Below, piece after piece: positions 1 to 64,000 of a stretch of DNA of 64,000 bases (positions are counted from its first letter, which is position 1; the number at the start of each line of letters is the position of its first letter). Both the position numbers and the translations under genes were made by a program. The notes beneath the pieces are model-generated. The model was not told the origin of the DNA. It ran no database searches and saw nothing but the letters and a program-made list of their open reading frames with translations. Source of the DNA: Escherichia phage teqskov. The DNA lies in the sequence record NC_054934.1. The stretch is one strand, 5' to 3'.

Positions 1-24
1 ATGCTTTTATGAATAGAGGTTAAT

Positions 25-189
25 ATGAAAACGTTTAAAGAATTTATCAAAGAAGATATGGTCGCTGGAGATTCAGGTGGTAATCCTGAAAATATCTCTA
101 CTGGAACAACGTCAGGCGCTGTAGTAAATAAAGGTCCTGAACAGATTCCTAAAAAGAAAAAAGAGGAATCTAAAGAAAAAGAAGAGTAA
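25..189 (+). CDS. hypothetical small charged protein (54 aa)
   Basis: ATG-initiated 54-codon frame ending 3 nt before the primase start; Lys/Glu-rich C-terminus; below ORF-track cutoff; no recognised motif. Confidence 0.3.
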   Translation: MKTFKEFIKEDMVAGDSGGNPENISTGTTSGAVVNKGPEQIPKKKKEESKEKEE

Positions 190-191
190 AA

Positions 192-1220
192 ATGTCATCG
201 ATACCTTGGATTGATAATGAGTTTGCATATCGTGCATTAGCTCATTTACCTAAATTCACACAAGTAAATAATAGTTCAACTTTTAAATTGCGGTTTAGAT
301 GCCCTGTTTGTGGAGATTCAAAAACCGACCAAAATAAAGCCCGTGGATGGTATTATGGTGATAATAATGAAGGAAATATTCATTGTTATAACTGTAACTA
401 TCATGCACCAATCGGAATATATTTAAAGGAGTTTGAACCTGATTTATATCGTGAGTATATCTTTGAAATAAGAAAAGAAAAAGGTAAAAGTCGTCCAGTA
501 GAAAAACCTAAAGAACTTCCTAAACAACCTGAGAAGAAAATAATTAAATCTCTTCCGTCATGTGTTAGATTAGATAAACTGACGGAAGACCATCCAATTA
601 TAAAATACGTAAAAGCTCGCTGTATTCCAAAGGATAAATGGAAATATCTTTGGTTTACAACTGAATGGCCTAAATTAGTTAATAGCATAGCACCAGGAAC
701 ATATAAAAAGGAAATACCTGAGCCTCGTCTTGTTATTCCAATTTATAATGCTAATGGAAAAGCTGAGTCTTTTCAAGGGCGTGCATTAAAGAAAGATGCT
801 CCCCAAAAATATATCACCATCAAAGCTTATCCTGAGGCAACAAAAATCTATGGTGTTGAACGGGTTAAAGATGGTGATGTATATGTTCTAGAAGGACCTA
901 TAGATTCGCTTTTTATTGAAAATGGTATAGCTATTACGGGTGGTCAATTAGACCTAGAAATTGTTCCATTTAAAGATAGACGTGTATGGGTTTTAGATAA
1001 TGAACCTCGTCACCCTGACACTATTAAACGAATGACTAAATTAGTTGATGCAGGAGAAAGGGTTATGTTTTGGGACAAATCTCCCTGGAAATCAAAAGAT
1101 GTTAATGATATGATTAGAAAGGAAGGTGCAACCCCTGAACAAATTATGGAATATATGAAAAATAATATTGCCCAAGGGTTGATGGCTAAAATGCGGCTAT
1201 CTAAATATGCTAAGATTTAA
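192..1220 (+). CDS. 61: DNA primase gp61
   Basis: 342 aa, same length as T4 gp61; N-terminal Cys4 zinc ribbon (CPVCGDS...CYNCNYH); sequence recognised as T4-type primase. Confidence 0.9.
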   Translation: MSSIPWIDNEFAYRALAHLPKFTQVNNSSTFKLRFRCPVCGDSKTDQNKARGWYYGDNNEGNIHCYNCNYHAPIGIYLKEFEPDLYREYIFEIRKEKGKSRPVEKPKELPKQPEKKIIKSLPSCVRLDKLTEDHPIIKYVKARCIPKDKWKYLWFTTEWPKLVNSIAPGTYKKEIPEPRLVIPIYNANGKAESFQGRALKKDAPQKYITIKAYPEATKIYGVERVKDGDVYVLEGPIDSLFIENGIAITGGQLDLEIVPFKDRRVWVLDNEPRHPDTIKRMTKLVDAGERVMFWDKSPWKSKDVNDMIRKEGATPEQIMEYMKNNIAQGLMAKMRLSKYAKI

Positions 1221-1417
1221 ATTAACCCAACCAAAGCAAATGATAAATCTACGAATGTATCAAGAGTAATTACTGGAATATTAACACCATGAGCAATAGC
1301 AATTGGTGATAAAACAAAATTCCAGAGTAAAATTCCTACCGTAGCAGAAATAGTAAAAGCTATACGTTTTTTATTACCTTTTATGGCATTAACAAGTGCC
1401 ATTAATTTTTGTACCAT
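1217..1417 (-). CDS. hypothetical small membrane protein (66 aa), antisense to the early gene block
   Basis: Minus-strand ORF with strong SD (AAGGAGGA) 3-4 nt before ATG; two hydrophobic segments; sits in a 268-bp gap between 61 and 56. Confidence 0.45.
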   Translation of the reverse strand: MVQKLMALVNAIKGNKKRIAFTISATVGILLWNFVLSPIAIAHGVNIPVITLDTFVDLSFALVGLI

Positions 1418-1488
1418 ATGTCCTCCTTATTGCTTTATATATTTATTGTATAATTAATCTACTAAACCATGAATTGAAAGGAAAAATA

Positions 1489-2007
1489 ATGGCATACTTT
1501 AATGAATGTTCACAACTGATTGAAGGCGCTGATAAAGCTCAAAATGAATACTGGGATATTCTCGGTGATGAAAAAGACCCGCTGCAAGTTATGCTTGATA
1601 TGCAGAAATCTCTTCAGGTTCGTTTAGCTAAAGATAAACCTGAATATAACCGTCATCCTGATGATTTGGCTACCGCAGGCGAAGTTGTTGATTGGTTGCG
1701 TAATCAGAAAGATTATATTGATGATGAATTCCGCGAACTATTGACTTCTCTTGGTGGTATGAGCAATGGTGAAAAAGATGCATCTGCTGTATGGAAGCCT
1801 TGGAAAGCTCAACATGGTGAACGACGTGAAACTCTGATTACTGATTTGTCTCCACAAGACCAGTTGGAAATTAAATTCGAAATGATTGATATTCTTCATT
1901 TCGTTCTGAACATGTTCCAAGGTCTCGGTCTTACGGCTGAAGAAATCTTTAAACTTTATTATTTGAAAAATGCTGAAAACTTCGCTCGTCAAGACCGAGG
2001 TTATTAA
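1489..2007 (+). CDS. 56: dCTP pyrophosphatase gp56 (MazG-like)
   Basis: 172 aa from ATG at 1489 with RBS (T4 gp56 is 171 aa); all-alpha NTP-PPase acidic motifs (DDEFRELL, EIKFEMIDILHF). Confidence 0.85.
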   Translation: MAYFNECSQLIEGADKAQNEYWDILGDEKDPLQVMLDMQKSLQVRLAKDKPEYNRHPDDLATAGEVVDWLRNQKDYIDDEFRELLTSLGGMSNGEKDASAVWKPWKAQHGERRETLITDLSPQDQLEIKFEMIDILHFVLNMFQGLGLTAEEIFKLYYLKNAENFARQDRGY

Positions 2008-2231
2008 TGGCTCGTTTAAATAAACGCCAGCTTAAGAAAGCCCACAAGAAACGTATTGACCAGCTATTTAAAAATTATGACAAAGAGCTCACATACGAGC
2101 TCTTATCTAATCAGCTTCGTGCAGTTGATTGGGGTGTAGAAGAAGGTCTTGATGAAATTTTTGTCAGTAAAGAAGCCTTAAAATTAATTATAGAGCATTC
2201 AAATGAAAATATCCAAAGAAGAATTTATTAG
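2007..2231 (+). CDS. hypothetical protein (74 aa)
   Basis: ATG overlaps gp56 stop (TAATG); basic N-terminus; no recognised motif. Confidence 0.4.
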   Translation: MARLNKRQLKKAHKKRIDQLFKNYDKELTYELLSNQLRAVDWGVEEGLDEIFVSKEALKLIIEHSNENIQRRIY

Positions 2232-2376
2232 ACGACAAAAAGCTTTAATTAATTTACACGAGTGGTATGCCTATCAACTTAAAGTAGATAGCTCTAATAT
2301 AAATGCTGTAATGGCTTTATATAAACAAATTCAAGATGAACACGAATTCCTGGCACAAGTTTTCATTGAAGACTGA
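2203..2376 (+). CDS. hypothetical protein (57 aa), overlaps previous ORF out of frame
   Basis: ATG-initiated frame, 29-nt overlap with 2007..2231; could be a separate gene or the remnant of a frameshifted longer gene. Confidence 0.3.
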   Translation: MKISKEEFIRRQKALINLHEWYAYQLKVDSSNINAVMALYKQIQDEHEFLAQVFIED

Positions 2377-2384
2377 TATAAATA
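2377..2384 (+). promoter_or_regulatory. late promoter (TATAAATA) for soc
   Basis: Exact TATAAATA about 32 nt upstream of soc ATG. Confidence 0.55.
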
Positions 2385-2415
2385 CACCTGTAATTAAACA
2401 ATAAAGGAGTTTATT

Positions 2416-2652
2416 ATGGGTGGTTTCGTTAACATCAAGACCTTTACTCATCCAGCAGGTGAAGGCAAAGAAGTTAAAGGTATGGAAGTTTCTGTAGCAT
2501 TTGATGTATATTCAAATGAACACCGTATTGCAGATTCTCATTATCAAATCTTTCCGTCAGAAAAAGCAGCTTATTCTGATGTAGTTTCCGATGCAGCAAC
2601 TTGGAAAACTAAGAATGCTGCAATGTTTACACCTACAGAAATAGGTGGTTAA
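2416..2652 (+). CDS. soc: small outer capsid protein Soc
   Basis: 78 aa; conserved Soc segments VNIKTF, VAF, HYQ.FPSEKAAYS; preceded by late promoter, followed by terminator. Confidence 0.8.
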   Translation: MGGFVNIKTFTHPAGEGKEVKGMEVSVAFDVYSNEHRIADSHYQIFPSEKAAYSDVVSDAATWKTKNAAMFTPTEIGG

Positions 2653-2659
2653 TAATTCA

Positions 2660-2684
2660 AGGACTCCTTCGGGAGTCCTTTTTC
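2660..2684 (+). terminator. rho-independent terminator (UUCG tetraloop hairpin + T-tract)
   Basis: AGGACTCCTTCGGGAGTCCT followed by TTTTT; identical hairpin recurs at 55518. Confidence 0.75.
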
Positions 2685-2693
2685 ATTTAAATG

Positions 2694-2723
2694 GTTTACT
2701 TTCCAAAATGAGTATGGTATAAT
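2694..2723 (+). promoter_or_regulatory. early promoter
   Basis: GTTTAC -35, 18-bp spacer, TGGTATAAT extended -10. Confidence 0.55.
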
Positions 2724-2749
2724 AGAATTATCTTATAGAGGAGAGCACT

Positions 2750-2956
2750 ATGTTAAATCGCTGGATTAAACCAAATGAAGATTTAGATATTATCATTTCA
2801 CGGCATGTAATGAAGAAATATGAACTACAGCCATGGTCTACAGAAGTTGTTGTGCATTCATTTATGATGTACGCAGATGGTTCTGTCGAATTTAATGCAG
2901 AGATTCGATATGATTATGGCGAAAAGCAAGTCGAATTCAAAAGAGGCTTTTTGTAA
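2750..2956 (+). CDS. hypothetical protein (68 aa)
   Basis: ATG with AGAGGAGAG RBS; no recognised motif. Confidence 0.45.
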   Translation: MLNRWIKPNEDLDIIISRHVMKKYELQPWSTEVVVHSFMMYADGSVEFNAEIRYDYGEKQVEFKRGFL

Positions 2957-3297
2957 TGTTTATCTTTAATTGGTTTAAAAGTTTCTTTACGGATTTTTTC
3001 TCTACAACTCCCGGAGAAGGTGTAGTTCCTATTTCAAATGACTACCTTCCTTTAACTGTAGTTGAATATGTTTATATGGGAGATGGAACAGTAGAAGCAG
3101 TCACTATGACTTATGAAGAAGCCCAAGAATATTATAAAAATCCTTGGCGCTGGTCAACACCTACTACATCATCTAATGCACAGAAAACACAGTCTAGTTC
3201 TGATTCATATGATACAAATGTTCCTGTTTATGTATGGACGGGCGATTCATGTGGAAGTTCTTGTGATTCTAGTTGTTCATCTACATCTTGTGATTGA
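2956..3297 (+). CDS. hypothetical protein with Cys/Ser-rich C-terminal tail (113 aa)
   Basis: Hydrophobic N-terminus; C-terminal [18 protein letters not shown] low-complexity Cys repeat. Confidence 0.5.
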
Positions 3298-3305
3298 GGA
3301 AAATT

Positions 3306-3791
3306 ATGGAAGCGATTTTGTTTGAAATGTATATTAGCAGTAATAGTATGTCATTTGCTAAAGACGTTCCAATTACCGTAGCAGTAATGATTGATAAGGG
3401 TTATTGTGACCCAATGTATCTCGTAGAAAATTTCGTTTCAATGCCAGTTCCAGAAGATGCTGAAATAAAACTTAAAAAGATTGGTATTATTGAAACTGTA
3501 CCAAATATTCCGTTTAGAGCAATTGAAGCATTTACTAAATCCGAATACATTAATGTTAGCGCAGAACAATATAATGATAAACCTATATCTTTCTATTCGT
3601 ATGATTCAGTATATAGTTGGAAAATAGATAAAGGAAATAAATTTATAATTGTGAGTGAAGATGCTTTATCATACTTTATTTCTTCTATATGGAATAGTTT
3701 ACATCCAAATTTGCTAAAAATTCATGAATTTGATGATGCTCCTACTGTTGTTTTAGGTAAAACAGATGAAAGTTCTGAAGAAAATGCTTGA
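3306..3791 (+). CDS. hypothetical protein (161 aa)
   Basis: ATG at 3306 with GAGGA RBS (ORF-track start 3294 is TTG); same length as T4 Mrh but sequence identity not verifiable. Confidence 0.5.
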
Positions 3792-3969
3792 ATGGTTCAG
3801 TAGACCAAACTCAATGTATATTGACGATGGTTGGGTTGAACAGGCAAATAAAGAAATGCAGAACGAATCGGAAGAATGGATGAAATCTATGATTAAAGCT
3901 GAGCAAGAAAAGAAATTAGAGCGCTCAGCTCTTAAATTAATGAGAGATATTTACGGTGATAAATCATGA
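3784..3969 (+). CDS. hypothetical protein (about 61 aa)
   Basis: ATG overlapping stop of upstream gene; charged, helical-looking sequence. Confidence 0.4.
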
Positions 3970-4130
3970 GCAAAGATATGACGTTAGAAGAGGCCAAAGC
4001 AAAAGCAAATGAAGCAATGGATTTGCTTCTTAAAATTGGTAGTAAAATGATGGAAGAAAATGAGAAATACATTCAGGAAAACAAAATTCCTGACGGTCCA
4101 TTAGTAGGCAAAAGGAAATCACATGATTGA
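3966..4130 (+). CDS. hypothetical protein (54 aa)
   Basis: ATGA start/stop overlap with previous ORF; below ORF-track cutoff. Confidence 0.35.
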
Positions 4131-4593
4131 AGTAGCAAAACTATATTCAATAGAATTTATGTCTAAAGAAGGTAAATCAGTAAATACACTTGATAAAAAA
4201 TGCTCATTAATTATTCCTTTAGCAGAAAATCCGGATTTTTTAATTAAAGATATAAAAGAAAGAAAATATCCAGAAAATGTTATTCTAATTATAAAGCATA
4301 CTGAAGATATTTTGCAGAATACTGATTCACCGTTTTCTTCTTCCGAAGCTTTAACTATTAAAGGCTATAAAAGAGCTCATGAATATGGTCTTTTTGACAT
4401 GTTTGAAGACGATAAAGTTAAATTAGCGAGTCAACCTTCTAAAAGTAAAACATTCATTATTGAAGATATTAAAGATATAAATGCATTTGTTAAGATGGTC
4501 TGGGCTCATTTTGATGTTGGACTACGCTGGAGAATGTCCGAAGAAGAAAGAAAGATTATTGAAGCTAATCGTCAATTTGGTTTTTATCGCTAG
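4123..4593 (+). CDS. hypothetical protein (156 aa)
   Basis: ATG with AAAGGAAA RBS; no recognised motif. Confidence 0.5.
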
Positions 4594-4601
4594 GAATTAG
4601 T

Positions 4602-4784
4602 ATGGATTTATTTGAGATGTTAGAAGATAATCATTCTACGAATATCCAGAATGATTCTAGTGATTATAAGAAAGAATACCGTATAGTATTACAGAATTAT
4701 GGAATTGAAGCCCCAGATGCTCTTCTAGAAGAACTAGCTTCATACCATCTTGACCCTCCGCCCTGGGCTCCCTGGGCAAAATAA
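4602..4784 (+). CDS. hypothetical acidic protein (60 aa)
   Basis: ATG with RBS; acidic, Pro/Trp-rich C-terminus. Confidence 0.4.
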   Translation: MDLFEMLEDNHSTNIQNDSSDYKKEYRIVLQNYGIEAPDALLEELASYHLDPPPWAPWAK

Positions 4785-4795
4785 TTCAAAAAGTT

Positions 4796-4825
4796 GTTTA
4801 CTTTCCTTTCTAACGATGATATGAT
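4796..4825 (+). promoter_or_regulatory. early promoter
   Basis: GTTTAC -35, 18-bp spacer, TATGAT -10; inverted repeat ATGATAGC/GCTATCAT links the -10 to the modB start codon. Confidence 0.5.
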
Positions 4826-4851
4826 AGCTTCTGAAGTATACGGAGGCTATC

Positions 4852-5475
4852 ATGATTATTAATCTTGCAGATGTTGAACAGTTATCTATAAAAGCTGAAA
4901 GCGTCGATTTTCAATATGATATGTATAAAAAGGTCTGTGAAAAATTTACTGACTTTGAACAGTCAATTCTTTGGCAATGTATGGAAGCCAAAAAGAATGA
5001 AGCTCTTCATAGGCAGTTGAATAAAATCGTTAAAAAGCATTTAACTAAATCACCTTATCAGTTATATCGTGGTATATCAAAATCAACAGAAGAACTTATT
5101 AAAGATTTACAAGTTGGAGAAGTGTTTTCAACGAACAGGGTAGATTCATTTACTACTAGTTTGCTCACAGCATGTTCTTTTTCTTACGCTGAATATTTTA
5201 CTAAAATAATACTTCGCTTAAAAACTAATAAAGCTTTTAATTATTCTGACCATATCAGCGATATTATACTTTCTTCTCCTAATACTGAGTTTAAGTACAC
5301 GTATGAAGATACTGATGGATTAGATTCAGAGCGTACTGATAACTTAATGATGATTGTGCGTGAACAGGAATGGATGATTCCAATTGGAAAGTATAGAATA
5401 ACTTCTATTTCAAAAGAAAAATTACACGATTCATTTGGAACATTTAAAGTTTATGATATTGAGGTAGTTGAATGA
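4852..5475 (+). CDS. modB: ADP-ribosyltransferase ModB
   Basis: 207 aa (T4 ModB length); ART R-S-E triad (YRG, FTTSL, EQEWMIP); position upstream of modA. Confidence 0.7.
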   Translation: MIINLADVEQLSIKAESVDFQYDMYKKVCEKFTDFEQSILWQCMEAKKNEALHRQLNKIVKKHLTKSPYQLYRGISKSTEELIKDLQVGEVFSTNRVDSFTTSLLTACSFSYAEYFTKIILRLKTNKAFNYSDHISDIILSSPNTEFKYTYEDTDGLDSERTDNLMMIVREQEWMIPIGKYRITSISKEKLHDSFGTFKVYDIEVVE

Positions 5476-6074
5476 AATACTCAGTAATGCAACTAAAAGA
5501 TTTTAAAATAAAATCAATGGATGCATCGGTGCGTGCTTCTATTCGTGAAGAATTACTTTCTGAAGGGTTTAATTTATCTGAAATTGAACTTTTAATTCAT
5601 TGTATTACTAATAAACCAGATGACCATACTTGGTTAAATGAAATAATCAAATCTCGTTTGGAACCAAACGATAAACCTCTTTGGAGAGGTGTTCCAGCTG
5701 AGACTAAACAAGTATTAAATCAAGGAATTGATATTATTACATTTGATAAAGTCGTATCAGCTTCATATGATAAAAATATAGCTCTACATTTTGCTTCTGG
5801 TTTAGAGTATAACACACAAGTTATTTTTGAATTCAAAGCTCCTATGGTATTCAATTTCCAGGAGTATGCTATAAAAGCTCTACGCTGTAAAGAATACAAT
5901 CCAAACTTTAAGTTTCCGGATAGCCATCGTTATCGTAATATGGAATTAGTTTCAGATGAACAAGAAGTAATGATACCAGCTGGAAGTGTATTTAGAATTG
6001 CAGATAGATATGAATACAAAAAGTATTCAACATACACTATCTATACTCTTGATTTTGAAGGATTTAATCTATAA
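5472..6074 (+). CDS. modA: ADP-ribosyltransferase ModA
   Basis: 200 aa (T4 ModA length); ART triad (WRG, SAS, EQEVMIP); tandem with modB. Confidence 0.7.
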   Translation: MKYSVMQLKDFKIKSMDASVRASIREELLSEGFNLSEIELLIHCITNKPDDHTWLNEIIKSRLEPNDKPLWRGVPAETKQVLNQGIDIITFDKVVSASYDKNIALHFASGLEYNTQVIFEFKAPMVFNFQEYAIKALRCKEYNPNFKFPDSHRYRNMELVSDEQEVMIPAGSVFRIADRYEYKKYSTYTIYTLDFEGFNL

Positions 6075-6130
6075 TGGAAGGACTTAGATTCATTATACCA
6101 TGAAAGTTTTAAAGCATTTTTCATAAAGTT

Positions 6131-6160
6131 GTTTACAAGTTAAAGTAAAAATGTTATAGT
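6131..6160 (+). promoter_or_regulatory. early promoter
   Basis: GTTTAC -35, 18-bp spacer, TATAGT -10. Confidence 0.5.
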
Positions 6161-6196
6161 ATAAGTAGTTAACCGTCCGTAAGATGTGAGAAAAAT

Positions 6197-6943
6197 ATGA
6201 AGCTGTCTAATAACCAAATTCGTAAAATTAAACGTCGTCTAGAGCATACCCAGGCATCTGCAAAAAGACGTTCTAAAGATTTTAACTTAGACTTCAATTA
6301 CATTAAGAACATTTTAGATCAGAAAGTTTGTGCTTACTCAGGAGAACCTTTTGATAATCGTGTTGAAGGAGAGAAATTATCATTAGAACGTTTTGATAAT
6401 AACGTTGGATACATTAAAGGGAATGTTATTGCAGTAAAGAAAAAGTATAATACATTTCGTTCTGATTATACTTTAGAAGAGTTGATTGAAAAGCGTGATT
6501 TATTTGCTTTGCGAATTGGTCGTTCATCTGCGAAAAAAGTTCATAAACTAAATTTAGATGAAAAGAAATGGGCTAAAATCAAAAAGACTTATAATCAAAT
6601 TAAAGCTATACAGAAAAAACGTGAAAACCGAATTGAACACATTTCTCAGCTTTCTAAATCAAAACAGACCTCTGACATTAAGCTAAGAATTATAGCACTT
6701 AAAGCTCGTATTGATGGTTCTCGCATAGCAGAAGGCGCTGAAGTTGTTAAACTGAACGTTCTTCTTAAAGGCTCGGATTGGAAAATTGTGAAAAAGTTGT
6801 CAGAAGCAGAAATGCAATATGATATGTGTGATAAAATTATTCAAGGTGTAGAGCGGTATCAAAACTTGTCTTTTATTGATAAACTTAAACTGAAAAGAGG
6901 ATACCCGCTAAATTGTTCAATTTTTAAACTTATCCGAGGATAA
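6197..6943 (+). CDS. Srd-position protein (248 aa) with degenerate HNH-like N-terminal motif
   Basis: Size and position (between modA and dda) match T4 srd; N-terminus CAYSGEPF...LSLERFDNNVGYIKGNVIAV resembles an HNH core lacking the catalytic His/Cys. Confidence 0.5.
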   Translation: MKLSNNQIRKIKRRLEHTQASAKRRSKDFNLDFNYIKNILDQKVCAYSGEPFDNRVEGEKLSLERFDNNVGYIKGNVIAVKKKYNTFRSDYTLEELIEKRDLFALRIGRSSAKKVHKLNLDEKKWAKIKKTYNQIKAIQKKRENRIEHISQLSKSKQTSDIKLRIIALKARIDGSRIAEGAEVVKLNVLLKGSDWKIVKKLSEAEMQYDMCDKIIQGVERYQNLSFIDKLKLKRGYPLNCSIFKLIRG

Positions 6944-6944
6944 T

Positions 6945-7256
6945 ATGGTTTATGTATATGCGATAGTTTACCGAGACAAAGACGGATTTACGGCGCCAGT
7001 TCCGCTTGATGAACATCGTCCTGCTGTATTTTTTGAATGGAATATTGCTGATAAAGTATTTACTACTCTTAAAGAGCAGTATCGATTAGCTTTAGGTAAG
7101 GGAATTCCAAGATTAGTTGAGACTCCACGCAAGTTTTGGTTTAATAAAATAGAAGTTAAACATGTTAAGCCTGACGTAGACACACAAAGATTATATCAGC
7201 GAATTTTAGATACTGGGCGTATTGTTAGTATTCCAATTGCAGGGACTTTCCGATGA
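6945..7256 (+). CDS. hypothetical protein (103 aa)
   Basis: ATG with GAGGA RBS; immediately upstream of dda. Confidence 0.5.
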   Translation: MVYVYAIVYRDKDGFTAPVPLDEHRPAVFFEWNIADKVFTTLKEQYRLALGKGIPRLVETPRKFWFNKIEVKHVKPDVDTQRLYQRILDTGRIVSIPIAGTFR

Positions 7257-8572
7257 CATTTGATGATTTGACCGAAGGCCAGAAAAATGCCTTTAACATT
7301 GTTATGAAGGCTATTAAAGAAAAGAAACATCATGTAACTATTAATGGACCTGCTGGTACCGGTAAGACTACTCTTACTAAATTCATCATTGAAGCTTTAA
7401 TATCTACGGGTGAAACTGGTATTATTTTAGCAGCTCCTACGCATGCGGCTAAAAAGATTCTTTCAAAACTATCAGGGAAAGAAGCGAGTACTATTCATAG
7501 TATTCTTAAAATTAACCCAGTAACATATGAAGAAAACGTTCTTTTTGAACAAAAAGAAGTACCAGATTTAGCTAAATGCAGGGTATTAATCTGCGACGAA
7601 GTGTCAATGTATGATAGAAAGCTATTTAAAATTCTGCTTTCAACTATCCCGCCATGGTGTACCATAATTGGAATAGGGGATAATAAGCAAATTAGACCTG
7701 TTGACCCAGGAGAAAACACTGCTTATATCAGTCCATTCTTTACACATAAAGATTTTTATCAGTGTGAACTTACTGAAGTTAAACGCAGTAATGCTCCTAT
7801 TATTGATGTAGCTACTGACGTTCGTAACGGTAAGTGGATTTATGATAAAGTTGTTGACGGGCATGGAGTACGTGGATTTACTGGTGATACCGCTTTACGC
7901 GATTTTATGGTAAATTATTTTTCAATCGTCAAATCTTTAGATGATTTGTTTGAAAATCGCGTAATGGCATTTACGAATAAATCTGTTGACAAGTTAAATA
8001 GCATTATTCGTAAAAAGATTTTTGAAACTGATAAAGATTTTATTGTCGGTGAAATTATTGTAATGCAGGAACCATTAATTAAAACATATAAAATTGATGG
8101 AAAGCCTGTATCAGAAATTATTTTTAATAACGGACAATTAGTTCGTATTATAGAAGCAGAGTATACATCAACGTTTGTTAAAGCCCGTGGTGTTCCTGGG
8201 GAATATCTAATTCGTCATTGGGATTTAACAGTAGAAACTTACGGCGATGATGAATATTATCGTGAAAAGATTAAAATAATTTCATCTGATGAAGAGCTAT
8301 ATAAGTTTAACCTATTTTTAGGTAAAACTGCAGAAACTTATAAAAATTGGAACAAAGGCGGAAAAGCTCCGTGGAGTGATTTTTGGGATGCTAAATCACA
8401 GTTTAGTAAAGTGAAAGCACTTCCTGCATCAACATTCCATAAAGCTCAGGGTATGTCTGTAGACCGTGCTTTCATTTATACGCCTTGTATTCATTATGCA
8501 GATGCTGAATTGGCCCAACAACTTCTTTATGTTGGTGTTACCCGTGGTCGTTATGATGTGTTTTATGTGTGA
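7253..8572 (+). CDS. dda: Dda DNA helicase (SF1B)
   Basis: 439 aa; Walker A GPAGTGKT, DEVSM Walker B; sequence recognised as T4 Dda. Confidence 0.92.
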   Translation: MTFDDLTEGQKNAFNIVMKAIKEKKHHVTINGPAGTGKTTLTKFIIEALISTGETGIILAAPTHAAKKILSKLSGKEASTIHSILKINPVTYEENVLFEQKEVPDLAKCRVLICDEVSMYDRKLFKILLSTIPPWCTIIGIGDNKQIRPVDPGENTAYISPFFTHKDFYQCELTEVKRSNAPIIDVATDVRNGKWIYDKVVDGHGVRGFTGDTALRDFMVNYFSIVKSLDDLFENRVMAFTNKSVDKLNSIIRKKIFETDKDFIVGEIIVMQEPLIKTYKIDGKPVSEIIFNNGQLVRIIEAEYTSTFVKARGVPGEYLIRHWDLTVETYGDDEYYREKIKIISSDEELYKFNLFLGKTAETYKNWNKGGKAPWSDFWDAKSQFSKVKALPASTFHKAQGMSVDRAFIYTPCIHYADAELAQQLLYVGVTRGRYDVFYV

Positions 8573-8578
8573 GGTTAT

Positions 8579-8839
8579 ATGATTAACATCAATTCAAAAT
8601 ATTTAAATCGTCTAATAGATGGTATAAGGAAGCATACTAATAAGCAAGATAATCTTAATGTTATGGTAACAGGAGCTGAGCTCCTTCATAAGCTTTATCT
8701 TATAAGTGATACTATATTAGCAATTAAACGAATTGAAAAACAATCATATCACAGTAATACAGATACGGTAATTACACTAGATGAAAGTGTCTGTAAATTA
8801 CTAATTAAATTTGAGGAAGCTATTCGTGGAAATAACTAA
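8579..8839 (+). CDS. hypothetical protein (86 aa)
   Basis: ATG with GAGG RBS; first of three similar-sized small ORFs. Confidence 0.45.
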   Translation: MININSKYLNRLIDGIRKHTNKQDNLNVMVTGAELLHKLYLISDTILAIKRIEKQSYHSNTDTVITLDESVCKLLIKFEEAIRGNN

Positions 8840-9071
8840 AGATCAGTTTTATCTTCTTCAGGATAAAGTTAGCGAAATTTATGAAATTGCTCATGGTAAA
8901 AATCGTGAAACTGTAAAAATTGAATCTAGTAAGTTGATGCTTCAATTAGAAGAAATTGAACGAGATTTAATTGCGTTAGAATTCTTTTGTGGTGAAGTGA
9001 AAACTGTTACAATCAATGATTACGTTTTAGGCGAAATTAGCTATCTTTATGAGGCGATTATTAATGATTGA
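8826..9071 (+). CDS. hypothetical protein (about 81 aa, GTG start)
   Basis: No ATG available; GTG with GAGGAAG RBS; paralogous to next ORF (LEEIERDL / YVLGEI). Confidence 0.4.
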   Translation: MEITKDQFYLLQDKVSEIYEIAHGKNRETVKIESSKLMLQLEEIERDLIALEFFCGEVKTVTINDYVLGEISYLYEAIIND

Positions 9072-9306
9072 ATTAAGTTGGTACCAGTTTAAATCTCTTA
9101 TGGCAAATGTTAAAGCTGTCATTCAAGAAAATTCAGGACCTGATAATGTTACTATTCGCGAAAAAGCTTTAAAGATAGTATACAGTCTTGAAGAGATACA
9201 AAAAGATATTGAATCTATGGCAAAATTTATTGATGAGCCTATTAATAAAGTTTATATTCAAGACTATACTGTAGGCCAAATTCGTGATTTAGCGAGGAAA
9301 ATTTAA
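9064..9306 (+). CDS. hypothetical protein (about 80 aa)
   Basis: Paralogue of previous ORF (LEEIQKDI / YTVGQI); ATG with GAGG RBS. Confidence 0.4.
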   Translation: MIELSWYQFKSLMANVKAVIQENSGPDNVTIREKALKIVYSLEEIQKDIESMAKFIDEPINKVYIQDYTVGQIRDLARKI

Positions 9307-9989
9307 TGTTTGATTTTATTATAGATTTTGAAACAATGGGAAGCGGTGAAAAAGCAGCTGTTATTGATTTGGCTGTAATTGCTTTTGACCCTAACCCAGA
9401 AGTAGTTGAATCATTCGATGAACTAGTTTCACGTGGCATTAAAATCAAATTTGATTTAAAAAGCCAAAAAGGACATCGTCTTTTTACTAAAAGCACTATC
9501 GAATGGTGGAAAAATCAGTCTCCTGAAGCTCGAAAAAATATTGCACCATCCGATGAAGATGTAAGCACCATTGATGGTATTGCAAAATTCAACGATTACA
9601 TCAATGCACATAATATCGATCCTTGGAAATCTCAAGGCTGGTGCCGTGGAATGTCGTTTGATTTTCCAATTTTAGTCGATCTCATTCGCGATATTCAACG
9701 TCTTAATGGCGTTTCCGAGAATGAGCTTGATACGTTTAAGTTAGAACCATGTAAATTCTGGAATCAGCGTGATATTCGTACCAGAATTGAAGCACTTCTG
9801 CTTGTTCGTGATATGACCACGTGTCCTCTTCCAAAGGGAACTTTAGATGGATTCGTTGCACATGATTCTATTCATGACTGTGCGAAAGACATCCTGATGA
9901 TGAAGTATGCTTTGCGATACGCTATGGGTCTTGAAGATGCTCCGTCAGAGGAAGATTGCGATCCTCTGTCTCTTCCAACAAAACGATAA
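9306..9989 (+). CDS. dexA: exonuclease A DexA (DEDD-type 3'-5' exonuclease)
   Basis: 227 aa (T4 DexA length); DFETMG and HDSIHDCAKD exonuclease motifs. Confidence 0.85.
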   Translation: MFDFIIDFETMGSGEKAAVIDLAVIAFDPNPEVVESFDELVSRGIKIKFDLKSQKGHRLFTKSTIEWWKNQSPEARKNIAPSDEDVSTIDGIAKFNDYINAHNIDPWKSQGWCRGMSFDFPILVDLIRDIQRLNGVSENELDTFKLEPCKFWNQRDIRTRIEALLLVRDMTTCPLPKGTLDGFVAHDSIHDCAKDILMMKYALRYAMGLEDAPSEEDCDPLSLPTKR

Positions 9990-9995
9990 AAAGTT

Positions 9996-10027
9996 GTTTA
10001 CTTCCTCGGTTAGTTGTGGTATTATAA
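9996..10027 (+). promoter_or_regulatory. early promoter
   Basis: GTTTAC -35, 18-bp spacer, TGGTATTATAA -10 region. Confidence 0.55.
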
Positions 10028-10052
10028 CACCATAGCTACTGAGGATAATAAA

Positions 10053-10565
10053 ATGAAAATTTATCGTGTTGAATCATCGTTTAGCGCATTAAATGATGAT
10101 AGTGGTATAGTCAAAATTAGGCAAGAGTTATGCGTTCAATCAACTCCTTATCGTGGATTTGATTCTATGAAAACTCGAACTTGGCTAAAATTTTGCGGTA
10201 TTAATTCATCGTCATTTCATCATCATAGCGATAATTATGAAAGCCATGAAAGTATTCCTATTCCACACGATGATAAGTTATTAGTTGAAAATGCTAATGA
10301 TGTTATTAAAACTAAATGGAATAAAGATTATTCACGAATTGAAAATTATATTCCATTGTGGTTTATTGCATTATATCATTTTGCTTTCGCTAGCGAATAT
10401 GATATGATGAGATGGTTCACTCGAGAAGAGCGTGAAGACTTAAAAGAACGTGGAATGTACATTGCGATTTATGAAGTGCCAGATGACCAAGTTATCATTG
10501 GCGGACATCAAGTAATGTTCCGCAAATCGCATGCCGAATTAAAAGGCTTTATTACCTTAGATTAA
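10053..10565 (+). CDS. hypothetical early protein (170 aa), in the position of T4 motB
   Basis: ATG at 10053 with GAGGA RBS directly after early promoter; identity with MotB not verifiable. Confidence 0.5.
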   Translation: MKIYRVESSFSALNDDSGIVKIRQELCVQSTPYRGFDSMKTRTWLKFCGINSSSFHHHSDNYESHESIPIPHDDKLLVENANDVIKTKWNKDYSRIENYIPLWFIALYHFAFASEYDMMRWFTREEREDLKERGMYIAIYEVPDDQVIIGGHQVMFRKSHAELKGFITLD

Positions 10566-10575
10566 AGAGAAAATT

Positions 10576-11079
10576 ATGATTAAAAATAATGCTGTTTATC
10601 AATTGAAAAAATTTGATGAAATTAAGAATTTTCCGGTACTGTCTAATACATCTCATAATAAGTTTTGTGAACTTCTTGCTTTAACTGGCGGATATCCTTT
10701 TACTGTTATTAGTGTTAATAGCGGAATTCTTATCGGCATGGTGTATATTGAAATTAGAAACTATTATGGAATGGTGTCATCGCTTATTATTTATGAAAAA
10801 GATTTTAGTCTATTGACAGAAATTGAAAAAGAAGAACAGGAAAAATTCCATATTGATATGGATTTAGTTTCTATGTATGTGGCACCAGTTGAAAAAATTG
10901 AAGACCCGACTGATTTGTTGTGTAAGGCAGTTTATATTCGTCGTCCATTCGCGAATCCGATTGGCGGTTGGGTAACTGACCAGTGGATTGAAGATGGCGT
11001 TGAACTTCTTAATGTAGTTCATGCTGGAGAGTACTCCGTAGTTCCTCGCAGCGCAGTGATTAATGTTCGTGTAAGCTAG
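10576..11079 (+). CDS. hypothetical protein, paralogue A (167 aa)
   Basis: C-terminal module (WVTDQWIEDGVELLNVV) shared with next gene. Confidence 0.55.
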   Translation: MIKNNAVYQLKKFDEIKNFPVLSNTSHNKFCELLALTGGYPFTVISVNSGILIGMVYIEIRNYYGMVSSLIIYEKDFSLLTEIEKEEQEKFHIDMDLVSMYVAPVEKIEDPTDLLCKAVYIRRPFANPIGGWVTDQWIEDGVELLNVVHAGEYSVVPRSAVINVRVS

Positions 11080-11108
11080 TTTACAAACTCTTGGGACCAG
11101 AGTATAAT
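11079..11108 (+). promoter_or_regulatory. early promoter
   Basis: GTTTAC -35 overlapping upstream stop, 18-bp spacer, TATAAT; -10 flanked by inverted repeat GGACCA/TGGTCC. Confidence 0.6.
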
Positions 11109-11152
11109 GGTCCTGCGGAGTATAAAATCTTTTTAACAAGTGAGAGATAATT

Positions 11153-11644
11153 ATGAATATTAATATCGGTGAAATTGCTCGTGTATCTGATAAATCCCGT
11201 TCTAAGGCAGCAGGAAAATTGGTTGAAGTTGTAAGCATTCAGCTTAAACATGGTGTTAAAGATGAAGATTCTGAAGTAAAAGTGCGTATCATTCCTAAAG
11301 ATGGAATGTCTAAACCTCAGTTTGGTTATGTTCGATGGAAATTTCTTGAGCCTGCGTTTTTGAAAGCTGTTCCCGCTAAAGGAATTGAAACGATTGATAC
11401 TTCGCATGTAGGTGTAGATTTTAAGTGGAAACTCGGTCAAGCTATCAAGTTCGTTGCTCCTTATGAGTTTGAATTTACTGAAGGTGAGGAAGGGGTTGTT
11501 AACCGTACTCGTGCTATGTGCGCATACATTACCGATCAGTGGGTAGAAGACGGTGTTAAGCTGTACAACACGGTATTTTTAGGAACATACAAAGTCATTC
11601 CTGAAAGTTGGATTAAACACTACAGCAAAGCTCGCTATGCATAA
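11153..11644 (+). CDS. hypothetical protein, paralogue B (163 aa)
   Basis: C-terminal module (YITDQWVEDGVKLYNTV) shared with 10576..11079; different N-terminal domain. Confidence 0.55.
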   Translation: MNINIGEIARVSDKSRSKAAGKLVEVVSIQLKHGVKDEDSEVKVRIIPKDGMSKPQFGYVRWKFLEPAFLKAVPAKGIETIDTSHVGVDFKWKLGQAIKFVAPYEFEFTEGEEGVVNRTRAMCAYITDQWVEDGVKLYNTVFLGTYKVIPESWIKHYSKARYA

Positions 11645-11664
11645 AGTTTAAATTTTTTTCATAA

Positions 11665-11705
11665 AACTATATACATCAGTAGTTGATTATGGTACTATAT
11701 CAATA
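11665..11705 (+). promoter_or_regulatory. probable early promoter (-10 region only)
   Basis: TGGTACTATATCAA -10/start region conserved with other promoters here; no clear GTTTAC -35. Confidence 0.4.
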
Positions 11706-11741
11706 TCAACTACTGATACAGAAAACAACTTGGAGAATAAA

Positions 11742-12011
11742 ATGGAAAACTTAATTATCATCGAGCAATCTTTTAACGATTATGGTATGGCTTACGGTTA
11801 TCGTGCGATAATGGAAGATTCTCGTGGATGTGTTATCGATATTGCTGAATGTAAAGATTTACTGCAGCTTTTGAAGATTGTTCGTAAAAATTGGGATTGT
11901 GAAAATATTAAAGTTCGAGTTGTTACAGAAGAAGAAACTGTTTTTCATGATGTAAAATTCGCTAAAGGTGCTGCTACTCTTCTGAAACGTATCGCTCCAA
12001 TGTTTAATTAA
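11742..12011 (+). CDS. hypothetical protein (89 aa)
   Basis: ATG at 11742 with GGAGAA RBS (ORF-track start 11730 is TTG). Confidence 0.5.
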   Translation: MENLIIIEQSFNDYGMAYGYRAIMEDSRGCVIDIAECKDLLQLLKIVRKNWDCENIKVRVVTEEETVFHDVKFAKGAATLLKRIAPMFN

Positions 12012-12024
12012 TGAGGAAATTGTA

Positions 12025-12240
12025 ATGAAACGTAAAATTGTTCAGAATTGCACTAATGACGAATTTGAAGATGTATTATTTGATCCAGATTTGGTAGTGG
12101 TTCAAAAGGAACATACCGTTAAGTTTACTCACTTGACTTCGGTTTATGTGTATGAGAAAGTCGGTGATAAACAACCAATTTATGGTGTATTTCGTGAAAT
12201 TACTGAAGATGGAACAACTTACTGGAAGGAAATTTATTAA
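12025..12240 (+). CDS. hypothetical protein (71 aa), same size and position as T4 Cef
   Basis: ATG with GAGGAAA RBS; identity inferred only from length and synteny. Confidence 0.5.
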
Positions 12241-12665
12241 TGGCTATTAAATTTGAAGTTAATAAATGGTATCAATTTAAAAATAAACAAGCTCAAGAAA
12301 AATTTATTAAATATCATACTGAAAACGGAATTTATGCACGACGTTTAGGTATGGAACCTTTTAGAGTTACAGATATTGACTATCTTGGTCGTCCTACTAA
12401 ACTTGTGACATCTAGTGGAAAATTGGCGTTATCTTCTGGTAAAGATATTTTGGATGAAGATTTTATCTGGCTTTCAGCGAGCGAAGCTGAGTTCTTTAAT
12501 GAAGTGGAAAATCCATACCAGGCAGCCGAAGAGCAAGAGCAGGAAGAGAAAGAGCAAGAACAGATAGAAGATTTCATAGAATTCCCGGTCATGAAAGTTA
12601 CTATTGAAAATAATGAACAGGCATGGTCCTTGTATCAGATGTTGAAAGCACATTTTAAGGAATAA
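12240..12665 (+). CDS. hypothetical protein (141 aa) with acidic [11 protein letters not shown] tract, same size and position as T4 GoF
   Basis: TAATG overlap with upstream gene; identity inferred only from length and synteny. Confidence 0.5.
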
Positions 12666-12667
12666 TT

Positions 12668-12844
12668 ATGCCAATGTATGATTATAAATGCCAATCCGAA
12701 GATTGCGGGCATGAATATGAAAAAATTAAAAAGATTTCTGAACGAGAAAATGATGTTTGCCCTAAATGTCATCGTCTGTCTACTCGTCGGCCTTCTGCTC
12801 CTAAGCATGTGAATGGTGGATTTTACGACTTACTTAAGGGATAA
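12668..12844 (+). CDS. FmdB-type zinc-ribbon protein (58 aa)
   Basis: MPMYDYKCQSEDCGHEYE...CPKCH matches the FmdB/Zn-ribbon signature (MPxYxYxCxxCG...CPxC). Confidence 0.6.
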   Translation: MPMYDYKCQSEDCGHEYEKIKKISERENDVCPKCHRLSTRRPSAPKHVNGGFYDLLKG

Positions 12845-12846
12845 TT

Positions 12847-13218
12847 ATGTTTAAAATCGGTAAGAAATATCGTATTCGCGAAGGTGAAGAACAGAAATAT
12901 CTACTTTCTGCTATTTATAGGAATGGTTCTATTAGTAATGTAATATCTACAAGCGAATTTATCGTTGAAGATATGAAAGGTCATAATGTTACAATGATTA
13001 GTACAGCATCTGGAAATGATGGAAAAATTCTTCATAGTTGTCAGAGTAATGTTCTAATTTATGATGAAGAATTTGACTTCTTCAAAGAAGTTTCCGAAGA
13101 TTTTGATTTTGAATGCACTATCACTATGAAATCTGGCGATCCTCTTTCTTTTACAGTTAAAGATGAAAGAAGCCGTTTAAGAATTATTAGTCTTCTTCAA
13201 GCCATTAAATTTAAGTGA
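12847..13218 (+). CDS. hypothetical protein (123 aa)
   Basis: ATG with RBS; no recognised motif. Confidence 0.5.
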   Translation: MFKIGKKYRIREGEEQKYLLSAIYRNGSISNVISTSEFIVEDMKGHNVTMISTASGNDGKILHSCQSNVLIYDEEFDFFKEVSEDFDFECTITMKSGDPLSFTVKDERSRLRIISLLQAIKFK

Positions 13219-13223
13219 AAACT

Positions 13224-13484
13224 ATGAAATATATTAATCGTTCTATCGCAGCATTAGTATTAGCAGTGTCTTTAGTAGGATGTACTGATGCTGATAATGC
13301 AACCAAAGTTTTGTCTTCAAGTGGTTTTACTAATATTGAAATCACTGGATATAACTGGTTCGGTTGCTCTGAAAATGATTTCCAACATACTGGATTTCGT
13401 GCTATTGGACCTACCGGGCAGAAAGTAGAAGGAACAGTATGTTCTGGTCTATTCTTCAAAGATTCGACTATCCGTTTTAAATAA
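13224..13484 (+). CDS. putative lipoprotein (86 aa)
   Basis: Signal peptide with lipobox LVGC (MKYINRSIAALVLAVSLVGC); ATG at 13224 (ORF-track start is GTG). Confidence 0.55.
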   Translation: MKYINRSIAALVLAVSLVGCTDADNATKVLSSSGFTNIEITGYNWFGCSENDFQHTGFRAIGPTGQKVEGTVCSGLFFKDSTIRFK

Positions 13485-13502
13485 AAGGCCTTCGGGCCTT
13501 TA
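13485..13502 (+). terminator. hairpin terminator (UUCG loop), weak T-tract
   Basis: AGGCCTTCGGGCCT immediately after stop. Confidence 0.5.
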
Positions 13503-13526
13503 GCTTTATGATTACCGGAGTATAAT
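13502..13526 (+). promoter_or_regulatory. candidate middle promoter (MotA box + -10) for gene 39
   Basis: aGCTTTA about 18-20 bp upstream of TATAAT; no -35 element. Confidence 0.4.
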
Positions 13527-13553
13527 ATTCCCGAAACCAAACGAGGATAAGTG

Positions 13554-15371
13554 ATGATTAAGAATGAAATTAAAATTCTGAGCGATATTGAACATATCAA
13601 AAAGCGTAGCGGCATGTATATTGGCTCTTCTGCTAATGAAATGCATGAGCGCTTTCTGTTTGGTAAATGGGAAAGTGTTCAGTATGTACCTGGTCTTGTT
13701 AAGCTTATTGATGAAATTATCGATAACTCAGTAGATGAAGGTATTCGTACTAAGTTTAAATTCGCAAATAAAATTAATGTTACTATTAAAAACAATCAAG
13801 TAACAGTTGAAGATAACGGTCGCGGTATTCCACAAGCGATGGTTAAAACACCTACCGGTGAAGAAATTCCTGGTCCTGTTGCCGCATGGACTATTCCAAA
13901 AGCAGGTGGTAACTTCGGTGATGATAAAGAACGCGTCACTGGCGGTATGAACGGTGTTGGTTCTAGTTTGACAAACATTTTTTCTGTGATGTTTGTCGGT
14001 GAAACTGGCGATGGTCAAAATAATATTGTAGTTCGTTGCTCAAATGGCATGGAAAATAAATCATGGGAAGATATTCCTGGAAAATGGAAAGGAACCCGTG
14101 TTACTTTCATTCCTGATTTTATGTCATTTGAAACTAATGAGCTGTCCCAAGTTTATCTTGACATTACATTAGATCGTCTCCAGACACTTGCTGTTGTTTA
14201 TCCTGATATTCAATTTACCTTTAATGGTAAAAAGGTTCAGGGCAATTTTAAGAAATATGCACGCCAATATGATGAGCATGCTATCGTTCAAGAACAAGAA
14301 AATTGTTCTATTGCGGTTGGTCGTTCACCGGATGGATTTCGTCAATTAACTTATGTGAATAACATCCACACTAAGAATGGTGGCCATCACATTGACTGTG
14401 TTATGGATGATATTTGTGAAGACCTTATTCCACAAATCAAACGTAAGTTCAAAATTGATGTAACTAAAGCACGTGTCAAAGAATGTTTGACTATCGTTAT
14501 GTTTGTTCGTGATATGAAAAACATGCGATTTGATTCTCAAACTAAAGAGCGTTTGACTTCTCCATTTGGTGAAATCCGTAGTCATATTCAACTTGATGCT
14601 AAAAAGATTTCACGCGCTATTCTAAATAATGAAGCAATTTTGATGCCAATTATTGAAGCAGCATTAGCTCGTAAATTGGCAGCAGAAAAAGCAGCAGAAA
14701 CTAAAGCAGCTAAAAAGGCTTCTAAAGCTAAGGTTCATAAACATATCAAAGCGAATCTTTGTGGTAAAGATGCTGATACTACACTATTCTTAACTGAGGG
14801 CGATTCTGCTATCGGATATCTTATTGATGTTCGTGATAAAGAACTTCATGGTGGTTATCCATTGCGCGGTAAAGTTCTCAACAGTTGGGGTATGTCTTAT
14901 GCAGATATGCTTAAAAACAAAGAATTATTTGATATTTGCGCAATCACTGGATTAGTTCTTGGTGAAAAAGCTGAAAACTTGAATTATCATAATATTGCTA
15001 TTATGACTGATGCTGACCATGATGGTCTAGGAAGCATTTATCCTTCTCTGCTCGGGTTTTTTAGTAATTGGCCAGAATTGTTTGAGCAAGGACGAATTCG
15101 CTTTGTCAAAACTCCTGTAATCATCGCTCAGGTCGGTAAAAAACAAGAATGGTTTTACACAGTCGCTGAATATGAGAGTGCCAAAGATGCTCTACCTAAA
15201 CATAGTATCCGTTATATTAAGGGACTTGGCTCTTTGGAAAAATCTGAATATCGTGAGATGATTCAAAATCCAGTATATGATGTTGTTAAACTTCCTGAGA
15301 ACTGGAAAGAGCTTTTTGAAATGCTCATGGGAGATAATGCTGACCTTCGTAAAGAATGGATGAGCCAGTAG
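13554..15371 (+). CDS. 39: DNA topoisomerase II large (ATPase, GyrB-like) subunit, fused gp39+gp60 form
   Basis: 605 aa uninterrupted ORF from ATG 13554; GHKL ATPase N-terminus; T4 splits this into 39 (516 aa) and 60. Confidence 0.9.
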   Translation: MIKNEIKILSDIEHIKKRSGMYIGSSANEMHERFLFGKWESVQYVPGLVKLIDEIIDNSVDEGIRTKFKFANKINVTIKNNQVTVEDNGRGIPQAMVKTPTGEEIPGPVAAWTIPKAGGNFGDDKERVTGGMNGVGSSLTNIFSVMFVGETGDGQNNIVVRCSNGMENKSWEDIPGKWKGTRVTFIPDFMSFETNELSQVYLDITLDRLQTLAVVYPDIQFTFNGKKVQGNFKKYARQYDEHAIVQEQENCSIAVGRSPDGFRQLTYVNNIHTKNGGHHIDCVMDDICEDLIPQIKRKFKIDVTKARVKECLTIVMFVRDMKNMRFDSQTKERLTSPFGEIRSHIQLDAKKISRAILNNEAILMPIIEAALARKLAAEKAAETKAAKKASKAKVHKHIKANLCGKDADTTLFLTEGDSAIGYLIDVRDKELHGGYPLRGKVLNSWGMSYADMLKNKELFDICAITGLVLGEKAENLNYHNIAIMTDADHDGLGSIYPSLLGFFSNWPELFEQGRIRFVKTPVIIAQVGKKQEWFYTVAEYESAKDALPKHSIRYIKGLGSLEKSEYREMIQNPVYDVVKLPENWKELFEMLMGDNADLRKEWMSQ

Positions 15372-15400
15372 TTTACTTTACCACAAGGATGTGGTATAAT
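15371..15400 (+). promoter_or_regulatory. early promoter
   Basis: GTTTAC -35, 18-bp spacer, TGTGGTATAAT extended -10. Confidence 0.6.
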
Positions 15401-15425
15401 TAATTGGGCAAATGAGGATATTGAA

Positions 15426-15629
15426 ATGAAATCATATAGAGTAAATTTAGAACTTTTTGATAAAGCAGTTCATCGAGAATATAGAATCATTCAACGCTTT
15501 TTCGATATGGGAGAAGCCGAAGAATTTAAAAACCGCTTTAAAGATATTAGAGATAAAATTCAATCCGACACTGCAACTAAAGATGAACTACTAGAAGTTG
15601 CTGAAGTTATTAAGCGTAATATGAATTAA
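15426..15629 (+). CDS. hypothetical protein (67 aa)
   Basis: ATG with GAGGA RBS; charged helical sequence. Confidence 0.5.
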
Positions 15630-15639
15630 TGAGGAAATT

Positions 15640-17817
15640 ATGATTATCACCACTGAAAAAGAAACAATTCTTGGCAATGGTTCTAAATCAAAAGCATTTA
15701 GCATCGCAGCAAATCCTAAAGTATTTAAAATTCTATCATCTGATTTGTATACAAACAAGATTCGCGCAGTAGTCCGTGAATTGATTACCAACATGATTGA
15801 TGCCCATGCTCTTAATGGAAATCCTGAAAAATTTATCATTCAAGTTCCAGGACGATTAGATCCACGATTTGTTTGTCGAGATTTTGGTCCGGGTATGAGT
15901 GATTTTGATATTCAGGGTGATGATAATTCTCCTGGTCTGTATAATTCATACTTCAGTTCATCTAAGGCTGAATCTAATGATTTCATTGGCGGATTTGGTT
16001 TAGGTTCTAAATCTCCGTTTAGTTATACTGATACGTTTAGTATTACTTCGTATCATAAAGGTGAAATTCGTGGTTATGTAGCTTACATGGATGGCGATGG
16101 TCCACAAATTAAACCTACATTCGTAAAAGAAATGGGTCCAAATGATAAAACTGGTATTGAAATCGTAGTTCCAGTTGAAGAAAAAGACTTTAGAAACTTT
16201 GCTTATGAAGTTTCTTATATCATGCGACCATTCAAAGATTTGGCTATCATTAATGGTCTTGACCGCGAAATTGATTATTTTCCGGATTTTGATGATTATT
16301 ATGGCGTAAATCCAGAAAGATACTGGCCTGATCGCGGTGGATTATATGCTATCTATGGCGGTATTGTTTATCCTATCGATGGTGTTATTAGAGACCGTAA
16401 CTGGCTAAGCATTCGCAATGAAGTGAATTACATTAAGTTTCCAATGGGTTCACTTGATATTGCTCCATCTCGCGAGGCTCTTTCACTAGATGATCGCACT
16501 CGTAAAAATATCATTGAACGAGTTAAAGAACTCAGTGAGAAAGCATTTAATGAAGATGTAAAACGATTTAAAGAATCTACATCGCCTCGTCACACATATC
16601 GTGAATTGATGAAGATGGGGTATTCTGCTCGAGATTATATGATTAGTAATTCAGTCAAATTCACGACTAAAAATCTGTCATATAAGAAAATGCAGAGCAT
16701 GTTTGAACCTGACAGTAAGTTATGTAATGCAGGAGTTGTGTATGAAGTAAATCTTGACCCTCGACTGAAGCGCATTAAGCAAAGTCATGAAACATCAGCC
16801 GTTGCGTCAAGTTATCGTCTGTTTGGTATTAATACAACAAAAATTAATATCGTTATTGATAATATTAAAAATCGTGTTAATATTGTCCGTGGATTAGCAC
16901 ATGCGCTAGATGATAGTGAATTTAATAACACTTTAAATATTCATCACAATGAGCGTCTTCTATTTATTAATCCGGAAGTAGAATCGCAGATTGATTTACT
17001 ACCTGATATTATGGCAATGTTTGAAAGTGATGAAGTTAACATTCATTATTTGTCAGAAATTGAAGCTTTAGTTAAAAGCTATATTCCAAAGGTAGTTAAA
17101 AGTAAAGCTCCTCGTCCTAAAGCTGCTACAGCATTTAAGTTTGAAATTAAAGACGGGCGCTGGGAAAAAGAGGAATTATTTACGCTCACATCAGAAGCAG
17201 ATGAAATTACTGGTTATGTAGCGTATATGCATCGTTCTGATATTTTCTCTATGGATGGTACTACATCTCTTTGTCATCCATCTATGAATATTTTGATTCG
17301 TATGGCTAATCTTATTGGCATTAATGAATTTTATGTTATTCGTCCGCTTTTACAGAAAAAGGTAAAAGAACTCGGTCAGTGCCAATGTATTTTTGAAGCT
17401 TTGCGTGATTTATATGTAGATGCTTTTGATGATGTAGATTATGATAAGTACGTAGGTTATTCAAGTTCAGCTCAACGATATATTGATAAAATTATCAAGT
17501 ATCCTGAACTAGATTTTATGATGAAGTACTTCAGTACAGATGAAGTTTCTGAAGAATATACACGACTCGCTAATATAGTTAGTTCATTACGGGGCGTATA
17601 TTTCAATGGTGGAAAAGATACCATCGGTCATGACATCTGGACAGTAACTAATCTTTTTGATGTATTATCAAATAATGCTTCAAAAAACAGTGATAAAATG
17701 GTTGCTGAGTTTACCAAGAAATTCCGTATTGTTTCCGACTTCATCGGATATCGCAACTCTTTAAGTGATGATGAAGTTTCTCAAATCGCTAAAACTATGA
17801 AGGCCCTTGCGGCCTAA
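15640..17817 (+). CDS. rIIA: rIIA protein
   Basis: 725 aa (T4 RIIA length); upstream of rIIB; sequence recognised. Confidence 0.9.
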
Positions 17818-17828
17818 TAAGGAAAATT

Positions 17829-18767
17829 ATGTACAATATTAAATGCCTGACCAAAAACGAACAAGCTGAAATTGTTAAACTGTATTCAAGTGGTAATTAC
17901 ACTCAGCAGGAATTAGCTTATTGGAAGGATGTATCGGTTGACACAATCCGTCGTGTTTTGAAAAATGCTGAAGAAGCTAAACGCCCTAAAGTTACTATTA
18001 GCGGTGATATTACAGTTAAAGTTAATAGCGATGCAGTTATTGCTCCAGTTGCTAAATCTGACATTATTTGGAATGCATCTAAAAAATTCATTTCAATTAC
18101 TGTTGATGGCGTAACTTATAACGCAACTCCTAATACTCATTCAAACTTCCAGGAAATTCTTAATCTGCTTGTAGCGGATAAGCTGGAAGAAGCTGCGCAA
18201 AAAATTAATGTTCGGCGCGCTGTTGAAAAATATATTTCCGGCGATGTTCGAATTGAAGGCGGAAGCTTGTTCTATCAAAATATCGAATTACGGTCTGGTT
18301 TAGTTGATCGTATTCTCGATTCGATGGAAAAAGGTGAAAACTTTGAATTTTATTTTCCGTTCTTGGAAAATCTGCTGGAAAACCCAAGCCAGAAAGCGGT
18401 ATCTCGACTCTTTGATTTCTTGGTAGCAAACGATATTGAAATTACAGAAGATGGTTACTTCTATGCTTGGAAAGTAGTTCGTGACAACTACTTTGACTGT
18501 CACTCAAACACCTTTGATAACAGTCCTGGTAAAGTAGTTAAAATGCCGCGTACTCGTGTGAATGACGATGATACACAAACTTGTTCTCGTGGTCTGCATG
18601 TGTGTTCTAAATCTTATATTCGTCACTTTGGCAGTTCAACCAGCCGAGTTGTAAAAGTTAAAGTACATCCACGTGATGTAGTATCAATTCCGATTGATTA
18701 CAACGATGCTAAAATGCGTACCTGCCAATACGAAGTAGTTGAAGACGTTACTGAACAATTTAAATAA
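17829..18767 (+). CDS. rIIB: rIIB protein
   Basis: 312 aa (T4 RIIB length); directly downstream of rIIA. Confidence 0.88.
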   Translation: MYNIKCLTKNEQAEIVKLYSSGNYTQQELAYWKDVSVDTIRRVLKNAEEAKRPKVTISGDITVKVNSDAVIAPVAKSDIIWNASKKFISITVDGVTYNATPNTHSNFQEILNLLVADKLEEAAQKINVRRAVEKYISGDVRIEGGSLFYQNIELRSGLVDRILDSMEKGENFEFYFPFLENLLENPSQKAVSRLFDFLVANDIEITEDGYFYAWKVVRDNYFDCHSNTFDNSPGKVVKMPRTRVNDDDTQTCSRGLHVCSKSYIRHFGSSTSRVVKVKVHPRDVVSIPIDYNDAKMRTCQYEVVEDVTEQFK

Positions 18768-18785
18768 GGGCTTCGGCCCTTATCA
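18766..18785 (+). terminator. hairpin terminator (UUCG loop), weak T-tract
   Basis: AAGGGCTTCGGCCCTT overlapping rIIB stop. Confidence 0.5.
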
Positions 18786-18799
18786 TATTAAGGAAAATT

Positions 18800-18994
18800 A
18801 TGTTAGGTTATCAAGCACGAGTAAAAGAAGAATACGATCAATTAATGCTCAAAATTAATGCACTGAGCAAATTTTTAGAAAGCACAAAGTTTCTAACGGT
18901 TAGTGCAGTTGAGCAAGAACTGCTGCTTTCACAGTTCATCTCAATGAAATCTTATGCTGAGTGTCTAGAGAAAAGAATCGCACAATTCAAATAA
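18800..18994 (+). CDS. hypothetical protein (64 aa)
   Basis: ATG with AGGAAA RBS; bracketed by two terminator hairpins. Confidence 0.5.
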   Translation: MLGYQARVKEEYDQLMLKINALSKFLESTKFLTVSAVEQELLLSQFISMKSYAECLEKRIAQFK

Positions 18995-18997
18995 AAT

Positions 18998-19020
18998 AAG
19001 GGCTTCGGCCCTTTTGTTTT
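18998..19020 (+). terminator. rho-independent terminator
   Basis: AAGGGCTTCGGCCCTT followed by TTTTGTTTT. Confidence 0.7.
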
Positions 19021-19058
19021 AAGAGAAATTATGATTCCGACATAAAAGGAAAGTTTAA

Positions 19059-19616
19059 ATGCAGAAAACGAATCCGGGTTTGCAGAGACTATTTCAGATT
19101 CCGTCATTTACCCTATCGAACAGTGACTTGACTAGTGAAATGAAGGTCAAAATTGCTGATACTGCAAGATACTCTTTAAAACAAAACCCGAACCAGGATA
19201 AAGCAGAGGTTATCGAAAGATGCCGTATCGCTGTGTACGCAGAGTTTTTTGTGGCAGATTGGCTAAGCGGATATGTCAATAAAGGTCAAGAAGATGTTAA
19301 TGACCCGTATACATACGCATGGGATGTATTGGCGCATCCAAGATACTGCGGGCTTCGTGTAGAAGTTAAGACACACCAAACTGACTCACGTTGGATTTCT
19401 GTAACAACAGGATGCAGCGGAGAGTATCCATACGGTTCTGGAATAAATCTAGGGCCCATTCTAAATCATCAAGTCGCTGACTGTATAATTATATTCAACA
19501 CTAAAGAAATTCATCCAGGTGTCATCCAGTACACTCCGAAGTTCATCGGTGATAGAGAAGACCTTCGTAAGGTTGTAAGAAAAAGCAACTACAACGGATG
19601 GTATCTTTCCATTTAA
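19059..19616 (+). CDS. denB: endonuclease IV DenB
   Basis: 185 aa (T4 DenB length); synteny after rIIB; sequence recognised. Confidence 0.8.
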   Translation: MQKTNPGLQRLFQIPSFTLSNSDLTSEMKVKIADTARYSLKQNPNQDKAEVIERCRIAVYAEFFVADWLSGYVNKGQEDVNDPYTYAWDVLAHPRYCGLRVEVKTHQTDSRWISVTTGCSGEYPYGSGINLGPILNHQVADCIIIFNTKEIHPGVIQYTPKFIGDREDLRKVVRKSNYNGWYLSI

Positions 19617-19632
19617 AAAATTTCACAAAACA

Positions 19633-19662
19633 GTTTACATACCACAAGGACCGTGGTACTAT
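19633..19662 (+). promoter_or_regulatory. early promoter
   Basis: GTTTAC -35, 18-bp spacer, TGGTACTAT; shares downstream leader with promoters at 23272 and 39649. Confidence 0.6.
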
Positions 19663-19696
19663 ACAACTATCAACTGATACGGATTTGGAGAATAAA

Positions 19697-19960
19697 ATGA
19701 AATTTAAATTTTATTACGCTAAACATAAAATAACTGATGAGTTTGTGTCAGTTGAATATTCTAGCGATGATGAAGGCATGATTTATACTCGCTTAGGATT
19801 ATCACATTGGGAGTCTGATCAGCCTTATTTTTCAACTCCTGAAGAAATTACACGCTTAGTTAATGGTCATATGAATGACCACTGGAATGTAATTCTTTCA
19901 GATAGTCTTAAAGCGGCTATTAATAGTAATGAAATGAAAATCGCTGAGATTGAACTATGA
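19697..19960 (+). CDS. hypothetical protein (87 aa)
   Basis: ATG at 19697 with GGAGAA RBS downstream of promoter (ORF-track start 19598 runs through the promoter). Confidence 0.5.
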   Translation: MKFKFYYAKHKITDEFVSVEYSSDDEGMIYTRLGLSHWESDQPYFSTPEEITRLVNGHMNDHWNVILSDSLKAAINSNEMKIAEIEL

Positions 19961-20043
19961 GTTCATTGTGGTGGTGTTTTGTTTGGTTAATTAGTATTCC
20001 ATTAATTTGTTTAACATTTACTTTTGTGATGAGGTTATTATGA
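19957..20043 (+). CDS. micro-ORF, hydrophobic peptide (28 aa)
   Basis: ATGA overlap with upstream stop; single predicted TM segment. Confidence 0.35.
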   Translation: MSSLWWCFVWLISIPLICLTFTFVMRLL

Positions 20044-20138
20044 AAATTTTGAATTCTGTGCTTATTGCTTGTGCGTGGTGGGTTGCACAAGTTTCAGCGG
20101 TAGTAGTTGGTATTCACATTTATTACGAATATTTTTAA
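20040..20138 (+). CDS. micro-ORF, hydrophobic peptide (32 aa)
   Basis: ATG overlapping previous stop; TM-like sequence. Confidence 0.35.
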   Translation: MKILNSVLIACAWWVAQVSAVVVGIHIYYEYF

Positions 20139-20145
20139 AAAAGTT

Positions 20146-20175
20146 GTTTACAAGACTGTTCCTCTGTGGTACTAT
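20146..20175 (+). promoter_or_regulatory. early promoter
   Basis: GTTTAC -35, 18-bp spacer, TGGTACTAT; spacer is complementary to the downstream SD (CTGTTCCTC / GAGGAACAG). Confidence 0.55.
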
Positions 20176-20203
20176 TACCCTATCAACTACGGAGGAACAG
20201 AAA

Positions 20204-20317
20204 ATGAAAAAGATTGTTAAAGCTATATGGAATGTAGTTATAATACTAACAGTTTTGTGTATATTCCCAATCGTTTTAATGATTGATGTATTAAACGTTT
20301 ACTTTGGATTTATGTGA
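20204..20317 (+). CDS. small membrane peptide (37 aa)
   Basis: ATG with GGAGGA RBS; single TM helix. Confidence 0.45.
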   Translation: MKKIVKAIWNVVIILTVLCIFPIVLMIDVLNVYFGFM

Positions 20318-20324
20318 GGAAAAT

Positions 20325-20522
20325 ATGAAGCGTAAACGCAGTGCTTTTACATTTATTGAATGGTTTTTCGATAATATTTTTCCGGCTTTATTCATTTTCA
20401 TGCTGATTTTTGCCTTAGGTTCAGTTGTAGTTGGAATCTATTTGATGGCGGTAGTCGGAATGGATATTCATCAAAATGGTTTAAAATCTGTGGTTGAAAC
20501 AATTTGGAATGGTGTAAAATGA
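20325..20522 (+). CDS. small membrane protein (65 aa)
   Basis: ATG with GAGGA RBS; long hydrophobic segment. Confidence 0.45.
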   Translation: MKRKRSAFTFIEWFFDNIFPALFIFMLIFALGSVVVGIYLMAVVGMDIHQNGLKSVVETIWNGVK

Positions 20523-20629
20523 TGAATTTACTAAACATTTGGTTTTATATTCTTATGTTTTACATTGGCGCAAATTTCCCATATTGGATGGGATGGTCAA
20601 CAACTGCATTTGGATTTTATACTCCTTGA
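20519..20629 (+). CDS. micro-ORF, hydrophobic peptide (36 aa)
   Basis: ATGATG start overlapping previous stop; aromatic-rich TM-like sequence. Confidence 0.35.
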   Translation: MMNLLNIWFYILMFYIGANFPYWMGWSTTAFGFYTP

Positions 20630-20637
20630 GGTGAATT

Positions 20638-20853
20638 ATGAAAAGTTTTAAAGATGTAAAAGTTGGTGAAATTTTCTGTTTAGATAATGGTGATCAGTTA
20701 ATTCGTATTTCACCTCTTAAGAGCACTAGCGAGAAACCGACAGTTAATGCTACTTTAGCAAATAATAGTAATGAACGTTTCTGTATTGAAAATGATACTG
20801 AAACTTACACTGTAGAAGAATTCTGGGAATTGAGCGTCGACTGCGACGATTAA
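20638..20853 (+). CDS. hypothetical protein (71 aa)
   Basis: ATG with GAGG RBS; hydrophilic. Confidence 0.5.
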   Translation: MKSFKDVKVGEIFCLDNGDQLIRISPLKSTSEKPTVNATLANNSNERFCIENDTETYTVEEFWELSVDCDD

Positions 20854-20859
20854 TTTAAT

Positions 20860-20882
20860 GGCCGCGTGTATTCATGCGGCCT
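20860..20882 (+). terminator. possible hairpin terminator (weak)
   Basis: GGCCGC...GCGGCC stem, poor T-tract. Confidence 0.35.
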
Positions 20883-20912
20883 TGGAGTAGAAAATAATTA
20901 GAGGAAATTAAA

Positions 20913-21356
20913 ATGAAATACATGACTGTTACTGATCTGAACAACGCAGGCGCTACTGTTATTGGTACAATCAAGGGTGGTAAGTGGTTTTTGGGAACTC
21001 CGCATAAAGATATTTTATCTAAACCTGGATTTTACTTTTTAGTAAATGAATTCGATGGTTCATGCGTATCCGCACGATTTTATGTGGGTAATCAGCGTTC
21101 TAAGCAAGGATTCAGCGCAGTTCTAAGTCATATTCGTCAACGCCGGTCTCAACTTGCGCGTACTATTGTAAATAACAATGTTCCATACACAGTATTTTAT
21201 CTGCCTGCTTCTAAGATGAAACCTCTGACGACAGGATTTGGTAAAGGTCAGTTAGCTTTGGCGTTTACTCGTAATCATCATTCTGAGTATCAAACACTTG
21301 AAGAAATGAACCGTATGTTGGCTGATAACTTTAAATTCGTTTTGCAGGCATATTAA
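20913..21356 (+). CDS. ndd: nucleoid disruption protein Ndd
   Basis: 147 aa (T4 Ndd about 151 aa); N-terminus [23 protein letters not shown] recognised; followed by stp and ac as in T4. Confidence 0.8.
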
Positions 21357-21436
21357 TGAGTAATTTCCACAACGAACATGTGATGCAGTTTTATCGTAAC
21401 AATCTTAAAACTAAAGGCGTCTTCGGACGCCAGTGA
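21356..21436 (+). CDS. stp: Stp peptide (26 aa)
   Basis: [26 protein letters not shown] recognised as T4 Stp; TAATG overlap with ndd. Confidence 0.85.
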
Positions 21437-21443
21437 GGAAAAT

Positions 21444-21602
21444 ATGAATATCGCAAAATTATTAGGAGTTATTTCATTTATTTGTTGGATAGTAGCATGT
21501 GTTTTAACTATCTGTATTGATGCCAGCAGTGTGTTTTCACAAGCTTTAGCCCAGGGTATGTGTGCATATTTAACATTTGTGTTGTTATCTACTAATGATT
21601 AA
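21444..21602 (+). CDS. ac: Ac (acridine sensitivity) small membrane protein
   Basis: 52 aa hydrophobic ORF immediately after stp, size and position as T4 ac. Confidence 0.6.
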   Translation: MNIAKLLGVISFICWIVACVLTICIDASSVFSQALAQGMCAYLTFVLLSTND

Positions 21603-21736
21603 GAAAATCTTGGGCTATTCACTAGCCCTTGCTACTTTATTGGTAGCGTTATATTACGGAATAATGTTCGGATTAATTCAAGTCGTGCTTTTCATTTCTG
21701 ATGTTATTATGGCACTACATTCACTAGTATGGTAAA
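21596..21736 (+). CDS. small membrane peptide (46 aa)
   Basis: ATG overlapping ac stop; hydrophobic. Confidence 0.4.
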
Positions 21737-21739
21737 TTT

Positions 21740-23068
21740 ATGCAACTGAATAATCGCGATTTAAAAAGTATCATTGATAATGAAGCATTGGCTTATGCTA
21801 TGTACACGGTTGAAAATCGTGCTATCCCAAATATGATTGACGGATTTAAGCCAGTCCAACGATTTGTTATTGCTCGAGCTCTTGATTTGGCACGAGGAAA
21901 TAAAGATAAGTTTCACAAACTTGCTTCTATTGCAGGTGGTGTAGCTGACCTTGGATATCATCATGGTGAAAACTCTGCACAAGATGCAGGTGCTTTGATG
22001 GCTAACACTTGGAATAATAATTTTCCTCTGTTAGATGGTCAAGGAAACTTTGGTTCTCGTACCGTCCAAAAAGCAGCAGCAAGTCGTTATATTTTTGCTC
22101 GTGTAAGTAAAAATTTCTATAACGTATATAAAGATACTGAATATGCTCCGGTACATCAAGATAAAGAACACATTCCGCCTGCTTTCTATTTACCTATTAT
22201 TCCTACTGTTCTTCTTAATGGCGTTTCCGGTATTGCAACTGGTTATGCAACTTACATTCTTCCTCATAGTGTTTCTTCTGTCAAGAAAGCTGTACTGCAA
22301 GCTCTTCAAGGAAAGAAAGTAACTAAACCGAAGGTAGAATTCCCAGAATTTCGTGGTGAAGTCGTTGAAATTGATGGGCAATATGAAATTCGTGGAACAT
22401 ATAAGTTTACTTCACGAACTCAAATGCATATCACTGAGATTCCGTATAAGTATGATCGTGAAACTTATGTGAGTAAAATCTTAGACCCACTTGAAGATAA
22501 AGGCTTCATTACATGGGATGATGCTTGTGGTGAGCATGGTTTTGGCTTTAAAGTTAAATTCCGTAAAGAATATTCTTTGAGCGATAATGAAGAAGAACGC
22601 CATGCAAAAATTATGAAAGACTTCGGGTTGATTGAGCGTCGTTCTCAGAATATTACGGTTATTAATGAGAAAGGAAAACTACAAGTTTACGATAACGTAG
22701 TCGATTTAATTAAAGACTTTGTTGAAGTTCGTAAAACTTATGTCCAAAAACGAATTGATAACAAAATCAAAGAAACTGAATCAGCTTTTCGTTTAGCCTT
22801 TGCCAAGGCGCATTTCATTAAGAAAGTAATTTCAGGTGAAATTGTTGTACAGGGTAAAACTCGTAAAGAACTGACCGAAGAACTTTCTAAAATTGAGATG
22901 TATTCTTCTTATGTTGATAAACTAGTTGGTATGAATATTTTTCATATGACTTCTGATGAAGCAAAGAAACTTGCTGAAGAAGCTAAAGCTAAAAAAGAAG
23001 AAAACGAATATTGGAAAACTACTGATGTAGTTACAGAATACACCAAAGATTTAGAGGAAATCAAATGA
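21740..23068 (+). CDS. 52: DNA topoisomerase II medium (GyrA-like) subunit gp52
   Basis: 442 aa (T4 gp52 length); synteny stp-ac-52-motA. Confidence 0.9.
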   Translation: MQLNNRDLKSIIDNEALAYAMYTVENRAIPNMIDGFKPVQRFVIARALDLARGNKDKFHKLASIAGGVADLGYHHGENSAQDAGALMANTWNNNFPLLDGQGNFGSRTVQKAAASRYIFARVSKNFYNVYKDTEYAPVHQDKEHIPPAFYLPIIPTVLLNGVSGIATGYATYILPHSVSSVKKAVLQALQGKKVTKPKVEFPEFRGEVVEIDGQYEIRGTYKFTSRTQMHITEIPYKYDRETYVSKILDPLEDKGFITWDDACGEHGFGFKVKFRKEYSLSDNEEERHAKIMKDFGLIERRSQNITVINEKGKLQVYDNVVDLIKDFVEVRKTYVQKRIDNKIKETESAFRLAFAKAHFIKKVISGEIVVQGKTRKELTEELSKIEMYSSYVDKLVGMNIFHMTSDEAKKLAEEAKAKKEENEYWKTTDVVTEYTKDLEEIK

Positions 23069-23214
23069 GTCCATTCATAGGTATTACAAGCGCTGCATTA
23101 GTATCCGGTAGCATTTTACTGGCGGGTTTAGGTGTTGTTCCAGCCGTAGCAGGAGGTCTTCTTGCGTTCGGCATTCAACGTGTTATCATGACAGTTATCA
23201 CAGTCATGCAGTAA
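23065..23214 (+). CDS. small membrane peptide (49 aa)
   Basis: ATGA overlap with gp52 stop; Gly/Ala-rich hydrophobic sequence; followed by strong terminator. Confidence 0.45.
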   Translation: MSPFIGITSAALVSGSILLAGLGVVPAVAGGLLAFGIQRVIMTVITVMQ

Positions 23215-23219
23215 TTTTA

Positions 23220-23247
23220 GGGAGAGCCGAGGCTCTCCCTTTTTTTA
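23220..23247 (+). terminator. rho-independent terminator
   Basis: GGGAGAGCCGAGGCTCTCCC followed by TTTTTTT. Confidence 0.8.
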
Positions 23248-23310
23248 TTTCAAAAATTTTTTCACAAAACGGTTTACAACCAAAGCATACTGTGGTACTA
23301 TACAACTATC
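23243..23310 (+). repeat. about 68-bp promoter cassette repeat, copy A
   Basis: Near-identical (1 indel, 1 mismatch) to 39621..39687. Confidence 0.8.
23272..23301 (+). promoter_or_regulatory. early promoter for motA
   Basis: A/T-rich upstream tract, GTTTAC -35, 18-bp spacer, TGTGGTACTAT. Confidence 0.65.
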
Positions 23311-23342
23311 AACTACTGATACAGAATTACGGAGATTAGAAA

Positions 23343-23978
23343 ATGTCTAAAGTAACTTACATCATCAAAGCTTCTAACGATGTTCTGAATGAAAAAACCG
23401 CTGCGATTTTAATTACCATTGCTAAGAAAGATTTCATTACAGCTGCAGAAGTTCGTGAGGTGCATCCAGATTTAGGTAACGCAGTAGTTAATAGTAATAT
23501 TGGGGTATTAATTAAAAAAGGCCTGGTAGAGAAATCAGGTGATGGATTAATCATCACGGGTGAAGCACAAGATATTATTTCAAATGCAGCAACTTTATAT
23601 GCACAGGAAAATGCTCCAGAACTTCTGAAAAAACGAGCAACTCGTAAAGCTCGTGAGATTACTTCTGATATGGAAGAAGATAAAGACCTCATGTTAAAAC
23701 TTTTAGATGAAAATGGATTTGTTCTTAAAAAGGTTGAAACTTATCGTAGTAATTATCTTGCCATTTTAGAAAAACGTACTCATGGAATTCGCAATTTTGA
23801 AATTAACAACAATGGAAATATGCGAATTTTTGGATACAAAATGATGGAACATCATATTCAGAAATTTACTGATATCGGAATGTCATGTAAAATCGCTAAA
23901 AACGGTAATGTGTATCTTGACATTAAACGCTCAGCAGAAAACATTGAAGCAGTAATCACTGTAGCATCTGAACTGTGA
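23343..23978 (+). CDS. motA: middle transcription activator MotA
   Basis: 211 aa (T4 MotA length); sequence recognised. Confidence 0.88.
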   Translation: MSKVTYIIKASNDVLNEKTAAILITIAKKDFITAAEVREVHPDLGNAVVNSNIGVLIKKGLVEKSGDGLIITGEAQDIISNAATLYAQENAPELLKKRATRKAREITSDMEEDKDLMLKLLDENGFVLKKVETYRSNYLAILEKRTHGIRNFEINNNGNMRIFGYKMMEHHIQKFTDIGMSCKIAKNGNVYLDIKRSAENIEAVITVASEL

Positions 23979-23988
23979 GGAATAAATA

Positions 23989-24318
23989 ATGAACAAGTTA
24001 GAAATTGTTAATGAACTTCGTCGTTGTGCAGAACCTACACAAGAGGGTTGGGACATCTGGTATCATGGAGCTTATCTTGGAACTATCGTAAAGATTAAGA
24101 CTGGTAAATACATGATTATTCGTGAAAGTAAAGATGCTCCAGTAGGTATTCGTAATAATTTTATGGCAGCGATAAGTTCATTTACGGATGCAGCTTACGA
24201 AATTTACCTTGCTGATTATAAAGAATTCCAGGAATCTCAACCGGTTATTCGTTCAATTGGTGTTAACAGAGCTCAGCAGAAAACTTTGTGGCAACGTATT
24301 AAAGGATGGTTTAAATGA
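23989..24318 (+). CDS. hypothetical protein (109 aa)
   Basis: ATG with GAGGAATAAA RBS. Confidence 0.5.
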
Positions 24319-24776
24319 ACCCATTTATCAATCGTTTAAAAATGCTGAATGTTCCTTTATCTCGTGAAACTCCAGAAAGTCTTGTTGAAAAATTTAAAAC
24401 GCATGGTTATAAATGCACAGAAGAAGATATTCTGAAAGAAGTTCCTGAAATCTGTTGGCAGACTGCGTACTGGGATGAAAACCAAAAGTATCAACGACGA
24501 ATTGTCTGTGCAGCCAACCGTTTTAAATTAAAAGATGGACGAACTCTTATTATTCCAGGTGCTCGTCATTATTCTAAAGATATGGCAGAAGTTTTAGATG
24601 TAGTTAAACCTCAATTAGTTACTCAACAAGTTTGTGATGATGACCAAGGGTTTATTGACCAATACAGTAATTATTGGACACGTGAAGAAGCAATGATTAT
24701 TGCAACTTACGCTGGACAAGTACGTATTGAACGTGGTGGTAGTGAAAAAGAACTTTACTCTGAGGACCTTTACTAA
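24315..24776 (+). CDS. hypothetical protein (153 aa)
   Basis: ATGA overlap with previous gene. Confidence 0.5.
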
Positions 24777-25072
24777 TGAATATTAAAAAGTTTCAAATCG
24801 ATGGAATTATGAATCAAATCCAGGCACTGGAATATGCCAATAAAATGATGTCAACTAATTGGGGAATTTATGCGAATGAGCCGGCATTTAAATTTTGTGA
24901 TATGGAATTTGCCAAAAAGCTTGTAGGAAAAGATTATGTATGTCCATTTAGTTCTCCAGTAAATGGAATGCTAAAACCTGCTTTACGCGATCTTTATATT
25001 GCGATGAACGAAGAAATGATAAAAGAATTAAAACGTCAACTGAAGGTGATTCAATTTGGCCAGGGAAATTAA
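24776..25072 (+). CDS. hypothetical protein (98 aa)
   Basis: TAATG overlap with previous gene. Confidence 0.5.
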   Translation: MNIKKFQIDGIMNQIQALEYANKMMSTNWGIYANEPAFKFCDMEFAKKLVGKDYVCPFSSPVNGMLKPALRDLYIAMNEEMIKELKRQLKVIQFGQGN

Positions 25073-25357
25073 TTCAAAATCTGATTATTTTAATTCTCTC
25101 AATGATAAAGATAAAAATCTAATACGGCATTTTATTGTTGAGATGGGATATACCGATACACGCGATTTAAGAGAACATATATTTGAATGTGGTGTAGCTA
25201 AAAAGTTTTCATTCACATGCAAATGTTTAAAAGAGGTAATTCAGCATTATGAACAATTTAGTCGCAAAACATAATTTTAATAAAGCTTCTGTTCATAAGG
25301 ATAAGAAGAAAGCGTTTAAAGAATCTAATCGCAAACAGAAACATAAGGGGAAGGTCT

Positions 25358-25636
25358 ATGATTATTGATTCTCAGTCTGTGGTTCAATACACAATCAAAA
25401 TTGATATTCTAGAAAAGCTATATAAGTTTCTACCAAATTTATACCACTCAATTGTTAATGAATTAGTTGAAGAACTGCATCTTGAGAATAATGATTTCTT
25501 GATTGGAACTTATAAAGACCTCTCAAAAGCCGGATATTTCTACGTAATTCCAGCTCCAGGAAAAAGTATTGATGATGTATTAAAAACTATAATGATTTAT
25601 GTCCATGATTATGAAATTGAAGATTATTTCGAATGA
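25358..25636 (+). CDS. acidic 92-aa protein, Arn-like anti-restriction candidate
   Basis: 92 aa (T4 Arn length), strongly acidic, located upstream of asiA; identity not verifiable. Confidence 0.45.
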   Translation: MIIDSQSVVQYTIKIDILEKLYKFLPNLYHSIVNELVEELHLENNDFLIGTYKDLSKAGYFYVIPAPGKSIDDVLKTIMIYVHDYEIEDYFE

Positions 25637-25785
25637 GTTATAATCTTGAAAAAGTAATCGAGCATAATGTAGCTCAGGAGCGTAAGTCGTTCAAGGAATT
25701 CGTAGAAAAAATTTTTGAAGAAAATAACACAGACCAGTTTACAAATCAAGCGTCTGATGATATTATAACAAAGTCAACTAATTGA
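25633..25785 (+). CDS. hypothetical protein (50 aa)
   Basis: ATGA overlap with previous stop; below ORF-track cutoff. Confidence 0.35.
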   Translation: MSYNLEKVIEHNVAQERKSFKEFVEKIFEENNTDQFTNQASDDIITKSTN

Positions 25786-25797
25786 GTGGTATAGTTA

Positions 25798-26070
25798 ATG
25801 AATAAAAACATTGATACAGTTCGTGAAATTATTACTGTTGCGTCTATTTTGATTAAATTTTTCAGAGAAGATATTGTTGAAAATCGTGCTAATTTTATTG
25901 CATTTCTGAATGAGATTGGAGTAACGCATGAAGGTAGAAAATTAAATCAGAATTCATTCCGTAAAATTGTTTCTGAATTAACTCAAGAAGATAAGAAAAC
26001 CCTCATCGACGAATTCAACGAGGGTTTTGAGGGTGTATATCGATATCTAGAGATGTATACGAACAAATAA
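25798..26070 (+). CDS. asiA: anti-sigma70 factor AsiA
   Basis: 90 aa; MNKNIDTVREIITVASILIKF... recognised as T4 AsiA. Confidence 0.9.
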   Translation: MNKNIDTVREIITVASILIKFFREDIVENRANFIAFLNEIGVTHEGRKLNQNSFRKIVSELTQEDKKTLIDEFNEGFEGVYRYLEMYTNK

Positions 26071-26727
26071 TTATTTAGCCCTTCCTAATATTCTGGCCGC
26101 CTGAGCACATATTGATTCAAGGCGGTCATTACTTATATGATCATTTCTATACCAGTACATTGTTATTGTTCCAGCATAGATATTATCCAAATTAAAATAT
26201 GGACAACTATACATGTAGTTTATTTCGGGAGTAGGCTTTTTAGTTGGTAAAAAAGCAAATTTTGAGTCAGAATAATAATGACGTCCATTTAAATGAACTG
26301 TATATTCATCCATAGTTTTATCAACAGGATATCCTCCAAGTGATTTTTCAGTTATTGTTGAAGGTAATCTTCCTTCGTATGCTATAATATCAACAAAATA
26401 GTTTAAGTTTTTAGGGCGGAAAGAATACACCGCACTAAAGTCTGCCTCAGATGATATATGAACTATCTGGAGTTGTTCCAGGGCGACAGATTCAAAGCGT
26501 GCATTTCTTTCCTTTTCAATAATTTCACTGTATGTTTCATACTTTGATTGCTTATAGTACTCAAAGAAACTATCTCCCCTATACCAAACAATCGCCATCA
26601 TAAATAAAAGAATTACGACAGCTACCCGGGAAGCAAGAACCTTCCCAGTAGCGTTATCTTTGAACAAGCGATCTAGAACACCAAACAGAATATCAGAGGG
26701 CGAAAATGATATTCTAGGTGCTGCCAT
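26071..26727 (-). CDS. t: holin T
   Basis: 218 aa (T4 holin length); N-terminal TM segment; downstream of gene 38. Confidence 0.88.
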   Translation of the reverse strand: MAAPRISFSPSDILFGVLDRLFKDNATGKVLASRVAVVILLFMMAIVWYRGDSFFEYYKQSKYETYSEIIEKERNARFESVALEQLQIVHISSEADFSAVYSFRPKNLNYFVDIIAYEGRLPSTITEKSLGGYPVDKTMDEYTVHLNGRHYYSDSKFAFLPTKKPTPEINYMYSCPYFNLDNIYAGTITMYWYRNDHISNDRLESICAQAARILGRAK

Positions 26728-26744
26728 AGACCCTCCTTTTAAGA

Positions 26745-26752
26745 TATTTATA
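26745..26752 (-). promoter_or_regulatory. late promoter (TATAAATA) for t
   Basis: TATAAATA on minus strand inside the 3' end of gene 38, about 18 nt before t start. Confidence 0.5.
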
Positions 26753-27299
26753 CGTAATGCTTGAATAAACGCTTATACCAAGGTTTCCGTTCTTTTTCAG
26801 GCCATGAAGGGAATTCACCACCTAAATGCTCATGCTTTTCTAAAAGAGCAAAGAACCGCTTAAGGTTTTTATAATAAAATTTTTCCTTTTTATTGGCGAC
26901 AGAAGCTTCAATCATATTATTTAAAACTTGGAACTCTTTATATAATTCTTCAATTTTTCTATTACGAATTAAAACTCGCTTATATGTTTCGTCTTCTTTC
27001 CAACCGTCATCAGTCCATATATCAAATTCGCCAGGCTCATCAAAAGTTATACCAACCGGGCTTCCAATTTCACTTATAAAAATTTCTTCTTTATTAAAAG
27101 TCCATGCTCGTTTTCCGCGATGGTCTTCTTCATAAATCCAATCCTGAGTACGTTCATCAAATACAACTGCATATCCTTCTTTAGGTTCTAAAGGTTTTTT
27201 AATTGTTGAATGAGCAGGAAGACCGAGGCCTTTAACCGGTTTGTAATTTTCTTCTTTGTAAAATTCTTTAGTGTCAAAATAATAATGATATATTTTCAT
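26748..27299 (-). CDS. 38: gp38 tail-fibre assembly chaperone (T4-type)
   Basis: 183 aa (T4 gp38 length); downstream of gene 37. Confidence 0.8.
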   Translation of the reverse strand: MKIYHYYFDTKEFYKEENYKPVKGLGLPAHSTIKKPLEPKEGYAVVFDERTQDWIYEEDHRGKRAWTFNKEEIFISEIGSPVGITFDEPGEFDIWTDDGWKEDETYKRVLIRNRKIEELYKEFQVLNNMIEASVANKKEKFYYKNLKRFFALLEKHEHLGGEFPSWPEKERKPWYKRLFKHYV

Positions 27300-27326
27300 A
27301 TTTAGAAGGGGCCGAAGCCCCTCTCC

Positions 27327-30300
27327 TTATGCTAAACGAACGATATAGTTAAAAGCAATGTTTTTAACCGTGTTTTCTGTATTACCTGTACTATTTACAG
27401 TGATAGTATGACCATGCGAGCCAATTGCTACCGTGTGGGTATGAGCACCGATACCTACAGTATGGGTATGAGCACCAATACCTACTGTGTGAGCATGGTT
27501 ACCTGTAGTGCTTGTAGTACCAGACCAAGTATGAGTATGAGCACCGTCTGAAGAAGTTTTGGCTATATTCGACCCTGCAGTAGCACCGTTCACGGTTCCA
27601 GTGAATTTAGCGTTGGCGTTTGCACCTACACTATTATATCCGTCATAGAATATGTTATTGGGTATGCCGGCTTGTATCTGAGGACCTGAGCGCGCATGTT
27701 GGTGTGCACCAGCAAAACTCGTAGTACCGCTTACAATATGAGAGTGGTTACCTGTGGTATTGCTAGTCTTAGTGCCATAGTCAAAGCTACTTGTCGTCTT
27801 AGTACCATAATCAAAACTCGACGTAGTTTTAGTACCCAAGTCAGTACTTGAAGCCGATGCACTATGGCTATGAGCCTTAACACCATCGGCTTCTGCGCTT
27901 AATACAGCTCGACCACTTGGTTTACCTTTAATAGTTTGCCCGCGCATATCTGGAATTACGCCAGATGGGTAAGCCATAGCCAATTTTGGGTATGCAGACT
28001 TATCAAAAGTCTGGCCTTCCATAATAGCGTAACCGTCAGGAGGAGTATCCGTTGGCCATGGAATAGGAGCACCGATTGGGTAACTCGATACAATATCGGT
28101 TTTAAGTGATTCAATTGTACTGTTTAAATTAGCAAAATTGCCAGAACCACCTGTAATATTGCCGTCTGTACCTAAATAAACTGAACCACCAGCAGAAACA
28201 CGCTTAGGAGATATAAAATCACCATTTTTGTTAAATTCCCAACCTAAATCCTTTATAATAGCGCCAGTCGAACCGCCATCGCCGCCTTCATGATAATGAA
28301 CTCTGAAGTTACCGCCGTTAATTAGAGTTCCCAGAGAATAACAACTGTTTCCTTGGACATATCGTTGTTTCAAAATAGGAACGTAAGTACTTGTATCTGT
28401 ACGATTAATATTCATATAGAATGGAGCACGAACGTTTTCATTATTTTGTGAAGCAAAAGAACCGGCTCCAGCAGGACGCACAGCGTCAGTACATTCAGCA
28501 TCAATATAAGCTGATTGTCCTAATTGCATTCTGAAATTAGCATTAACACGAGAGTGGCTGTTAATTGCAACACGAGCAGCTGAAGTATCCACAGCAAACA
28601 ATCCATTCGTTCTTACTGTATTCCCCACAGAAAGAGAATGATGCATTTGCACAAATCCGTTTGAAAGATCAATACTTAATGGGCGAAGATTACTTATTCC
28701 ACCATTTTCCCCTGCATCTTTAAGTGTAGGAATAATATGCAATGATGTTTCTGAACGACGGAAAATGGCTCCATATTCAGCGTTCCATATTCTAAAAGCA
28801 TCAGCTGTATTAGCATTAGATATTTTTAGCGGTCCTTTAATATTAGCAGAATCTGCTATAACTGCCCCAGATAAAGTAATATTACCTAATCCATTGATAT
28901 GACCGGTTTCTACAGTACCATTAAATTTAAAATTAATAGGACCTACTGTTTGACCGGATGCAGGGGTAGTACGTTGAGCATAAAAGTAGTATCCTTGCGA
29001 ATCAGAAACTTCAAATACAGTATGTCTATCAGTTCCACCACTTGTATTAAATGAATTTCCCCATGCTTTTAAAATTACTGTATTTTTGTTTTGACCTGCA
29101 CGAGTACCAGCATCCCAATTAAGAGTTTTAGTTCCATCTATACTGCTAGAAGCTTTAAACGATATACCGTTGTTATTTCCATCAGAAGATAAAAATATAC
29201 CATTCTGCAATGAAAGACGCTGAGTAGATGAAATTCCGCCATCAGCTCTAATAGAAACAGTATTTGAACCAGTTTTAATATCTAAAATTCCAGGCTCAAC
29301 AATAAGACCTTCAGCCATTCCAACAGCCATTCGGCCTCTGCCTCTAAAATAATGATAAAACTTGCTGTTACTATTATATCCAATATGAGTTTGACCATCA
29401 CCGTTATTATTTTGATCAATATCTGTACGAACTGAAAGAAGAGCAGCGTTTTGACCAGGAAGAAGCCATGTACCGCCTTGGTCTTCAGAACGTCCAAAAA
29501 TTGCTTTACGGGTACTACGAAAACTGTCGGGAGTGATAGAAGCAACAGATAAACCACTACCAACTAAGTCATAAACTCCTGTCTTTTTATAAGCTAGTCC
29601 AGTTGACGCATCTCCAAGAACAATGTATTTTTCTCCCATTGCTCCAGCAGATCCATAGTTATTTACGTTTTCATCTGTAGTAATTGTGCCAATAGCAAGT
29701 GAACGACGTAATACCATTGCACCATCATTACGAAGACCCATTTGTTTATTAACGGCTGTATTTCCAGTCCACCACGAAATTTCATCGCTTTTTCCACTTT
29801 GAGCTGAAGCTATTTCATGATAAATTGTACCACCTGATTTTGCGCGAACTTTACGAAGATAGTTTATACCGTTTGTTTCGCCAGTGCCAGGATAAACATA
29901 CTGAACTAATGACTGCGAATCATATTGTCCAAATGCTTTTGTATCTAAAACAATGGTTTTTGTATTAATTTGAGGAGCTGAAACAACCCCTGATGCCGAA
30001 TTAATATTGCCTGAAGCAGATATGTTTCCAGCAGTAACAGTTAAACTACCACTATCAACAACAAAACCACCATCACGTCGGAAAGTCCAATATTTTGAAG
30101 TGCCAGTTTCATCGATATAGTGTATCTTCATTGAGCCTTCAGAAACTAAAGTCCCTAATGAAAACGTTCCATCTTTATAACGTTGTTTAATTAGCGGATG
30201 ATATTCAGAAGTTGAAGTAGTTGAACTCAAATCGGTGAAAATTGGAGCTTTATTTGTGTGCTGATTTGCCCAAGCACCATTTCCAGCAGTTTTTGGCAAG

Positions 30301-30569
30301 AATTCAATATACTTTCCTGCATAAACAAACTGATTTCCATTAAGATTATACGTGCCGTTTTGTAAATAATCACCATTTTGAGTAATATTTCCACTAATGT
30401 TACCACCGGCAGAAATGCTTAAATCAATAATATTTCCCGAGTCATCTTTAGTAAAAAGAGTACGGTCTTTTAAGTTTATAGCCAATTCACCTTCGGCTAA
30501 TACTGAAGCAGCAGGGCGTTGACCTGCAGTTTTGCTTCTTTTAAATTGTATTTGTTTTAAAGTAGCCAT
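27327..30569 (-). CDS. 37: gp37 long tail fibre distal subunit
   Basis: 1080 aa; C-terminal His-x-His tandem repeats ([16 protein letters not shown]...), SSFDYGTKT repeats; synteny 34-35-36-37-38. Confidence 0.88.
27395..27500 (-). repeat. tandem repeats about 27 nt encoding the HxH(T)V boxes of the gp37 tip
   Basis: Three to four near-identical units encoding VGIGAHTHT. Confidence 0.6.
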
Positions 30570-30577
30570 AAGTCCTC

Positions 30578-31243
30578 TTAATAATAGCCGAAATCTTGAA
30601 CAGAATCCTTAATAACAATTTGATCAAATCGTGGAACATGTGAAGGTTGAGACGCTGGATTCTGTGAGAAAAAGTTTGGAGCTGTTAAATTTCCAGTCAT
30701 AGTATCGCCTCTACGCAATACACGTGAATTTGCGTTATCCGTAACAATATTTATTGCTCCATCAACATAATCTTTTCTTGTGAGATCATTTGCTGCAACT
30801 GGAGCAGTCATATCGCTTCTTACTTGTCCTGAAGCAGATACAACGCCTTTTGTGCTAATATCACCATTACGTGCATTAATTACTACAGTTCTACCTGCAG
30901 ATCCTTGTGATGATTTAAAACCAATTCCATACCATGAAACAATATCAATATTTGCTGTAGCAAAAGTAGCAGCATCACCATTACCAGGAAAAATACCGCT
31001 TTGGTTTGTATTGTTTATAGCATATGGTATTTGCACGCCACCGTTAAATGTTACCTTTGAAGCGTAAGTACCACCATTAGCTTTAGAAACGAAATCGTTA
31101 TCAGCTGCTTGTGGTTTATTATATTCTGTATATATTTTAAATGATTTATAGAGTACATCGTCACCGGCTGGATTCAATGGAAAATTTCCTTGATGCCAAA
31201 TGACAGAGCCTCCAGTTGTTGAACCTACTTTTAAATCAGCCAT
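30578..31243 (-). CDS. 36: gp36 long tail fibre distal connector
   Basis: 221 aa (T4 gp36 length); own late promoter upstream. Confidence 0.85.
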
Positions 31244-31266
31244 TGTATGCCCCTTTATTTTAATAG

Positions 31267-31274
31267 TATTTATA
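31267..31274 (-). promoter_or_regulatory. late promoter (TATAAATA) for gene 36
   Basis: TATAAATA on minus strand about 24 nt upstream of gene 36 ATG. Confidence 0.55.
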
Positions 31275-31305
31275 AAGAAAAAGGGAACCCGAAGGCTCCC
31301 TCAAT
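31275..31305 (-). terminator. rho-independent terminator after gene 35
   Basis: Minus-strand GGGAGCCUUCGGGUUCCC hairpin (UUCG loop, one G-U pair) followed by UUUUUC. Confidence 0.5.
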
Positions 31306-32421
31306 TTAAACTTCTCTAAATTCTTGCCCAAACACTTTACCAGTTTTAGACGATGCTTGCGTAGGAAGTACCATTATATCCGGAGGTGAAGCAGATTCAC
31401 AGACATAATTAACTCTAATACCGTTAACACCAAACTCAGCGGGTTTTGAAATTCCACCATTTCTTGATACTTCAGAAAAGCTTAAATTTCGCATGCCGCC
31501 TTGTCCTGCTTGAGCAGTTCTCTGCGCATATATCGTAAATCCTACAGCGTTTTCTGGAACAACTACATAATCTTCCTTTAATTCCCAAGACCCAGCCTGT
31601 CCAGTAAACTCAGCCTGTGTTGAAGAAATATATCCGTTTGATGAATTATAAAAACGAATGGATATATTTGTAGTTCCAAGAGCGAGTAAATCAGCATCAG
31701 CATATAGTTGCGCTTTAAGATAAAGAACATCGCCAGGAATTAAATTGTAGTCAGATAGTTTACTTATCGCGGATGAAGTCGGTAAACGCGCAATTTCGTT
31801 ATTAGTTCCACCAACAGCTGACATAAATTGCTCAACGCTTTCGTATGTTCTTTTAGGAAATCCTGTCGCTCCAACATCTTCTAAACTATCAAATACTACA
31901 TCTAATACAGTTTGATAATCATCTGTGCTTTTTCTGTTACTTAATTTAACATGTTCTAATGCGATAGCTCTTTTAGAAGAAGTGTAAAAAGCAGCATATG
32001 ATACATCAAATCTCGACAATATAGAGTCAGATGGAAAAGCAGACGTTCCTGCTGTTCTTAACCAAGATACTACTTCAGGAGGAAAATTAACCTTTCCGTT
32101 AGTTAATATAGCAACAAGTCTATTGCTTGAAAAAGAATTCATGAAACTAACAAAAGCAGCAGATGTAGTATCATTTGAAGTAGAAAAAGCATATGACTTA
32201 CTATCAACTAATGCTCCTGTAGAAGGGTCAAAAACTCTTAAATGAAGACCTGCGCTAAATGTTTGACTTCCTGCAGGATTATCCTGAAATTTAACATATG
32301 GTCCTGCGGTAGAAAGCGGGCAAGAACCCGCTATGCTTATTTTGTATCTTACTGAATTGCTTTCCGATAAAAATGGCGTTTGAACATATCCTTGTCCAAA
32401 CTCTGCCATAAATTTTTCCAT
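31306..32421 (-). CDS. 35: gp35 tail fibre hinge protein
   Basis: 371 aa (T4 gp35 372 aa); between 34 and 36. Confidence 0.85.
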   Translation of the reverse strand: MEKFMAEFGQGYVQTPFLSESNSVRYKISIAGSCPLSTAGPYVKFQDNPAGSQTFSAGLHLRVFDPSTGALVDSKSYAFSTSNDTTSAAFVSFMNSFSSNRLVAILTNGKVNFPPEVVSWLRTAGTSAFPSDSILSRFDVSYAAFYTSSKRAIALEHVKLSNRKSTDDYQTVLDVVFDSLEDVGATGFPKRTYESVEQFMSAVGGTNNEIARLPTSSAISKLSDYNLIPGDVLYLKAQLYADADLLALGTTNISIRFYNSSNGYISSTQAEFTGQAGSWELKEDYVVVPENAVGFTIYAQRTAQAGQGGMRNLSFSEVSRNGGISKPAEFGVNGIRVNYVCESASPPDIMVLPTQASSKTGKVFGQEFREV

Positions 32422-32429
32422 AATACCTC

Positions 32430-35400
32430 TTATTCAACCCATTCAAATTTAACAGTTTTATTCACTGGGTCAGGAACAATGCGAACATTACCAATTCGCA
32501 AGAAATCACGAATAGTAAGATTCCCCATTGTAGCATTATCAGATGGTAAAGCACCGATATCAGATGGTTGAGGAGGGTTACCTCCGTCAAATACCTGAAC
32601 AAAACTTGACCAAGAGTTTTTGGTTTTCTGCCATGTACGTGTCCAACGAGTGGTACGCGCTTCTGGTGTCGTTGGATAAGTAATCCAATCTTGGTAAAGC
32701 GAATCAAGTGTGTTACCAAACTGAGTCAGTGTACCAGGAGATTTAACTTCTTCGCCACGTTCTAAGTATGGAAGCCCAGTCACTTCATTAGTTTTTTCAA
32801 CCATTTTAAAATAACCCGGGAACTGGTTATAAGTAGCTGAATCGTTAATATCAATTGACCAGAATCCTACCGTATCAGATGTTGGCGCACGGGTATATAA
32901 ATCAGATGTTTTAGTACCCTGAGAACGAATTCTCGAGTTAACAGTCAAACCACCTGAATTTATAGTAGCACCTTTAGCAATGATTAAGCTTTCACCGATC
33001 GTTACTTGACCAGATGCATTGTTAATAGCTAAAGGACGTAATCCATTAAATCCGCCAGTCTGATCACCCGATGCAGTAAGCATAAAATAGGTGTTAGCAG
33101 CATCATTGCGAATAAAGAACCCATAATCACCGTTTATTGCTCTAAAAGCATTTGCAGACTTGCTGATGAATTCACCATTGGCTGTAACTGAACTACCAAA
33201 TGTTGCAACGCCATTCGCATTTAAAGAACCCGAAGCATTAATGTTTATTGGCATTACAGTACCATTGATACTAAACGTTATATTCCCAGCTTTATTACGT
33301 TGAGAATAAAAGTGATTAGACGTTTCATCACCAACTTCAAATACAGTAGAACGTGTTGTATCTGAACCGCCGCCAAACTGATTTCCCCAAACTCTGATAG
33401 TCATCGTCTGTGCTGGGTTAGTTCCAGTTTGAGGTCCTTTCTCAAAAATCAGACGAGTTGCTGTTCCAGTATTAGAAATAGTTAATGTACTATTTGCCGA
33501 AACTGAACCACCAAACGTAGCAGTACTAGATGATACAAGAGGGGCACTCAGATTCGTTTGTTGGGTTAAGGTTAGTGAACCATTAACCGTCTGTGCAATA
33601 TCCCTACGAATGAACTGAGATGAATCTAGACCATCCAATAAATTACTATCTGCAGCTTTTGCTTTTAACGGTAAATAATTTGCTAATACACGGTTTAATT
33701 CATATGGTGATATTGCATAGCTATTTTTCTCATACAGTTCTAAATCTTGGGTAGAACCGACTGTATCATTACCAACGAACGTAATTGAACCAGATGAAGT
33801 TTTAACAAAACCTCTTACCGCAGTAGTAGCTGCCCAGGTAGGTTCACTCTGCACAATCCATTTTAAATTTTTTGGAGATACAGCAGTATTTGCTGATGCT
33901 CCAGTCACAGTTTCAGACTGAGTTGCAACTTTAATAACACCTTCCTGTGATTCGGTAGATTTAGTACCTAAAAGCTTTTTAGGAGTTATTAAAACATTAT
34001 CTAATGTTCCTGCAGCAGCTTCAACTTGTGTAGCTACACGAAGTGTACCACGTTGTGTCTCATTTGCTTCAAGAATATTAAGGGTATAATGGTCCCAGAG
34101 AGTTCCTGATTCAACTAATCCAGATAGAGCAACAACAGAAGTACGATCAGTACTATTAAATCTGGTTTTAATTTTTAATGGTGTAGAGATACGAGTATCG
34201 TCGACGCCTGCGTCGAATTCAACTTGTGTGGCAATTTCAGCTATACCACTTAAACTTTCAGTTGCTCTACGGTCATTTAAAGTTTTAGGAGTGACTGCAC
34301 GAGTATAATCAGTTCCTGTATTAACTTCACTTTGCGTAGCAATTTCAATTAAACCAATTCTTCCATCAGTTGATGTCTTTTTATGTAACGTTTCTGGAGT
34401 TACAACTGCATTTGCCCATCCTTCTTGACTCTGTCCAGCAATTACTTCACTTTCAACTGCTAAAATTACTGCACCTTGCTGTGTTGGAGTAGCTTTATAC
34501 TGATCCAAGGCTTTAGGTGAAACAACTAAGTTATTAGTGTTTTTATTATAAACATTTGTACCATTTAATTCACGGCTAGAAGCTGGAGTAGCACCTGCAG
34601 TAGATACAAAAGTTACAATACCAGATAATGACTCAGAACCCTGGCGGGCTTGAAGCTTTTTAGGAGTAATGATGGTTGTATCATCTGTTCCTGTGTTTGT
34701 TTCTTGCTGCGTAGCAATTTCAGCGACACCCCTACGAGTTTCTGTAGCAGTTCTTTCATTCAACTTTTTAGGAGTGATGATAAGGTCATCTGCAAAAGAG
34801 AATGTGGTATCCTGGTTTACTTGCGCAGTTGTTGCTATTCTTGCAATACCTCTACGAGTTTCTGTAGCAGTACGATTAGCTAACGTTTCTGGAGTAATTG
34901 CCAATTCTTTTTGTGGAGAATTTTCTAGATCAGCATTAGCTTGAGCCTGTGTAGCTAAAGCAATTACGCCTAATCTTGCTCTAGTAGAATTATTTAAAGA
35001 GTCTACTCTTTCTACAGTTGGAACGTTTTGCTGTACAACCCAATATTTTCCATCGGAATCTTCGATATAAGCAAGCTGTAAAACTGGAACATAATTGGTT
35101 TCGCCATTAAAAACTAATTCTTGAACAGTCACCCATTTAGTTTCAGGTGGGTATTCTGAACGTTTTGGAAATTGCAGCAATTGAACTGAAGAAGCAATTT
35201 TATCTTCACCGGCAGCTTTGATTTTAACTGTTTGTCCTTTTCTCATATAATTCATGGAAATCTTAACAGTATCACCGATAGAAATATCAGTTGGAAGCTG
35301 AAGCTCAATTGTTTGAGTTGTTCCGTTATTCGCACCAAATACCATGACTTCTTCATTTGGACGAATATTAGAATTAGTTGTTATAATACGTAAACGTGCT

Positions 35401-36299
35401 TTACTATCCCCGTCAAACAATCTCCACAATTTCTCATTATCATCAAACATCAAGAAACCGTCAATCGATGTACGGCCTTCAATGGAATGAGTTCCAACTT
35501 CTTGTACTGAAGTCGTTTCATCGTATGTAGTAACAATTGTATGATAAAGTGGATTCAGTTTATCTAAATCGACAAAATTAATAATATCGCCATGATTAGC
35601 AAATCTTGGAAGTTTAACATTAATTGGTGCAGCAGAAGTAAATCTACGTACGATAAAATCATTAGATTGCGCCTGATAGAGACTTGCTGGTGTTACAATT
35701 ACCGCTTCTCTACTATAATCAGCTACATACATTTGCCACAGACGATTACTAAAAATTAAAACTAGCTGTGACTTTGGATGAGTCATTAGTACTGAACGTA
35801 CTTGTTCACCTCTAAAGTTTACAATACTTTGCACTGGAGCTACAATTAAAACTTGGTTAACTCCGGGTTTTCCTCCAATATCTTGGAGAACGATAGTATC
35901 ACCATCAATTGGAGTAGATGGTAAAGTAAATGTGATGTCATTTCCAGCTGCAGTATTAACCGAAATTGCTTCGCCAGATTTTAATTGATATGAACCAGAT
36001 GAAACCGTAATCCAGTTAGCATCTGTACGTAATGCTCTCCAGCGTCCGCTATTAAAAGCTCCTGCCGGTTTTGGAATATCATTTATAGCAGCCCAAAAGC
36101 GGTTATCATAAATGATTACAAAATCTTTTAAATATCCACGAGTTGGGTCATATTGCTGAACTGTGTTTTCTTGAATTAAGTAATCAACGTTAACACCGTC
36201 AGTTCCTACGGTACGATCAGCTAAAGCTACGTTGATTATTTTATCGCCACCTGCGTCCAGACCATCTTCTGCTCTGAACTTTCTTTTAATCTCGGCCAT
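32430..36299 (-). CDS. 34: gp34 long tail fibre proximal subunit
   Basis: 1289 aa (T4 gp34 length); internal ATETRRG...ITPKKL repeats. Confidence 0.9.
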   Translation of the reverse strand: MAEIKRKFRAEDGLDAGGDKIINVALADRTVGTDGVNVDYLIQENTVQQYDPTRGYLKDFVIIYDNRFWAAINDIPKPAGAFNSGRWRALRTDANWITVSSGSYQLKSGEAISVNTAAGNDITFTLPSTPIDGDTIVLQDIGGKPGVNQVLIVAPVQSIVNFRGEQVRSVLMTHPKSQLVLIFSNRLWQMYVADYSREAVIVTPASLYQAQSNDFIVRRFTSAAPINVKLPRFANHGDIINFVDLDKLNPLYHTIVTTYDETTSVQEVGTHSIEGRTSIDGFLMFDDNEKLWRLFDGDSKARLRIITTNSNIRPNEEVMVFGANNGTTQTIELQLPTDISIGDTVKISMNYMRKGQTVKIKAAGEDKIASSVQLLQFPKRSEYPPETKWVTVQELVFNGETNYVPVLQLAYIEDSDGKYWVVQQNVPTVERVDSLNNSTRARLGVIALATQAQANADLENSPQKELAITPETLANRTATETRRGIARIATTAQVNQDTTFSFADDLIITPKKLNERTATETRRGVAEIATQQETNTGTDDTTIITPKKLQARQGSESLSGIVTFVSTAGATPASSRELNGTNVYNKNTNNLVVSPKALDQYKATPTQQGAVILAVESEVIAGQSQEGWANAVVTPETLHKKTSTDGRIGLIEIATQSEVNTGTDYTRAVTPKTLNDRRATESLSGIAEIATQVEFDAGVDDTRISTPLKIKTRFNSTDRTSVVALSGLVESGTLWDHYTLNILEANETQRGTLRVATQVEAAAGTLDNVLITPKKLLGTKSTESQEGVIKVATQSETVTGASANTAVSPKNLKWIVQSEPTWAATTAVRGFVKTSSGSITFVGNDTVGSTQDLELYEKNSYAISPYELNRVLANYLPLKAKAADSNLLDGLDSSQFIRRDIAQTVNGSLTLTQQTNLSAPLVSSSTATFGGSVSANSTLTISNTGTATRLIFEKGPQTGTNPAQTMTIRVWGNQFGGGSDTTRSTVFEVGDETSNHFYSQRNKAGNITFSINGTVMPININASGSLNANGVATFGSSVTANGEFISKSANAFRAINGDYGFFIRNDAANTYFMLTASGDQTGGFNGLRPLAINNASGQVTIGESLIIAKGATINSGGLTVNSRIRSQGTKTSDLYTRAPTSDTVGFWSIDINDSATYNQFPGYFKMVEKTNEVTGLPYLERGEEVKSPGTLTQFGNTLDSLYQDWITYPTTPEARTTRWTRTWQKTKNSWSSFVQVFDGGNPPQPSDIGALPSDNATMGNLTIRDFLRIGNVRIVPDPVNKTVKFEWVE
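34730..34870 (-). repeat. intragenic direct repeats in gene 34
   Basis: ACGAGTTTCTGTAGCAGT recurs about 120 bp apart, encoding repeated TETRRG...ITPKKL units. Confidence 0.6.
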
Positions 36300-36333
36300 T
36301 CTCCCGGGCTCCTATTGTGTTTTCAATAATAAG

Positions 36334-36341
36334 TATTTATA
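36334..36341 (-). promoter_or_regulatory. late promoter (TATAAATA) for gene 34
   Basis: TATAAATA on minus strand about 35 nt upstream of gene 34 ATG. Confidence 0.6.
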
Positions 36342-36344
36342 CTT

Positions 36345-36374
36345 GTTTACTTTAAGATTTGGATGGTATATAAT
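36345..36374 (+). promoter_or_regulatory. early promoter for rnh
   Basis: GTTTAC -35, 18-bp spacer, TGGTATATAAT; divergent from and adjacent to the gene 34 late promoter. Confidence 0.6.
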
Positions 36375-36403
36375 AGAAATCTCACTAATTGAACGAGGTT
36401 CAT

Positions 36404-37321
36404 ATGGATTTAGAAATGATGCTGGATGAAGATTACAAAGAAGGAATTTGCTTTATTGACTTTAGTCAAATTGCGCTTTCAACTGCTTTGGTAAACTTCC
36501 CAGATAAAGAAAAAATTAATTTATCAATGGTTCGTCATTTGATATTGAACTCAATTAAGTTTAATGTCAAAAAAGCAAAAGCTCTTGGATACACTAAAAT
36601 TGTATTGTGTATTGATAACGCGAAATCTGGATACTGGCGTCGTGATTTCGCTTATTATTATAAGAAAAACCGTGGAAAAGCACGAGAAGAATCTACTTGG
36701 GACTGGGAAGGTTATTTTGAATCCAGCCATAAAGTTATAGATGAATTGAAAGCTTATATGCCATACATTGTTATGGATATTGATAAGTATGAAGCGGATG
36801 ACCACATTGCTGTTCTTGTTAAAAAGTTCTCTTTAGAAGGACATAAGATTTTAATCATTTCGTCGGATGGTGACTTTACTCAACTTCACAAATATCCAAA
36901 TGTTAAGCAATGGTCACCGATGCATAAGAAATGGGTTAAAATTAAAAGCGGTTCTGCTGAAATTGACTGTATGACTAAAATCCTTAAAGGCGATAAAAAG
37001 GATAACGTTGCTTCAGTTAAAGTACGATCTGACTTTTGGTTTACCAAAGTTGAAGGTGAACGAACTCCTTCAATGAAAACTTCAATCGTTGAAGCTATTG
37101 CTAATGACCGTGAGCAAGCTAAGGTGCTTCTCACAGAATCTGAATATAATCGTTATAAAGAAAATCTAGTTCTAATTGATTTTGATTATATTCCTGATAA
37201 TATTGCTTCAAACATTGTGAATTACTATAATTCATATAAATTACCACCGCGTGGCAAAATTTATTCATATTTTGTAAAAGCGGGTCTTTCTAAATTAACT
37301 AATAGCATTAATGAATTTTGA
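36404..37321 (+). CDS. rnh: RNase H (5'-3' exonuclease / flap endonuclease)
   Basis: 305 aa from ATG 36404 (MDLEMMLDEDYKEG...), recognised as T4 RNase H. Confidence 0.92.
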   Translation: MDLEMMLDEDYKEGICFIDFSQIALSTALVNFPDKEKINLSMVRHLILNSIKFNVKKAKALGYTKIVLCIDNAKSGYWRRDFAYYYKKNRGKAREESTWDWEGYFESSHKVIDELKAYMPYIVMDIDKYEADDHIAVLVKKFSLEGHKILIISSDGDFTQLHKYPNVKQWSPMHKKWVKIKSGSAEIDCMTKILKGDKKDNVASVKVRSDFWFTKVEGERTPSMKTSIVEAIANDREQAKVLLTESEYNRYKENLVLIDFDYIPDNIASNIVNYYNSYKLPPRGKIYSYFVKAGLSKLTNSINEF

Positions 37322-37329
37322 GGTGAATA

Positions 37330-37599
37330 ATGGCTAAAAAAGAAATGGTTGAATTTGATGAAGCTATCCACGGCGAAGACTTGGCTAAATTTATTAAAGA
37401 AGCATCTGATCATAAACTGAAAATTTCCGGTTATAATGAACTGATTAAAGATATTCGAATTCGTGCTAAAGATGAACTTGGCGTTGATGGTAAGATGTTT
37501 AATCGTCTATTAGCTTTGTATCATAAAGATAACCGTGATGTGTTTGAAGCTGAAACTGAAGAGGTAGTTGAACTTTATGACACAGTTTTCTCTAAATGA
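37330..37599 (+). CDS. dsbA: DsbA double-stranded DNA binding protein
   Basis: 89 aa (T4 DsbA length); synteny rnh-dsbA-33-59-32. Confidence 0.8.
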   Translation: MAKKEMVEFDEAIHGEDLAKFIKEASDHKLKISGYNELIKDIRIRAKDELGVDGKMFNRLLALYHKDNRDVFEAETEEVVELYDTVFSK

Positions 37600-37915
37600 T
37601 ATTCGTCCGGTCGATGAGACCGGTCTTTCAGAAAAAGAACTTTCAATCAAGAAAGAAAAGGATGAAATAGCAAAGCTTCTTGATCGTCAAGAAAATGGAT
37701 TTATTATTGAAAAAATGGTAGAAGAGTTTGGAATGAGTTATCTTGAAGCTACGACAGCATTCTTGGAAGAAAACTCTATTCCTGAAACTCAATTTGCTAA
37801 ATTTATTCCTTCGGGTATAATTGAAAAAATTCAGTCAGAAGCTATTGACGAAAATCTTTTACGTCCTTCTGTTGTTCGTTGTGAAAAAACTAATACATTA
37901 GATTTTCTACTATGA
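37577..37915 (+). CDS. 33: gp33 late transcription co-activator
   Basis: 112 aa from ATG 37577 (T4 gp33 length); synteny. Confidence 0.8.
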   Translation: MTQFSLNDIRPVDETGLSEKELSIKKEKDEIAKLLDRQENGFIIEKMVEEFGMSYLEATTAFLEENSIPETQFAKFIPSGIIEKIQSEAIDENLLRPSVVRCEKTNTLDFLL

Positions 37916-38565
37916 TTAAACTCCGCATGCCTGCTGGTGGTGAAAGATACATTGATGGTAAATCAGTTTATAAATTATACTTAATGATAAAACAACATAT
38001 GAATGGAAAGTATGATGTTATTAAGTATAATTGGTGCATGCGGGTGTCTGATGCCGCTTATCAAAAGCGAAGGGATAAGTATTTTTTCCAGAAGTTATCA
38101 GAAAAATATAAATTAAAGGAACTTGCTTTAATCTTTATAAGCAATCTGGTTGCTAACCAAGATGCTTGGATTGGTGACATCTCTGACGCTGATGCACTTG
38201 TGTTTTATCGTGAATATATCGGACGCTTAAAGCAAATTAAATTTAAGTTTGAAGAAGATATTCGCAACATTTATTATTTTAGTAAAAAAGTTGAAGTTTC
38301 TGCTTTTAAAGAAATCTTTGAGTATAATCCAAAAGTTCAATCAAGTTATATTTTTAAACTACTTCAATCGAATATAATTTCGTTTGAGACGTTTATCTTG
38401 CTTGATTCGTTTTTAAATATAATTAATAAACATGATGAACAGACTGATAATTTAGTCTGGAATAATTATTCTATAAAGTTAAAGGCTTATAGAAAAATTT
38501 TAAATATTGATTCACAGAAAGCTAAAAGTGTTTTCATTGAAACTGTGAAATCTTGTAAGTATTAA
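37912..38565 (+). CDS. 59: gp59 helicase loader
   Basis: 217 aa (T4 gp59 length); immediately upstream of gene 32. Confidence 0.85.
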   Translation: MIKLRMPAGGERYIDGKSVYKLYLMIKQHMNGKYDVIKYNWCMRVSDAAYQKRRDKYFFQKLSEKYKLKELALIFISNLVANQDAWIGDISDADALVFYREYIGRLKQIKFKFEEDIRNIYYFSKKVEVSAFKEIFEYNPKVQSSYIFKLLQSNIISFETFILLDSFLNIINKHDEQTDNLVWNNYSIKLKAYRKILNIDSQKAKSVFIETVKSCKY

Positions 38566-38590
38566 TTGCTTATTATAAATAGATTATAAT
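38566..38590 (+). promoter_or_regulatory. gene 32 promoter region (MotA box TTGCTTA, TATAAATA, TATAAT)
   Basis: MotA-box-like TTGCTTA, a TATAAATA late element at 38574..38581 and a TATAAT within 25 bp. Confidence 0.45.
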
Positions 38591-38664
38591 TATCTCACTG
38601 ACCAGCTATGAGGTCATACATCGTCATAGCACCAACTGTTAATTAAATTAAAAAGGAAATAAAA

Positions 38665-39573
38665 ATGTTTAAACGTAAATCTACTGCTGAACTCGCTGCA
38701 CAAATGGCTAAACTGGCTGGAAATAAAGGTGGTTTTTCTTCTGAAGATAAAGGCGAGTGGAAACTGAAACTCGACAATGCGGGTAACGGTCAAGCAGTAA
38801 TTCGTTTTCTTCCGTCTAAAAATGATGAACAAGCACCGTTCGCAATTCTTGTAAATCACGGTTTCAAGAAAAATGGTAAATGGTATATTGAAAACTGTTC
38901 ATCTACCCACGGTGATTACGATTCTTGTCCAGTATGTCAGTACATCAATAAAAATGATTTGTACAACACTGACAATAAAGAATACGGTCTTGTTAAACGT
39001 AAAACTTCTTACTGGGCTAACATTCTTGTTGTAAAAGACCCAGCTGCTCCAGAAAATGAAGGTAAAGTATTTAAATACCGTTTCGGTAAGAAAATCTGGG
39101 ATAAAATCAATGCAATGATTGCAGTTGATGTTGAAATGGGTGAAACTCCGGTTGATGTAACTTGTCCGTGGGAAGGTGCTAACTTTGTACTGAAAGTTAA
39201 ACAAGTTTCTGGTTTTAGTAACTACGACGAATCTAAATTCCTGAATCAATCTGCGATTCCAAACATTGATGATGAATCTTTCCAGAAAGAACTGTTCGAA
39301 CAAATGGTTGACCTTTCTGAAATGACTTCTAAAGATAAATTCAAATCGTTTGAAGAACTGAGCACTAAGTTCAGTCAAGTTATGGGAACTGCTGCTATGG
39401 GTGGTGCCGCAGCAACTGCTGCTAAGAAAGCCGATAAAGTTGCTGATGATTTGGATGCATTCAATGTTGATGACTTCAAAACAAAAACTGAAGATGATTT
39501 TATGAGCTCAAGCTCTGGCAGTTCATCTAGTGCTGATGACACGGACCTGGATGACCTTTTGAATGACCTTTAA
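38665..39573 (+). CDS. 32: gp32 single-stranded DNA binding protein
   Basis: 302 aa; zinc-binding Cys/His region, acidic Ser-rich C-terminus; sequence recognised. Confidence 0.95.
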
Positions 39574-39595
39574 TAGATTATATTACTAATTAATT

Positions 39596-39624
39596 GGGGA
39601 CCCTAGAGGTCCCCTTTTTTTTTT
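39596..39624 (+). terminator. rho-independent terminator
   Basis: GGGGACCCTAGAGGTCCCC followed by a 10-nt T-tract. Confidence 0.85.
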
Positions 39625-39687
39625 ATTTCAAAAATTTTTCACAGAACGGTTTACAACCAAAGCATACTGTGGTACTATACAACTATC
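39621..39687 (+). repeat. about 68-bp promoter cassette repeat, copy B
   Basis: Near-identical to 23243..23310. Confidence 0.8.
39649..39678 (+). promoter_or_regulatory. early promoter
   Basis: GTTTAC -35, 18-bp spacer, TGTGGTACTAT. Confidence 0.65.
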
Positions 39688-39721
39688 GGCAATACTGCTG
39701 ATGATTAAAGAGGAAAACAAT

Positions 39722-39952
39722 ATGGCTAAAGTTGATATTGACATCGTTGATTTTGAATATATTGAAGAAATTATTCGTAATCGTTATCCTGAACTTAGTA
39801 TCACAAGTATTCATGATGATCCCAATTATTGCAATTTTTCTATTGTTATTGAAGGTCCTTTAGAAGTTCTTGAACGATTTATGGCTAATGAATACTGTGA
39901 TGGTATGGATGCTGAAGATGCAGAATTTTACATGGGATTGATTGAACAGTAA
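39722..39952 (+). CDS. hypothetical acidic protein (76 aa)
   Basis: ATG at 39722 with AAAGAGGAAAA RBS. Confidence 0.5.
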
Positions 39953-39958
39953 TTATCG

Positions 39959-39975
39959 AGGGGCTATCAAGCCCC
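39959..39975 (+). terminator. possible hairpin (weak terminator)
   Basis: GGGGCTATCAAGCCCC stem-loop, poor T-tract. Confidence 0.35.
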
Positions 39976-39996
39976 TATTAAAATGAGGAAAACACA

Positions 39997-40359
39997 ATGT
40001 ATATTGATAAAAAGTACGAACTTGTTCCAAGACTTATTGATACATTTATTAATTATCGCCCGCGTTCTAATTCATTAATAGTTAAAGCTATTCAAGAAAA
40101 TGGCGGATGGTTTGAAGTTAAAGAAGTTTTCTTTGCTGATGGATTTAAAGTAGTAAAACACGTAGAATGCGCCAATGGAAAGCATTTTTACTTCAACGTC
40201 TGCGAAGATGAATTTCATTGTTTTCGTGAGTATAAAGAACCGACTTCTGAAGATGAAGTCGAAGACAAGGTTTCTGGCGTAACAAAAATTCACTGCATTG
40301 TTGACGAAAACAATGTAGATGAAATCATTGAACTTTTGCGAAAAACTTTCAAAAAGTAG
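39997..40359 (+). CDS. hypothetical protein (120 aa)
   Basis: ATG with GAGGAAAA RBS. Confidence 0.55.
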   Translation: MYIDKKYELVPRLIDTFINYRPRSNSLIVKAIQENGGWFEVKEVFFADGFKVVKHVECANGKHFYFNVCEDEFHCFREYKEPTSEDEVEDKVSGVTKIHCIVDENNVDEIIELLRKTFKK

Positions 40360-40389
40360 TTTACAGAAGGGTAGTAGTGTGATACTATT
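40359..40389 (+). promoter_or_regulatory. early promoter
   Basis: GTTTAC -35 overlapping upstream stop, 19-bp spacer, TGTGATACTAT. Confidence 0.55.
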
Positions 40390-40413
40390 ACCCTATCAAC
40401 TAAGGAGAATAAA

Positions 40414-40656
40414 ATGAGATTACAACGCCAGAGCATCAAAGATTCAGAAGTTAGAGGTAAATGGTATTTTAATATCATCGGTAAAGATTCTGAACTCGTT
40501 GAAAAAGCTGAACGTCTTTTGCGTGATATGGGATGGGAAGATGAATGCGATGGATGCCCTCTTTATGAGGATGGAGAAAGCGCAGGATTCTGGATTTACC
40601 ATTCTGATGTTGATCAGTTTAAAGCTGATTGGAAAACTGTGAAAAAGTCTGTTTGA
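40414..40656 (+). CDS. hypothetical protein (80 aa)
   Basis: ATG with AAGGAG RBS. Confidence 0.5.
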   Translation: MRLQRQSIKDSEVRGKWYFNIIGKDSELVEKAERLLRDMGWEDECDGCPLYEDGESAGFWIYHSDVDQFKADWKTVKKSV

Positions 40657-40666
40657 GGAAAATATT

Positions 40667-40999
40667 ATGTCTGACATTCATGTAACTGGAATTTCTCAAG
40701 TAAACATTCGCTGTCAATTTAAAACTGTACCTGGGGTGACTCATATTACTTTATCACATGACCCATATTCTCGTGGAAGACAGTTAACTGGGGTAATTAA
40801 GTTTTTCGGTGGAATTGGCGGTAATGAATTTACTATAGGCGATGACGAAATTGTTGGCTGTAAATTAAAAGTTCAGAAGGGTGTGCTAGAACTTTTTAAT
40901 GATGAAGTTTTTGATGAAATCTCACAAGCAGTTAACAAAGGAATGGTAACATTAGTTAAAATGATTAAAGCTAGTGGATATGTTCCTGATCCTTTTTAA
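40667..40999 (+). CDS. hypothetical protein (110 aa)
   Basis: ATG with GAGGAAAA RBS. Confidence 0.5.
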   Translation: MSDIHVTGISQVNIRCQFKTVPGVTHITLSHDPYSRGRQLTGVIKFFGGIGGNEFTIGDDEIVGCKLKVQKGVLELFNDEVFDEISQAVNKGMVTLVKMIKASGYVPDPF

Positions 41000-41010
41000 T
41001 AGGAGATAAT

Positions 41011-41840
<830 letters not shown>

Positions 41841-41860
41841 AATAACACGTGGCGGAAAAT

Positions 41861-42208
41861 ATGAATTTTAATTATTACCCTATTCTATTAGAAAAAGACG
41901 CGAAACAACCAAAATGGCAGGGTCCTCAGTTTATTAAAGGCGTCTATCAATTAGTAGTTCCTAAAGACAAGATTTATAGCAGTTGTTTCACTGAATCCGC
42001 TTGTAGTATTTTCGGTAATAGTTCTCCGTATTGGAATTTTGATATAAAGCTTGACAGAAATATCGATATTTGGTTGAAAGCTATGGATATCGGCAATATC
42101 ACGTTTGATGAGAATAATTATCATATTATTGGTCGCTTTTCCAAGCGTGGTAAAGAATTGTATTTTACGCCTGAAATTGAAAGAAAATTTGATGCTAAAC
42201 CGTATTGA
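41861..42208 (+). CDS. hypothetical protein (115 aa) inserted between frd and td
   Basis: ATG at 41861; no recognised motif; frd and td abut in T4 as I recall. Confidence 0.5.
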   Translation: MNFNYYPILLEKDAKQPKWQGPQFIKGVYQLVVPKDKIYSSCFTESACSIFGNSSPYWNFDIKLDRNIDIWLKAMDIGNITFDENNYHIIGRFSKRGKELYFTPEIERKFDAKPY

Positions 42209-42252
42209 TTATTAGCTTCATAAAATGTATTATAATTTATATAAGGTACTAA

Positions 42253-43113
42253 ATGAAACAATACCAAGATTTAATTAAAGACATTTTTGAAAATGGCTAT
42301 GAAACTGATGACCGAACAGGCACAGGAACAATTGCTTTGTTCGGTACTAAATTACGCTGGGATTTAACTAAAGGTTTTCCTGCAGTAACGACTAAGAAGC
42401 TCGCCTGGAATGCATGTATTTCTGAGTTATTGTGGTTCTTATCAGGAAGTACTAACGTAAATGATTTACGTCAACGTACTCATGGATCTTTAATTTCAGG
42501 AAAAACAATTTGGGATGAAAACTACGAAAACCAGGCCAAAGACTTAGGTTATCATAGCGGTGAACTTGGTCCAATTTACGGAAAACAGTGGCGTGATTTT
42601 GGTGGTGTAGATCAAATTGTAGAAGTTGTTAATCGTATTAAAACATTTCCCAACGATAGGCGTCAAATTGTGTCGGCATGGAATCCAGCTGAACTCAAGC
42701 AGATGGCATTACCTCCTTGTCATATGTTCTATCAGTTTAATGTGCGTAACGGATACCTTGACCTCCAATGGTATCAACGTTCGGTAGATGTTTTCCTCGG
42801 TCTTCCATTTAACATCGCGAGTTATGCTGCTCTTTTGCATATTGTTGCTGACATGTGTGAACTAGTTCCGGGCGATTTGGTATTCTCGGGTGGTAATACA
42901 CACATTTATTCTAACCATATTGAGCAATGCAAAGAGATATTAAATAGAACTCCTATGGATCTATGCAAACTCAGTATTAATTGGCCTAATGGATTCAGTC
43001 AATGCGATACTGAAACTCAAATGTATTGGTTAACTGAATATATGACAGCACGGGATTTCGTTCTCAAAGATTATCAGTCCCACGGTGTATTGAAAGGAAA
43101 GATGGCGGTGTAA
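42253..43113 (+). CDS. td: thymidylate synthase (uninterrupted)
   Basis: 286 aa continuous ORF; TS active-site region (PPCH...); no intron. Confidence 0.93.
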   Translation: MKQYQDLIKDIFENGYETDDRTGTGTIALFGTKLRWDLTKGFPAVTTKKLAWNACISELLWFLSGSTNVNDLRQRTHGSLISGKTIWDENYENQAKDLGYHSGELGPIYGKQWRDFGGVDQIVEVVNRIKTFPNDRRQIVSAWNPAELKQMALPPCHMFYQFNVRNGYLDLQWYQRSVDVFLGLPFNIASYAALLHIVADMCELVPGDLVFSGGNTHIYSNHIEQCKEILNRTPMDLCKLSINWPNGFSQCDTETQMYWLTEYMTARDFVLKDYQSHGVLKGKMAV

Positions 43114-43136
43114 TTTTAATTTAATTGAGAGGATAT

Positions 43137-43400
43137 ATGATTTTACGATTTAAGGATACTTCTGGTGTCGTTCTTTTTACACTTCCTAATCCAAGCGAGT
43201 TAGAAGTTCCAGGACCAGAACAGCCTATTATAATTTATGGTAAAAAATATTATACTCATAAAATGACTCGTGAGTATTTTGATAATAAAATTTCTACAGT
43301 TAAAACTTCTTCTGATTGTTATTATGATATTACTGTTTTAACGGAAAAACAATATGACGAATTATTACCACGCGGGCCGTCTATGTCGGGTAGTGAATAA
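43137..43400 (+). CDS. hypothetical protein (87 aa)
   Basis: ATG at 43137 with GAGAGGA RBS. Confidence 0.45.
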
Positions 43401-43680
43401 ATATAAATCCGACTTTGATGTTAATATTCACCGTGGTACATTTTGGGGAAATTACGTCGGTAAAGATGCTGGCAGCCGGGAGGCTGCCATTGAATTATTC
43501 AAAAAAGATTTTATACGTCGAATTAAATCCGGAGAAATAACTAAAGCACATTTAGAGCCTTTACGTGGAATGAGGCTAGGATGCACATGTAAACCAAAGC
43601 CGTGTCATGGTGATATAATAGCTCATATAGTTAACCGATTGTTTAAAGACGATTTTCAAGTTGAGGACTTATGCAATTAA
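43354..43680 (+). CDS. DUF4326-like protein (108 aa)
   Basis: WGNY...[15 protein letters not shown] resembles the GNP/CHA signature I recall for DUF4326; overlaps upstream ORF by 47 nt. Confidence 0.45.
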
Positions 43681-45935
43681 TTAATGTTATCAAAAGTAGT
43701 GGTGTTTCTCAGAGCTTTGACCCGCAAAAAATTATTAAAGTTTTATCTTGGGCAGCCGAAGGAACATCTGTAGATCCTTATGAATTATATGAAAATATTA
43801 AATCATATCTCCGTGATGGAATGACCACTGATGACATTCAAACCATTGTAATTAAGGCTGCTGCGAATTCTATTTCAGTTGAAGAGCCTGATTATCAATA
43901 TGTAGCTGCACGCTGTTTAATGTTTGCTCTTCGTAAGCATGTTTACGGACAATATGAACCACGTTCATTTATTGACCATATTTCTTACTGTGTAAATGAA
44001 GGTAAATATGACCCTGAACTGCTGTCAAAATATTCAGCAGAAGAAATTACATTTTTAGAATCAAAAATTAAGCACGAGCGGGATATGGAATTTACTTATT
44101 CCGGGGCGATGCAATTAAAAGAAAAATATCTCGTTAAAGATAAAACCACTGGTCAAATTTATGAAACTCCGCAGTTTGCATTTATGACTATTGGAATGGC
44201 ATTGCATCAAGATGAACCTGTTGATAGACTAAAACACGTTATTCGTTTTTATGAAGCGGTATCTACTCGACAGATTTCATTACCAACTCCTATTATGGCT
44301 GGCTGTCGTACTCCGACTCGACAGTTTAGTTCATGTGTTGTTATTGAGGCAGGTGATTCGCTGAAGTCTATCAATAAGGCTTCCGCTTCAATTGTTGAAT
44401 ATATCTCCAAACGCGCTGGAATTGGTATTAACGTTGGTATGATTCGTGCCGAAGGTTCTAAGATTGGTACAGGTGAAGTACGTCATACTGGTGTTATTCC
44501 TTTTTGGAAACATTTTCAGACTGCTGTTAAATCATGCTCACAGGGTGGAATTCGTGGCGGCGCTGCTACTGCTTATTATCCTATTTGGCATTTGGAAGTT
44601 GAAAATCTTCTCGTTTTGAAAAATAACAAAGGCGTAGAAGAAAACCGTATTCGTCATATGGATTATGGCGTTCAACTGAATGACCTAATGATGGAACGTT
44701 TTGGAAAGAACGACTACATTACTTTGTTCAGTCCACATGAAATGGGTGGTGAGCTTTATTATTCTTATTTTAAAGACCAAGACCGTTTCCGTGAATTATA
44801 TGAAGCCGCAGAAAAAGACCCTAATATTCGTAAAAAGCGTATTAAAGCCCGTGAACTGTTTGAATTGCTAATGACTGAACGCTCAGGAACAGCAAGGATT
44901 TATGTACAGTTCATTGATAATACGAATAACTATACTCCATTTATTCGTGAAAAGGCACCTATTCGTCAGAGCAACTTGTGTTGTGAAATTGCTATTCCAA
45001 CAAATGACGTGAATAGTCCTGATGCTGAAATTGGATTGTGTACGTTATCTGCATTTGTGTTAGATAACTTTGATTGGCAAGACCAAGATAAAATTAATGA
45101 ATTGGCAGAAGTTCAAGTTCGTGCTCTTGATAATCTTTTGGACTACCAAGGATATCCAGTTCCTGAAGCAGAAAAAGCTAAAAAGCGTCGAAACCTCGGC
45201 GTAGGTGTTACTAACTATGCAGCTTGGCTGGCAAGTAATTTTGCTTCTTATGAAGATGCTAACGATTTAACACATGAACTATTTGAGAGATTGCAGTATG
45301 GACTCATTAAAGCATCCATTAAGCTCGCCAAAGAAAAAGGACCTTGCGAATATTATTCAGACACTCGTTGGTCTCGAGGCGAATTACCTATCGACTGGTA
45401 CAATAAAAAGATTGACCAAATCGCAGCTCCAAAATACGTTTGTGACTGGTCGTCGCTGCGGGAAGACCTTAAGCTCTTTGGCATCCGTAATAGCACATTA
45501 TCAGCACTTATGCCATGTGAGTCATCTTCCCAAGTTTCTAACAGTACAAACGGTATCGAGCCTCCACGTGGACCAGTCTCTGTTAAAGAATCAAAAGAGG
45601 GTTCCTTTAATCAAGTCGTGCCCAATATTGAGCATAACATAGACCTCTATGATTATACGTGGAAATTAGCTAAGAAAGGTAATAAACCTTATCTTACGCA
45701 GGTAGCTATTATGCTGAAATGGGTATGTCAATCAGCTTCAGCGAATACATATTATGACCCGCAGATTTTTCCAAAAGGAAAGGTTCCAATGTCAATAATG
45801 ATTGATGACCTTTTGTATTTTTGGTATTTTGGCGGAAAAAATTTCTATTATCATAATACCCGCGATGGTTCTGGTACTGATGATTATGAAATAGAAACTC
45901 CAAAAGCTGAAGATTGTTCATCCTGTAAATTATGA
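43671..45935 (+). CDS. nrdA: ribonucleotide reductase large subunit NrdA
   Basis: 754 aa (T4 NrdA length); sequence recognised. Confidence 0.93.
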   Translation: MQLINVIKSSGVSQSFDPQKIIKVLSWAAEGTSVDPYELYENIKSYLRDGMTTDDIQTIVIKAAANSISVEEPDYQYVAARCLMFALRKHVYGQYEPRSFIDHISYCVNEGKYDPELLSKYSAEEITFLESKIKHERDMEFTYSGAMQLKEKYLVKDKTTGQIYETPQFAFMTIGMALHQDEPVDRLKHVIRFYEAVSTRQISLPTPIMAGCRTPTRQFSSCVVIEAGDSLKSINKASASIVEYISKRAGIGINVGMIRAEGSKIGTGEVRHTGVIPFWKHFQTAVKSCSQGGIRGGAATAYYPIWHLEVENLLVLKNNKGVEENRIRHMDYGVQLNDLMMERFGKNDYITLFSPHEMGGELYYSYFKDQDRFRELYEAAEKDPNIRKKRIKARELFELLMTERSGTARIYVQFIDNTNNYTPFIREKAPIRQSNLCCEIAIPTNDVNSPDAEIGLCTLSAFVLDNFDWQDQDKINELAEVQVRALDNLLDYQGYPVPEAEKAKKRRNLGVGVTNYAAWLASNFASYEDANDLTHELFERLQYGLIKASIKLAKEKGPCEYYSDTRWSRGELPIDWYNKKIDQIAAPKYVCDWSSLREDLKLFGIRNSTLSALMPCESSSQVSNSTNGIEPPRGPVSVKESKEGSFNQVVPNIEHNIDLYDYTWKLAKKGNKPYLTQVAIMLKWVCQSASANTYYDPQIFPKGKVPMSIMIDDLLYFWYFGGKNFYYHNTRDGSGTDDYEIETPKAEDCSSCKL

Positions 45936-45986
45936 TATAATTTGACTCACGGACGAGTCACTATCTATTAACTAAGCGGAAAATTT

Positions 45987-47156
45987 ATGAGCACAGTTTT
46001 TAATACAAATCCAGTTGATGTTTTAAAAGAACCTATGTTCTTCGGTTCAGGTCTTGGTATTGCGCGTTATGATATTCAACGCCATAAAGTTTTTGAAGAT
46101 TTAACCGAAAAGCAATTATCATTTTTCTGGCGTCCTGAAGAAGTAAACTTGATGATGGATGCTGCACAATTTAACAAGCTTCCTCAGTATCAGCAAGATA
46201 TTTTTACTAATAACCTGAAGTATCAATCACTTCTAGATAGCATTCAGGGTCGTGCACCGTCTGCTGTACTTATGTCATTAATTTCAGATCCAAGCCTTGA
46301 TACATGGGTTGCTACATGGACTTTTAGCGAAACTATTCACAGTCGTTCATATACTCATATCATGCGAAATCTTTATACTGATCCATCAAAGGTATTTGAT
46401 GAGATTGTATTAGATAAAGCTATCATGAAACGTGCTGAATCTATTGGTCGTTATTATGATGACGTTCTAGTTAAGACTCGTGAATATCAGAATGCGGTTG
46501 AAGATTATGAAGGAATTTTATCAGAAGGATTTCGTAAAGAAGAGCTAGGCAAAGTTGTTGAATGTACTAAACGAGCACTAATGAAATCTCTTTACCTCTG
46601 CCTGCACGTAATCAACGCATTGGAAGCTATTCGTTTTTATGTATCTTTCGCATGTACCTTTAACTTCCATAAGAACATGGAAATCATGGAAGGTAATGCC
46701 AAGATTATGAAGTTCATTGCACGTGATGAGCAGCTTCACCTTAAAGGCACCCAATATATTATTCGTCAACTTCAACTTGGCACTGATGGTGATGAATGGG
46801 TTAAAATTGCTCAAGAGTGTGAACAAGAAGCAGTTGATATTTTCATGGAAGTTAACCGTCAAGAAAAAGACTGGGCAGTTCATTTATTTAAAGATGGCGA
46901 TGTTCCTGGATTAAATACAAATAGCATGTGGAGCTTTATTGATTACTTAACTGTATCTCGTATGAAACAGTGTGGTCTTCCATGCCCAATTACTGATGCT
47001 CCGGTTAAACATCCGTATCCTTGGATTCGTGAATATCTTAATTCTGATAATGTTCAATCTGCACCGCAAGAAGTAGAACTGTCATCTTATCTTGTAGCAC
47101 AGATTGATAATGACGTTGATGATAAAGTTATGATGAGTTTTAAAAAATATTTTTAA
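45987..47156 (+). CDS. nrdB: ribonucleotide reductase small subunit NrdB (uninterrupted)
   Basis: 389 aa continuous ORF; no intron or I-TevIII-type ORF. Confidence 0.92.
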   Translation: MSTVFNTNPVDVLKEPMFFGSGLGIARYDIQRHKVFEDLTEKQLSFFWRPEEVNLMMDAAQFNKLPQYQQDIFTNNLKYQSLLDSIQGRAPSAVLMSLISDPSLDTWVATWTFSETIHSRSYTHIMRNLYTDPSKVFDEIVLDKAIMKRAESIGRYYDDVLVKTREYQNAVEDYEGILSEGFRKEELGKVVECTKRALMKSLYLCLHVINALEAIRFYVSFACTFNFHKNMEIMEGNAKIMKFIARDEQLHLKGTQYIIRQLQLGTDGDEWVKIAQECEQEAVDIFMEVNRQEKDWAVHLFKDGDVPGLNTNSMWSFIDYLTVSRMKQCGLPCPITDAPVKHPYPWIREYLNSDNVQSAPQEVELSSYLVAQIDNDVDDKVMMSFKKYF

Positions 47157-47160
47157 GGAG

Positions 47161-47183
47161 TGGGCCGCAAGGCCCATTTTATT
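47161..47183 (+). terminator. rho-independent terminator
   Basis: TGGGCCGCAAGGCCCA followed by TTTTATT, overlapping denA start. Confidence 0.65.
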
Positions 47184-48771
<1,588 letters not shown>

Positions 48772-48774
48772 GCT

Positions 48775-48804
48775 GTTTACAAGTCCCTCGTGTTGTGTTA
48801 CAGT
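48775..48804 (+). promoter_or_regulatory. early promoter
   Basis: GTTTAC -35, 18-bp spacer, TACAGT; spacer complementary to the alc SD region. Confidence 0.5.
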
Positions 48805-48835
48805 AGTCTTACTGACATAACATGAGGACTTTATG

Positions 48836-49339
48836 ATGGATTTACAGCTTATTACTACTGAAATGGTCGTTGAAGCATACGGTGATACTACAGATGGGAT
48901 TTCTGTATTTAAAGGAAATCGTCGAGTTGGATATATCACCGATCTTAAGAAAGATTTAGCTAAGCAAGTCAAGCGGAAAACGACCATTAAAGAATATCGA
49001 AATCGTCGTCTTGAGCAAGCCCGTGATATGCTTCCTGATGCAGTTGAGGAGATGAAAGTCTTTTTAGAAAATCAGCTTGCGAAATATGATTGTGATGTGT
49101 TCATTAATCAGACTCAACCTAATGTTCATATTAACAACTGTAAATGCTATATCATCGTTAATCCTTTGACGGGAAAACATCGTCTTGGAATTAGTAATCC
49201 AAATCGTAGCGCATCAGATATGGCAGAAGATGTTGAGGCATGCTTTAAAATTTCTAAATCTCCTGCTGAACATCATATTTTAATTAACGGTCTTTCTCAA
49301 GACGATATTATAGAGGTTATTAAAACTTTATGCAATTAA
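48836..49339 (+). CDS. alc: Alc (host transcription unfolding/termination) protein
   Basis: 167 aa from second ATG (T4 Alc length); position after rnlA. Confidence 0.6.
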   Translation: MDLQLITTEMVVEAYGDTTDGISVFKGNRRVGYITDLKKDLAKQVKRKTTIKEYRNRRLEQARDMLPDAVEEMKVFLENQLAKYDCDVFINQTQPNVHINNCKCYIIVNPLTGKHRLGISNPNRSASDMAEDVEACFKISKSPAEHHILINGLSQDDIIEVIKTLCN

Positions 49340-49683
49340 GTAATACGACAGCAGGCTTGCTATTAATTGTAATTGCATTGGGCGGAACTTCTTTAATTTT
49401 AAAAAATAAAATTGAAAGATTAGAAACGTCTGTTGTAGAAATTACAAAAACGGCCAATGAAAACGCTTTAGCATTAAATAATTTGCGAATTCAGTATAAT
49501 TATATTGATGCGATGAATAATAAAAATCGTGAGGCAATTGCTGCTATTGAGCGTGAAAATGAAAAACTGCGCAAAGACGCAAAGAAGGCGGATGTGGTGG
49601 CTCATAAGCCAGGATTGGTTGAAAAACAAATCAACAACTCCTTCAACAAGTTCGCAGAAGACATCCAGGACCTTTCTAAATGA
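49330..49683 (+). CDS. i-spanin (inner membrane spanin subunit)
   Basis: N-terminal TM helix then coiled-coil-rich periplasmic region; immediately followed by a lipoprotein gene. Confidence 0.7.
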   Translation: MQLSNTTAGLLLIVIALGGTSLILKNKIERLETSVVEITKTANENALALNNLRIQYNYIDAMNNKNREAIAAIERENEKLRKDAKKADVVAHKPGLVEKQINNSFNKFAEDIQDLSK

Positions 49684-49979
49684 TTAAACTATCAACAGTA
49701 ATATTATCTATTGGTCTTCTAGTTGGTTGTTCGACAAAGCCTCTAGAAGTAAAGAAAGAAACAGTTCATCCTAATTGGCCTGTACAAATAAAGTCATATG
49801 ATGAAGCTAAACTATCTTGGCAAGTTAAAGTTATTGATGGTAAAGCTTGGGTCGGTATGCCATTTGAAGATTCCCAGGAATTTCGCATTTGGCTTAATGA
49901 TGTAAAACGATATGTACATGATCAGAAAACTATGATATGTTATTATCGTCAAGAGTTAAAAGAGGATAAATGCAAATGA
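49680..49979 (+). CDS. o-spanin (outer membrane lipoprotein spanin subunit)
   Basis: Signal peptide with lipobox LVGC; ATGA overlap with i-spanin stop. Confidence 0.7.
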   Translation: MIKLSTVILSIGLLVGCSTKPLEVKKETVHPNWPVQIKSYDEAKLSWQVKVIDGKAWVGMPFEDSQEFRIWLNDVKRYVHDQKTMICYYRQELKEDKCK

Positions 49980-50200
49980 TTTCATGGCATCAATTTGAAC
50001 ATCTCAAAGGATTGATTTATGAATCCGAGATGGCTGCAATGATTTATGGACGCCAGATTCAACGGTTAGAATCTTTACCTCCAACTAATGATGTTTTATT
50101 AGCTCAATCTCGGGCTAATCTTAAAAATGAATACCAAAATAAGTGGGGTAAAGCATCTAAAGACTTGCATGATTATATTCAATCATTGGTTGAGAAATAA
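49970..50200 (+). CDS. hypothetical protein (76 aa)
   Basis: ATG overlapping previous gene end. Confidence 0.5.
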   Translation: MQMISWHQFEHLKGLIYESEMAAMIYGRQIQRLESLPPTNDVLLAQSRANLKNEYQNKWGKASKDLHDYIQSLVEK

Positions 50201-50203
50201 TAA

Positions 50204-51428
<1,225 letters not shown>

Positions 51429-51429
<1 letters not shown>

Positions 51430-51626
51430 TGGCGTGGCATCATGAAACTTGGTCTATTGTTATTGTAAATAGTGGTTTAGTCGGTACTAGTAATGGGCAA
51501 TTTTGTGTATTCACTAGTGAAATCAGAGCATGGGAGGAATGTCTTAAATTAAGAGAAAAGAATCCCGATGTTGAACTAACAGTAAAGAAAACTAAACTGC
51601 CTTTACCATGGAAAACTTATGAATAA
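51429..51626 (+). CDS. hypothetical protein (65 aa)
   Basis: ATG at 51429 overlapping pseT stop. Confidence 0.45.
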
Positions 51627-51819
51627 CCTAGAAAAGATTTATCGTCTTTGTGATAAAATTGAAAAAGAAAAGAAATATCTATTTTGTCTATGGCCTATTG
51701 TTAACGGAAGATTAGGCTTAGATGTTCTTGATTATGAAACAGAAGACAAAGTAGATGGTTCAACTTTTGATAATGCGTTGGATGTTATTGATTGGCTTGA
51801 AGAAAATTATGTGAGGTAA
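51619..51819 (+). CDS. hypothetical protein (66 aa)
   Basis: ATG overlapping previous gene end. Confidence 0.45.
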   Translation: MNNLEKIYRLCDKIEKEKKYLFCLWPIVNGRLGLDVLDYETEDKVDGSTFDNALDVIDWLEENYVR

Positions 51820-51821
51820 AT

Positions 51822-52097
51822 ATGTTTCCGACTTATTCTAAAATCGTAGAAGTAGTGTTTAGTCAAATTATCGCTAATAATATGTTTGAAAAGCTTGATA
51901 ACGCAGCCGAGCTTCGAATTCATGCTCAAGTGACTCATGTATTGAATACTTTGCTTCCAGACCAAGTGGATTCTATTGCAATTACGTTGTATCCAGGTTC
52001 AGCGCATATCATTGTTGTATTCGGTCTTGATGCTGAGTTAGTTATCAAAGGCGACATTCGTTTTGAATCGCAGACAGCAGAATTCAAAGCAATTTAA
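51822..52097 (+). CDS. hypothetical protein (91 aa)
   Basis: ATG with GAGG RBS. Confidence 0.5.
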   Translation: MFPTYSKIVEVVFSQIIANNMFEKLDNAAELRIHAQVTHVLNTLLPDQVDSIAITLYPGSAHIIVVFGLDAELVIKGDIRFESQTAEFKAI

Positions 52098-52099
52098 TA

Positions 52100-52129
52100 G
52101 TTTACTTTACGGTAGAGTTGTGATATTAT
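52100..52129 (+). promoter_or_regulatory. early promoter
   Basis: GTTTAC -35, 18-bp spacer, TATTAT; -10 flanked by inverted repeat GGTAGAG/CTCTACC. Confidence 0.55.
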
Positions 52130-52159
52130 AGCTCTACCAAAACAAACGAGGAAATTGAA

Positions 52160-52687
52160 ATGAGCGAATGGTTTGAAGAAGATAAGGTTTATCGCTTTAA
52201 AGCTGGATATAAAGATATTTTTAATGAAACTTGCGGGGCTAATAAACGAATTGCCCAGTTTATTGGGGAAAATTCATTTAAAGTAAAAATTGACCCTGCA
52301 AAGAATGTTATTAGCATTAAACGCGAAATTGATGACTGCTGGTATAAAGCTGTTGACGTAATGGGCGAATCCTATAAAGTTAGCCCGTTATTTTCAATTG
52401 CTTATATGTTAGAATATTCTTTTTTCGAAGAAGTTCAAAAAGATGATTCTGTCAGTAAATTTGAAATTAAAGCTGATAAAGAAATTAAGTGGAAAGTAGT
52501 AGGTATTACTGGTTGTATGTTTTATATCTATGCTCAAACTGATACGAAAGAAGAAGCTAAAAAGAAAGCTCTAGAATATCTTGAAGAGTATGAAGAAGGT
52601 CCGGTAATGATTACTCAAGATGCTGAATTAGTTTCTGTCAAATTAGTTAAAAACGTTGAAAGTAAGGAGCTGGGATCAACATGCTAA
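52160..52687 (+). CDS. hypothetical protein (175 aa)
   Basis: ATG with GAGGAAA RBS. Confidence 0.55.
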   Translation: MSEWFEEDKVYRFKAGYKDIFNETCGANKRIAQFIGENSFKVKIDPAKNVISIKREIDDCWYKAVDVMGESYKVSPLFSIAYMLEYSFFEEVQKDDSVSKFEIKADKEIKWKVVGITGCMFYIYAQTDTKEEAKKKALEYLEEYEEGPVMITQDAELVSVKLVKNVESKELGSTC

Positions 52688-52917
52688 GTGAAAAACCAAT
52701 TACTGTTAAAGAATTCCAAGAAAAAGTTAAACTATTTGCGCAGGAATTAGTAAATAGGGTTTCTGAACGATTTCCTGAAACATCGGTTCGTGTTATTACC
52801 GAAACTCCTCGTTCAGTATTAGTAATTGTGAATCCAGGTGATGGCGATCAAATATCGCATCTTAAATTAGATTTTGATGGATTAGTTGAAGCACAAAGGG
52901 TGTATGGCGTACTATGA
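52681..52917 (+). CDS. hypothetical protein (78 aa)
   Basis: ATG overlapping previous gene end. Confidence 0.5.
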   Translation: MLSEKPITVKEFQEKVKLFAQELVNRVSERFPETSVRVITETPRSVLVIVNPGDGDQISHLKLDFDGLVEAQRVYGVL

Positions 52918-53252
52918 TGAATTTAACTGATATAATTGATAATTGTCTTGAAAATGATACTGGCGATCATAGAGCGCTTGACTCTGAAACAGCAAAGTTC
53001 ATTAAAATAACTTTAATGAATGATACTCTGGTGAATAGTATTCATCCTTCTGTGTATGATGCTATTATTGTGACGAAGTATCCGGTTGAGCTTCACAAAA
53101 AGATGACTGGTGCAGTTTTTATTGATAAGAAAAACCGCTTTAAAGATGGGCAGAATATAATTAGTTCTGTTATTAAAAGTATAACTAAACTTCGTCACGA
53201 AATTTATCGTGTTGAAACTGCTAAATCTACTTATCTGGTGATTATGAAATGA
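52914..53252 (+). CDS. hypothetical protein (112 aa)
   Basis: ATGA overlap. Confidence 0.5.
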   Translation: MMNLTDIIDNCLENDTGDHRALDSETAKFIKITLMNDTLVNSIHPSVYDAIIVTKYPVELHKKMTGAVFIDKKNRFKDGQNIISSVIKSITKLRHEIYRVETAKSTYLVIMK

Positions 53253-53830
53253 AAGCGAGTACAGTACTTCAAATTGCATATTTAGTATCGCAGGAATCAA
53301 AATGTTGCTCCTGGAAGGTAGGAGCAGTAATTGAAAAGAATGGACGTATTATTTCTACTGGGTATAATGGTTCACCCGCAGGTGGAGTAAATTGCTGTGA
53401 TTATGCTGCTGAGCAAGGTTGGTTGCTGAATAAGCCTAAACATACTATCATTCAAGGTCATAAGCCTGAATGTGTATCATTTGGTTCAACTGATCGCTTT
53501 GTCTTGGCGAAAGAACACCGTAGTGCTCACTCTGAATGGTCGTCTAAAAATGAAATTCATGCTGAACTAAATGCAATTTTGTTTGCTGCACGAAATGGTT
53601 CTTCTATTGAAGGTGCTACTATGTATGTAACACTTTCTCCTTGTCCAGATTGTGCAAAAGCGATAGCTCAATCTGGTATTAAAAAGCTAGTTTATTGTGA
53701 AACATACGATAAAAATAAACCTGGCTGGGATGATATTCTGCGAAATGCAGGTATTGAAGTGTTTAATGTTCCTAAGAAAAACTTGAATAAGTTAAACTGG
53801 GAAAATATCAACGAATTCTGTGGTGAATAA
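53249..53830 (+). CDS. cd: dCMP deaminase
   Basis: 193 aa (T4 Cd length); cytidine/dCMP deaminase zinc motifs HAE...PCPDC. Confidence 0.88.
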   Translation: MKASTVLQIAYLVSQESKCCSWKVGAVIEKNGRIISTGYNGSPAGGVNCCDYAAEQGWLLNKPKHTIIQGHKPECVSFGSTDRFVLAKEHRSAHSEWSSKNEIHAELNAILFAARNGSSIEGATMYVTLSPCPDCAKAIAQSGIKKLVYCETYDKNKPGWDDILRNAGIEVFNVPKKNLNKLNWENINEFCGE

Positions 53831-54066
53831 TGAAATTTCGTTTGGTACAACTTACAGCAATTAGTTCTTATTCTAATGAGAACATCTCGTTTGCTGTAGA
53901 GTATAAGAAATATTTTTTCTCTAAATGGAAACAGTATTATAAAACTGATTGGACTAGTATTGATAGACCATATAGTTGGAAATCTGATTTAGAAAAATGC
54001 CAAAAATTACTTTCCACCCTTAAAGAACGTGGAACAACTCATATTAAAACTGTGATAGGTAAATAA
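53830..54066 (+). CDS. hypothetical protein (78 aa)
   Basis: TAATG overlap with cd. Confidence 0.5.
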   Translation: MKFRLVQLTAISSYSNENISFAVEYKKYFFSKWKQYYKTDWTSIDRPYSWKSDLEKCQKLLSTLKERGTTHIKTVIGK

Positions 54067-54375
54067 ATGAAACTGACAACTGAGCAGAAAGTAGCAATTC
54101 GCGAAATTTTGAAAACTAAATTGTCCATGGGTGTTTCAAACGTAGTTTTTGAAAAGTCTGATGGTACTATTCGTACTATGAAAGGTACTCGTGATGCAGA
54201 CTTTATGCCAACCATGCAAACTGGCAAATTGACTGAATCTACTCGGAAAGAATCTACTGACATGATTCCAGTATTTGATGTTGAACTTAGTGCATGGAGA
54301 GGTTTTTCTATTGATAAATTGATTTCCGTTAATGGTATGAAAGTTGAGCATTTGCTTCAATTTATTGGTAAATAA
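54067..54375 (+). CDS. hypothetical protein (102 aa)
   Basis: ATG directly after previous stop. Confidence 0.5.
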   Translation: MKLTTEQKVAIREILKTKLSMGVSNVVFEKSDGTIRTMKGTRDADFMPTMQTGKLTESTRKESTDMIPVFDVELSAWRGFSIDKLISVNGMKVEHLLQFIGK

Positions 54376-54431
54376 ATGCTTTAAGAATTATTTGTTATTA
54401 TTAATTCATCTGTTAACAAAAAGGAAAAACG

Positions 54432-54767
54432 ATGTCTGAAGTACAACAGCTACCAATTCGTGCTGTCGGTGAATATGTTATTTTAGTTTCTGAACCTGCA
54501 CAAGCTGGTGATGAAGAAGTTACAGAATCAGGACTTATTATCGGTAAACGTGTTCAAGGTGAAGTTCCTGAACTGTGTGTAGTTCACTCTGTTGGTCCTG
54601 ATGTTCCTGAAGGTTTCTGCGAAGTTGGTGATTTGACTTCTCTTCCAGTTGGTCAAATTCGAAATGTTCCGCATCCTTTTGTAGCTCTGGGTCTTAAGCA
54701 GCCAAAAGAAATTAAACAAAAATTCGTTACTTGTCACTATAAAGCTATTCCGTGTCTTTATAAGTGA
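54432..54767 (+). CDS. 31: gp31 co-chaperonin (GroES-like)
   Basis: 111 aa; [23 protein letters not shown]... recognised as T4 gp31. Confidence 0.88.
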
Positions 54768-54775
54768 TATAAATA
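54768..54775 (+). promoter_or_regulatory. late promoter (TATAAATA) upstream of rIII
   Basis: TATAAATA directly after gp31 stop, followed by about 120-nt leader. Confidence 0.55.
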
Positions 54776-54893
54776 ATAATATGAATTGAGTTTCAATTCT
54801 ATGTGGTAGTCTACAACTGAGAGATCTGTCGAAAGAAGATGAAATTCAGAAGAACGTGACTACCGAGTTTTAATCTCTAACGAGAATTTTTAA

Positions 54894-55142
54894 ATGATTA
54901 AACAATTACAACACGCTCTTGAACTGCAACGAAACGCATGGAATAATGGTCACGAAAACTATGGCGCATCTATTGATGTTGAAGCCGAAGCTCTTGAAAT
55001 CCTGCGTTATTTCAAACATCTGAATCCTGCTCAAACTGCATTAGCTGCTGAGCTTCAGGAAAAAGATGAACTTAAATATGCTAAGCCTCTGGCTTCTGCC
55101 GCACGAAAAGCAGTTCGTCACTTTGTGGTAACACTGAAGTAA
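54894..55142 (+). CDS. rIII: rIII lysis-inhibition accessory protein
   Basis: 82 aa (T4 RIII length); position after gene 31. Confidence 0.8.
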   Translation: MIKQLQHALELQRNAWNNGHENYGASIDVEAEALEILRYFKHLNPAQTALAAELQEKDELKYAKPLASAARKAVRHFVVTLK

Positions 55143-55336
55143 TTTATTGGAGAGTCACTGCCTTAGTGTGAAGTTAAAACGAGGAGCCGTCGAACTTTGT
55201 TTTACGGTGTACCTCTTGAATGTTGACGAGGTTTATGGTTATCCTGTCGGTAAATATTCAAAACCTAAGTACCCCTTGAGGGCTTGCGCAGGCAATGCCA
55301 ATAAGTCCTGCATTTTCATTTAAAAGAGAATTTATA

Positions 55337-55513
55337 ATGGCAAAACAAGCTAAAGCAAAGAAAGCAGTTGAAAAGAAAGTTGGTGATTCTAAACGCGCTG
55401 GTTACAAGCGTGGGTCGAACTCTCGTATCAATCAAACTGTTGAGAAGATCATGCGCCGAGCACGTGCGGTTCTTCGAGATGATGCTTCTCGTTTTGGTAA
55501 GCAGAAAGCATAA
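55337..55513 (+). CDS. small basic protein (58 aa)
   Basis: ATG at 55337 (alternative ATG 55295); Lys/Arg-rich; followed by strong terminator. Confidence 0.5.
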   Translation: MAKQAKAKKAVEKKVGDSKRAGYKRGSNSRINQTVEKIMRRARAVLRDDASRFGKQKA

Positions 55514-55517
55514 GTTA

Positions 55518-55547
55518 AGGACTCCTTCGGGAGTCCTTTTTTATTTT
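55518..55547 (+). terminator. rho-independent terminator
   Basis: AGGACTCCTTCGGGAGTCCT followed by TTTTTTATTTT; same hairpin as at 2660. Confidence 0.85.
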
Positions 55548-55566
55548 CCAAAGATTGCACAAAGTT

Positions 55567-55599
55567 GTTTACAGTATGGCTCCTTTGTGATAGTATTAT
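55567..55599 (+). promoter_or_regulatory. early promoter
   Basis: GTTTAC -35, 18-bp spacer, TAGTATTAT; spacer CTCCTTTG complementary to downstream SD CAAAGGAG. Confidence 0.6.
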
Positions 55600-55623
55600 C
55601 TTACACAAACAAAGGAGAATAAA

Positions 55624-55992
55624 ATGAAAATCAATCTTAACTCATATATCAAAGGTAAAGACCACGACGGCTATAAAGCTATCGAAACTAAAGAACTTCA
55701 GTGGCACTTATACAAAGAACAATTTGAATTTGTAGGTTGCATGACTCCTGAAGGTCCTTCTGATGATTTCTCTTGGAAAATAATGTTAACTAACTTTTTT
55801 ACTGGAGATACATACGAATTAAAAACTTTGATTCTTGGTAAAATTCGCTGTGAGACTTATGAAGATAAAGAAACTGGTTACTCTGAAGATGTTACGTGGT
55901 ATCAAAATGGTCGTATTACCGCTGACCTCTTGATTGAAAAAATGAAAGCCAAAGGTGAATTAAATTTAGATAATTGGATTAAAGTTGCATAA
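55624..55992 (+). CDS. hypothetical protein (122 aa)
   Basis: ATG with AAGGAG RBS. Confidence 0.55.
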   Translation: MKINLNSYIKGKDHDGYKAIETKELQWHLYKEQFEFVGCMTPEGPSDDFSWKIMLTNFFTGDTYELKTLILGKIRCETYEDKETGYSEDVTWYQNGRITADLLIEKMKAKGELNLDNWIKVA

Positions 55993-55996
55993 AATA

Positions 55997-56025
55997 GTTT
56001 ACTTTGGTACAGGATATGATATTAT
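55997..56025 (+). promoter_or_regulatory. early promoter
   Basis: GTTTAC -35, 17-bp spacer, TATTAT; inverted repeat GGTACAGG/CCTGTACC flanks the -10. Confidence 0.55.
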
Positions 56026-56062
56026 ATACCTGTACCGCAATTAAACATCTCGGAGAATAAAA

Positions 56063-56428
56063 ATGAATTACATCAACTTTGAACGTAAATATGTTTCTAA
56101 CGGTATTGCAGGTTCTATTGATACTATCTGCCTTTGGAAACATCAAAATGGATCAGTATGCGAAATTGAACAGTATATGACTCCTAACTACGTTTATATG
56201 CGATTTGAAAATGGCATCACGGTTTCAATCACGAAAGAAGGTTCTTCTTTTAAAATCGCATTGGATGATGATTTTCGTCAACGCGATTTAGGGACTCATC
56301 CTTGCTGGAATGGCGTTAATCGCAAGCTTCTGGTTAAAACTTGGATTCGTCATATTCTGAGTAACAGAGCTAAACCTGAGCATCTTGAAGCAATCTTTGA
56401 TGTAGTTCTTAACGAATTTGATATTTAA
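56063..56428 (+). CDS. hypothetical protein (121 aa)
   Basis: ATG with GGAGAA RBS. Confidence 0.55.
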   Translation: MNYINFERKYVSNGIAGSIDTICLWKHQNGSVCEIEQYMTPNYVYMRFENGITVSITKEGSSFKIALDDDFRQRDLGTHPCWNGVNRKLLVKTWIRHILSNRAKPEHLEAIFDVVLNEFDI

Positions 56429-56437
56429 AAATAAAAT

Positions 56438-56456
56438 GAGGGGCTTCGGCCCCTTA
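56438..56456 (+). terminator. hairpin terminator (UUCG loop), weak T-tract
   Basis: AGGGGCTTCGGCCCCT. Confidence 0.5.
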
Positions 56457-56470
56457 CTGAGGAAAATATT

Positions 56471-56758
56471 ATGTTTATGACTACTTATTTTGATACCCGC
56501 AAAAATTTCTGTGAAGTGGTTTTCTCAAAGGCGCCTAAAGACCTTCCTGCTCATTTGCAGCCTACTAGTGAATCGATTAAAAACTACGTTGATGTGGTTT
56601 GTCCTTTAGAGTTCCGTACTGTAAATGGGCGCGATACTTTAGCTATCACTAAACTCAATCGTGAAATTGACATTGACCCTTCAATTGCGCGTGAAATTAA
56701 TATTTCTGATATTGGCGGTGGTAACGTTAAATCGCATGGTTTTCAGATGAGGTTTTAA
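56471..56758 (+). CDS. hypothetical protein (95 aa)
   Basis: ATG with GAGGAAAA RBS. Confidence 0.5.
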   Translation: MFMTTYFDTRKNFCEVVFSKAPKDLPAHLQPTSESIKNYVDVVCPLEFRTVNGRDTLAITKLNREIDIDPSIAREINISDIGGGNVKSHGFQMRF

Positions 56759-56955
56759 TGAAATTCTTTTTAGGTCAAACCGTTGAATTAAAGGGAGTTG
56801 GTATACCTGGATTAATTTCTAAGGTTCTACCTCCATTTAAATGGAGTGGTATTCAAATAAAAGAGGCTTATATTGTTTCCTGGGTAGATGGAAATGAAGA
56901 CCTTCGTATGGGTGATGAATTATCTCCTATCTACGGATTAAAGGAATTAGTATGA
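56758..56955 (+). CDS. hypothetical protein (65 aa)
   Basis: TAATG overlap. Confidence 0.45.
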   Translation: MKFFLGQTVELKGVGIPGLISKVLPPFKWSGIQIKEAYIVSWVDGNEDLRMGDELSPIYGLKELV

Positions 56956-57158
56956 ATATAATTAATAAGATTTTTGGAATTCAGTACATTAAGGTCACAT
57001 ATAAAGTAACAGATAAAAATCCGTATACTGATGAACACGAAGAACCACAAGTTAAGTCTATTATATTAGAAAAGGACCCTAACTGGCCAGTTGAATTTCG
57101 TCTTCCTTGCTATGGTCATTGGGCTGATGTTGAAATTATAAGCATTGAAAATGTCTGA
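56952..57158 (+). CDS. hypothetical protein (68 aa)
   Basis: ATGA overlap. Confidence 0.45.
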   Translation: MNIINKIFGIQYIKVTYKVTDKNPYTDEHEEPQVKSIILEKDPNWPVEFRLPCYGHWADVEIISIENV

Positions 57159-57609
57159 GTTAGAGATTAGAAGTAATTTTAGGTGGCCATCATGTGCATT
57201 AAGTAATTTCGCCCAATGGCCTTTCGTTATGGATGGTATTCAATTTGGAGGTCTTGAAGGATTCCTCCAAGGGTGTAAGGTGAAAAATGTTGAACAACAA
57301 CGTCGTATATTTGGGTTATCCGGGCTTGCCGCCCAACAAGCTGGAAGGTCTTATGCTAGAGCTCAGGACCGTGGGACCCTCTTCTGGCTTGGAGTTCCGT
57401 TTTCAAGATACTCCCCGGCGTGGAAAGAATTATACACAAATGCATATTTTGAAGCAGCGATCCAAAACAAGGGCTTTCGTGATGCATTACAAGCCTCGAA
57501 AGGAAAAGTTTTGAAGCACAGCATGGCTAGTGGTCTAACAAAAGATGATACAATATTAACCGAAGCTGAATTTATTGATGTGTTAAACCTATTAAGAGAC
57601 TCTCTATGA
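57151..57609 (+). CDS. NADAR / YbiA-like (DUF1768) domain protein
   Basis: LSNFAQWPFVMDGIQFGGLEGFLQGCK matches the YbiA/NADAR signature (SNFxxWP...DG...E...Q..K); ATG at 57151. Confidence 0.6.
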   Translation: MSELEIRSNFRWPSCALSNFAQWPFVMDGIQFGGLEGFLQGCKVKNVEQQRRIFGLSGLAAQQAGRSYARAQDRGTLFWLGVPFSRYSPAWKELYTNAYFEAAIQNKGFRDALQASKGKVLKHSMASGLTKDDTILTEAEFIDVLNLLRDSL

Positions 57610-58445
57610 AGCCTACTATTTTAACTGATATTGATGGAGTTTGTTTAAGCTGGCAATCAGGTCTTCCTTATTTTGCTCAGAAATATAATCTTCCGTTAGA
57701 ACATATTTTAAAAATGATCCAAGATGAGAAATTTATTTCTCCAGGTAAACTCTTTAATTGTGATGAAGAACTTGGTGTCAAGTTAATTGAAAAATATAAT
57801 CGATCAGATTTTATTCGTTACTTGTCTCCATATAAAGATGCCCTGTGTGTAATTAACAAACTAAAAGAAGATTATAATTTTGTAGCTGTTACAGCATTGG
57901 GTGATTCTATTGACGCTCTGTTGAATCGTCAATTTAATTTGAATGCTCTTTTTCCTGGCGCCTTCTCGGAAGTAATGATGTGTGGTCATGATTCTTCAAA
58001 AGAAGAGTTGTTCAAAAAGGCAAAAGAGAAATATAACGTAATTTGTTATATTGACGATCTCGCGCATCATTGCGATCATGCGAGTGAAATATTAAATGTT
58101 CCTGTTTATTGGATGGCTCGAGGAGAGCGTGACAATATTCCAAAAACTGCGCAGCGAGTTTATACATGGAATGATGTAGAAAATAAACTTTTTTCACCGA
58201 AGGAAAATAAAGAAAGTTTTGATAGTGAAAAAGCTATAAAAGATGTAATTGAAAAGATGATTAAAAATGATTCTTTTCGTTGGAACACTACCTGGAGAAC
58301 TCCTGGGTTTAATCCTTATAATCATCTATATCATCCATATCAGACACATCCGTTTCAGACATGGAACTATATTAAACCTGGTGGCATAGAGTATTTGTAT
58401 AATAGACCTACTTGTGGTGATAATATTTTCCAAGGAGCATTCTAA
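57606..58445 (+). CDS. HAD-superfamily phosphatase-like protein (279 aa)
   Basis: N-terminal DIDGV (HAD motif I DxDG[TV]) and downstream Asp pairs; ATGA overlap with NADAR gene. Confidence 0.55.
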   Translation: MKPTILTDIDGVCLSWQSGLPYFAQKYNLPLEHILKMIQDEKFISPGKLFNCDEELGVKLIEKYNRSDFIRYLSPYKDALCVINKLKEDYNFVAVTALGDSIDALLNRQFNLNALFPGAFSEVMMCGHDSSKEELFKKAKEKYNVICYIDDLAHHCDHASEILNVPVYWMARGERDNIPKTAQRVYTWNDVENKLFSPKENKESFDSEKAIKDVIEKMIKNDSFRWNTTWRTPGFNPYNHLYHPYQTHPFQTWNYIKPGGIEYLYNRPTCGDNIFQGAF

Positions 58446-58714
58446 TGTTTGTCGTTCACACTATTTATGAAAATGAAGGTAATACTACGCGTGATTACGG
58501 TCACGTAAATCAATTCTTTAGATGCAATCCAGAATTCCGAGCTCAAAAAGACGAACGAATTTTTAAAAAATGTGTAGAGCAAGGTTTCATTTATATCAAG
58601 CACTGGATGCAAGGAAATAAAGTTAGAACTACATATCATAGGTCTTTAACTGAGCTTAATGATGAATTGATTTATAATAGAGCTGTAAATCAAACTCTGA
58701 AGGATGAACAATGA
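58445..58714 (+). CDS. hypothetical protein (89 aa)
   Basis: TAATG overlap; precedes ligase with ATGA overlap. Confidence 0.5.
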   Translation: MFVVHTIYENEGNTTRDYGHVNQFFRCNPEFRAQKDERIFKKCVEQGFIYIKHWMQGNKVRTTYHRSLTELNDELIYNRAVNQTLKDEQ

Positions 58715-60174
58715 TTCTTAAAATTCTGAATGAAATAGCATCTATTGGATCAACTAAGCAGAAGCAAGCAATTCTTGAAAAGAATAAAGATAATGAATTG
58801 CTTAAACGAGTATATCGTCTGACTTATTCTCGTGGGTTACAGTATTATATCAAGAAATGGCCTAAACCTGGTATTGCTACCCAGAGTTTTGGAATGCTGA
58901 CCATTACCGATATGCTTGATTTCATTGAATTCACGTTAGCTACTCGGAAATTGACTGGAAATGCTGCAATTGAGGAATTAACTGGATATATCACTGATGG
59001 TAAAAAGGATGATGTTGAAGTTTTGCGTCGAGTGATGATGCGAGACCTTGAATGCGGTGCTTCAGTATCTATTGCAAACAAAGTTTGGCCAGGTTTAATT
59101 CCTGAACAACCTCAAATGCTGGCAAGTTCTTATGATGAAAAGGGCATTAGTAAGAATATCAAGTTTCCAGCCTTTGCGCAGTTAAAAGCAGATGGAGCCC
59201 GGTGTTTTGCTGAAGTCCGAGGCGATGAATTAGATGATGTTCGTCTTTTATCACGAGCTGGTAATGAATATCTAGGATTAGATCTTCTTAAGGAAGAGTT
59301 AATCAAAATGACTGCTGAAGCCCGCCAGATTCATCCAGAAGGTGTGTTAATTGATGGCGAATTGGTATACCATGAGCAAGTTAAAAAGGAACCAGAAGGC
59401 CTAGATTTTCTTTTTGATGCTTATCCTGAAATTAGTAAAGCTAAAGAATTCGCCGAAGTAGCGGAATCTCGTACTACTTCTAATGGAATCGCCAATAAAT
59501 CCTTAAAAGGAACCATTTCTGAAAAAGAAGCTCAATGCATGAAGTTTCAGGTTTGGGATTATGTCCCGTTGGTAGAAATATACGGTCTTCCGGCGTTTCG
59601 TTTAAAATATGATGTACGTTTTTCTAAACTAGAACAAATGACATCAGGATATGATAAAGTAATTTTAATTGAAAACCAGGTAGTAAATAACCTAGATGAA
59701 GCTAAGGTAATTTATAAAAAGTATATTGACCAAGGTCTTGAAGGTATTATTCTCAAAAATATCGATGGATTATGGGAAAATGCTCGTTCAAAAAATCTCT
59801 ATAAATTTAAAGAAGTAATTGATGTTGATTTAAAAATTGTAGGAATTTATCCTCACCGTAAAGACCCTACTAAAGCAGGTGGATTTATTCTTGAATCAGA
59901 GTGTGGAAAAATTAAAGTAAATGCTGGTTCAGGCTTAAAAGATAAAGCCGGTGTAAAATCGCATGAACTTGACCGTACTCGCATTATGGAAAACCAAAAT
60001 TATTATATTGGAAAAATTCTAGAGTGCGAATGCAACGGTTGGTTAAAATCTGATGGCCGCACTGATTACGTTAAATTATTTCTTCCAATTGCGATTCGTT
60101 TACGCGAAGATAAAACTAAAGCTAACACATTTGAAGATGTATTCGGCGATTTTCATGAGGTAACTGGTCTATGA
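58711..60174 (+). CDS. 30: ATP-dependent DNA ligase gp30
   Basis: 487 aa (T4 DNA ligase length); adenylation motif region KADGAR; sequence recognised. Confidence 0.95.
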   Translation: MILKILNEIASIGSTKQKQAILEKNKDNELLKRVYRLTYSRGLQYYIKKWPKPGIATQSFGMLTITDMLDFIEFTLATRKLTGNAAIEELTGYITDGKKDDVEVLRRVMMRDLECGASVSIANKVWPGLIPEQPQMLASSYDEKGISKNIKFPAFAQLKADGARCFAEVRGDELDDVRLLSRAGNEYLGLDLLKEELIKMTAEARQIHPEGVLIDGELVYHEQVKKEPEGLDFLFDAYPEISKAKEFAEVAESRTTSNGIANKSLKGTISEKEAQCMKFQVWDYVPLVEIYGLPAFRLKYDVRFSKLEQMTSGYDKVILIENQVVNNLDEAKVIYKKYIDQGLEGIILKNIDGLWENARSKNLYKFKEVIDVDLKIVGIYPHRKDPTKAGGFILESECGKIKVNAGSGLKDKAGVKSHELDRTRIMENQNYYIGKILECECNGWLKSDGRTDYVKLFLPIAIRLREDKTKANTFEDVFGDFHEVTGL

Positions 60175-60359
60175 AAGCTTACTTAGAAACAATTGTCGTG
60201 GCTCAAAAAGAAGGTGGAGATGTTTCTACTTCTGTATCACAAATCATGATTGAATTTATAGATGCATATGCTTATAATAAATTCACAGAAACATTTGATG
60301 CCTATGAAAAAGGTCCAAAGTTTGAAATATATCGTACTCTCTTACCAATAGATTATTAA
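60171..60359 (+). CDS. hypothetical protein (62 aa)
   Basis: ATGA overlap with ligase stop. Confidence 0.5.
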   Translation: MKAYLETIVVAQKEGGDVSTSVSQIMIEFIDAYAYNKFTETFDAYEKGPKFEIYRTLLPIDY

Positions 60360-60380
60360 AGGCCTTCGGGCCTTTAATTT
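60358..60380 (+). terminator. hairpin terminator (UUCG loop)
   Basis: AAAGGCCTTCGGGCCTTT followed by A/T-rich run. Confidence 0.5.
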
Positions 60381-60388
60381 TATAAATA
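60381..60388 (+). promoter_or_regulatory. late promoter (TATAAATA) for alt
   Basis: Exact TATAAATA about 24 nt upstream of alt start. Confidence 0.55.
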
Positions 60389-60411
60389 GAATAAACATTA
60401 GAGAGGATATG

Positions 60412-62505
60412 ATGGAACTCATTACAGAATTATTTGACGAAGATACTACTCTTCCGATTACAAACTTAAATCCAAAGAAGAAAATACCACAAATTTTTTC
60501 AGTTCATGTTGATGACGCAATTGAACAACCAGGCTTTCGTTTATGCACGTATACATCTGGAGGTGATACTAATCGCGATTTAAAAATGGGCGATAAAATG
60601 ATGCATATCGTTCCTTTTACATTAACTGCAAAGGGGTCAATTGCTAAATTAAAGGGTCTTGGACCGAGTCCTATTAATTACATCAATTCAGTATTTACCG
60701 TAGCAATGCAAACAATGAAACAGTATAAAATTGATGCATGTATGCTACGCATTCTTAAATCTAAAACAGCCGGTCAATCTCGACAAATTCAACTTATTGC
60801 AGATAGACTCATCCGTAGTCGTTCAGGCGGTAGATACGTCCTTCTTAAGGAACTCTGGGATTACGATAAAAAGTATGCATATATTCTTATACATCGCAAA
60901 AATGTATCACTAGAAGACATTCCAGGAGTTCCGGAAATTAGTACAGAGCTCTTTACTAAAGTTGAATCGAAGGTCGGTGATGTTTATATCAATAAAGATA
61001 CTGGGGCTCAAGTAACTAAAAATGAGGCAATTGCAGCATCAATTGCACAAGAAAATGATAAGCGTTCTGACCAAGCTGTTATTACTAAAGTTAAAATTTC
61101 CCGTAGAGCAATTGCACAAAGTCAGTCATTGGAATCTTCTAGATTTGAAAGTGAATTATTCCAGAAGTATGAATCTACGGCAGCTAATTTTAATAAACCA
61201 GCTACTGCACCTTTAATTCCCGAAGCAGAAGAAATGAAAATTGGAATTAATTCATTAGCTTCTAAAACAAAGGCAGCAAAAATTATTGCTGAAGGAACGG
61301 CAGATGAACTTCATTATGATTATAAATTCTTTCCGCTGAGTCGGGTTGGTGAAGTTTCTGAAAAAATTAAAGATACAATTCTACATGCTATTAAAAATGA
61401 GCCAACTACCTCAATAAAATGTTTAGAAAAATACGCAGCAGCAGTTAATTCACTTTTTGATGAATACAAAGATAGTTGGCTTGCTAAACACAATAAAAAT
61501 CGCAAAGGTCAACCTGACGAAGTTTGGGAAGAATTGACTAAAAATGCTTGGAATGCGGCAAAAACTAAATTTCTTAAACGAATGATATACAGTTTCTCTG
61601 GCGTAGGAGCTGGTCCTATGATTGATATTACAATCGCTCGTGATGGTTCTAAATATACTCCATCACAAAAGAGAGGTATTAGAGAATACTGTGGATCAGG
61701 GTATACTGACATCAATAATCTTCTTTTGGGTCGTTATGATCCAGAACGTTATGAAGTAATGAGTGAAAAAGAAATTGAAGCTGCTATAACTAATTTAGAT
61801 TCTGCTTTTGAAAATGGTGATCGTATACCAGAAGGCATTACAGTTTATCGTGCTCAGAGTATGACTGCTCCTATATACGAAGCTTTAGTTAAAAATAAAG
61901 TGTTCTACTTCAGAAATTTTGTATCTACTTCTTTAACTCCTATCATTTTTGGACGTTTTGGAATCACACATGCTGGTATTGGTCTTTTAGAACCAGAAGC
62001 TCGCAATGAATTAACAGTTGATAAAAATGAAGAAGGAATAACTATTAATCCAAACGAAATAAGAGCGTATAAAGAAAATCCTGAATACGTTAAAGTTCAA
62101 ATAGGATGGGCAATTGATGGAGCTCATAAAGTTAATGTTGTATATCCAGGAAGTCTCGGAATAGCAACAGAAGCTGAAGTTATTCTACCGCGTGGATTGA
62201 TGGTCAAAGTTAATAAAATAACTGATGCTTCTAATAATGACGGAACAACATCTAATAATACAAAACTCATTCAAGCTGAAGTTATGACCACGGAAGAGCT
62301 CACCGAATCGGTAATCTATGATGGAGACCATTTAATGGAAACTGGTGAATTGGTTGCAATGACAGGTGATATTGAAATAGAAGACAGAGTTGACTTTGCA
62401 TCATTTGTTTCATCAAACGTTAAACAGAAAGTAGAATCATCTCTTGGAATTATTGCGTCTTGCATAGATATTACAAACATGCCTTACAAGTTCGTTCAAG
62501 GATAA
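60412..62505 (+). CDS. alt: Alt ADP-ribosyltransferase (virion-packaged)
   Basis: 697 aa; C-terminal ART triad (YRAQ, STS, EAEVILP); N-terminal MELITELF region; late promoter. Confidence 0.85.
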   Translation: MELITELFDEDTTLPITNLNPKKKIPQIFSVHVDDAIEQPGFRLCTYTSGGDTNRDLKMGDKMMHIVPFTLTAKGSIAKLKGLGPSPINYINSVFTVAMQTMKQYKIDACMLRILKSKTAGQSRQIQLIADRLIRSRSGGRYVLLKELWDYDKKYAYILIHRKNVSLEDIPGVPEISTELFTKVESKVGDVYINKDTGAQVTKNEAIAASIAQENDKRSDQAVITKVKISRRAIAQSQSLESSRFESELFQKYESTAANFNKPATAPLIPEAEEMKIGINSLASKTKAAKIIAEGTADELHYDYKFFPLSRVGEVSEKIKDTILHAIKNEPTTSIKCLEKYAAAVNSLFDEYKDSWLAKHNKNRKGQPDEVWEELTKNAWNAAKTKFLKRMIYSFSGVGAGPMIDITIARDGSKYTPSQKRGIREYCGSGYTDINNLLLGRYDPERYEVMSEKEIEAAITNLDSAFENGDRIPEGITVYRAQSMTAPIYEALVKNKVFYFRNFVSTSLTPIIFGRFGITHAGIGLLEPEARNELTVDKNEEGITINPNEIRAYKENPEYVKVQIGWAIDGAHKVNVVYPGSLGIATEAEVILPRGLMVKVNKITDASNNDGTTSNNTKLIQAEVMTTEELTESVIYDGDHLMETGELVAMTGDIEIEDRVDFASFVSSNVKQKVESSLGIIASCIDITNMPYKFVQG

Positions 62506-62508
62506 ATC

Positions 62509-64000
62509 ATGGAACTTATTACAGAATTATTTGACGGCGCTTCGGCGCCGGTTGTTAACTTAAATCCTAAGCATAAAATACCACAAATTTTTGCTATTCA
62601 AGCCGGTGAAGAAAGCGTTCTTCCTGGATTTAGATTTTGTACATACACCTCTGGCGGTGATACGAATAAAAACGTTAAGCCAGGCGACAAAATGATGCAT
62701 ATCGTAATGATAGGTGTCAACGAGAAATTATCGTTAGTCAAGCTTAGAAACTTGGGTGGAAATCCAATTGGCGTCATTAATGCTGTTTTTGATACTGCTC
62801 TTCAAACAATGAAACAGTATAAAATCGACGCATGCCTATTCCGCGTACTAAAAAGTAAAACAAACGGCGCAGCTCGTCAAATGCAAGTTATTGCTGACCG
62901 TTTAGTACGTACTAAAGGAGCAGGTCGATATGTTCTTTTAAAGGAAATCTGGGACTATGATAAGAAATATGCATATATTATGGTTTACCGTAAAAATGCC
63001 AATTTAGAAGACATTCCAGGTGTACCTCCTATTTCAACTGAGTTATTCACAAAAGTTGAATCAAAGGTTGGTGATGTTTATGTAGACGTTAAAACAGGTA
63101 ATGCTGTTCCTAAAGCTGTCGCTGTTGCTGCTTCTATTGCTTTAGAAAATGATAAGCGCACGGATCAAGCTGTTATTCAGAAAACTAAAATTAGTCGTCG
63201 ATTAGCAGCACAAGCTCAATATTCTACTGTTGATGCTTCACTTCAGGGTGATAGCTTCGCTGCTAAGAAATATCAAGAGTTTGAATCTAAAGTTCCGGTA
63301 TATAAAGCAGAAGGTCCGATGAACTCTGGCGTTATTCAGATTGGTTCAAACTTTAGCAAAGGAGCTATCGGTGGTATGAGAAGTGCTTCTCGTTTTAAAT
63401 CTAACGATTATGAACTAGAAAGTTTCCGAAATCATATTGCATTGGCCCATGCACGTTTACGTGATCCATCTATCAAGTTGCAGAGCGATATAACATATCA
63501 AGGTTCTCAAGAATATTTAAAGAATAAAGAATTCTTTGATTATAAAACTGATAAAATTTTAAGCGATCTTGCTGACATTAATATTTCTAATAGCTTTGAT
63601 GTTATTAAGAAAATTATCAATGATTTAGTTAAAGGTTCTAAAGCTACACCAGATGAAAAGACAGCTATTATTCAATTTGTCATGAATGGCATTTATAAAT
63701 TGATTAATGAATCTGCCGCCCAGGCATATGAATACGCAAGCACTGAAGTAACTCCAAAAGGATTAACTCAGGCTGAGTCTGATGTAATTGAAGATTATTG
63801 TGCAGATTCATATGTTGAAATGAACTCGTTCCTTTTAGGTAAACCTGATTCTACCCGTGAAGAATATATGGAACGAGCTATTAAACACATCGAGACGTTG
63901 GATTCTGCATTTGCTAAAGGTTCAGTTCTTCCTCCAGGAACTACTCTTTATCGTGGGCAAGAAGTTACCTTTAAAACTTTGCGTCATAACATTGAAAATA
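62509..64000 (+). CDS. Alt-like ADP-ribosyltransferase paralogue (3' end beyond window)
   Basis: N-terminal 230 aa closely parallel to alt (MELITELFD...KIPQIF...CTYTSGGDTN...KMMHIV); ART Arg motif LYRGQ near window end. Confidence 0.75.
   Translation, partial: MELITELFDGASAPVVNLNPKHKIPQIFAIQAGEESVLPGFRFCTYTSGGDTNKNVKPGDKMMHIVMIGVNEKLSLVKLRNLGGNPIGVINAVFDTALQTMKQYKIDACLFRVLKSKTNGAARQMQVIADRLVRTKGAGRYVLLKEIWDYDKKYAYIMVYRKNANLEDIPGVPPISTELFTKVESKVGDVYVDVKTGNAVPKAVAVAASIALENDKRTDQAVIQKTKISRRLAAQAQYSTVDASLQGDSFAAKKYQEFESKVPVYKAEGPMNSGVIQIGSNFSKGAIGGMRSASRFKSNDYELESFRNHIALAHARLRDPSIKLQSDITYQGSQEYLKNKEFFDYKTDKILSDLADINISNSFDVIKKIINDLVKGSKATPDEKTAIIQFVMNGIYKLINESAAQAYEYASTEVTPKGLTQAESDVIEDYCADSYVEMNSFLLGKPDSTREEYMERAIKHIETLDSAFAKGSVLPPGTTLYRGQEVTFKTLRHNIEN

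Follow-up and report, generated by a model that had tools for sequence, protein, structure and literature searches.

A conserved minus-strand gene for a small membrane protein at the 3′ end of gene 61 in T-even phages, putatively late and possibly related to PF11351 holins

The minus-strand open reading frame at positions 1217 to 1417 of the analysed DNA is a real protein-coding gene under purifying selection, and it holds a fixed position in at least seven genera of enterobacterial Tevenvirinae. The DNA, hereafter the window, is a 64,000-nucleotide stretch of Escherichia phage teqskov (NC_054934.1), and coordinates are window positions unless another genome is named. The frame encodes a protein of 66 residues with the sequence MVQKLMALVNAIKGNKKRIAFTISATVGILLWNFVLSPIAIAHGVNIPVITLDTFVDLSFALVGLI. 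Our best explanation, which we put forward tentatively and with the function drawn from comparison, is that this real gene is expressed late and encodes a holin-like accessory protein of the inner membrane. Catalogues already list the frame as a hypothetical protein. To the extent of our searches, what appears to be new is its omission from the T4 reference records despite deep conservation, the assignment of a putative late promoter, and a probable remote relationship to holins.

The window belongs to a Tequatrovirus, and its first 2.4 kb are 98.8% identical to phage TadeuszReichstein. Gene 61, encoding the DNA primase (192 to 1220, plus strand), and gene 56, encoding the dCTPase (1489 to 2007, plus strand), are separated by a gap of 268 bp, between the gene 61 end at 1220 and the gene 56 start at 1489. 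The frame occupies this gap in the opposite orientation, convergent with gene 61 and divergent from gene 56, and the stop codons of the frame and of gene 61 overlap (1217 to 1220). All other plausible genes within positions 1 to 26,000 lie on the plus strand. Reading of the sequence places a Shine-Dalgarno element, AAGGAGGA, on the minus strand at 1421 to 1428, 3 nt before the ATG. An earlier note, made from the DNA letters, had described a 66-codon minus-strand frame in the gap between genes 61 and 56, set within a 26-kb block of plus-strand early genes and preceded by a strong Shine-Dalgarno sequence; the coordinates, the length, the strand bias and the ribosome-binding site all agree with that description.

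In a tblastn search with the 66-residue protein, 845 phage records contained homologues; the frame was intact, at a coverage of 80% or more, in 692 of them. About 500 of the matching records carry Tequatrovirus-level copies with 80 to 100% identity, and about 340 carry copies from other genera with 30 to 58% identity. Pairwise dN/dS values within Tequatrovirus are mostly 0.1 to 0.3, with conservative replacements. Between seven genera, nucleotide identity at codon positions 1, 2 and 3 is 0.49, 0.67 and 0.37, respectively, at a mean amino-acid identity of 37%, and the DNA alignment shows third-position drift even at the codons for the invariant Trp-Asn, Pro and Gly residues. An SD-like GGAG or GGAGG sequence is present at the equivalent site in all nine of the phages compared (9/9). 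The protein matches phrog_2024 over its full length (E 1.4e-30, residues 2 to 66 on profile positions 1 to 65 of 65). Judged by family and by position, it is the orthologue of RB32ORF030w, RB69ORF029w and the dam.1 product of phage T4T, all of which share the same family and the same genomic position with no structural difference. Tequatrovirus records hold copies of this family that are 89 to 100% identical to the window protein. Since an HMMER profile search of 1.84 billion representative proteins matched only 17 clusters, the phrog_2024-type family is small. Word-based protein searches with the 66-residue protein returned close relatives only, and a Foldseek search against viral models returned family members only.

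These data also bear on the reading that there is no gene here and that the frame is a by-product of regulatory DNA, such as a terminator for gene 61 or the promoters of gene 56 or dam. The region does contain a plus-strand hairpin and a plus-strand promoter, and neither T4 reference record annotates the frame. However, the hairpin is restricted to Tequatrovirus, whereas the protein motif is kept at 30% identity; hundreds of genomes keep an intact frame, and its codon-position signature is typical of coding sequence. We consider this reading extremely improbable and already close to refuted.

In every genus examined that bears the frame, the frame and the primase gene run towards each other and meet at the primase 3′ end, usually overlapping by 4 bp. 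This arrangement was found in Tequatrovirus (T4, T2 and RB32), Mosigvirus (mobillu), Dhakavirus (NC-G), Kanagawavirus (ZX14), Jiaodavirus (KPV15), Gelderlandvirus (S16) and Moonvirus (Moon). No reverse frame follows gene 61 in Krischvirus JSE, Slopekvirus KP27, Acinetobacter phage 133 or Aeromonas phage ZHF, where gene 61 directly abuts gene 56 or another plus-strand gene. The frame is therefore a feature of enterobacterial Tevenvirinae, lacking a counterpart in these more distant T4-like phages. Conservation in related phages had been named beforehand in the earlier note as a test of its proposal, and the frame proved to be kept in seven Tevenvirinae genera, which bears out the suggestion of a translatable, convergent gene for a small membrane protein.

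An intact copy is present in T4 at 17,738 to 17,938, between dam and gene 61, and it is unannotated in both T4 reference records, AF158101.6 and NC_000866.4. Several further T4 records also leave it out. By contrast with those records, the frame is annotated in RB32 and T2 as RB32ORF030w ("similar to RB69ORF029w") and in phage T4T as gene dam.1, and phrog_2024 is catalogued as a family of unknown function. Work on lysis, lysis inhibition and late transcription takes T4 as its reference phage; because the frame is missing from AF158101 and NC_000866, studies relying on those records would not include it. Our literature search on RB69ORF029w, RB32ORF030w and dam.1 found no paper on the family, and a search on unannotated T4 small proteins and ribosome profiling found no transcript, peptide or phenotype data on the frame.

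The T4 gene order in this region is 41, dmd, 61.4, sp, 61.2, 61.1, 61, the frame on the opposite strand, dam and 56. The earlier note had placed dmd, sp and dam together in the interval between genes 61 and 56 of T4 and had regarded all three as absent from the present phage. This holds for dam, but dmd and sp of T4 lie between genes 41 and 61, upstream of gene 61. Because the window begins at 61.1, their presence cannot be judged from it; dam is the only one of the three that is missing from the gap between genes 61 and 56 here, and RB32 is likewise without it. The interval between the promoter of the frame and gene 56 is a variable slot, which holds nothing extra in this window and in RB32, dam in T4, dam and another ORF in T2, and other small ORFs in ZX14 and Moon, while the 66-codon frame is the constant element. 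The idea that the frame replaces dmd, sp or dam was rejected, as T4 and T2 carry it in addition to dam, with dmd and sp upstream of gene 61.

A T4-type late promoter box, AATAAATA, is located on the minus strand at 1440 to 1447, 22 nt before the ATG, and is the variant of TATAAATA with A at position -13. Among 50 T4 late promoters, 32 carry the perfect TATAAATA and 9 carry A at -13, the commonest deviation (PMC2988020), and T at -13 is poorly conserved among T4-like phages (PMC1524935). Boxes of the form NATAAATA number only 16 in the 64-kb window with both strands counted. One of them is a perfect TATAAATA at 2377 to 2384 in front of the late gene soc, an in-window positive control, and further NATAAATA boxes precede the long minus-strand ORFs of the late tail-fibre block. 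Late-type boxes at -20 to -30 from the ATG were also identified in Tequatro-, Mosig-, Kanagawa- and Jiaodavirus: GATAAATA in T4 and T2, AATAAATA in mobillu, the perfect TATAAATA in ZX14, and both CATAAATA and GATAAATA in KPV15. The sequence around the box is otherwise without conservation. The box and the Shine-Dalgarno element are nevertheless kept despite a differing upstream neighbor, which is gene 56 here, dam in T4 and another ORF in T2. From this retention across differing neighbors, together with the rarity of the box, we infer that the frame is transcribed late, by gp55-RNA polymerase acting at the AATAAATA box; the transcript would start near 1434 and carry a 17-nt leader. The promoter-like sequence that had been noted upstream on the minus strand thus exists in the form of a late box, while a sigma-70 promoter scan found none on that strand upstream of the frame. 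The strand is also that of the late tail-fibre genes at 26 to 36 kb, which fits the proposed late expression.

The box is not uniform across the genera that carry the frame. S16 (Gelderlandvirus) and Moon (Moonvirus) have TATTAAATA instead, and the copy in NC-G (Dhakavirus) has no late box upstream of it; both departures count against the best explanation.

The promoter signal bears directly on a role as a superinfection-exclusion, immunity-type or anti-defence membrane factor, which the earlier note had raised in an early form. Imm and Sp of T4 are early genes on the early strand that act in superinfection exclusion; they show that small T4 membrane proteins do such jobs, and the frame borders a variable slot in which relatives have dam or other accessory ORFs. 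Imm, Sp and the protein studied here are all small envelope-associated T-even proteins, but the frame is set apart from imm and sp by its strand, which is the opposite one, and by the late-type box in front of it. We detected no early or middle promoter on the strand of the frame, only the late box, whereas the known exclusion genes, to our knowledge, act early. Additionally, a PADLOC scan of five family members at E up to 0.1 gave no match in a library that models bacterial defence systems and not phage counter-defence proteins. A role of this kind is thus distinctly unlikely, and its early form in particular is not favored.

Downstream, the late transcript would encounter no minus-strand terminator within about 600 nt of the frame in our scan, and it would therefore run antisense into the 3′ part of gene 61. 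This raises the alternative that the main product is a late RNA antisense to the 3′ part of the primase message, with the peptide secondary; a precedent is that certain sites of T4 are transcribed on both strands, at different times (PMC2988020). The conservation described above points elsewhere: the amino-acid sequence is conserved across genera while third positions drift, dN/dS is low and the Shine-Dalgarno element is kept in every genus, and selection therefore acts on the protein. We regard the RNA as very improbable as the main product. On the plus strand, the scan detected a hairpin followed by a T-run at 1383 to 1412, downstream of gene 61 and inside codons 6 to 12 of the frame. It has a fold energy of -8.9 kcal/mol (z = -2.8), occurs only in Tequatrovirus sequences and resembles a terminator of gene 61 transcription.

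The 66-residue protein contains two hydrophobic stretches, as the earlier note had recognized, with the best 19-residue Kyte-Doolittle windows starting at residues 23 (1.87) and 47 (1.74). AlphaFold2 predicts helices at residues 2 to 12, 16 to 42 and 52 to 62 with a mean pLDDT of 78. On this basis, the chain can be divided into a short helix (residues 1 to 13), a basic segment (13 to 18) with K13, K16, K17 and R18 ahead of the hydrophobic stretches, a clear transmembrane helix (19 to 42), a loop with a conserved His/Gly and Pro (43 to 51), and a second hydrophobic helix with conserved acidic residues (52 to 66). Invariant or nearly invariant residues across the family are W32, N33, P38, G44, P48 and G64, and the motif WN[FY]..P....G...P...L[DE] is kept at 30% identity. 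The protein ends in ...FALVGLI, with no charged residue after D57. It shows the holin-class traits of small size and at least one transmembrane helix, but the charged hydrophilic C-terminal tail of that class is absent. A reminder of dual-start holins, Met1 and Met6 with Lys4 between them, is confined to Tequatrovirus and was therefore given no weight as a sign of a holin.

Searches with single sequences gave little beyond the family. The Pfam scan of the window protein returned no match even at E up to 10, the NCBIfam scan returned nothing relevant, and a search of solved structures brought up nothing but acetylcholine-receptor M4 helices, matched by chance (E 0.04 or worse). The relationship to holins emerged from distant family members and from profile comparison. 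Four distant members match the same C-terminal part of PF11351 (GTA_holin_3TM) with E values of 0.03 to 0.1 and best scores of 13.6 to 15.3 bits; the Pfam gathering threshold for PF11351 is 24.8 bits, and no family member reaches it. One distant member matches phrog_3427, annotated "holin", with an E value of 5e-4. From the other direction, the holin of phage C72C1, which matches PF11351 with an E value of 2.4e-16, gives a reciprocal match to phrog_2024 with an E value of 6e-4.

Alignment of the family with hhalign against 65 C72C1-like holins gave a probability of 94.3% (E 1e-7, 56 columns), and alignment against nine diverse PF11351 holins gave 93.6% (E 2e-7, 53 columns). The native score of 43.3 compares with 10.6 +/- 2-3 (maximum 19) for column-shuffled holin alignments and with 13.1 for the reversed control. 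Over these 53 to 56 columns, the transmembrane helix, the loop containing the Pro and the last hydrophobic helix are matched to PF11351/phrog_3427 holins, the family of rcc00555 and TeaA, and the invariant P and G of the family fall on the invariant P and G of PF11351. The alignment spans only holin positions of about 55 to 113. The RcGTA protein rcc00555 is a tested holin of this family. TeaA of ICP1 is an experimentally tested holin of the PF11351 family (PMC7182436). Five of eight further PF11351 genes adjoin an annotated cell-wall-active gene. These comparisons suggest homology between the two hydrophobic helices of the protein and the final pair of membrane helices in PF11351 holins. Used alone against a PF11351-type HMM, the window protein ranked 2 of 910 segments with an E value of 0.2, which is not significant; it is therefore profile-profile comparison of short membrane segments that carries the link to holins.

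Comparison with the PF11351 holins also marks the limits of the relationship. Both kinds of protein are small and both are presumed to be expressed late. However, the product of the frame has 66 residues compared to about 120 to 150 in the holins, and it lacks both their N-terminal part of roughly 60 residues, made up of an N-terminal helix and a long charged helix, and their basic C-terminal tail (MRSYEK...). Its gene is flanked by those for primase and dCTPase with no adjacent endolysin gene, and its phage already has the unrelated holin T. Because of the missing N-terminal part and basic tail, the lack of an endolysin neighbor and the non-significance of the single sequence, the protein is best described as a probable remote and truncated relative of PF11351 and not as a member. 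Class II holins or pinholins, such as S68 of phage 21, have about 66 to 70 residues and two hydrophobic helices that form a hairpin with both termini inside. The resemblance to S68 is limited to length, the two hydrophobic helices and the likely N-in/C-in topology, and a charged C-terminal tail is absent from the protein. A "holin-like protein" encoded beside the primase gene of cyanophage S-SCSM1 was considered and is unrelated to the frame.

Taken as a holin-like accessory protein, the product would be made from the late transcript, and its basic N-terminal helix followed by two hydrophobic helices would form a hairpin in the inner membrane with both termini inside, by analogy with PF11351 holins. 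In the least certain step of this proposal, the protein would act on the inner membrane late in infection, possibly as a pinholin-like depolarizer or as a tuner of the time at which the main holin T fires; depolarization or modulation of lysis timing is our most economical guess. The toxin-like activity suggested in the earlier note comes closest to this holin-like relationship. T4 t mutants do not lyse, and the product of the frame is therefore not the main holin. A bolder version would make it a second, overlooked holin-type protein of T-even phages, a minimal two-helix derivative of the GTA/TeaA type that is expressed late and contributes to depolarization, lysis timing or lysis inhibition alongside T, and this we consider unlikely.

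Further observations count against the holin-like reading. T, E, spanins, RI and RIII already give T-even phages a complete lysis set. No endolysin gene adjoins the frame. Finally, outside T4-like phages the genes of distant homologues show translational coupling to an endonuclease VII gene and lie among tail genes. A placement of these homologues in a lysis cassette had been considered and was dropped, as their neighbors encode endonuclease VII and tail-like proteins.

A late membrane protein that acts outside lysis could account for the same features; it might assist assembly at the inner membrane or serve as an anchor or chaperone for another late protein. The late-type promoter, the coupling to endonuclease VII among tail genes in non-T4 phage-like contigs and the full lysis set already present in T-even phages would all suit such a protein. 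Profile, structure and Foldseek searches, however, showed no likeness to known assembly factors, and holins are the only family-level similarity that was found. A non-lytic late role is accordingly a reading that we rate as rather doubtful, and the holin-like accessory protein is the one that we retain.

If the product is a late holin-related membrane protein, it offers a concrete candidate, easy to test, for a further level of control over lysis or the membrane in T-even phages; a second holin-type protein, if true, would be an unrecognized player in one of the best-studied lysis systems. If it is not related to holins, it is still a well-defined and conserved gene of 66 residues, fixed in position and putatively late, that deserves a place in the T4 annotation.

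The promoter region of the frame holds a further element on the opposite strand. Read against the consensus of MotA-dependent middle promoters of T4, the plus strand at 1431 to 1454 matches a putative MotA-type middle promoter of gene 56, with a MotA box TGCTTTA at 1431 to 1437, an 11-nt spacer and a TATAAT hexamer at 1449 to 1454. The Shine-Dalgarno element at 1421 to 1428 lies apart from both the MotA box and the -10 hexamer, so it is not a part of the gene 56 promoter, an explanation that the earlier note had considered for it. The minus-strand late box is inside the spacer of the plus-strand element, and the two promoters would therefore overlap back to back, placing the middle program of gene 56 and the late program of the frame, two temporal programs, within 24 bp.

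The T4 copy of the small ORF (window 1217..1417, - strand) is intact and conserved, spanning 4739-4939 of the T4 comparison locus L001, which corresponds to 17,738-17,938 of the T4 record. Neither T4 reference record, AF158101.6 or NC_000866.4, annotates the ORF, which is named dam.1 in the T4T annotation. Comparison of window 1221-1488 with loci L001, L002, L011 and L019 identified a variable slot extending from the small-ORF promoter to gene 56. This slot is empty in the present window and in RB32, and it contains dam in T4 and dam together with another ORF in T2; in ZX14 and Moon it holds different small ORFs. Homologs of dam, segF, sp, dmd and T2_31 were absent throughout the 64-kb window.

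Sequence motifs placed an element resembling a MotA-box middle promoter of gene 56 at 1431-1454 (+ strand) and the small ORF's late box at 1440-1447 (- strand), the two overlapping back to back inside 24 bp. As a positive control for late-promoter boxes inside the window, we used the perfect TATAAATA box at 2377-2384 (+ strand), located 31 nt upstream of the start codon of soc. Additional late-promoter-type boxes on the - strand were found inside the + strand early block at 16968..16961 (AATAAATA), 12919..12912 (TATAAATA) and 10795..10788 (CATAAATA). No ORF of at least 40 aa was present behind any of these three boxes, which could be sources of late antisense RNAs.

Two features within the small ORF were limited to Tequatrovirus. 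Codons 6-12 on the - strand contain a + strand terminator-like hairpin followed by a T-run (1383-1412), located 3' of gene 61, with a folding energy of -8.9 kcal/mol and z = -2.8; this hairpin was found only in Tequatrovirus copies of the region. The protein begins Met1-Val-Gln-Lys-Leu-Met6 (1400-1417, - strand), an arrangement reminiscent of the dual starts seen in certain holin/antiholin pairs, and the second Met showed the same restriction.

Distant family members were located on E. coli-associated, phage-like contigs of 27-78 kb: P0061, P0063 and P0079 at 6001-6213 of L013, 6001-6210 of L014 and 6001-6219 of L015, respectively. In L013 and L015 the family member shares 8 nt with the end of an endonuclease VII gene, and in L014 it overlaps a 41-aa ORF directly downstream of the endonuclease VII gene. 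All three are surrounded by tail genes, a genomic setting very different from that in T4-like phages.

Family profiles were built without P0051, a 61-aa member from a Logan assembly with many changes toward V, F and I compared to its relatives, a pattern that looks more like read damage or conversion than natural variation. The 'DNA packaging ATPase' label on P0073 from Klebsiella phage SAKp28 looks like a mislabel. In UniProt, member P0025 (A0A482MZV5) from phage OE5505 is labeled 'Holin'.

Follow-up and report, generated by a model that had tools for sequence, protein, structure and literature searches.

The mrh.1 orthologue of Escherichia phage teqskov: a conserved two-cysteine C-terminal tail with a possible metal-binding role

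The product of phage T4 gene mrh.1 (Mrh.1; UniProt P20706) is the closest described relative of the protein considered here. The gene lies in an early host-takeover cluster with the order soc–mrh.2–mrh.1–mrh–srh–modB/modA–srd–dda. The T4 mrh.1 RNA is assigned to the early class in the supplement of PMC9697503. In the CRISPRi-ART knock-down data, T4 mrh.1 is scored as Semi-Fit (0.79, p 0.069) and is counted among the five Semi-Fit genes of T4 that have no known function at all. It is listed as dispensable in the transposon screens of T4 and shows no significant change in one HIDEN-SEQ comparison table (q = 1.0); overall, the data consulted from published T4 screens describe it as dispensable or marginally beneficial. 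In the one T4 proteome that was examined, Mrh.1 was not detected, as is expected from its predicted tryptic peptides of 8, 53, 4 and 48 aa, and the protein is in effect invisible to tryptic proteomics. In the searched literature, neither T4 mrh.1 nor DUF7206 was mentioned in the main texts of papers, the information having come from supplements, and no experiment on the Mrh.1 protein was found.

The DNA analysed (the window) was a stretch of 64,000 nucleotides from Escherichia phage teqskov (NC_054934.1). An earlier note, made from the letters of this stretch, had drawn attention to an open reading frame (ORF) with a Cys/Ser-rich C-terminal tail.

Gene identity and neighbourhood

The features in and around the gene were as follows.

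2659..2680, plus strand: intrinsic-terminator-like hairpin after soc, with a 9-bp stem (5 GC pairs) followed by a T-rich stretch (TTTCATTTAA)
2695..2723, plus strand: sigma-70 early-type promoter, TTTACT-17-TATAAT with an upstream TG (extended -10), a 10/12 match and the best of the region
2750..2956, plus strand: mrh.2 homologue (68 aa, phrog_1873), the TAA stop of which overlaps the mrh.1 ATG (TAATG)
2941..2946, plus strand: Shine-Dalgarno (SD) sequence AAGAGG, 9 nt ahead of the mrh.1 ATG, recognised from the sequence
2956..3297, plus strand: mrh.1 orthologue, 113 aa plus TGA stop (Pfam PF23836, DUF7206; phrog_2031)
3306..3791, plus strand: mrh (T4_MRH family), the next gene 3' of mrh.1, with an SD sequence (GAGGAAA) that overlaps the mrh.1 stop codon
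3766..3969, plus strand: srh, 67 aa, the N-terminal ~15 residues of which match the Mrh.1 N-terminal module

The ORF at 2956..3297 (plus strand) starts with ATG and encodes 113 aa in the ORF listing of the window. Homology searches identified it as the orthologue of T4 mrh.1. It matched Pfam DUF7206 with 101.3 bits (cut-off 25.6), residues 3–113 being aligned with profile positions 1–107 of 107, and this was its sole Pfam match at E ≤ 1; the PHROG match was phrog_2031 (E = 6.5e-33). The protein is 96% identical to T4T Mrh.1 over the full length and differs from T4 Mrh.1 by just four substitutions, all within residues 75–95 (in the linker and at the first position of the tail), with an identical four-Cys tail. 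Both genes lie between mrh.2 and mrh, in the common slot soc–mrh.2–mrh.1–mrh, and the motifs of the family, the EYVYMGDG..E hairpin and the C-terminal S-C-D...S-C-D, are present in the teqskov protein; the annotation of related genomes agrees with this assignment. The ORF is thus a small accessory early protein of T4-like (Tevenvirinae) phages, encoded by an ordinary gene that is already catalogued and named, with a moderately interesting, unexplained tail motif. As a near-identical copy of a catalogued, laboratory-dispensable T4 gene it has little discovery value; a sharper description of the family gives handles on one of the roughly 130 uncharacterised genes of T4.

The family was gathered by profile search; single-sequence searches reached close relatives only (7 clusters; 10 proteins). 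The 114 full-length members collected were all from T4-like phages of Enterobacterales, and the mean column identity of their alignment was 25%. One of the 10 single-sequence matches was a spurious eukaryotic repeat protein (P0012). The slot was kept even in the most distant members, with synteny in close and distant genomes: mrh.1 was always found within the cluster, between soc and the Mod ADP-ribosyltransferases, and the neighbouring families were Soc, Mrh.2, T4_MRH, Srh, Y01E, the Mod ADP-ribosyltransferases, Srd and Dda. The mrh.2 gene was missing from some distant relatives; among the distant genera read, three (L008, L010 and L012) retain the mrh.2/mrh.1 overlap in the form ATGA. The terminator-like hairpin after soc would keep the late transcript of soc apart from the early unit of mrh.2, and the promoter is placed to drive mrh.2-mrh.1-mrh. 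Translation of the ORF, on which the earlier note depended, is supported indirectly by constraint at the protein level, the SD sequence, translational coupling, the early T4 RNA and the Semi-Fit knock-down.

An RNA element or an antisense gene beneath mrh.1 was rejected: Rfam gave no match inside the ORF (two weak ones within 2300–4200 were both upstream of it), and the ORF listing held no minus-strand ORF of at least 30 aa under the gene. A defence or anti-defence role was likewise rejected, as PADLOC gave no defence match for Mrh.1 and the one HIDEN-SEQ table showed no significant change.

Family architecture and the C-terminal tail

Four parts are shared by the family: an N-terminal amphipathic helix, a beta-hairpin with a helix, a disordered linker of variable length and the tail. 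Structures were modelled with AlphaFold2 on the 114-sequence alignment for two different members. In the teqskov protein, the parts correspond to the following positions.

2956..3003, plus strand: residues 1–16, aromatic amphipathic N-terminal helix (predicted helix 3–15, hydrophobic moment 0.39–0.47), a module common to the Srh family
3055..3156, plus strand: residues 34–67, beta-hairpin with the near-invariant EYVYMGDG..E, then a helix; the only confidently folded part
3157..3237, plus strand: residues 68–94, Ser/Thr-rich variable linker, predicted disordered, which holds most of the within-genus variation
3238..3294, plus strand: residues 95–113, tail, with Cys107 and Cys112 family-wide and Cys99 and Cys103 Tequatrovirus-specific

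The N-terminus, described earlier as hydrophobic, is indeed rich in aromatic residues (8 Phe/Trp in residues 2–15), but the predicted helix of 13–16 residues is amphipathic and broken by Lys8 and Asp13. Its hydrophobic moment was 0.39–0.52 and its mean Eisenberg hydrophobicity 0.05–0.5, and in most other lineages the N-terminus is Lys-rich (MISWLKNLFKTK). No signal-peptide-like region and no uninterrupted hydrophobic stretch of ~18–20 residues were present at the Mrh.1 N-terminus. A membrane-spanning anchor, the stronger form of the membrane-anchored peptide suggested earlier, and a signal peptide were therefore rejected, the helix being too short and too polar for either. The helix may possibly mediate peripheral membrane or protein docking.

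The module M..W[LI]K[ND][WL][LF]...P is common to Mrh.1 and Srh, a small early T4 protein annotated as 'decoy of host sigma32', and mrh.1 and srh are adjacent in Mosigvirus-type genomes. With hhalign on the first 30 residues, the Mrh.1 profile aligned to the Srh N-terminus with a score of 26.0 (P = 3.7e-6), while 200 column shuffles scored 6.9 ± 1.7 and at most 12.1. The remainder of Srh differs from Mrh.1: it is helical, ends in IYGDKS and has neither the hairpin motif nor the Cys tail. Mimicry of the sigma-32 "RpoH box" by the Mrh.1 N-terminus (WLKNLFKTKPG compared with FFNLRKTKQRLG) was rejected as no better than with shuffled RpoH: the N-terminal HMM of Mrh.1 scored -2.0 bits against E. 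coli RpoH, and 788 of the 843 scored shuffles (2000 generated) were as good or better. The Srh HMM itself reached only 2.9 bits against E. coli RpoH, which was matched by 153 of 2000 shuffles.

For the folded part, AlphaFold2 gave strands at residues 34–40 and 46–52 and a helix at 53–67, with pLDDT 77–86 in the blocks over residues 31–60. G44 is invariant in the 114-member alignment, and E37, Y40, G42, D43, E47 and V49 are found in at least 90% of the members. A profile search of PDB sequences with Mrh.1 gave nothing below E = 0.24, and a Foldseek search of its AlphaFold2 model, which has only ~35 confident residues, gave nothing below E = 1.7 in the PDB; with so few confident residues, the fold search carries no information.

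The tail of the teqskov protein carries Cys99, Cys103, Cys107 and Cys112, that is, the C-x3-C-x3-C-x4-C pattern reported in the earlier note, although the stretch quoted there as 20 residues has 18. The Cys content of the T4-type tail is 22%; against the background composition of the long ORFs of the window (1.2% Cys, 7.1% Ser), the chance per position of at least 4 Cys in 18 residues is 6e-5 and that of at least 9 Ser in 18 is 1e-6. No similar tail was found on other plausible genes of the 64 kb. One more ORF with at least 4 Cys in 18 residues, 70 aa long and on the minus strand, was taken for noise. BLAST masks the Mrh.1 tail as low complexity.

Comparison across the family divides the four cysteines: the last two are family-wide, whereas the first two, and with them the regular x3/x3/x4 spacing, occur in Tequatrovirus only. 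The penultimate residue is Cys in all 114 members, with a second Cys 5–10 residues upstream; exactly two Cys, 5–10 apart, are present in the last 30 residues of 108/114. The chain ends in Cys-Asp in 112 members and in CN in the other 2, and the residue after the first conserved Cys is Asp in 87%, that after the last Cys in 98%. The family tail is rich in Ser, Gly, Asp and Tyr and ends S-C-D-S-(S/G)n-S-C-D-COOH; in all 114 members, the last 20 residues are free of K, R, H, E, Q, L, I and M, Glu never replaces Asp, and Thr rarely replaces Ser. The two extra Cys of the T4 type stand for Ser (TCT>TGT) and Tyr (TAT>TGT) of other lineages, both single-base changes. Extra Cys were found in three separate tail contexts (two in the T4 type, one each in P0054 and P0117), which the sequences suggest to be separate gains. 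The Ser, Cys and Asp codons of the tail show synonymous variation, and different genes follow downstream, so it is the protein that is under constraint. A swap of the linker, as in P0003, leaves the tail in place. The tail was predicted disordered, with pLDDT below 50 in both AlphaFold2 models. As the alignment shows, the family-wide motif is two Cys and a final Cys-Asp, and not the four-Cys pattern: the motif of interest is S-C-D…S-C-D-COOH with its invariant penultimate Cys rather than the T4-specific ladder.

Possible roles of the tail

Ligand chemistry is favoured over rigid docking by five properties of the tail: the distance between the Cys residues varies, every Cys has an Asp partner, additional Cys occur in three tail contexts, a position held by Tyr in most lineages is Cys in the T4 type, and the tail survives the linker swap. 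Metal binding, as proposed earlier, is plausible, and a putative metal-chelating tail is our preferred guess on function, held with low confidence. As a whole, the mechanism is possible, with a probability short of even. Through the folded part and the N-terminal helix, Mrh.1 would bind to a host partner or to the surface of the inner membrane. The tail would serve as a flexible thiol/carboxylate arm, the two Cys-Asp pairs and the free terminal carboxylate of which could form an intrachain or interchain chelate with a soft metal ion such as Zn, Fe, Ni or Cu. In the T4 lineage, the thiol ligands would have been raised from two to four via Ser>Cys and Tyr>Cys.

Several observations count against chelation. 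Only two Cys are family-wide, without CxC or CxxC pairs, no metal-binding family was matched in Pfam or NCBIfam, and the predicted disorder of the tail means that no metal site is preformed. Laboratory dispensability in the transposon screens and invisibility in proteomics also weigh against it. The exclusion of Glu for Asp and the near-exclusion of Thr for Ser are stricter than simple chelation needs. Nor has chelation an obvious need for an end exactly one residue past the last Cys in 114/114 members, an observation that fits a partner recognising the free C-terminus just as well. The tail must remain at the free C-terminus, so C-terminal tags are best avoided.

The exact terminal position would be explained naturally by insertion into the pocket of a partner, as in an unlikely though still considered reading in which the tail is not a metal site but mimics the flexible C-terminal "swinging arms" by which host enzymes carry electrons or sulfur, and would present itself to a host thiol-relay protein as decoy or pseudosubstrate. 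Thioredoxin or glutaredoxin, the active site of ribonucleotide reductase (RNR), and IscS/TusBCD/MnmA or similar would be candidate partners, the pathway of which would be diverted or blocked early in infection. An invariant penultimate Cys with a second Cys 5–10 residues upstream, on a disordered and always terminal segment, fits such an arm, and a C-x(2-10)-C-x(1-2) ending occurs in only 3 of the 161 window ORFs of at least 50 aa. The ends of E. coli NrdA (DDGCESGACKI) and of the NrdA of teqskov itself (EDCSSCKL) have the same D-x-G..C-[DE]-S..C-x(1-2)-end look as the family tail (YDSGSCDSSSSSCD). In DsrC/TusE, a strictly conserved penultimate Cys sits on a flexible C-terminus, and in DsrC a second Cys lies 11 residues before it (PMC3397948). 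The likeness is, however, one of architecture and composition only, without homology to DsrC/TusE or RNR, and the extra T4-type Cys could mispair in a redox arm. The TusE arm (KPVKCI) is also basic and hydrophobic, whereas the Mrh.1 tail is acidic and Ser-rich. Should the tail prove to chelate metal or to serve as a decoy thiol arm, this would represent a new way for a phage to touch host metal or thiol metabolism.

Somewhat less probable still is a weaker form of the membrane-anchored peptide, in which Mrh.1 would be targeted peripherally by its helix to the cytoplasmic face of the inner membrane, the Ser-rich tail being a hydrophilic spacer or bristle. The moment of the helix is comparable with those of the MinD and FtsA membrane-targeting helices, Phe and Trp abound in the T4-type N-terminus, and such targeting would be compatible with metal chelation by the tail. 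On the other side, 16 residues with Lys8 and Asp13 are too short and polar to span a membrane, the segment is Lys-rich in other lineages and lacks a signal-peptide-like region, and its presence on Srh, the annotated sigma-32 decoy, suggests that its task may rather be docking to a protein. Two invariant Cys and a fixed Cys-Asp end would not persist in a mere spacer.

With a small probability, Mrh.1 would be a free-standing "swinging-arm" peptide made by the phage, brought to its host partner by the module shared with Srh, that plugs, drains or poisons a host thiol, sulfur or metal relay during early takeover. Its tail would copy the thiol arms at the C-termini of host enzymes, either that of RNR alpha or the penultimate Cys of TusE/DsrC. 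In a variant, the tail itself could be covalently modified. If true, Mrh.1 would be an anti-host effector of a type as yet undescribed in phages.

It is very unlikely, and disfavoured here, that the tail is a tolerated low-complexity extension without a specific role, the function residing in the N-terminal helix and hairpin only. Ser-rich runs arise easily, the tail is predicted disordered and mrh.1 is dispensable in the laboratory, but in a family with 25% mean column identity the tail ranks with the best-conserved parts, keeps two invariant Cys and a fixed Cys-Asp end, excludes eight residue types, turns over its codons synonymously and is retained across linker swaps.

The least probable reading, to be given hardly any weight, is a RiPP-like precursor in which the helix and hairpin form a leader and the Ser/Cys-rich protein end a modified core (e.g. 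with lanthionine-type thioethers); the leader-plus-core layout and an NCBIfam match of the tail to FxLD-family lanthipeptide precursors (TIGR04363, E = 0.011, 15.8 bits) agree with it, but the match is below the 30-bit cut-off and confined to 3/114 members, all among the few T4-type sequences, and so reflects composition, the neighbours in the genomes examined include no dehydratase, cyclase, radical-SAM, cyclodehydratase, Lan or YcaO families, and the "core" is conserved as much as the "leader", which is unusual for RiPPs. Membership of the lanthipeptides or other RiPPs was rejected on the sub-threshold match and the lack of a modifying enzyme nearby.

Comparison with known metal-binding and thiol-carrying tails

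Metallothioneins and Cys/His-rich metal-binding tails (e.g. that of SlyD) resemble the Mrh.1 tail in carrying Cys in flexible Ser/Gly-rich sequence, the T4-type tail having a GDSC/SC-repeat look. Mrh.1 differs from them in having no CxC or CxxC clusters, no His and mostly two Cys. It was not assigned to the metallothioneins or Cys-cluster peptides, given the x3/x3/x4 spacing, two tail Cys in 108/114 members and no HMM match. A structural Cys4 zinc finger or knuckle does not fit either, as two of the Cys are lineage-specific, the spacing is variable and the pLDDT of the tail is below 50.

DsrC/TusE share with Mrh.1 the penultimate Cys on a flexible C-terminus (114/114, predicted disordered), but their arm sequence is conserved, whereas the tail of Mrh.1 is rich in Ser and Asp. 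Neither fold nor profile places Mrh.1 in that family: DUF7206 was the only Pfam match (E ≤ 1), and no TusE/DsrC model was matched in NCBIfam at E ≤ 10.

The tail of the class Ia RNR alpha subunit (NrdA) is a redox shuttle. Like the Mrh.1 tail, it is flexible, acidic and Ser/Gly-containing, with a Cys pair near the free C-terminus. Mrh.1 has no reductase domain and no sequence homology to NrdA, and the tails themselves differ in detail: the Cys spacing is 2–4 in NrdA and 5–10 in Mrh.1, and NrdA ends in Cys-Lys-Ile or Cys-Lys-Leu, whereas Mrh.1 ends in Cys-Asp.

Genomic setting and published data

The window is a T4-type (Tequatrovirus) genome. The mrh.1 region was ~97–98% identical to many Escherichia and Shigella phages, and the stretch immediately upstream of it was 99.9% identical to phages JK1 and TadeuszReichstein. 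The mrh.1 product (113 residues, ATG start) matched Pfam PF23836 (DUF7206; 101 bits, cut-off 25.6) and PHROG 2031, and was 96% identical to Mrh.1 of phage T4T, the tail being unchanged. The ORF is thus already catalogued as T4 mrh.1/DUF7206. The gene order on the plus strand was primase 61, dCTPase 56, soc, mrh.2, mrh.1, mrh, srh, modA.4, modA.3, modA.2, modB, modA, srd, and dda, with the following features:

2659-2680, terminator-like hairpin 3' of soc
2695-2723, sigma-70-type promoter (TTTACT-17-TATAAT with an upstream TG), directly ahead of mrh.2 and the best of the region
2956-3297 (+), mrh.1
3306-3791 (+), mrh
3766-3969 (+), srh
4123-4593 (+), modA.3

Since the soc hairpin precedes them and the best promoter lies directly ahead of mrh.2, the genes mrh.2-mrh.1-mrh seem to be transcribed together as an early unit. 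The mrh.1 ATG shares bases with the stop of the preceding ORF (TAATG), and AAGAGG is found 9 nt upstream. Beneath mrh.1, the minus strand had no ORF of 30 aa or longer, and no Rfam match fell inside the gene; the region 2300-4200 gave two matches only, both weak and upstream of the ORF. ModA.3 matched Pfam T4_MRH, the family of Mrh (E=1.9e-38), and the cluster therefore contains two MRH paralogues; genomes lacking mrh directly after mrh.1 had the ModA.3-type copy only.

In the literature searched, T4 mrh.1 was not found in the main text of papers, and data were confined to three supplements. In a time-resolved T4 omics study (PMC9697503), mrh.1 RNA is classed as "early" and its protein is given as "NA"; Mrh and Mrh.2 proteins were detected. 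The non-detection means little, because the predicted tryptic peptides of T4 Mrh.1 are 8, 53, 4, and 48 residues long. The HIDEN-SEQ transposon sequencing data list insertions at 31/31 TA sites (bioRxiv 10.1101/2025.11.20.689424), and the gene is therefore non-essential. On these supplement data, Mrh.1 is an accessory early gene, whose fitness contribution on laboratory E. coli is small at most.

Other small ORFs and variable slots were also recorded. The ORF 25-189 (+), 54 aa, is probably gene 61.1, as its length equals that of the T4 gene (165 nt) and it is located upstream of primase 61. Its product starts with MKTFKEFIKED, which resembles the capsid-targeting sequence of T4 internal proteins (MKTYQEFIAE), and is otherwise Gly/Ser/Lys/Glu-rich. 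The dam methyltransferase gene that T4 and phage ACG-C40 have is absent from the window phage, in which primase 61 ends at 1220 and dCTPase 56 starts at 1489. In its place, there is a 66-aa hydrophobic ORF on the minus strand (1217-1417), and one gene of the stretch 1217-1489 is annotated as 'putative membrane protein' in some related records. At least 80% of window 1100-2450 was covered in one place by 117 of 728 matching phage records, which suggests the same dam-less arrangement in them. Between gene 56 and soc (2007-2376), two small overlapping ORFs (74 and 57 aa) were found, where T4 has the SegF homing endonuclease and ACG-C40 an HNH/SegA-like endonuclease; this slot appears variable and mobile-element-prone.

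The DUF7206 family and its conserved tail

Single-sequence searches with Mrh.1 returned close relatives only. The profile search yielded 122 clusters, with PF23836 pre-annotated on all matches listed except two short fragments. Full-length members were 90-164 aa, and the phages of named members infect Escherichia, Salmonella, Enterobacter, Cronobacter, Serratia, and Edwardsiella; tblastn extended the hosts to Shigella, Klebsiella, Citrobacter, Kosakonia, and Yersinia. All family members found belonged to T4-like phages of Enterobacterales. Even the most divergent members kept the gene in its place between soc and the MRH/Y01E/Mod ADP-ribosyltransferase/dda genes, and mrh.2 was missing from some loci carrying an mrh.1 homologue. 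The alignment of 114 full-length members (mean column identity 25%) and AlphaFold2 modeling of the window protein with this alignment gave the following protein features:

Block 1, N-terminal M-x-x-W-[LI]-K-x-[LF]-F...P
Block 2, EYVYMGDG-x-x-E-x-V
Block 3, short hydrophobic stretch
Block 4, C-terminal tail
Residues 3-15, predicted helix
Residues 34-40 and 46-52, predicted beta-hairpin (blocks over residues 31-60 at pLDDT 77-86)
Residues 53-67, predicted helix
Residues 70-113, low-confidence region (mostly pLDDT <50)

The model of a Mosigvirus-type member gave the same picture, and no solved structure resembled Mrh.1 by sequence or by fold when the model and profile were compared.

The Cys/Ser-rich tail described in the earlier note, with Cys residues 99, 103, 107, and 112 forming C-x3-C-x3-C-x4-C, is present; the quoted sequence was correct, but is 18 residues long, not 20. 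Within 18 residues, 4 Cys and at least 8 Ser are far from the chance expectation, given that Cys and Ser make up only 1.2% and 7.1%, respectively, of the long ORFs of the window. A comparable tail was absent from all other plausible genes of the 64 kb; one further ORF with 4 Cys in 18 residues (70 aa, minus strand) was taken for noise.

Conservation of the Cys spacing held in part: two Cys and the C-terminal end are family-wide, but the four-Cys ladder is confined to four clusters, all T4-type. The proteins ended in Cys-Asp in 112/114 sequences and in Cys-Asn in the remaining 2, so the penultimate Cys is invariant. Exactly two Cys, spaced by 5-10 residues, occurred within the last 30 residues in 108/114, and the first family-wide Cys was preceded by Ser (94%) and followed by Asp (87%) and then Ser (97%). 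These figures give the family motif [YS]-D-S-G-S-C-D-S-[SG]n-S-C-D-COOH. The last 25 residues comprised 43% Ser, 14% Asp, 14% Gly, 8% Cys, and 8% Tyr; K, R, H, E, Q, L, I, and M were entirely absent from the final 20 positions of all 114 sequences.

The ladder was invariant in every T4-type sequence read, among them the one that represents a 515-member cluster. In the codon alignment, T4 Cys107 and Cys112 correspond to the two family-wide Cys, whereas Cys99 is Ser in other lineages (TCT>TGT) and Cys103 is Tyr elsewhere (TAT>TGT). The regular four-Cys spacing is an elaboration, specific to one lineage, of a simpler motif that is conserved. Two other members (P0054 and P0117) have one extra tail Cys each, in differing contexts, which may be read as separate gains. 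The protein of Escherichia phage 235Ecol030PP (P0003, 164 aa) is a natural chimera, in which a Mosigvirus-type linker of ~50 residues is inserted between a T4-type N-terminal half and a four-Cys tail; this indicates modular recombination inside the gene that left the tail in place. Tail codons varied freely among lineages (Ser TCN/AGY, Cys TGT/TGC, Asp GAT/GAC) and the gene downstream of mrh.1 differed; hence it is the peptide that is constrained rather than the nucleic acid.

The N-terminal helix and a module in common with Srh

The N-terminus contains eight Phe/Trp, and its helix is amphipathic (hydrophobic moment 0.39-0.52). A membrane anchor, as proposed in the earlier note, is unsupported as a spanning segment, since the helix is too short and is interrupted by Lys and Asp.

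The Mrh.1 and Srh families matched over the N-terminal ~15 residues (M..W[LI]K[ND][WL][LF]...P); for example, MKMNPLPWIKSWFETKP starts one DUF7206 member, and Karamvirus-type Srh has MKLNPLPWIKNWLSQP. With hhalign, the first 30 residues scored 26.0 (P=3.7e-6, probability 87%), compared with 6.9±1.7 (maximum 12.1) in 200 column shuffles. The module was examined in window 2956-3003 and 3766-3969, in distant-genus loci (L008-L012), and in a related protein (P0116); no other window ORF had it. In Mosigvirus-type genomes, srh directly follows mrh.1. The two families may share it as a peptide for docking or targeting. As a mimic of the sigma-32 "RpoH box", it scored not above shuffled RpoH and was rejected.

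In two Mosigvirus/Dhakavirus-type loci (L008, 4329-4574; L010, 4357-4611), an ORF of 81-84 aa 3' of modA.2 starts with ..MNWLTNIP, is rich in Ser and Tyr in its middle (SSYSSCQS at one locus, SSYETKSSYTSYTQS at the second), and is hydrophobic at its C-terminus; it seems to recall, loosely, the Mrh.1 N-terminus and composition.

Possible action of the tail

mrh.1 is a genuine early gene on which selection acts at the protein level, and its product combines a disordered tail with a small part for docking. The strictly conserved tail chemistry is only two thiols, each beside an Asp carboxylate, the second pair at the free C-terminus. We infer that the tail acts via thiol chemistry. Tentatively, and with low confidence, we prefer that a Cys2Asp2 arm would chelate a metal, becoming Cys4 in T4, because the Cys-Asp pairing is conserved, the Cys spacing is variable, extra Cys occur in three separate tail contexts, and one position holds Tyr or Cys. 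Against this, Mrh.1 matched no metal-binding family, most members have two Cys only, and the absence of residues after the final Asp is left unexplained. The metal-binding tail of the earlier note is still the leading guess, but unproven.

In the main rival, the tail would serve as a decoy by imitating the flexible thiol arms at the C-termini of host enzymes, which better fits the invariant penultimate Cys with nothing after the final Asp. Peripheral membrane binding by the N-terminal helix is possible and compatible with either tail model. A RiPP-like precursor is a weaker alternative, as its sole support was a sub-threshold lanthipeptide match of T4-type sequences only, and no modifying enzyme was found near mrh.1. 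A functionless low-complexity tail, also weaker, is contradicted by the degree of conservation. The tail is a well-defined motif on an accessory protein and would not surprise a T4 specialist.

Among window ORFs of at least 50 aa, only Mrh.1 and two others end in C-x(2-10)-C-x(1-2):

43671-45935, nrdA, ending ...EDCSSCKL
49680-49979, 99-aa lipoprotein-like ORF, starting MIKLSTVILSIGLLVGC... and ending ...CYYRQELKEDKCK

The NrdA ending is a known redox tail. Both this phage NrdA and E. coli NrdA (C-terminus DDGCESGACKI) offer thiol-arm analogies with the Mrh.1 tail, as does DsrC/TusE, whose flexible C-terminus has a strictly conserved Cys at the penultimate position that carries sulfur (PMC3397948); the likeness is one of architecture, not homology.

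Follow-up and report, generated by a model that had tools for sequence, protein, structure and literature searches.

Early promoters of the window

The window, a 64,000-nt stretch of Escherichia phage teqskov (NC_054934.1), comes from a T2/T4-like Tequatrovirus and carries early genes on its + strand. We identified 17 early promoters in it with the consensus GTTTAC-N17/18-TAnnnT, a set whose exact -35 requirement may overlook genuine early promoters with other -35 hexamers. Candidates with one -35 mismatch were dropped, as nearly all seemed spurious. All 17 promoters are of the sigma-70 type, with an AT-rich upstream tract and with an SD and ATG at their 3' end, and their leaders are 19-38 nt long. 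Start sites are rule-based predictions throughout; the rule recovers the label Pe133295 of the T4 record, and promoter annotation was found in neither T4 record NC_000866 nor AF158101. A search of the whole window against Rfam at the gathering threshold gave zero matches.

Hairpins over the SD and start codon

The modB early promoter (4796..4825, + strand) matches the consensus, with its -35 GTTTAC at 4796-4801 and an extended -10, TGaTATGAT, at 4817-4825. It is the same promoter as its T4 counterpart at 13186, and its predicted start lies at about 4832-4835. Folding of the read-through RNA gave a hairpin at 4815..4860 (+ strand; 5' arm 4815-4833, loop 4834-4840, 3' arm 4841-4860) with a 19-bp stem, -21.2 kcal/mol, and z -4.6. 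The 5' arm includes the -10, and the 3' arm spans both the SD GGAGG (4842-4846) and the ATG (4852-4854), so that the ddG for opening the TIR in the read-through RNA is +12.1 kcal/mol. The complementarity that an earlier note on this DNA had proposed here, between ATGATAGC (4821-4828) and GCTATCAT (4847-4854), is present, 1 nt away from the positions first given.

Upstream of motB.2, the early promoter and hairpin occupy 9996..10045 (+ strand), with the -35 at 9996-10001, the -10 TATTAT at 10020-10025, and the predicted start at 10032. The arms, at 10003-10020 and 10029-10045, place the SD GAGGA (10041-10045) in the 3' arm, ahead of the ATG at 10053. The hairpin has -23.7 kcal/mol and z -5.5 on folding, and opening the TIR of the read-through RNA carries a ddG of +12.4 kcal/mol. 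This fifth strong site was absent from the earlier note.

A small ndd.4-like ORF lies behind the promoter and hairpin at 20146..20200 (+ strand; -35 20146-20151, -10 TACTAT 20170-20175, predicted start 20182). Its 15-bp stem (5' arm 20156-20170, 3' arm 20186-20200; -23.2 kcal/mol, z -4.4) covers the SD GGAGG at 20191-20195, with the ATG at 20204, and has a ddG for TIR opening of +17.3 kcal/mol. Pairing of CTGTTCCTC (20156-20164) with GAGGAACAG (20192-20200) was found as proposed earlier. The alc promoter and hairpin (48775..48839, + strand) have the -35 at 48775-48780, the -10 TACAGT at 48799-48804, and the predicted start at 48811. The imperfect complementarity suggested for alc also holds, between a 5' arm at 48781-48798 and a 3' arm at 48815-48831 that covers the SD GAGGA (48824-48828), and an outer helix, 48773-48777 with 48835-48839, flanks the ATG at 48833; the hairpin has -28.6 kcal/mol, z -4.7, and a ddG of +14.2 kcal/mol.

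The gene 30.8 early promoter (55567..55617, + strand; -35 55567-55572, -10 TAGTAT 55591-55596, predicted start 55603) has a weak hairpin, in which CTCCTTTG(T) at 55580-55588 pairs with (A)CAAAGGAG at 55609-55617 as had been described, the 3' arm lying over the SD and the ATG following at 55624. It has -15.1 kcal/mol and z -2.9, with a ddG of 4.8 to 9 kcal/mol depending on context, and is weak on its own, a ddG of 4.8 falling in the top 5-10% of the chimera null.

Read-through and promoter-proximal transcripts

At the 5 sites, read-through RNA is predicted to form structures of -15 to -29 kcal/mol (z -2.9 to -5.5) in which SD and/or AUG are buried, and the RNAs from the proximal start are predicted to be open and unstructured, at 0 to -1.8 kcal/mol; folding both transcripts was one of the checks that the earlier note had proposed. 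The predicted cost of opening the TIR in read-through RNA is 14-18 kcal/mol at modB, motB.2, 20146, and alc, and lower at 55567. The extra cost relative to the proximal RNA reaches 12-17 kcal/mol at 4 of the 17 promoters (modB, motB.2, ndd.4-like, and alc). Masking was stable with 40-150 nt of upstream context and with the start site moved 3 nt either way. At each masked site the 5' arm falls within the interval that separates the -35 (GTTTAC) from the predicted start, ending at or before the predicted +1, which agrees with the earlier proposal that proximal transcripts lack the upstream arm. The 4 inverted repeats of the earlier note stand where it placed them; the folded structures extend further than it had described, with 19 bp over both SD and AUG at modB.

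Several comparisons separate these structures from random pairing. The promoter formed a perfect stem of at least 8 bp with its own TIR in 3 of 17 cases vs 1 of 272 mismatched promoter/TIR pairs, and 4 of 17 native promoters showed an extra opening cost of 10 kcal/mol or more vs 1 of 272 promoter/leader chimeras (permutation p = 1e-5). The structures are restricted to leaders with a promoter: among 76 genes without their own promoter, none reached 8 kcal/mol (maximum 6.5), vs 4/17 (Fisher p = 8e-4). Sense folds exceeded antisense folds by 3.7 kcal/mol after composition correction (p = 8e-6), which indicates an RNA-level rather than a DNA-level feature. Enrichment of anti-SD 4-mers (CTCC/CCTC) was also examined and was uninformative, as they occur in 7/35 spacers vs 3.7% genome-wide but in 9/35 windows upstream of the -35.

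Repeats around the -10 and separate terminators

Other promoters have inverted repeats that bracket only the -10, as the earlier note had reported for 3 of them. At motB (promoter 11079), the repeat at 11087..11121 (+ strand; 11087-11099 with 11108-11121; -16.8 kcal/mol, z -2.6) stops about 20 nt short of the SD. Promoter 52100 has a 12-bp repeat at 52111..52138 (+ strand; -16.3 kcal/mol, z -4.2) with a TIR ddG of 1.4, and the gene 30.7 promoter (55997) has one at 55997..56046 (+ strand; core 56003-56018 with 56023-56037; -19.2 kcal/mol, z -6.8) with a TIR ddG of 0.5, whose GGTACAGG/CCTGTACC is kept in RB69. A further 12-bp repeat of this type, additional to those in the earlier note, lies at 40369..40395 (+ strand) in promoter 40359; it is the minimum-energy structure of the read-through RNA and has a TIR ddG of 0.25. 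Promoters with -10 hairpins and an open TIR are about as numerous as masked ones. True terminators with T-runs were identified at 2659-2680, 39596-39614, and 55517-55538, each standing apart, a short way ahead of promoters 2694, 39649, and 55567, respectively.

Conservation and distribution of the masks

The modB mask is retained, with compensatory changes, across at least 6 Tevenvirinae genera. The ddG is 7.4-18 in 10 orthologues (Tequatro-, Mosig-, Dhaka-, Karam-, Gelderland-, and Jiaodavirus), whose ModB proteins share as little as 35% identity. In their alignment, 96.6% of pair cells are paired, vs 16-56% in slid controls, with double changes at 2 pairs in 11 cells, a level that 0 of 500 shuffles attained; it is the AUG, and not GGAG, that is paired in the conserved core. 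The motB.2 TIR is masked in all orthologues tested, which span 3 lineages with 3 unrelated arm pairs. Conservation here was judged by per-sequence folding, the arms standing in different registers in the 3 lineages; column-wise covariation (MAFFT alignment A4) was unscorable for the same reason. Ortholog diversity was drawn from alignment-based queries and individual phage-collection records, the hits of the IMG/VR and metagenome scan being for the most part near-identical copies from Tequatrovirus. Natural stem variants change G-C to G.U, or G.U to A-U, and a C-G pair of the window's 20146 stem is U.G in T4. No alc or 30.8 mask was found outside Tequatrovirus (RB69 and the other lineages examined), and the 30.8 mask is gone in diverged orthologues.

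In T4, 10 of 34 promoters are masked at a ddG of at least 8.5, with a bimodal distribution, vs 3% of chimeras; the masked set of T4 also includes regB, denV, nrdC.8, alt.-3, e.8, and 30.8. Promoter-associated stem-loops place 14 of 38 T4 promoters at or below the 1.3% tail of a half-swap null. RB69 has strong masks only at modB and motB.2, among 23 promoters. The description of the pattern as systematic was therefore overstated, with 4 to 5 of 17 promoters masked here, 10/34 in T4, and 2 strongly in RB69. The masked cases are not all independent, since promoter-plus-leader cassettes are duplicated in T4 (alc/alt.-3, where the alc cassette of the window recurs, and ndd.4/nrdC.8). On a single IMG/VR contig, one cassette stands ahead of both modB and a motB.2-like gene.

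Proposed mechanism and alternative explanations

We consider it probable that sense-strand RNA hairpins, which can form only on upstream-initiated transcripts, confine translation of the masked genes to transcripts from their own promoter. The 5' arm would be written in the promoter core, that is, in the spacer or, for modB, in the -10 itself, and the 3' arm would be the SD and/or AUG of the first downstream gene. RNA started at the proximal promoter would begin in the loop or 3' arm, lack the 5' arm, and leave the ribosome-binding site open, and read-through RNA would have it shut in a 9-19-bp stem. Translation of modB, motB.2, ndd.4-like, and alc (in T4 also regB, denV, nrdC.8, alt.-3, e.8, and 30.8) would then proceed only from their own immediate-early promoter, and shut-off of the early promoters would end their synthesis despite continuing upstream transcription. 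Ribosomes on the upstream ORF terminate 10 nt (alc) or 14 nt (motB.2) ahead of the 5' arm and could partly unfold it there, giving coupling rather than silencing. Other points weigh against the reading too: masks are confined to a subset of promoters, -10 hairpins with an open TIR are about as common, the inverted repeats may thus serve a more general role of which TIR coverage is a side effect, and in leaders as short as 18-22 nt a 3' arm downstream of the start site is nearly forced to touch the SD.

The hairpin might instead act on RNA stability or processing, shielding read-through RNA from RegB cleavage at GGAG, from RNase E attack, or, once it is processed, from 3' exonucleases, or hiding a C/U-rich segment from Rho. 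We regard this as unlikely. The RegB motif GGAG does lie within the masked SDs of modB, 20146, and 30.8 in the window and of regB and denV in T4, RegB cleaves early-mRNA SDs (PMC3014915), and the structures sit on the sense strand; however, motB.2 and alc are masked with GAGG and no GGAG, and at modB the conserved core has the AUG paired in place of GGAG. An SD protected by pairing would still be closed to ribosomes, so this reading complements translational masking and does not replace it. About as improbable is an attenuator or insulator function of the kind proposed for PeSL cassettes, in which embedded stem-loops halt or slow incoming RNA polymerase so as to keep transcription units apart, the coverage of the TIR being incidental. 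In phi1/RB49, PeSL stem-loops occur over the -10 or in the interval from -35 to -10, and one such element lowered expression of lacZ in the manner of a strong terminator (PMC2839356); the window itself has the -10-only hairpins, and a scan weakly flagged the modB hairpin as terminator-like. The embedded hairpins nevertheless have no U-tract and end in A-rich tails (AAUAAAAUG), modB being the only one flagged (tail ATTATTAA), and the real T-run terminators are separate elements upstream of their promoters. Nor would attenuation explain why, at modB and motB.2, the 3' arm has kept to the SD/AUG while the sequences turned over.

A DNA-level origin, in which the repeats adjust promoter activity as cruciforms or protein sites, or are passengers of mobile promoter cassettes without an RNA function, has a low probability in our judgement. 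It would fit the duplication and shuffling of cassettes described above, in T4 and on the IMG/VR contig, and the proposal that promoter stem-loops are recombination sites (PMC4122927), but the composition-corrected preference for sense folding is significant, the stems contain G.U pairs that would be mismatches in DNA, and variants preserve RNA pairing, with arms that co-vary compensatorily between genera. Chance complementarity in AT-rich sequence, between a pyrimidine-rich spacer and a purine-rich SD, is very improbable. Site 55567 taken alone could have arisen this way, given its position in the chimera null, and CTCC/CCTC is no commoner in spacers than in the control windows; for the masked set as a whole, chance is excluded by the chimera and permutation tests, the shuffles, the promoterless-gene control, and conservation across genera.

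Relation to known systems

Hairpin-gated translation is proven for T4 e and I-TevI (PMC3014915), and TIR hairpins with internal promoters are known for T4 e, soc, 49, and I-TevI, where those promoters are late, not early (PMC3014915; PMC2988022). As a precedent for early promoters, the mechanism that the earlier note called established for a few T4 genes was overstated. The likeness lies in SD and/or AUG being paired in transcripts from far upstream (also in I-TevII/III, segB, and Aeh1 mobE), in a comparable hairpin size and stability, and in the internal promoter's own transcripts lacking the 5' arm; those transcripts are translated in the known cases and predicted to be so here. Unlike in those genes, where a late gp55 promoter (TATAAATA) or a middle promoter delays translation, the promoter here is a sigma-70 early one, the 5' arm is encoded in its spacer or -10, and the predicted timing would be the opposite, with translation only in the first minutes.

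The sites also resemble the PeSLs (promoter-early stem-loops) of T4-type phages (Arbiol 2010, Comeau 2014), which combine an AT-rich tract, a strong early promoter, a stem-loop, and an SD with ATG, form a repeated and shuffled cassette (duplication was seen here too), and in phi1/RB49 often have the stem-loop between the -35 and -10 or over the -10. Roles in termination or attenuation, and in recombination, have been assigned to PeSLs, whereas the embedded repeats here pair with the SD/AUG and have no U-tract; the words translation, ribosome, and sequester are absent from the main text of the 2010 PeSL paper. The PST/T4 PeSL stem-loop, just upstream of the promoter, corresponds to the true terminators of the window and not to the embedded repeats. 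With intrinsic (Rho-independent) terminators the embedded repeats share a stable hairpin and an intergenic position, but their stems, rich in AU and GU, are not followed by a U-run, and the ribosome-binding site itself forms the 3' arm. A full-text literature search found no description of TIR masks at early promoters; older literature may mention them. Valerie et al. 1986 (NAR 14:8637) reportedly noted possible stem-loops before ipIII, ipII, denV, and orf61.9.

Implications

The 5 sites of the window and the 10 of T4 form a testable set, for which natural compensatory variants offer controls. In phage engineering, a gene could be silenced or unmasked when the early promoter ahead of it is moved or exchanged. 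Promoter stem-loops, hitherto seen as terminators or recombination sites, would gain a further function.

Tentatively, and with the odds rather against so broad a reading, the free sequence of Tevenvirinae early promoters (the spacer and the -10 flank) may serve as coding space for anti-SD and anti-AUG arms. Masked genes would be translated from their own promoter only, untranslated read-through RNA would be open to Rho and decay, units would be insulated without a terminator, and dose-sensitive takeover proteins (ModB, Alc, and RegB) would be limited to the first minutes. The sites would then reflect a conserved design principle and not isolated instances, with modB and motB.2 as its cross-genus cases.

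Although early gene expression in T4 is textbook material, recent transcriptome and proteome work still finds mRNA and protein timing to be decoupled, without an explanation, and calls for a study of control at the level of the SD (PMC9697503). A promoter-gated mask would help to account for immediate-early protein synthesis ending while transcription started upstream persists.

Early promoters and gene map

The window belongs to Tequatrovirus, with 98% identity to many T2/T4-like coliphages by megablast and 100% identity to phage T2 across 4700-4900, and it is inverted relative to the standard T4 map (reverse complement), which puts the early genes on the + strand. The gene order was 61, mrh, modB (4852), modA, srd, dda, dexA, motB.2 (10053), motB (11153), 39, rIIA/B, denB, ndd, 52, and motA, followed by the tail-fibre genes 34-38 (26-36 kb, - strand) and then rnh (36404), 32, frd, td, nrdA/B, rnlA, alc (48833), pseT, cd, 31, 30.8 (55624), 30.7 (56063), and 30. 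Gene 39 (13551-15371) forms one 606-aa ORF, like that of RB69, and the gene 60 split and translational bypass of T4 are thus absent; td (42253-43113, 286 aa) and nrdB (45987-47156, 389 aa) are uninterrupted, so teqskov lacks the introns that carry I-TevI and I-TevIII in T4.

We searched for the T-even early consensus GTTTAC-N17/18-TAnnnT and identified 18 matches on the + strand, 17 of them 19-38 nt before a start codon with a Shine-Dalgarno sequence (SD). The +1 was predicted as the 7th base past the -10, a rule that places the start of the T4 cd.2 promoter at 133295, in agreement with the label Pe133295 in the T4 record. A perfect GTTTAC-N18-TACAAT promoter-like site was also found at 35817-35846 (+ strand), antisense within tail-fibre gene 34 and ~590 nt before rnh; it is present in T4 (151291) and has no ORF start behind it. 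Judged from its sequence, this site could be a chance match or a genuine early promoter directed at rnh.

Predicted hairpins masking ribosome-binding sites

The earlier note had claimed promoter-embedded complementarity to the ribosome-binding site at modB, alc, and two further loci, assigned here to 30.8 and an ndd.4-like ORF. All four repeats are present in the sequence, and folding placed each within a larger structure; the list was incomplete, with a mask at motB.2 overlooked. Here, a mask is a hairpin in read-through RNA with its 5' arm inside an early promoter, covering the SD and/or AUG of the gene behind it. On the + strand, the modB hairpin (4815-4833/4841-4860) has a 19-bp stem with one bulge (-21.2 kcal/mol, z -4.6), and in its predicted fold the -10 region is base-paired to the SD, AUG, and first codons. 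The hairpin before the ndd.4-like ORF (20156-20170/20186-20200, +) has a 15-bp stem (-23.2 kcal/mol, z -4.4), that of alc (48781-48798/48815-48831, +) an interrupted stem (-28.6 kcal/mol, z -4.7), and that of 30.8 (promoter 55567, +) an AU-rich 9-bp stem (-15.1 kcal/mol, z -2.9); the motB.2 hairpin (10003-10020/10029-10045, +) reached -23.7 kcal/mol (z -5.5). Folding of read-through against promoter-proximal RNA, proposed in the note as a check, found the former structured and RNA from the predicted proximal start at 0 to -1.8 kcal/mol.

We calculated ddG as the free energy needed to free the translation start region (-13 to +4) of all pairing in read-through RNA carrying 60 nt from upstream, minus that in proximal RNA. 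Values were 12.1 kcal/mol for modB, 12.4 for motB.2, 17.3 for promoter 20146 (ndd.4-like ORF), and 14.2 for alc, with a lower group of motB (5.8), 30.8 (4.8), and mrh.2 (3.7) and ~0 at the remaining ten of 17 promoters. When the upstream 60 nt of each promoter were joined to every other promoter's leader (n=272), 1 chimera reached a ddG of at least 10, compared with 4/17 native pairs (permutation p = 1e-5); the values were stable with 40-150 nt upstream, 35-100 nt downstream, and the start site moved by 3 nt. None of 76 + strand genes with no early promoter of their own had a ddG of at least 8 when truncated to a mock start at -22 (maximum 6.5; Fisher p = 8e-4), and strong masks therefore occur only where a proximal promoter allows bypass.

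Distribution and conservation

Across 34 usable T4 early promoters, ddG was bimodal: ten were at least 8.5 (ndd.4, alc, nrdC.8, regB, alt.-3, modB, 30.8, motB.2, e.8, and denV), one was 5.3, and 23 were at most 2.8, with a ddG of 8 reached in 3% of T4 chimeras. Among 23 RB69 promoters, strong masks were identified at motB.2 (16.7) and modB (14.1) only, and alc (2.7) and alt.-3 (2.1) were without one. Because masks occupy 10/34 T4 promoters and only two are strong in RB69, the note's description of the feature as systematic was too strong; the masked share is ~1/4-1/3 of early promoters in Tequatrovirus and lower in Mosigvirus.

The modB mask was found in 10/10 orthologous leaders (ddG 7.4-18 kcal/mol), from Tequatrovirus, Mosigvirus (RB69), Dhakavirus (JS10), Karamvirus (CW742), Gelderlandvirus (LG358), Jiaodavirus (JD18), and three IMG/VR contigs; ModB protein identity falls as low as 35%. 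Its arms covary across lineages (AUGAUAGC/GCUAUCAU, AUGAUGACC/GGUCAUCAU, AUGACCUCU/GGAGGUCAU, and CCAUGAUAU/AUAUUAUGG). In a model-guided alignment of 13 mutually related sequences, itself fitted to the model, 96.6% of pair cells were paired and two pairs had changes on both sides (11 cells); this pairing was matched by 0/500 shuffles, with slid controls at 16-56%. Metagenomic Tequatrovirus modB leaders (L067, L069, L070, and L071) carry 4815 G.U -> A-U and 4841 G-C -> G.U, and both polymorphic positions stay paired. The motB.2 arms are mutually unrelated in T4-type (CCUCGGUUAGUUGUGGU/ACCAUAGCUACUGAGG), JS98-type (CUCCUCAUG/CAUGAGGAG), and RB69-type (CUCCUCUGGUU/AACCAGAGGAG) phages, and the spacer pairs with the SD every time (ddG 7-20). 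Folding of diverged 30.8 orthologues revealed no mask. These hairpins are a genuine feature of the sequence that departs from chance, with deep conservation for part of the set.

Repeats confined to the -10 and duplicated cassettes

The note's further observation of repeats bracketing only the -10 at three promoters (here 11079, 52100, and 55997) was borne out, and a fourth repeat of this kind was identified at 40369-40395. Such repeats, with loops of 3-8 nt and the ribosome site left open, lie at 11087-11121, 40369-40395, 52111-52138, and 55997-56046. In T4, a half-swap duplex test showed -10-centred inverted repeats to be widespread among early promoters (14/38 at or below the null's 1.3% tail); about half extend to the SD/AUG and about half end short of it (ipI, ipII, mobD.2, dmd, cd.2, 30.7, and motB, with ipIII also listed in this class). 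Valerie et al. (1986) reportedly described stem-loops before ipIII, ipII, denV, and orf61.9. The -10-only class is non-random to the same degree as the masking class, and its sense strand likewise folds better. The existence of this class suggests a wider role for promoter-embedded repeats, a caveat to the masking reading. A second caveat is that, in short leaders, a 3' arm past +1 touches the SD almost unavoidably.

Whole promoter, hairpin, and SD cassettes are duplicated before unrelated genes in T4 (alc 136336 and alt.-3 123093; ndd.4 166807 and nrdC.8 53943), and one IMG/VR contig carries a modB-type cassette before a motB.2-like gene too (L052, L059). Masked sites are thus not all independent events, and the sequences fit cassette shuffling. 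Within 52100-52687 (compared with T4 133331-133031), the promoter and -10-only hairpin are nearly identical to those of T4 cd.2; they are followed by an ORF of 175 aa in the window versus 76 aa annotated in T4, a possible gene replacement behind a conserved cassette.

Nature of the structure and proposed mechanism

The repeats might act as a DNA cruciform, in antisense RNA, or as terminators. Sense folding beat antisense folding by 4.5 kcal/mol, versus 0.8 expected from composition, in the 25 T4 promoter regions with the most structure (Wilcoxon p = 8e-6), the embedded stems include G.U pairs, and natural stem variants change G-C -> G.U or G.U -> A-U; together, these make a structure in read-through RNA of sense polarity more likely than a cruciform or an antisense RNA. 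No U-run follows the embedded hairpins, and a terminator scan flagged modB alone, weakly, on its ATTATTAA tail. Canonical terminators are distinct elements (2659-2680, 39596-39614, and 55517-55538; GC stem, GNRA-like loop, T-run) 15-35 nt before the -35 of promoters 2694, 39649, and 55567, two of the three sharing the stem AAGGACTCCTTCGGGAGTCCTT; this terminator-plus-promoter layout is that of the promoter-early stem-loops (PeSLs) of PST/T4. Rfam returned 0 matches.

PeSLs of T4-type phages, some over the -10 or between the -35 and -10, have been read as terminators or attenuators and recombination cassettes, with translation unmentioned (PMC2839356; PMC4122927). Our literature search, whose reach excluded older T4 work, found no paper describing early-promoter masks. 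The mechanism that the note called established for a few T4 genes has its precedents at e, soc, 49, and I-TevI, with a late promoter within the hairpin and delayed translation (PMC3014915; PMC2988022); the logic is the same, whereas in teqskov the promoter involved is early, its core contains the 5' arm, and early-only translation is predicted.

Promoter-gated translation is the best-supported reading of these folds. The hairpin would arise solely on RNA arriving from upstream, locking the ribosome site, and RNA from the proximal early promoter would leave it open. At alc and motB.2, ribosomes terminating 10-14 nt upstream might give coupled translation rather than silence. ModB and RegB are early proteins (PMC9697503); early promoters cease to be active 2-3 min into infection, and exposed GGAG within early SDs is cleaved by RegB (PMC3014915). 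Given this shut-off and cleavage, synthesis from masked genes would be expected to be confined to the immediate-early burst.

Follow-up and report, generated by a model that had tools for sequence, protein, structure and literature searches.

An open reading frame at positions 6197-6943 (plus strand) of the window, the 64,000-nucleotide stretch of Escherichia phage teqskov DNA analyzed here (NC_054934.1), encodes a protein whose N-terminal region carries an HNH-like motif that lacks both the catalytic histidine and the zinc-binding cysteine pairs. An earlier note on this DNA placed the gene at the position of the phage T4 gene srd, and read the region as a degenerate HNH core, perhaps domesticated or inactivated and fused to a basic helical C-terminal domain. 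The locus raises the question of which fold this region adopts, whether the missing residues mark a dead enzyme and what such a domain would contribute to the protein that carries it.

The srd gene and its reported role

According to the list of open reading frames, the gene comprises 248 amino acid codons and a stop codon. Its product is identical to T4 Srd (NP_049634.1) at 247 of 248 residues, with V56I as the sole difference, and matches the PHROGs family phrog_1400, 'Srd anti-sigma factor', over residues 4-248 (4e-108). The gene order modB-modA-srd-dda.1-dda is common to the window, T4 and phage DalCa. In the window, two ADP-ribosyltransferase genes lie 5' of srd (4852-5475 and 5472-6074), and a 103-codon open reading frame, dda.1 (6945-7256), and the Dda helicase gene (7253-8572) lie 3' of it. 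The near-complete identity to NP_049634.1 and the shared gene order identify the open reading frame as srd itself, beyond a gene that merely occupies its position. The DNA is 95-99.7% identical to that of about 500 Tequatrovirus genomes. Of 499 matching phage records, 496 have srd in this same place, nearly all of them with at least 95% nucleotide identity. Srd orthologues are present throughout the T4-like phages. A six-frame search of the whole window finds no second copy of the Srd N-terminal domain.

A single base separates the stop codon of srd (TAA, 6941-6943) from the ATG of dda.1 at 6945, and dda.1 in turn overlaps the start of dda (7253-7256). This tight packing suggests translational coupling. 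A promoter-like site 5' of srd (6132-6160, plus strand) consists of TTTACA, a 17-nt spacer and TATAGT, the -10 element being preceded by TG; it is a consensus match alone (10 of 12 positions in a consensus scan), in a region where the number of such sites is not above that of shuffled sequence. The record of phage DalCa annotates a promoter at the equivalent place. A minus-strand terminator-like hairpin within dda.1 (7061-7081) is the single such site in the scanned region, and it is probably a chance occurrence, since shuffled sequence yields 0.5 on average.

The early T4 protein Srd reportedly associates with the N-terminal, catalytic half of RNase E and stimulates the decay of host mRNA, a finding of Qi et al. 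(2015) that is cited in PMC13232886, PMC7430671, PMC4980113 and PMC9409239. The same RNase E function is assumed for the protein analyzed here because it is one residue apart from T4 Srd. In the work of Qi and colleagues, the effect of Srd on mRNA decay is said to be absent in RNase E-defective cells, and deletion of srd reportedly lowers phage yield. Apart from Srd, very few proteins are known both to bind the catalytic half of RNase E and to activate it. RapZ and CsrD likewise speed cleavage via this half (PMC7430671, PMC13232886), but they are host-encoded and have unrelated folds, and the action of RapZ is confined to a single sRNA, in contrast to the broad effect of Srd on host mRNAs. No report of nuclease or nucleic-acid-binding activity of Srd was found in the literature searched. 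Product names for srd are inconsistent across the approximately 500 phage records and include 'Srd anti-sigma factor', 'anti-termination' and 'hypothetical protein'. None of the database names 'Srd anti-sigma factor', 'anti-termination' and 'decoy of sigma70' is backed by the profile searches.

Fold and active-site residues of the N-terminal domain

Residues 1-105 (6197-6511, plus strand) make up a PacI-type domain with the beta-beta-alpha-metal (His-Me finger) fold. The full-length Srd model generated by AF2 from 18 orthologues has a pLDDT of 89.6, and a separate AF2 model of residues 1-104 has a pLDDT of 86.5. In these predictions, the domain consists of helices at residues 5-24 and 33-40, strand beta1 (61-65), an omega-loop (66-76), strand beta2 (77-81), a helix at 82-88 and a further helix from residue 93 onward. 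A Foldseek search with the full-length model returns PacI with a probability of 0.99. A profile built from 33 diverse relatives of the domain and searched against PDB sequences gives PacI as the sole significant match (E 3.6e-4), and HHalign aligns the Srd domain family with PacI at 94.3% probability in the same register as the profile alignment. By structure and by sequence alike, PacI is therefore the nearest relative of Srd, and residues 1 to approximately 105 are an HNH-superfamily (His-Me finger) domain of the PacI type. The HNH-fold similarity that the earlier note had proposed on the basis of the motif was thus recovered by both structure prediction and HMM comparison, so the fold idea stands.

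When Srd is searched as a single sequence, no significant match is obtained in Pfam, NCBIfam or the PDB sequences, and no HNH family of Pfam is returned even at E-values up to 10. In PHROGs, the N-terminal part matches families labeled endonuclease (8e-19) and HNH endonuclease (1e-16), and phrog_1035, 'endonuclease VII', matches residues 9-127 (1.4e-7); these labels are annotations and not tested functions. When BFVD is searched with the Srd model, Srd orthologues rank at the top, ahead of matches confined to the N-terminal domain, which include proteins of Pandoravirus, Medusavirus, Pithovirus and Klosneuvirus, some of them named HNH endonuclease.

The HNH-like motif string described in the earlier note is present at residues 45-85 (6329-6451), and its account of what is missing from the motif is accurate. 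The canonical catalytic histidine is absent, its position being taken by R65, and H17 is the sole histidine in residues 1-110. C45 is likewise the sole cysteine in residues 1-110, so the zinc-binding pairs have been lost. The alignment with PacI assigns each of these positions. The segment C45-A-Y-S48 (6329-6340, plus strand) is what remains of the first zinc-knuckle CxxC: in both the profile and the HHalign alignment, C45 is kept as the equivalent of the PacI zinc ligand C63, and S48 corresponds to the zinc ligand C66. In the segment K81-K-K-Y84-N85 (6437-6451, plus strand), K81 and Y84 replace C109 and C112, the second pair of zinc-binding cysteines of PacI.

The catalytic positions present a different picture. 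E64 and R65 (6386-6391, plus strand) end strand beta1 and correspond to D92 and R93 of PacI, where D92 is a metal ligand (PMC4081073) and R93 stands in the place of the canonical histidine, as Arg does throughout this clade; Srd has Glu instead of Asp at the position of D92. Y72 in the omega-loop (6410-6412, plus strand) corresponds to PacI Y100, the general base or nucleophile of that enzyme, with the number 100 deduced from this being the sole tyrosine of the PacI loop sequence in the alignment. N76 at the start of beta2 (6422-6424, plus strand) is the equivalent of N104, the middle Asn of the HNH motif, and N85 in the following helix is the equivalent of the metal-binding N113 (PMC4081073). 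The spacing is identical in the two proteins, with 7 residues from R to Y, 4 from Y to N and 9 from N to N.

These correspondences bear directly on how the missing histidine is to be read. PacI itself has no catalytic histidine, and a tyrosine of the omega-loop replaces it (PMC5714182, PMC3384342); one Asp and one Asn coordinate its single metal ion (PMC4081073). PacI falls into group 20 in the classification of Jablonska et al. (2017), a mainly viral group with Pandoravirus and chlorella-virus proteins, which as a rule has a tyrosine in the omega-loop in place of the histidine (PMC5714182). Since PacI-type enzymes are active without it (PMC5714182, PMC4081073), the missing histidine is no sign of a dead domain, and the description 'inactivated HNH' is not supported for the Srd sequence. 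The missing histidine that the earlier note took for degeneration is the natural state of the PacI clade, and Srd keeps E64, R65, Y72, N76 and N85. Its term 'degenerate' holds for the Cys4 zinc knuckle, but not for the catalytic set, whose equivalents are retained at PacI spacing.

Srd resembles PacI in a detectable sequence relationship, in the acidic residue and Arg that end beta1, the GY of the omega-loop, the Asn at beta2 and the Asn in the helix, and in the mostly viral spread of the clade, which includes Pandoravirus and other giant viruses (PMC5714182). It differs in that each PacI subunit has two structural Cys4 zinc sites, of which Srd has none and only C45 is left; in the use of Glu rather than Asp as the putative metal ligand; and in a 140-residue helical C-terminal module that is absent from PacI. 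The known roles also differ, PacI being a homodimeric restriction enzyme that cleaves dsDNA sequence-specifically and Srd an activator of a host RNase. Canonical HNH nucleases of the Pfam PF01844 type, such as Cas9 HNH, McrA, the colicins and phage HNH proteins such as GVE2, are further removed: Srd has neither their His general base nor their zinc-binding Cys/His pairs, and the Pfam search to E-values of 10 finds no link to them. T4 endonuclease VII (gp49) is another His-Me finger protein encoded by this phage, and carries a DH..H motif and a CxxC...CxxC zinc site; Srd has no match to the Pfam family Endonuclease_7.

Conservation, the wider family and the C-terminal module

C45, E64, R65, Y72, N76 and N85 are invariant in the 18 Srd orthologues down to 31% identity, and are present in 74 of 74 Srd-like proteins, defined as those that also have the C-terminal module of Srd. 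Residue 64 is always Glu in the Srd-like proteins. Across the 216 domains found in all fetched sequences of the wider family, the corresponding counts are 216 for C45, 215 for Glu or Asp at position 64, 214 for R65, 215 for Y72, 216 for N76 and 212 for N85. These values, like those for the Srd-like proteins, are biased upward because the retrieving profile contains these same columns. The orthologue set is less affected, since it was fetched with the full-length protein. The former zinc positions behave differently, with Ser or Thr at position 48 in 202 of the 216 domains and Cys at position 48 in 4, at position 81 in 30 and at position 84 in 4. C45 is invariant throughout even though its three zinc partners are lost. 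Folding alone could account for the retention of N76 and perhaps of Y72.

A word-indexed homologue search yields 27 Srd orthologues, and the wider family is reached by an exhaustive search with a profile of the N-terminal domain, which returns 10,878 cluster representatives (50% identity) at E <=1e-3 and 754 at E <=1e-10. The family occurs in phages, giant viruses and some eukaryotes. No Pfam family for the N-terminal domain is found among 10 full-length relatives and 33 domain sequences, and cluster look-ups of the relatives return almost no names. The neighborhoods of two relatives other than Srd, in Acinetobacter phage TaPaz and Pseudomonas phage phiPsa397, contain hypothetical proteins throughout. 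Two members with tandem domains, P0155 and P0170, keep the full C..CG...DR.D..GY..N..CC..CN pattern with all four cysteines. By combining the Cys4 site with the DR..GY..N..N motif, they form a bridge between the zinc-less form and PacI.

Domain architectures were assigned for the best 150 family representatives. The combination of the N-terminal domain and a helical module that is seen in Srd is the most frequent (52 representatives), followed by tandem arrays of two to four domains (41), an N-terminal extension ahead of the domain (23), the domain followed by another C-terminal region (20) and the domain alone (14). For an enzyme that requires two active sites, as the dimeric PacI does, a tandem arrangement would be suitable.

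The C-terminal half of Srd has a pI of 10.0 and is predicted by AF2 to be helical, in agreement with the basic helical region that had been proposed as the fusion partner of the HNH-like core. The module proper (residues 122-222; 6560-6862, plus strand) comprises three long helices at 122-153, 159-191 and 193-222, with pLDDT values mostly between 87 and 95 and a dip to 73 in the block 191-200. For this module, Foldseek against the PDB gives coiled-coil noise alone (E >0.1), the sequence of the C-terminal half has no match in the PDB, and neither the module nor the tail that follows has a recognizable Pfam relative. This tail (residues 223-248; 6863-6940, plus strand), with the sequence LSFIDKLKLKRGYPLN..IFKLIRG, is among the best conserved stretches of the C-terminal half in the 18 orthologues down to 31% identity. 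In the same set, R220 and G235 are invariant and L232 and P237 are at least 90% conserved. The tail is a candidate partner-binding element.

Proposed function and alternative readings

The explanation that we consider quite likely is that T4 Srd is an RNase E activator composed of a zinc-less PacI-type domain that engages nucleic acid and of a basic helical bundle with its tail. Residues 1 to approximately 105 retain E64, R65, Y72, N76 and N85 as a complete PacI-type set, with the Cys4 brace lost except for C45. Such a domain may still bind a metal and nucleic-acid phosphate, and would therefore be the part of Srd that engages nucleic acid, whether by handing RNA to RNase E or by cleaving nucleic acid on its own. 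Residues from approximately 111 to 248, the basic bundle of three long helices and the conserved tail, could serve for docking to RNase E or for self-association. The strict conservation of Y72, E64 and N85 argues against a mere scaffold. Points against this explanation include the silence of the searched literature on any binding of nucleic acid by Srd, the disappearance of the structural zinc knuckle of PacI and the Glu that stands where PacI has its metal-binding Asp.

Whether the domain still acts as an enzyme is where the readings of Srd diverge. That the domain is a domesticated, catalytically dead HNH fold, retained only as a scaffold or as a surface that binds, for instance, RNase E or nucleic acid that is left uncut, is only slightly short of an even prospect. 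Such a fate would fit the loss of the Cys4 zinc site, with its single remaining cysteine in residues 1-110, and the fact that the sole reported Srd activity runs via RNase E (PMC13232886, PMC7430671, PMC4980113). Inactive His-Me fingers reused for binding are also known: the Smad MH1 domain and the nuclease-like domain of Enpp belong, like Srd, to proteins with a known role other than cleavage (PMC5714182). The argument from the missing histidine fails, however, given the active His-less enzymes of the PacI type (PMC5714182, PMC4081073). Known dead His-Me fingers have lost catalytic residues, Smad MH1 and Enpp having neither the His nor a substitute Tyr (PMC5714182), whereas in Srd the Tyr and the two putative metal ligands are all present, and its equivalents of the PacI catalytic residues are invariant in all 74 Srd-like proteins and in orthologues at 31% identity. 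This complete and strictly conserved set is in turn a point in favor of Srd being an active Tyr-dependent DNA or RNA nuclease that aids host shut-off, for instance through nicks in host DNA or through cuts at which RNase E could enter, which is possible but can be put forward only tentatively. Tandem copies in 41 of the best 150 representatives could be consistent with a two-site enzyme like dimeric PacI, and relatives are labeled endonuclease in PHROGs and in phage records, although these labels are annotation only. Against such an activity stand the lost zinc knuckle and the silence of the searched literature on any nuclease activity of Srd. Its effects on mRNA are moreover said to depend on RNase E, which argues against a self-sufficient RNase. 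It is rather doubtful that T4 Srd is an active zinc-independent, Tyr-dependent nuclease whose site is needed for host mRNA to be broken down with RNase E, for instance to make a first cut or to hold RNA at RNase E through a metal-phosphate contact.

Two further readings concern the name of the gene and its origin. The database annotation of Srd as an anti-sigma factor or a decoy of sigma70/sigmaS, a name derived from 'similarity with rpoD', is very improbable. It appears in the product names of T4 and many Tequatrovirus records, and phrog_4592, 'decoy of host sigma70', does match residues 10-89 (3e-13), but this label stems from the same historical annotation. No Sigma70_r1-r4 family of Pfam is returned at E-values up to 10 and no NCBIfam family matches, the supposed sigma-like region folds as a His-Me finger, and later experiments assign Srd an RNase E function (PMC13232886, PMC4980113). 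In view of the missing sigma similarity, the identity of a sigma decoy is rejected. A free-standing homing endonuclease gene that lies by chance between modA and dda.1 is barely credible. A fold of this kind is typical for phage homing endonucleases, and relatives have a scattered distribution in phages and giant viruses, but srd holds the same position in 496 of 499 records, has orthologues throughout the T4-like phages and has no paralogue in the window. The domain is also fused to a conserved C-terminal module, an arrangement common to 52 of the best 150 representatives, and loss of srd reportedly reduces phage growth. The fixed gene position and the conserved fusion led to the rejection of this identity as well.

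The preferred reading of Srd as an RNase E activator with a PacI-type domain has several practical consequences. If half of the protein is a PacI-type fold with a conserved active site, then Y72F, N85A, E64A and R65A are concrete point mutants and a clear domain boundary is available at approximately residue 110. The widespread label "anti-sigma factor" lacks support from profile searches. The srd gene, the RNase E role of its product, the superfamily and the clade were already known. No paper linking Srd to the HNH or PacI fold was found in the literature searched, and the place of Srd in the PacI clade appears to be new, as do the intact state of its active-site set and the extent of the zinc-less, uncurated family. 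The analysis flags this very large, mostly viral family of zinc-less PacI-like domains, which is without a Pfam model and whose annotators would be misled by the rule that an HNH domain without a histidine is dead. Should Srd prove to be active, it would be the first characterized enzyme of a family that comprises 10,878 or more clusters (50% identity).

Four family members, P0041 (CAE8651769.1), P0087, P0096 and P0099, are eukaryote-like and have two to four tandem domains, each preceded by a Cys-rich ribbon. The source of P0041, Polarella glacialis, is a dinoflagellate.
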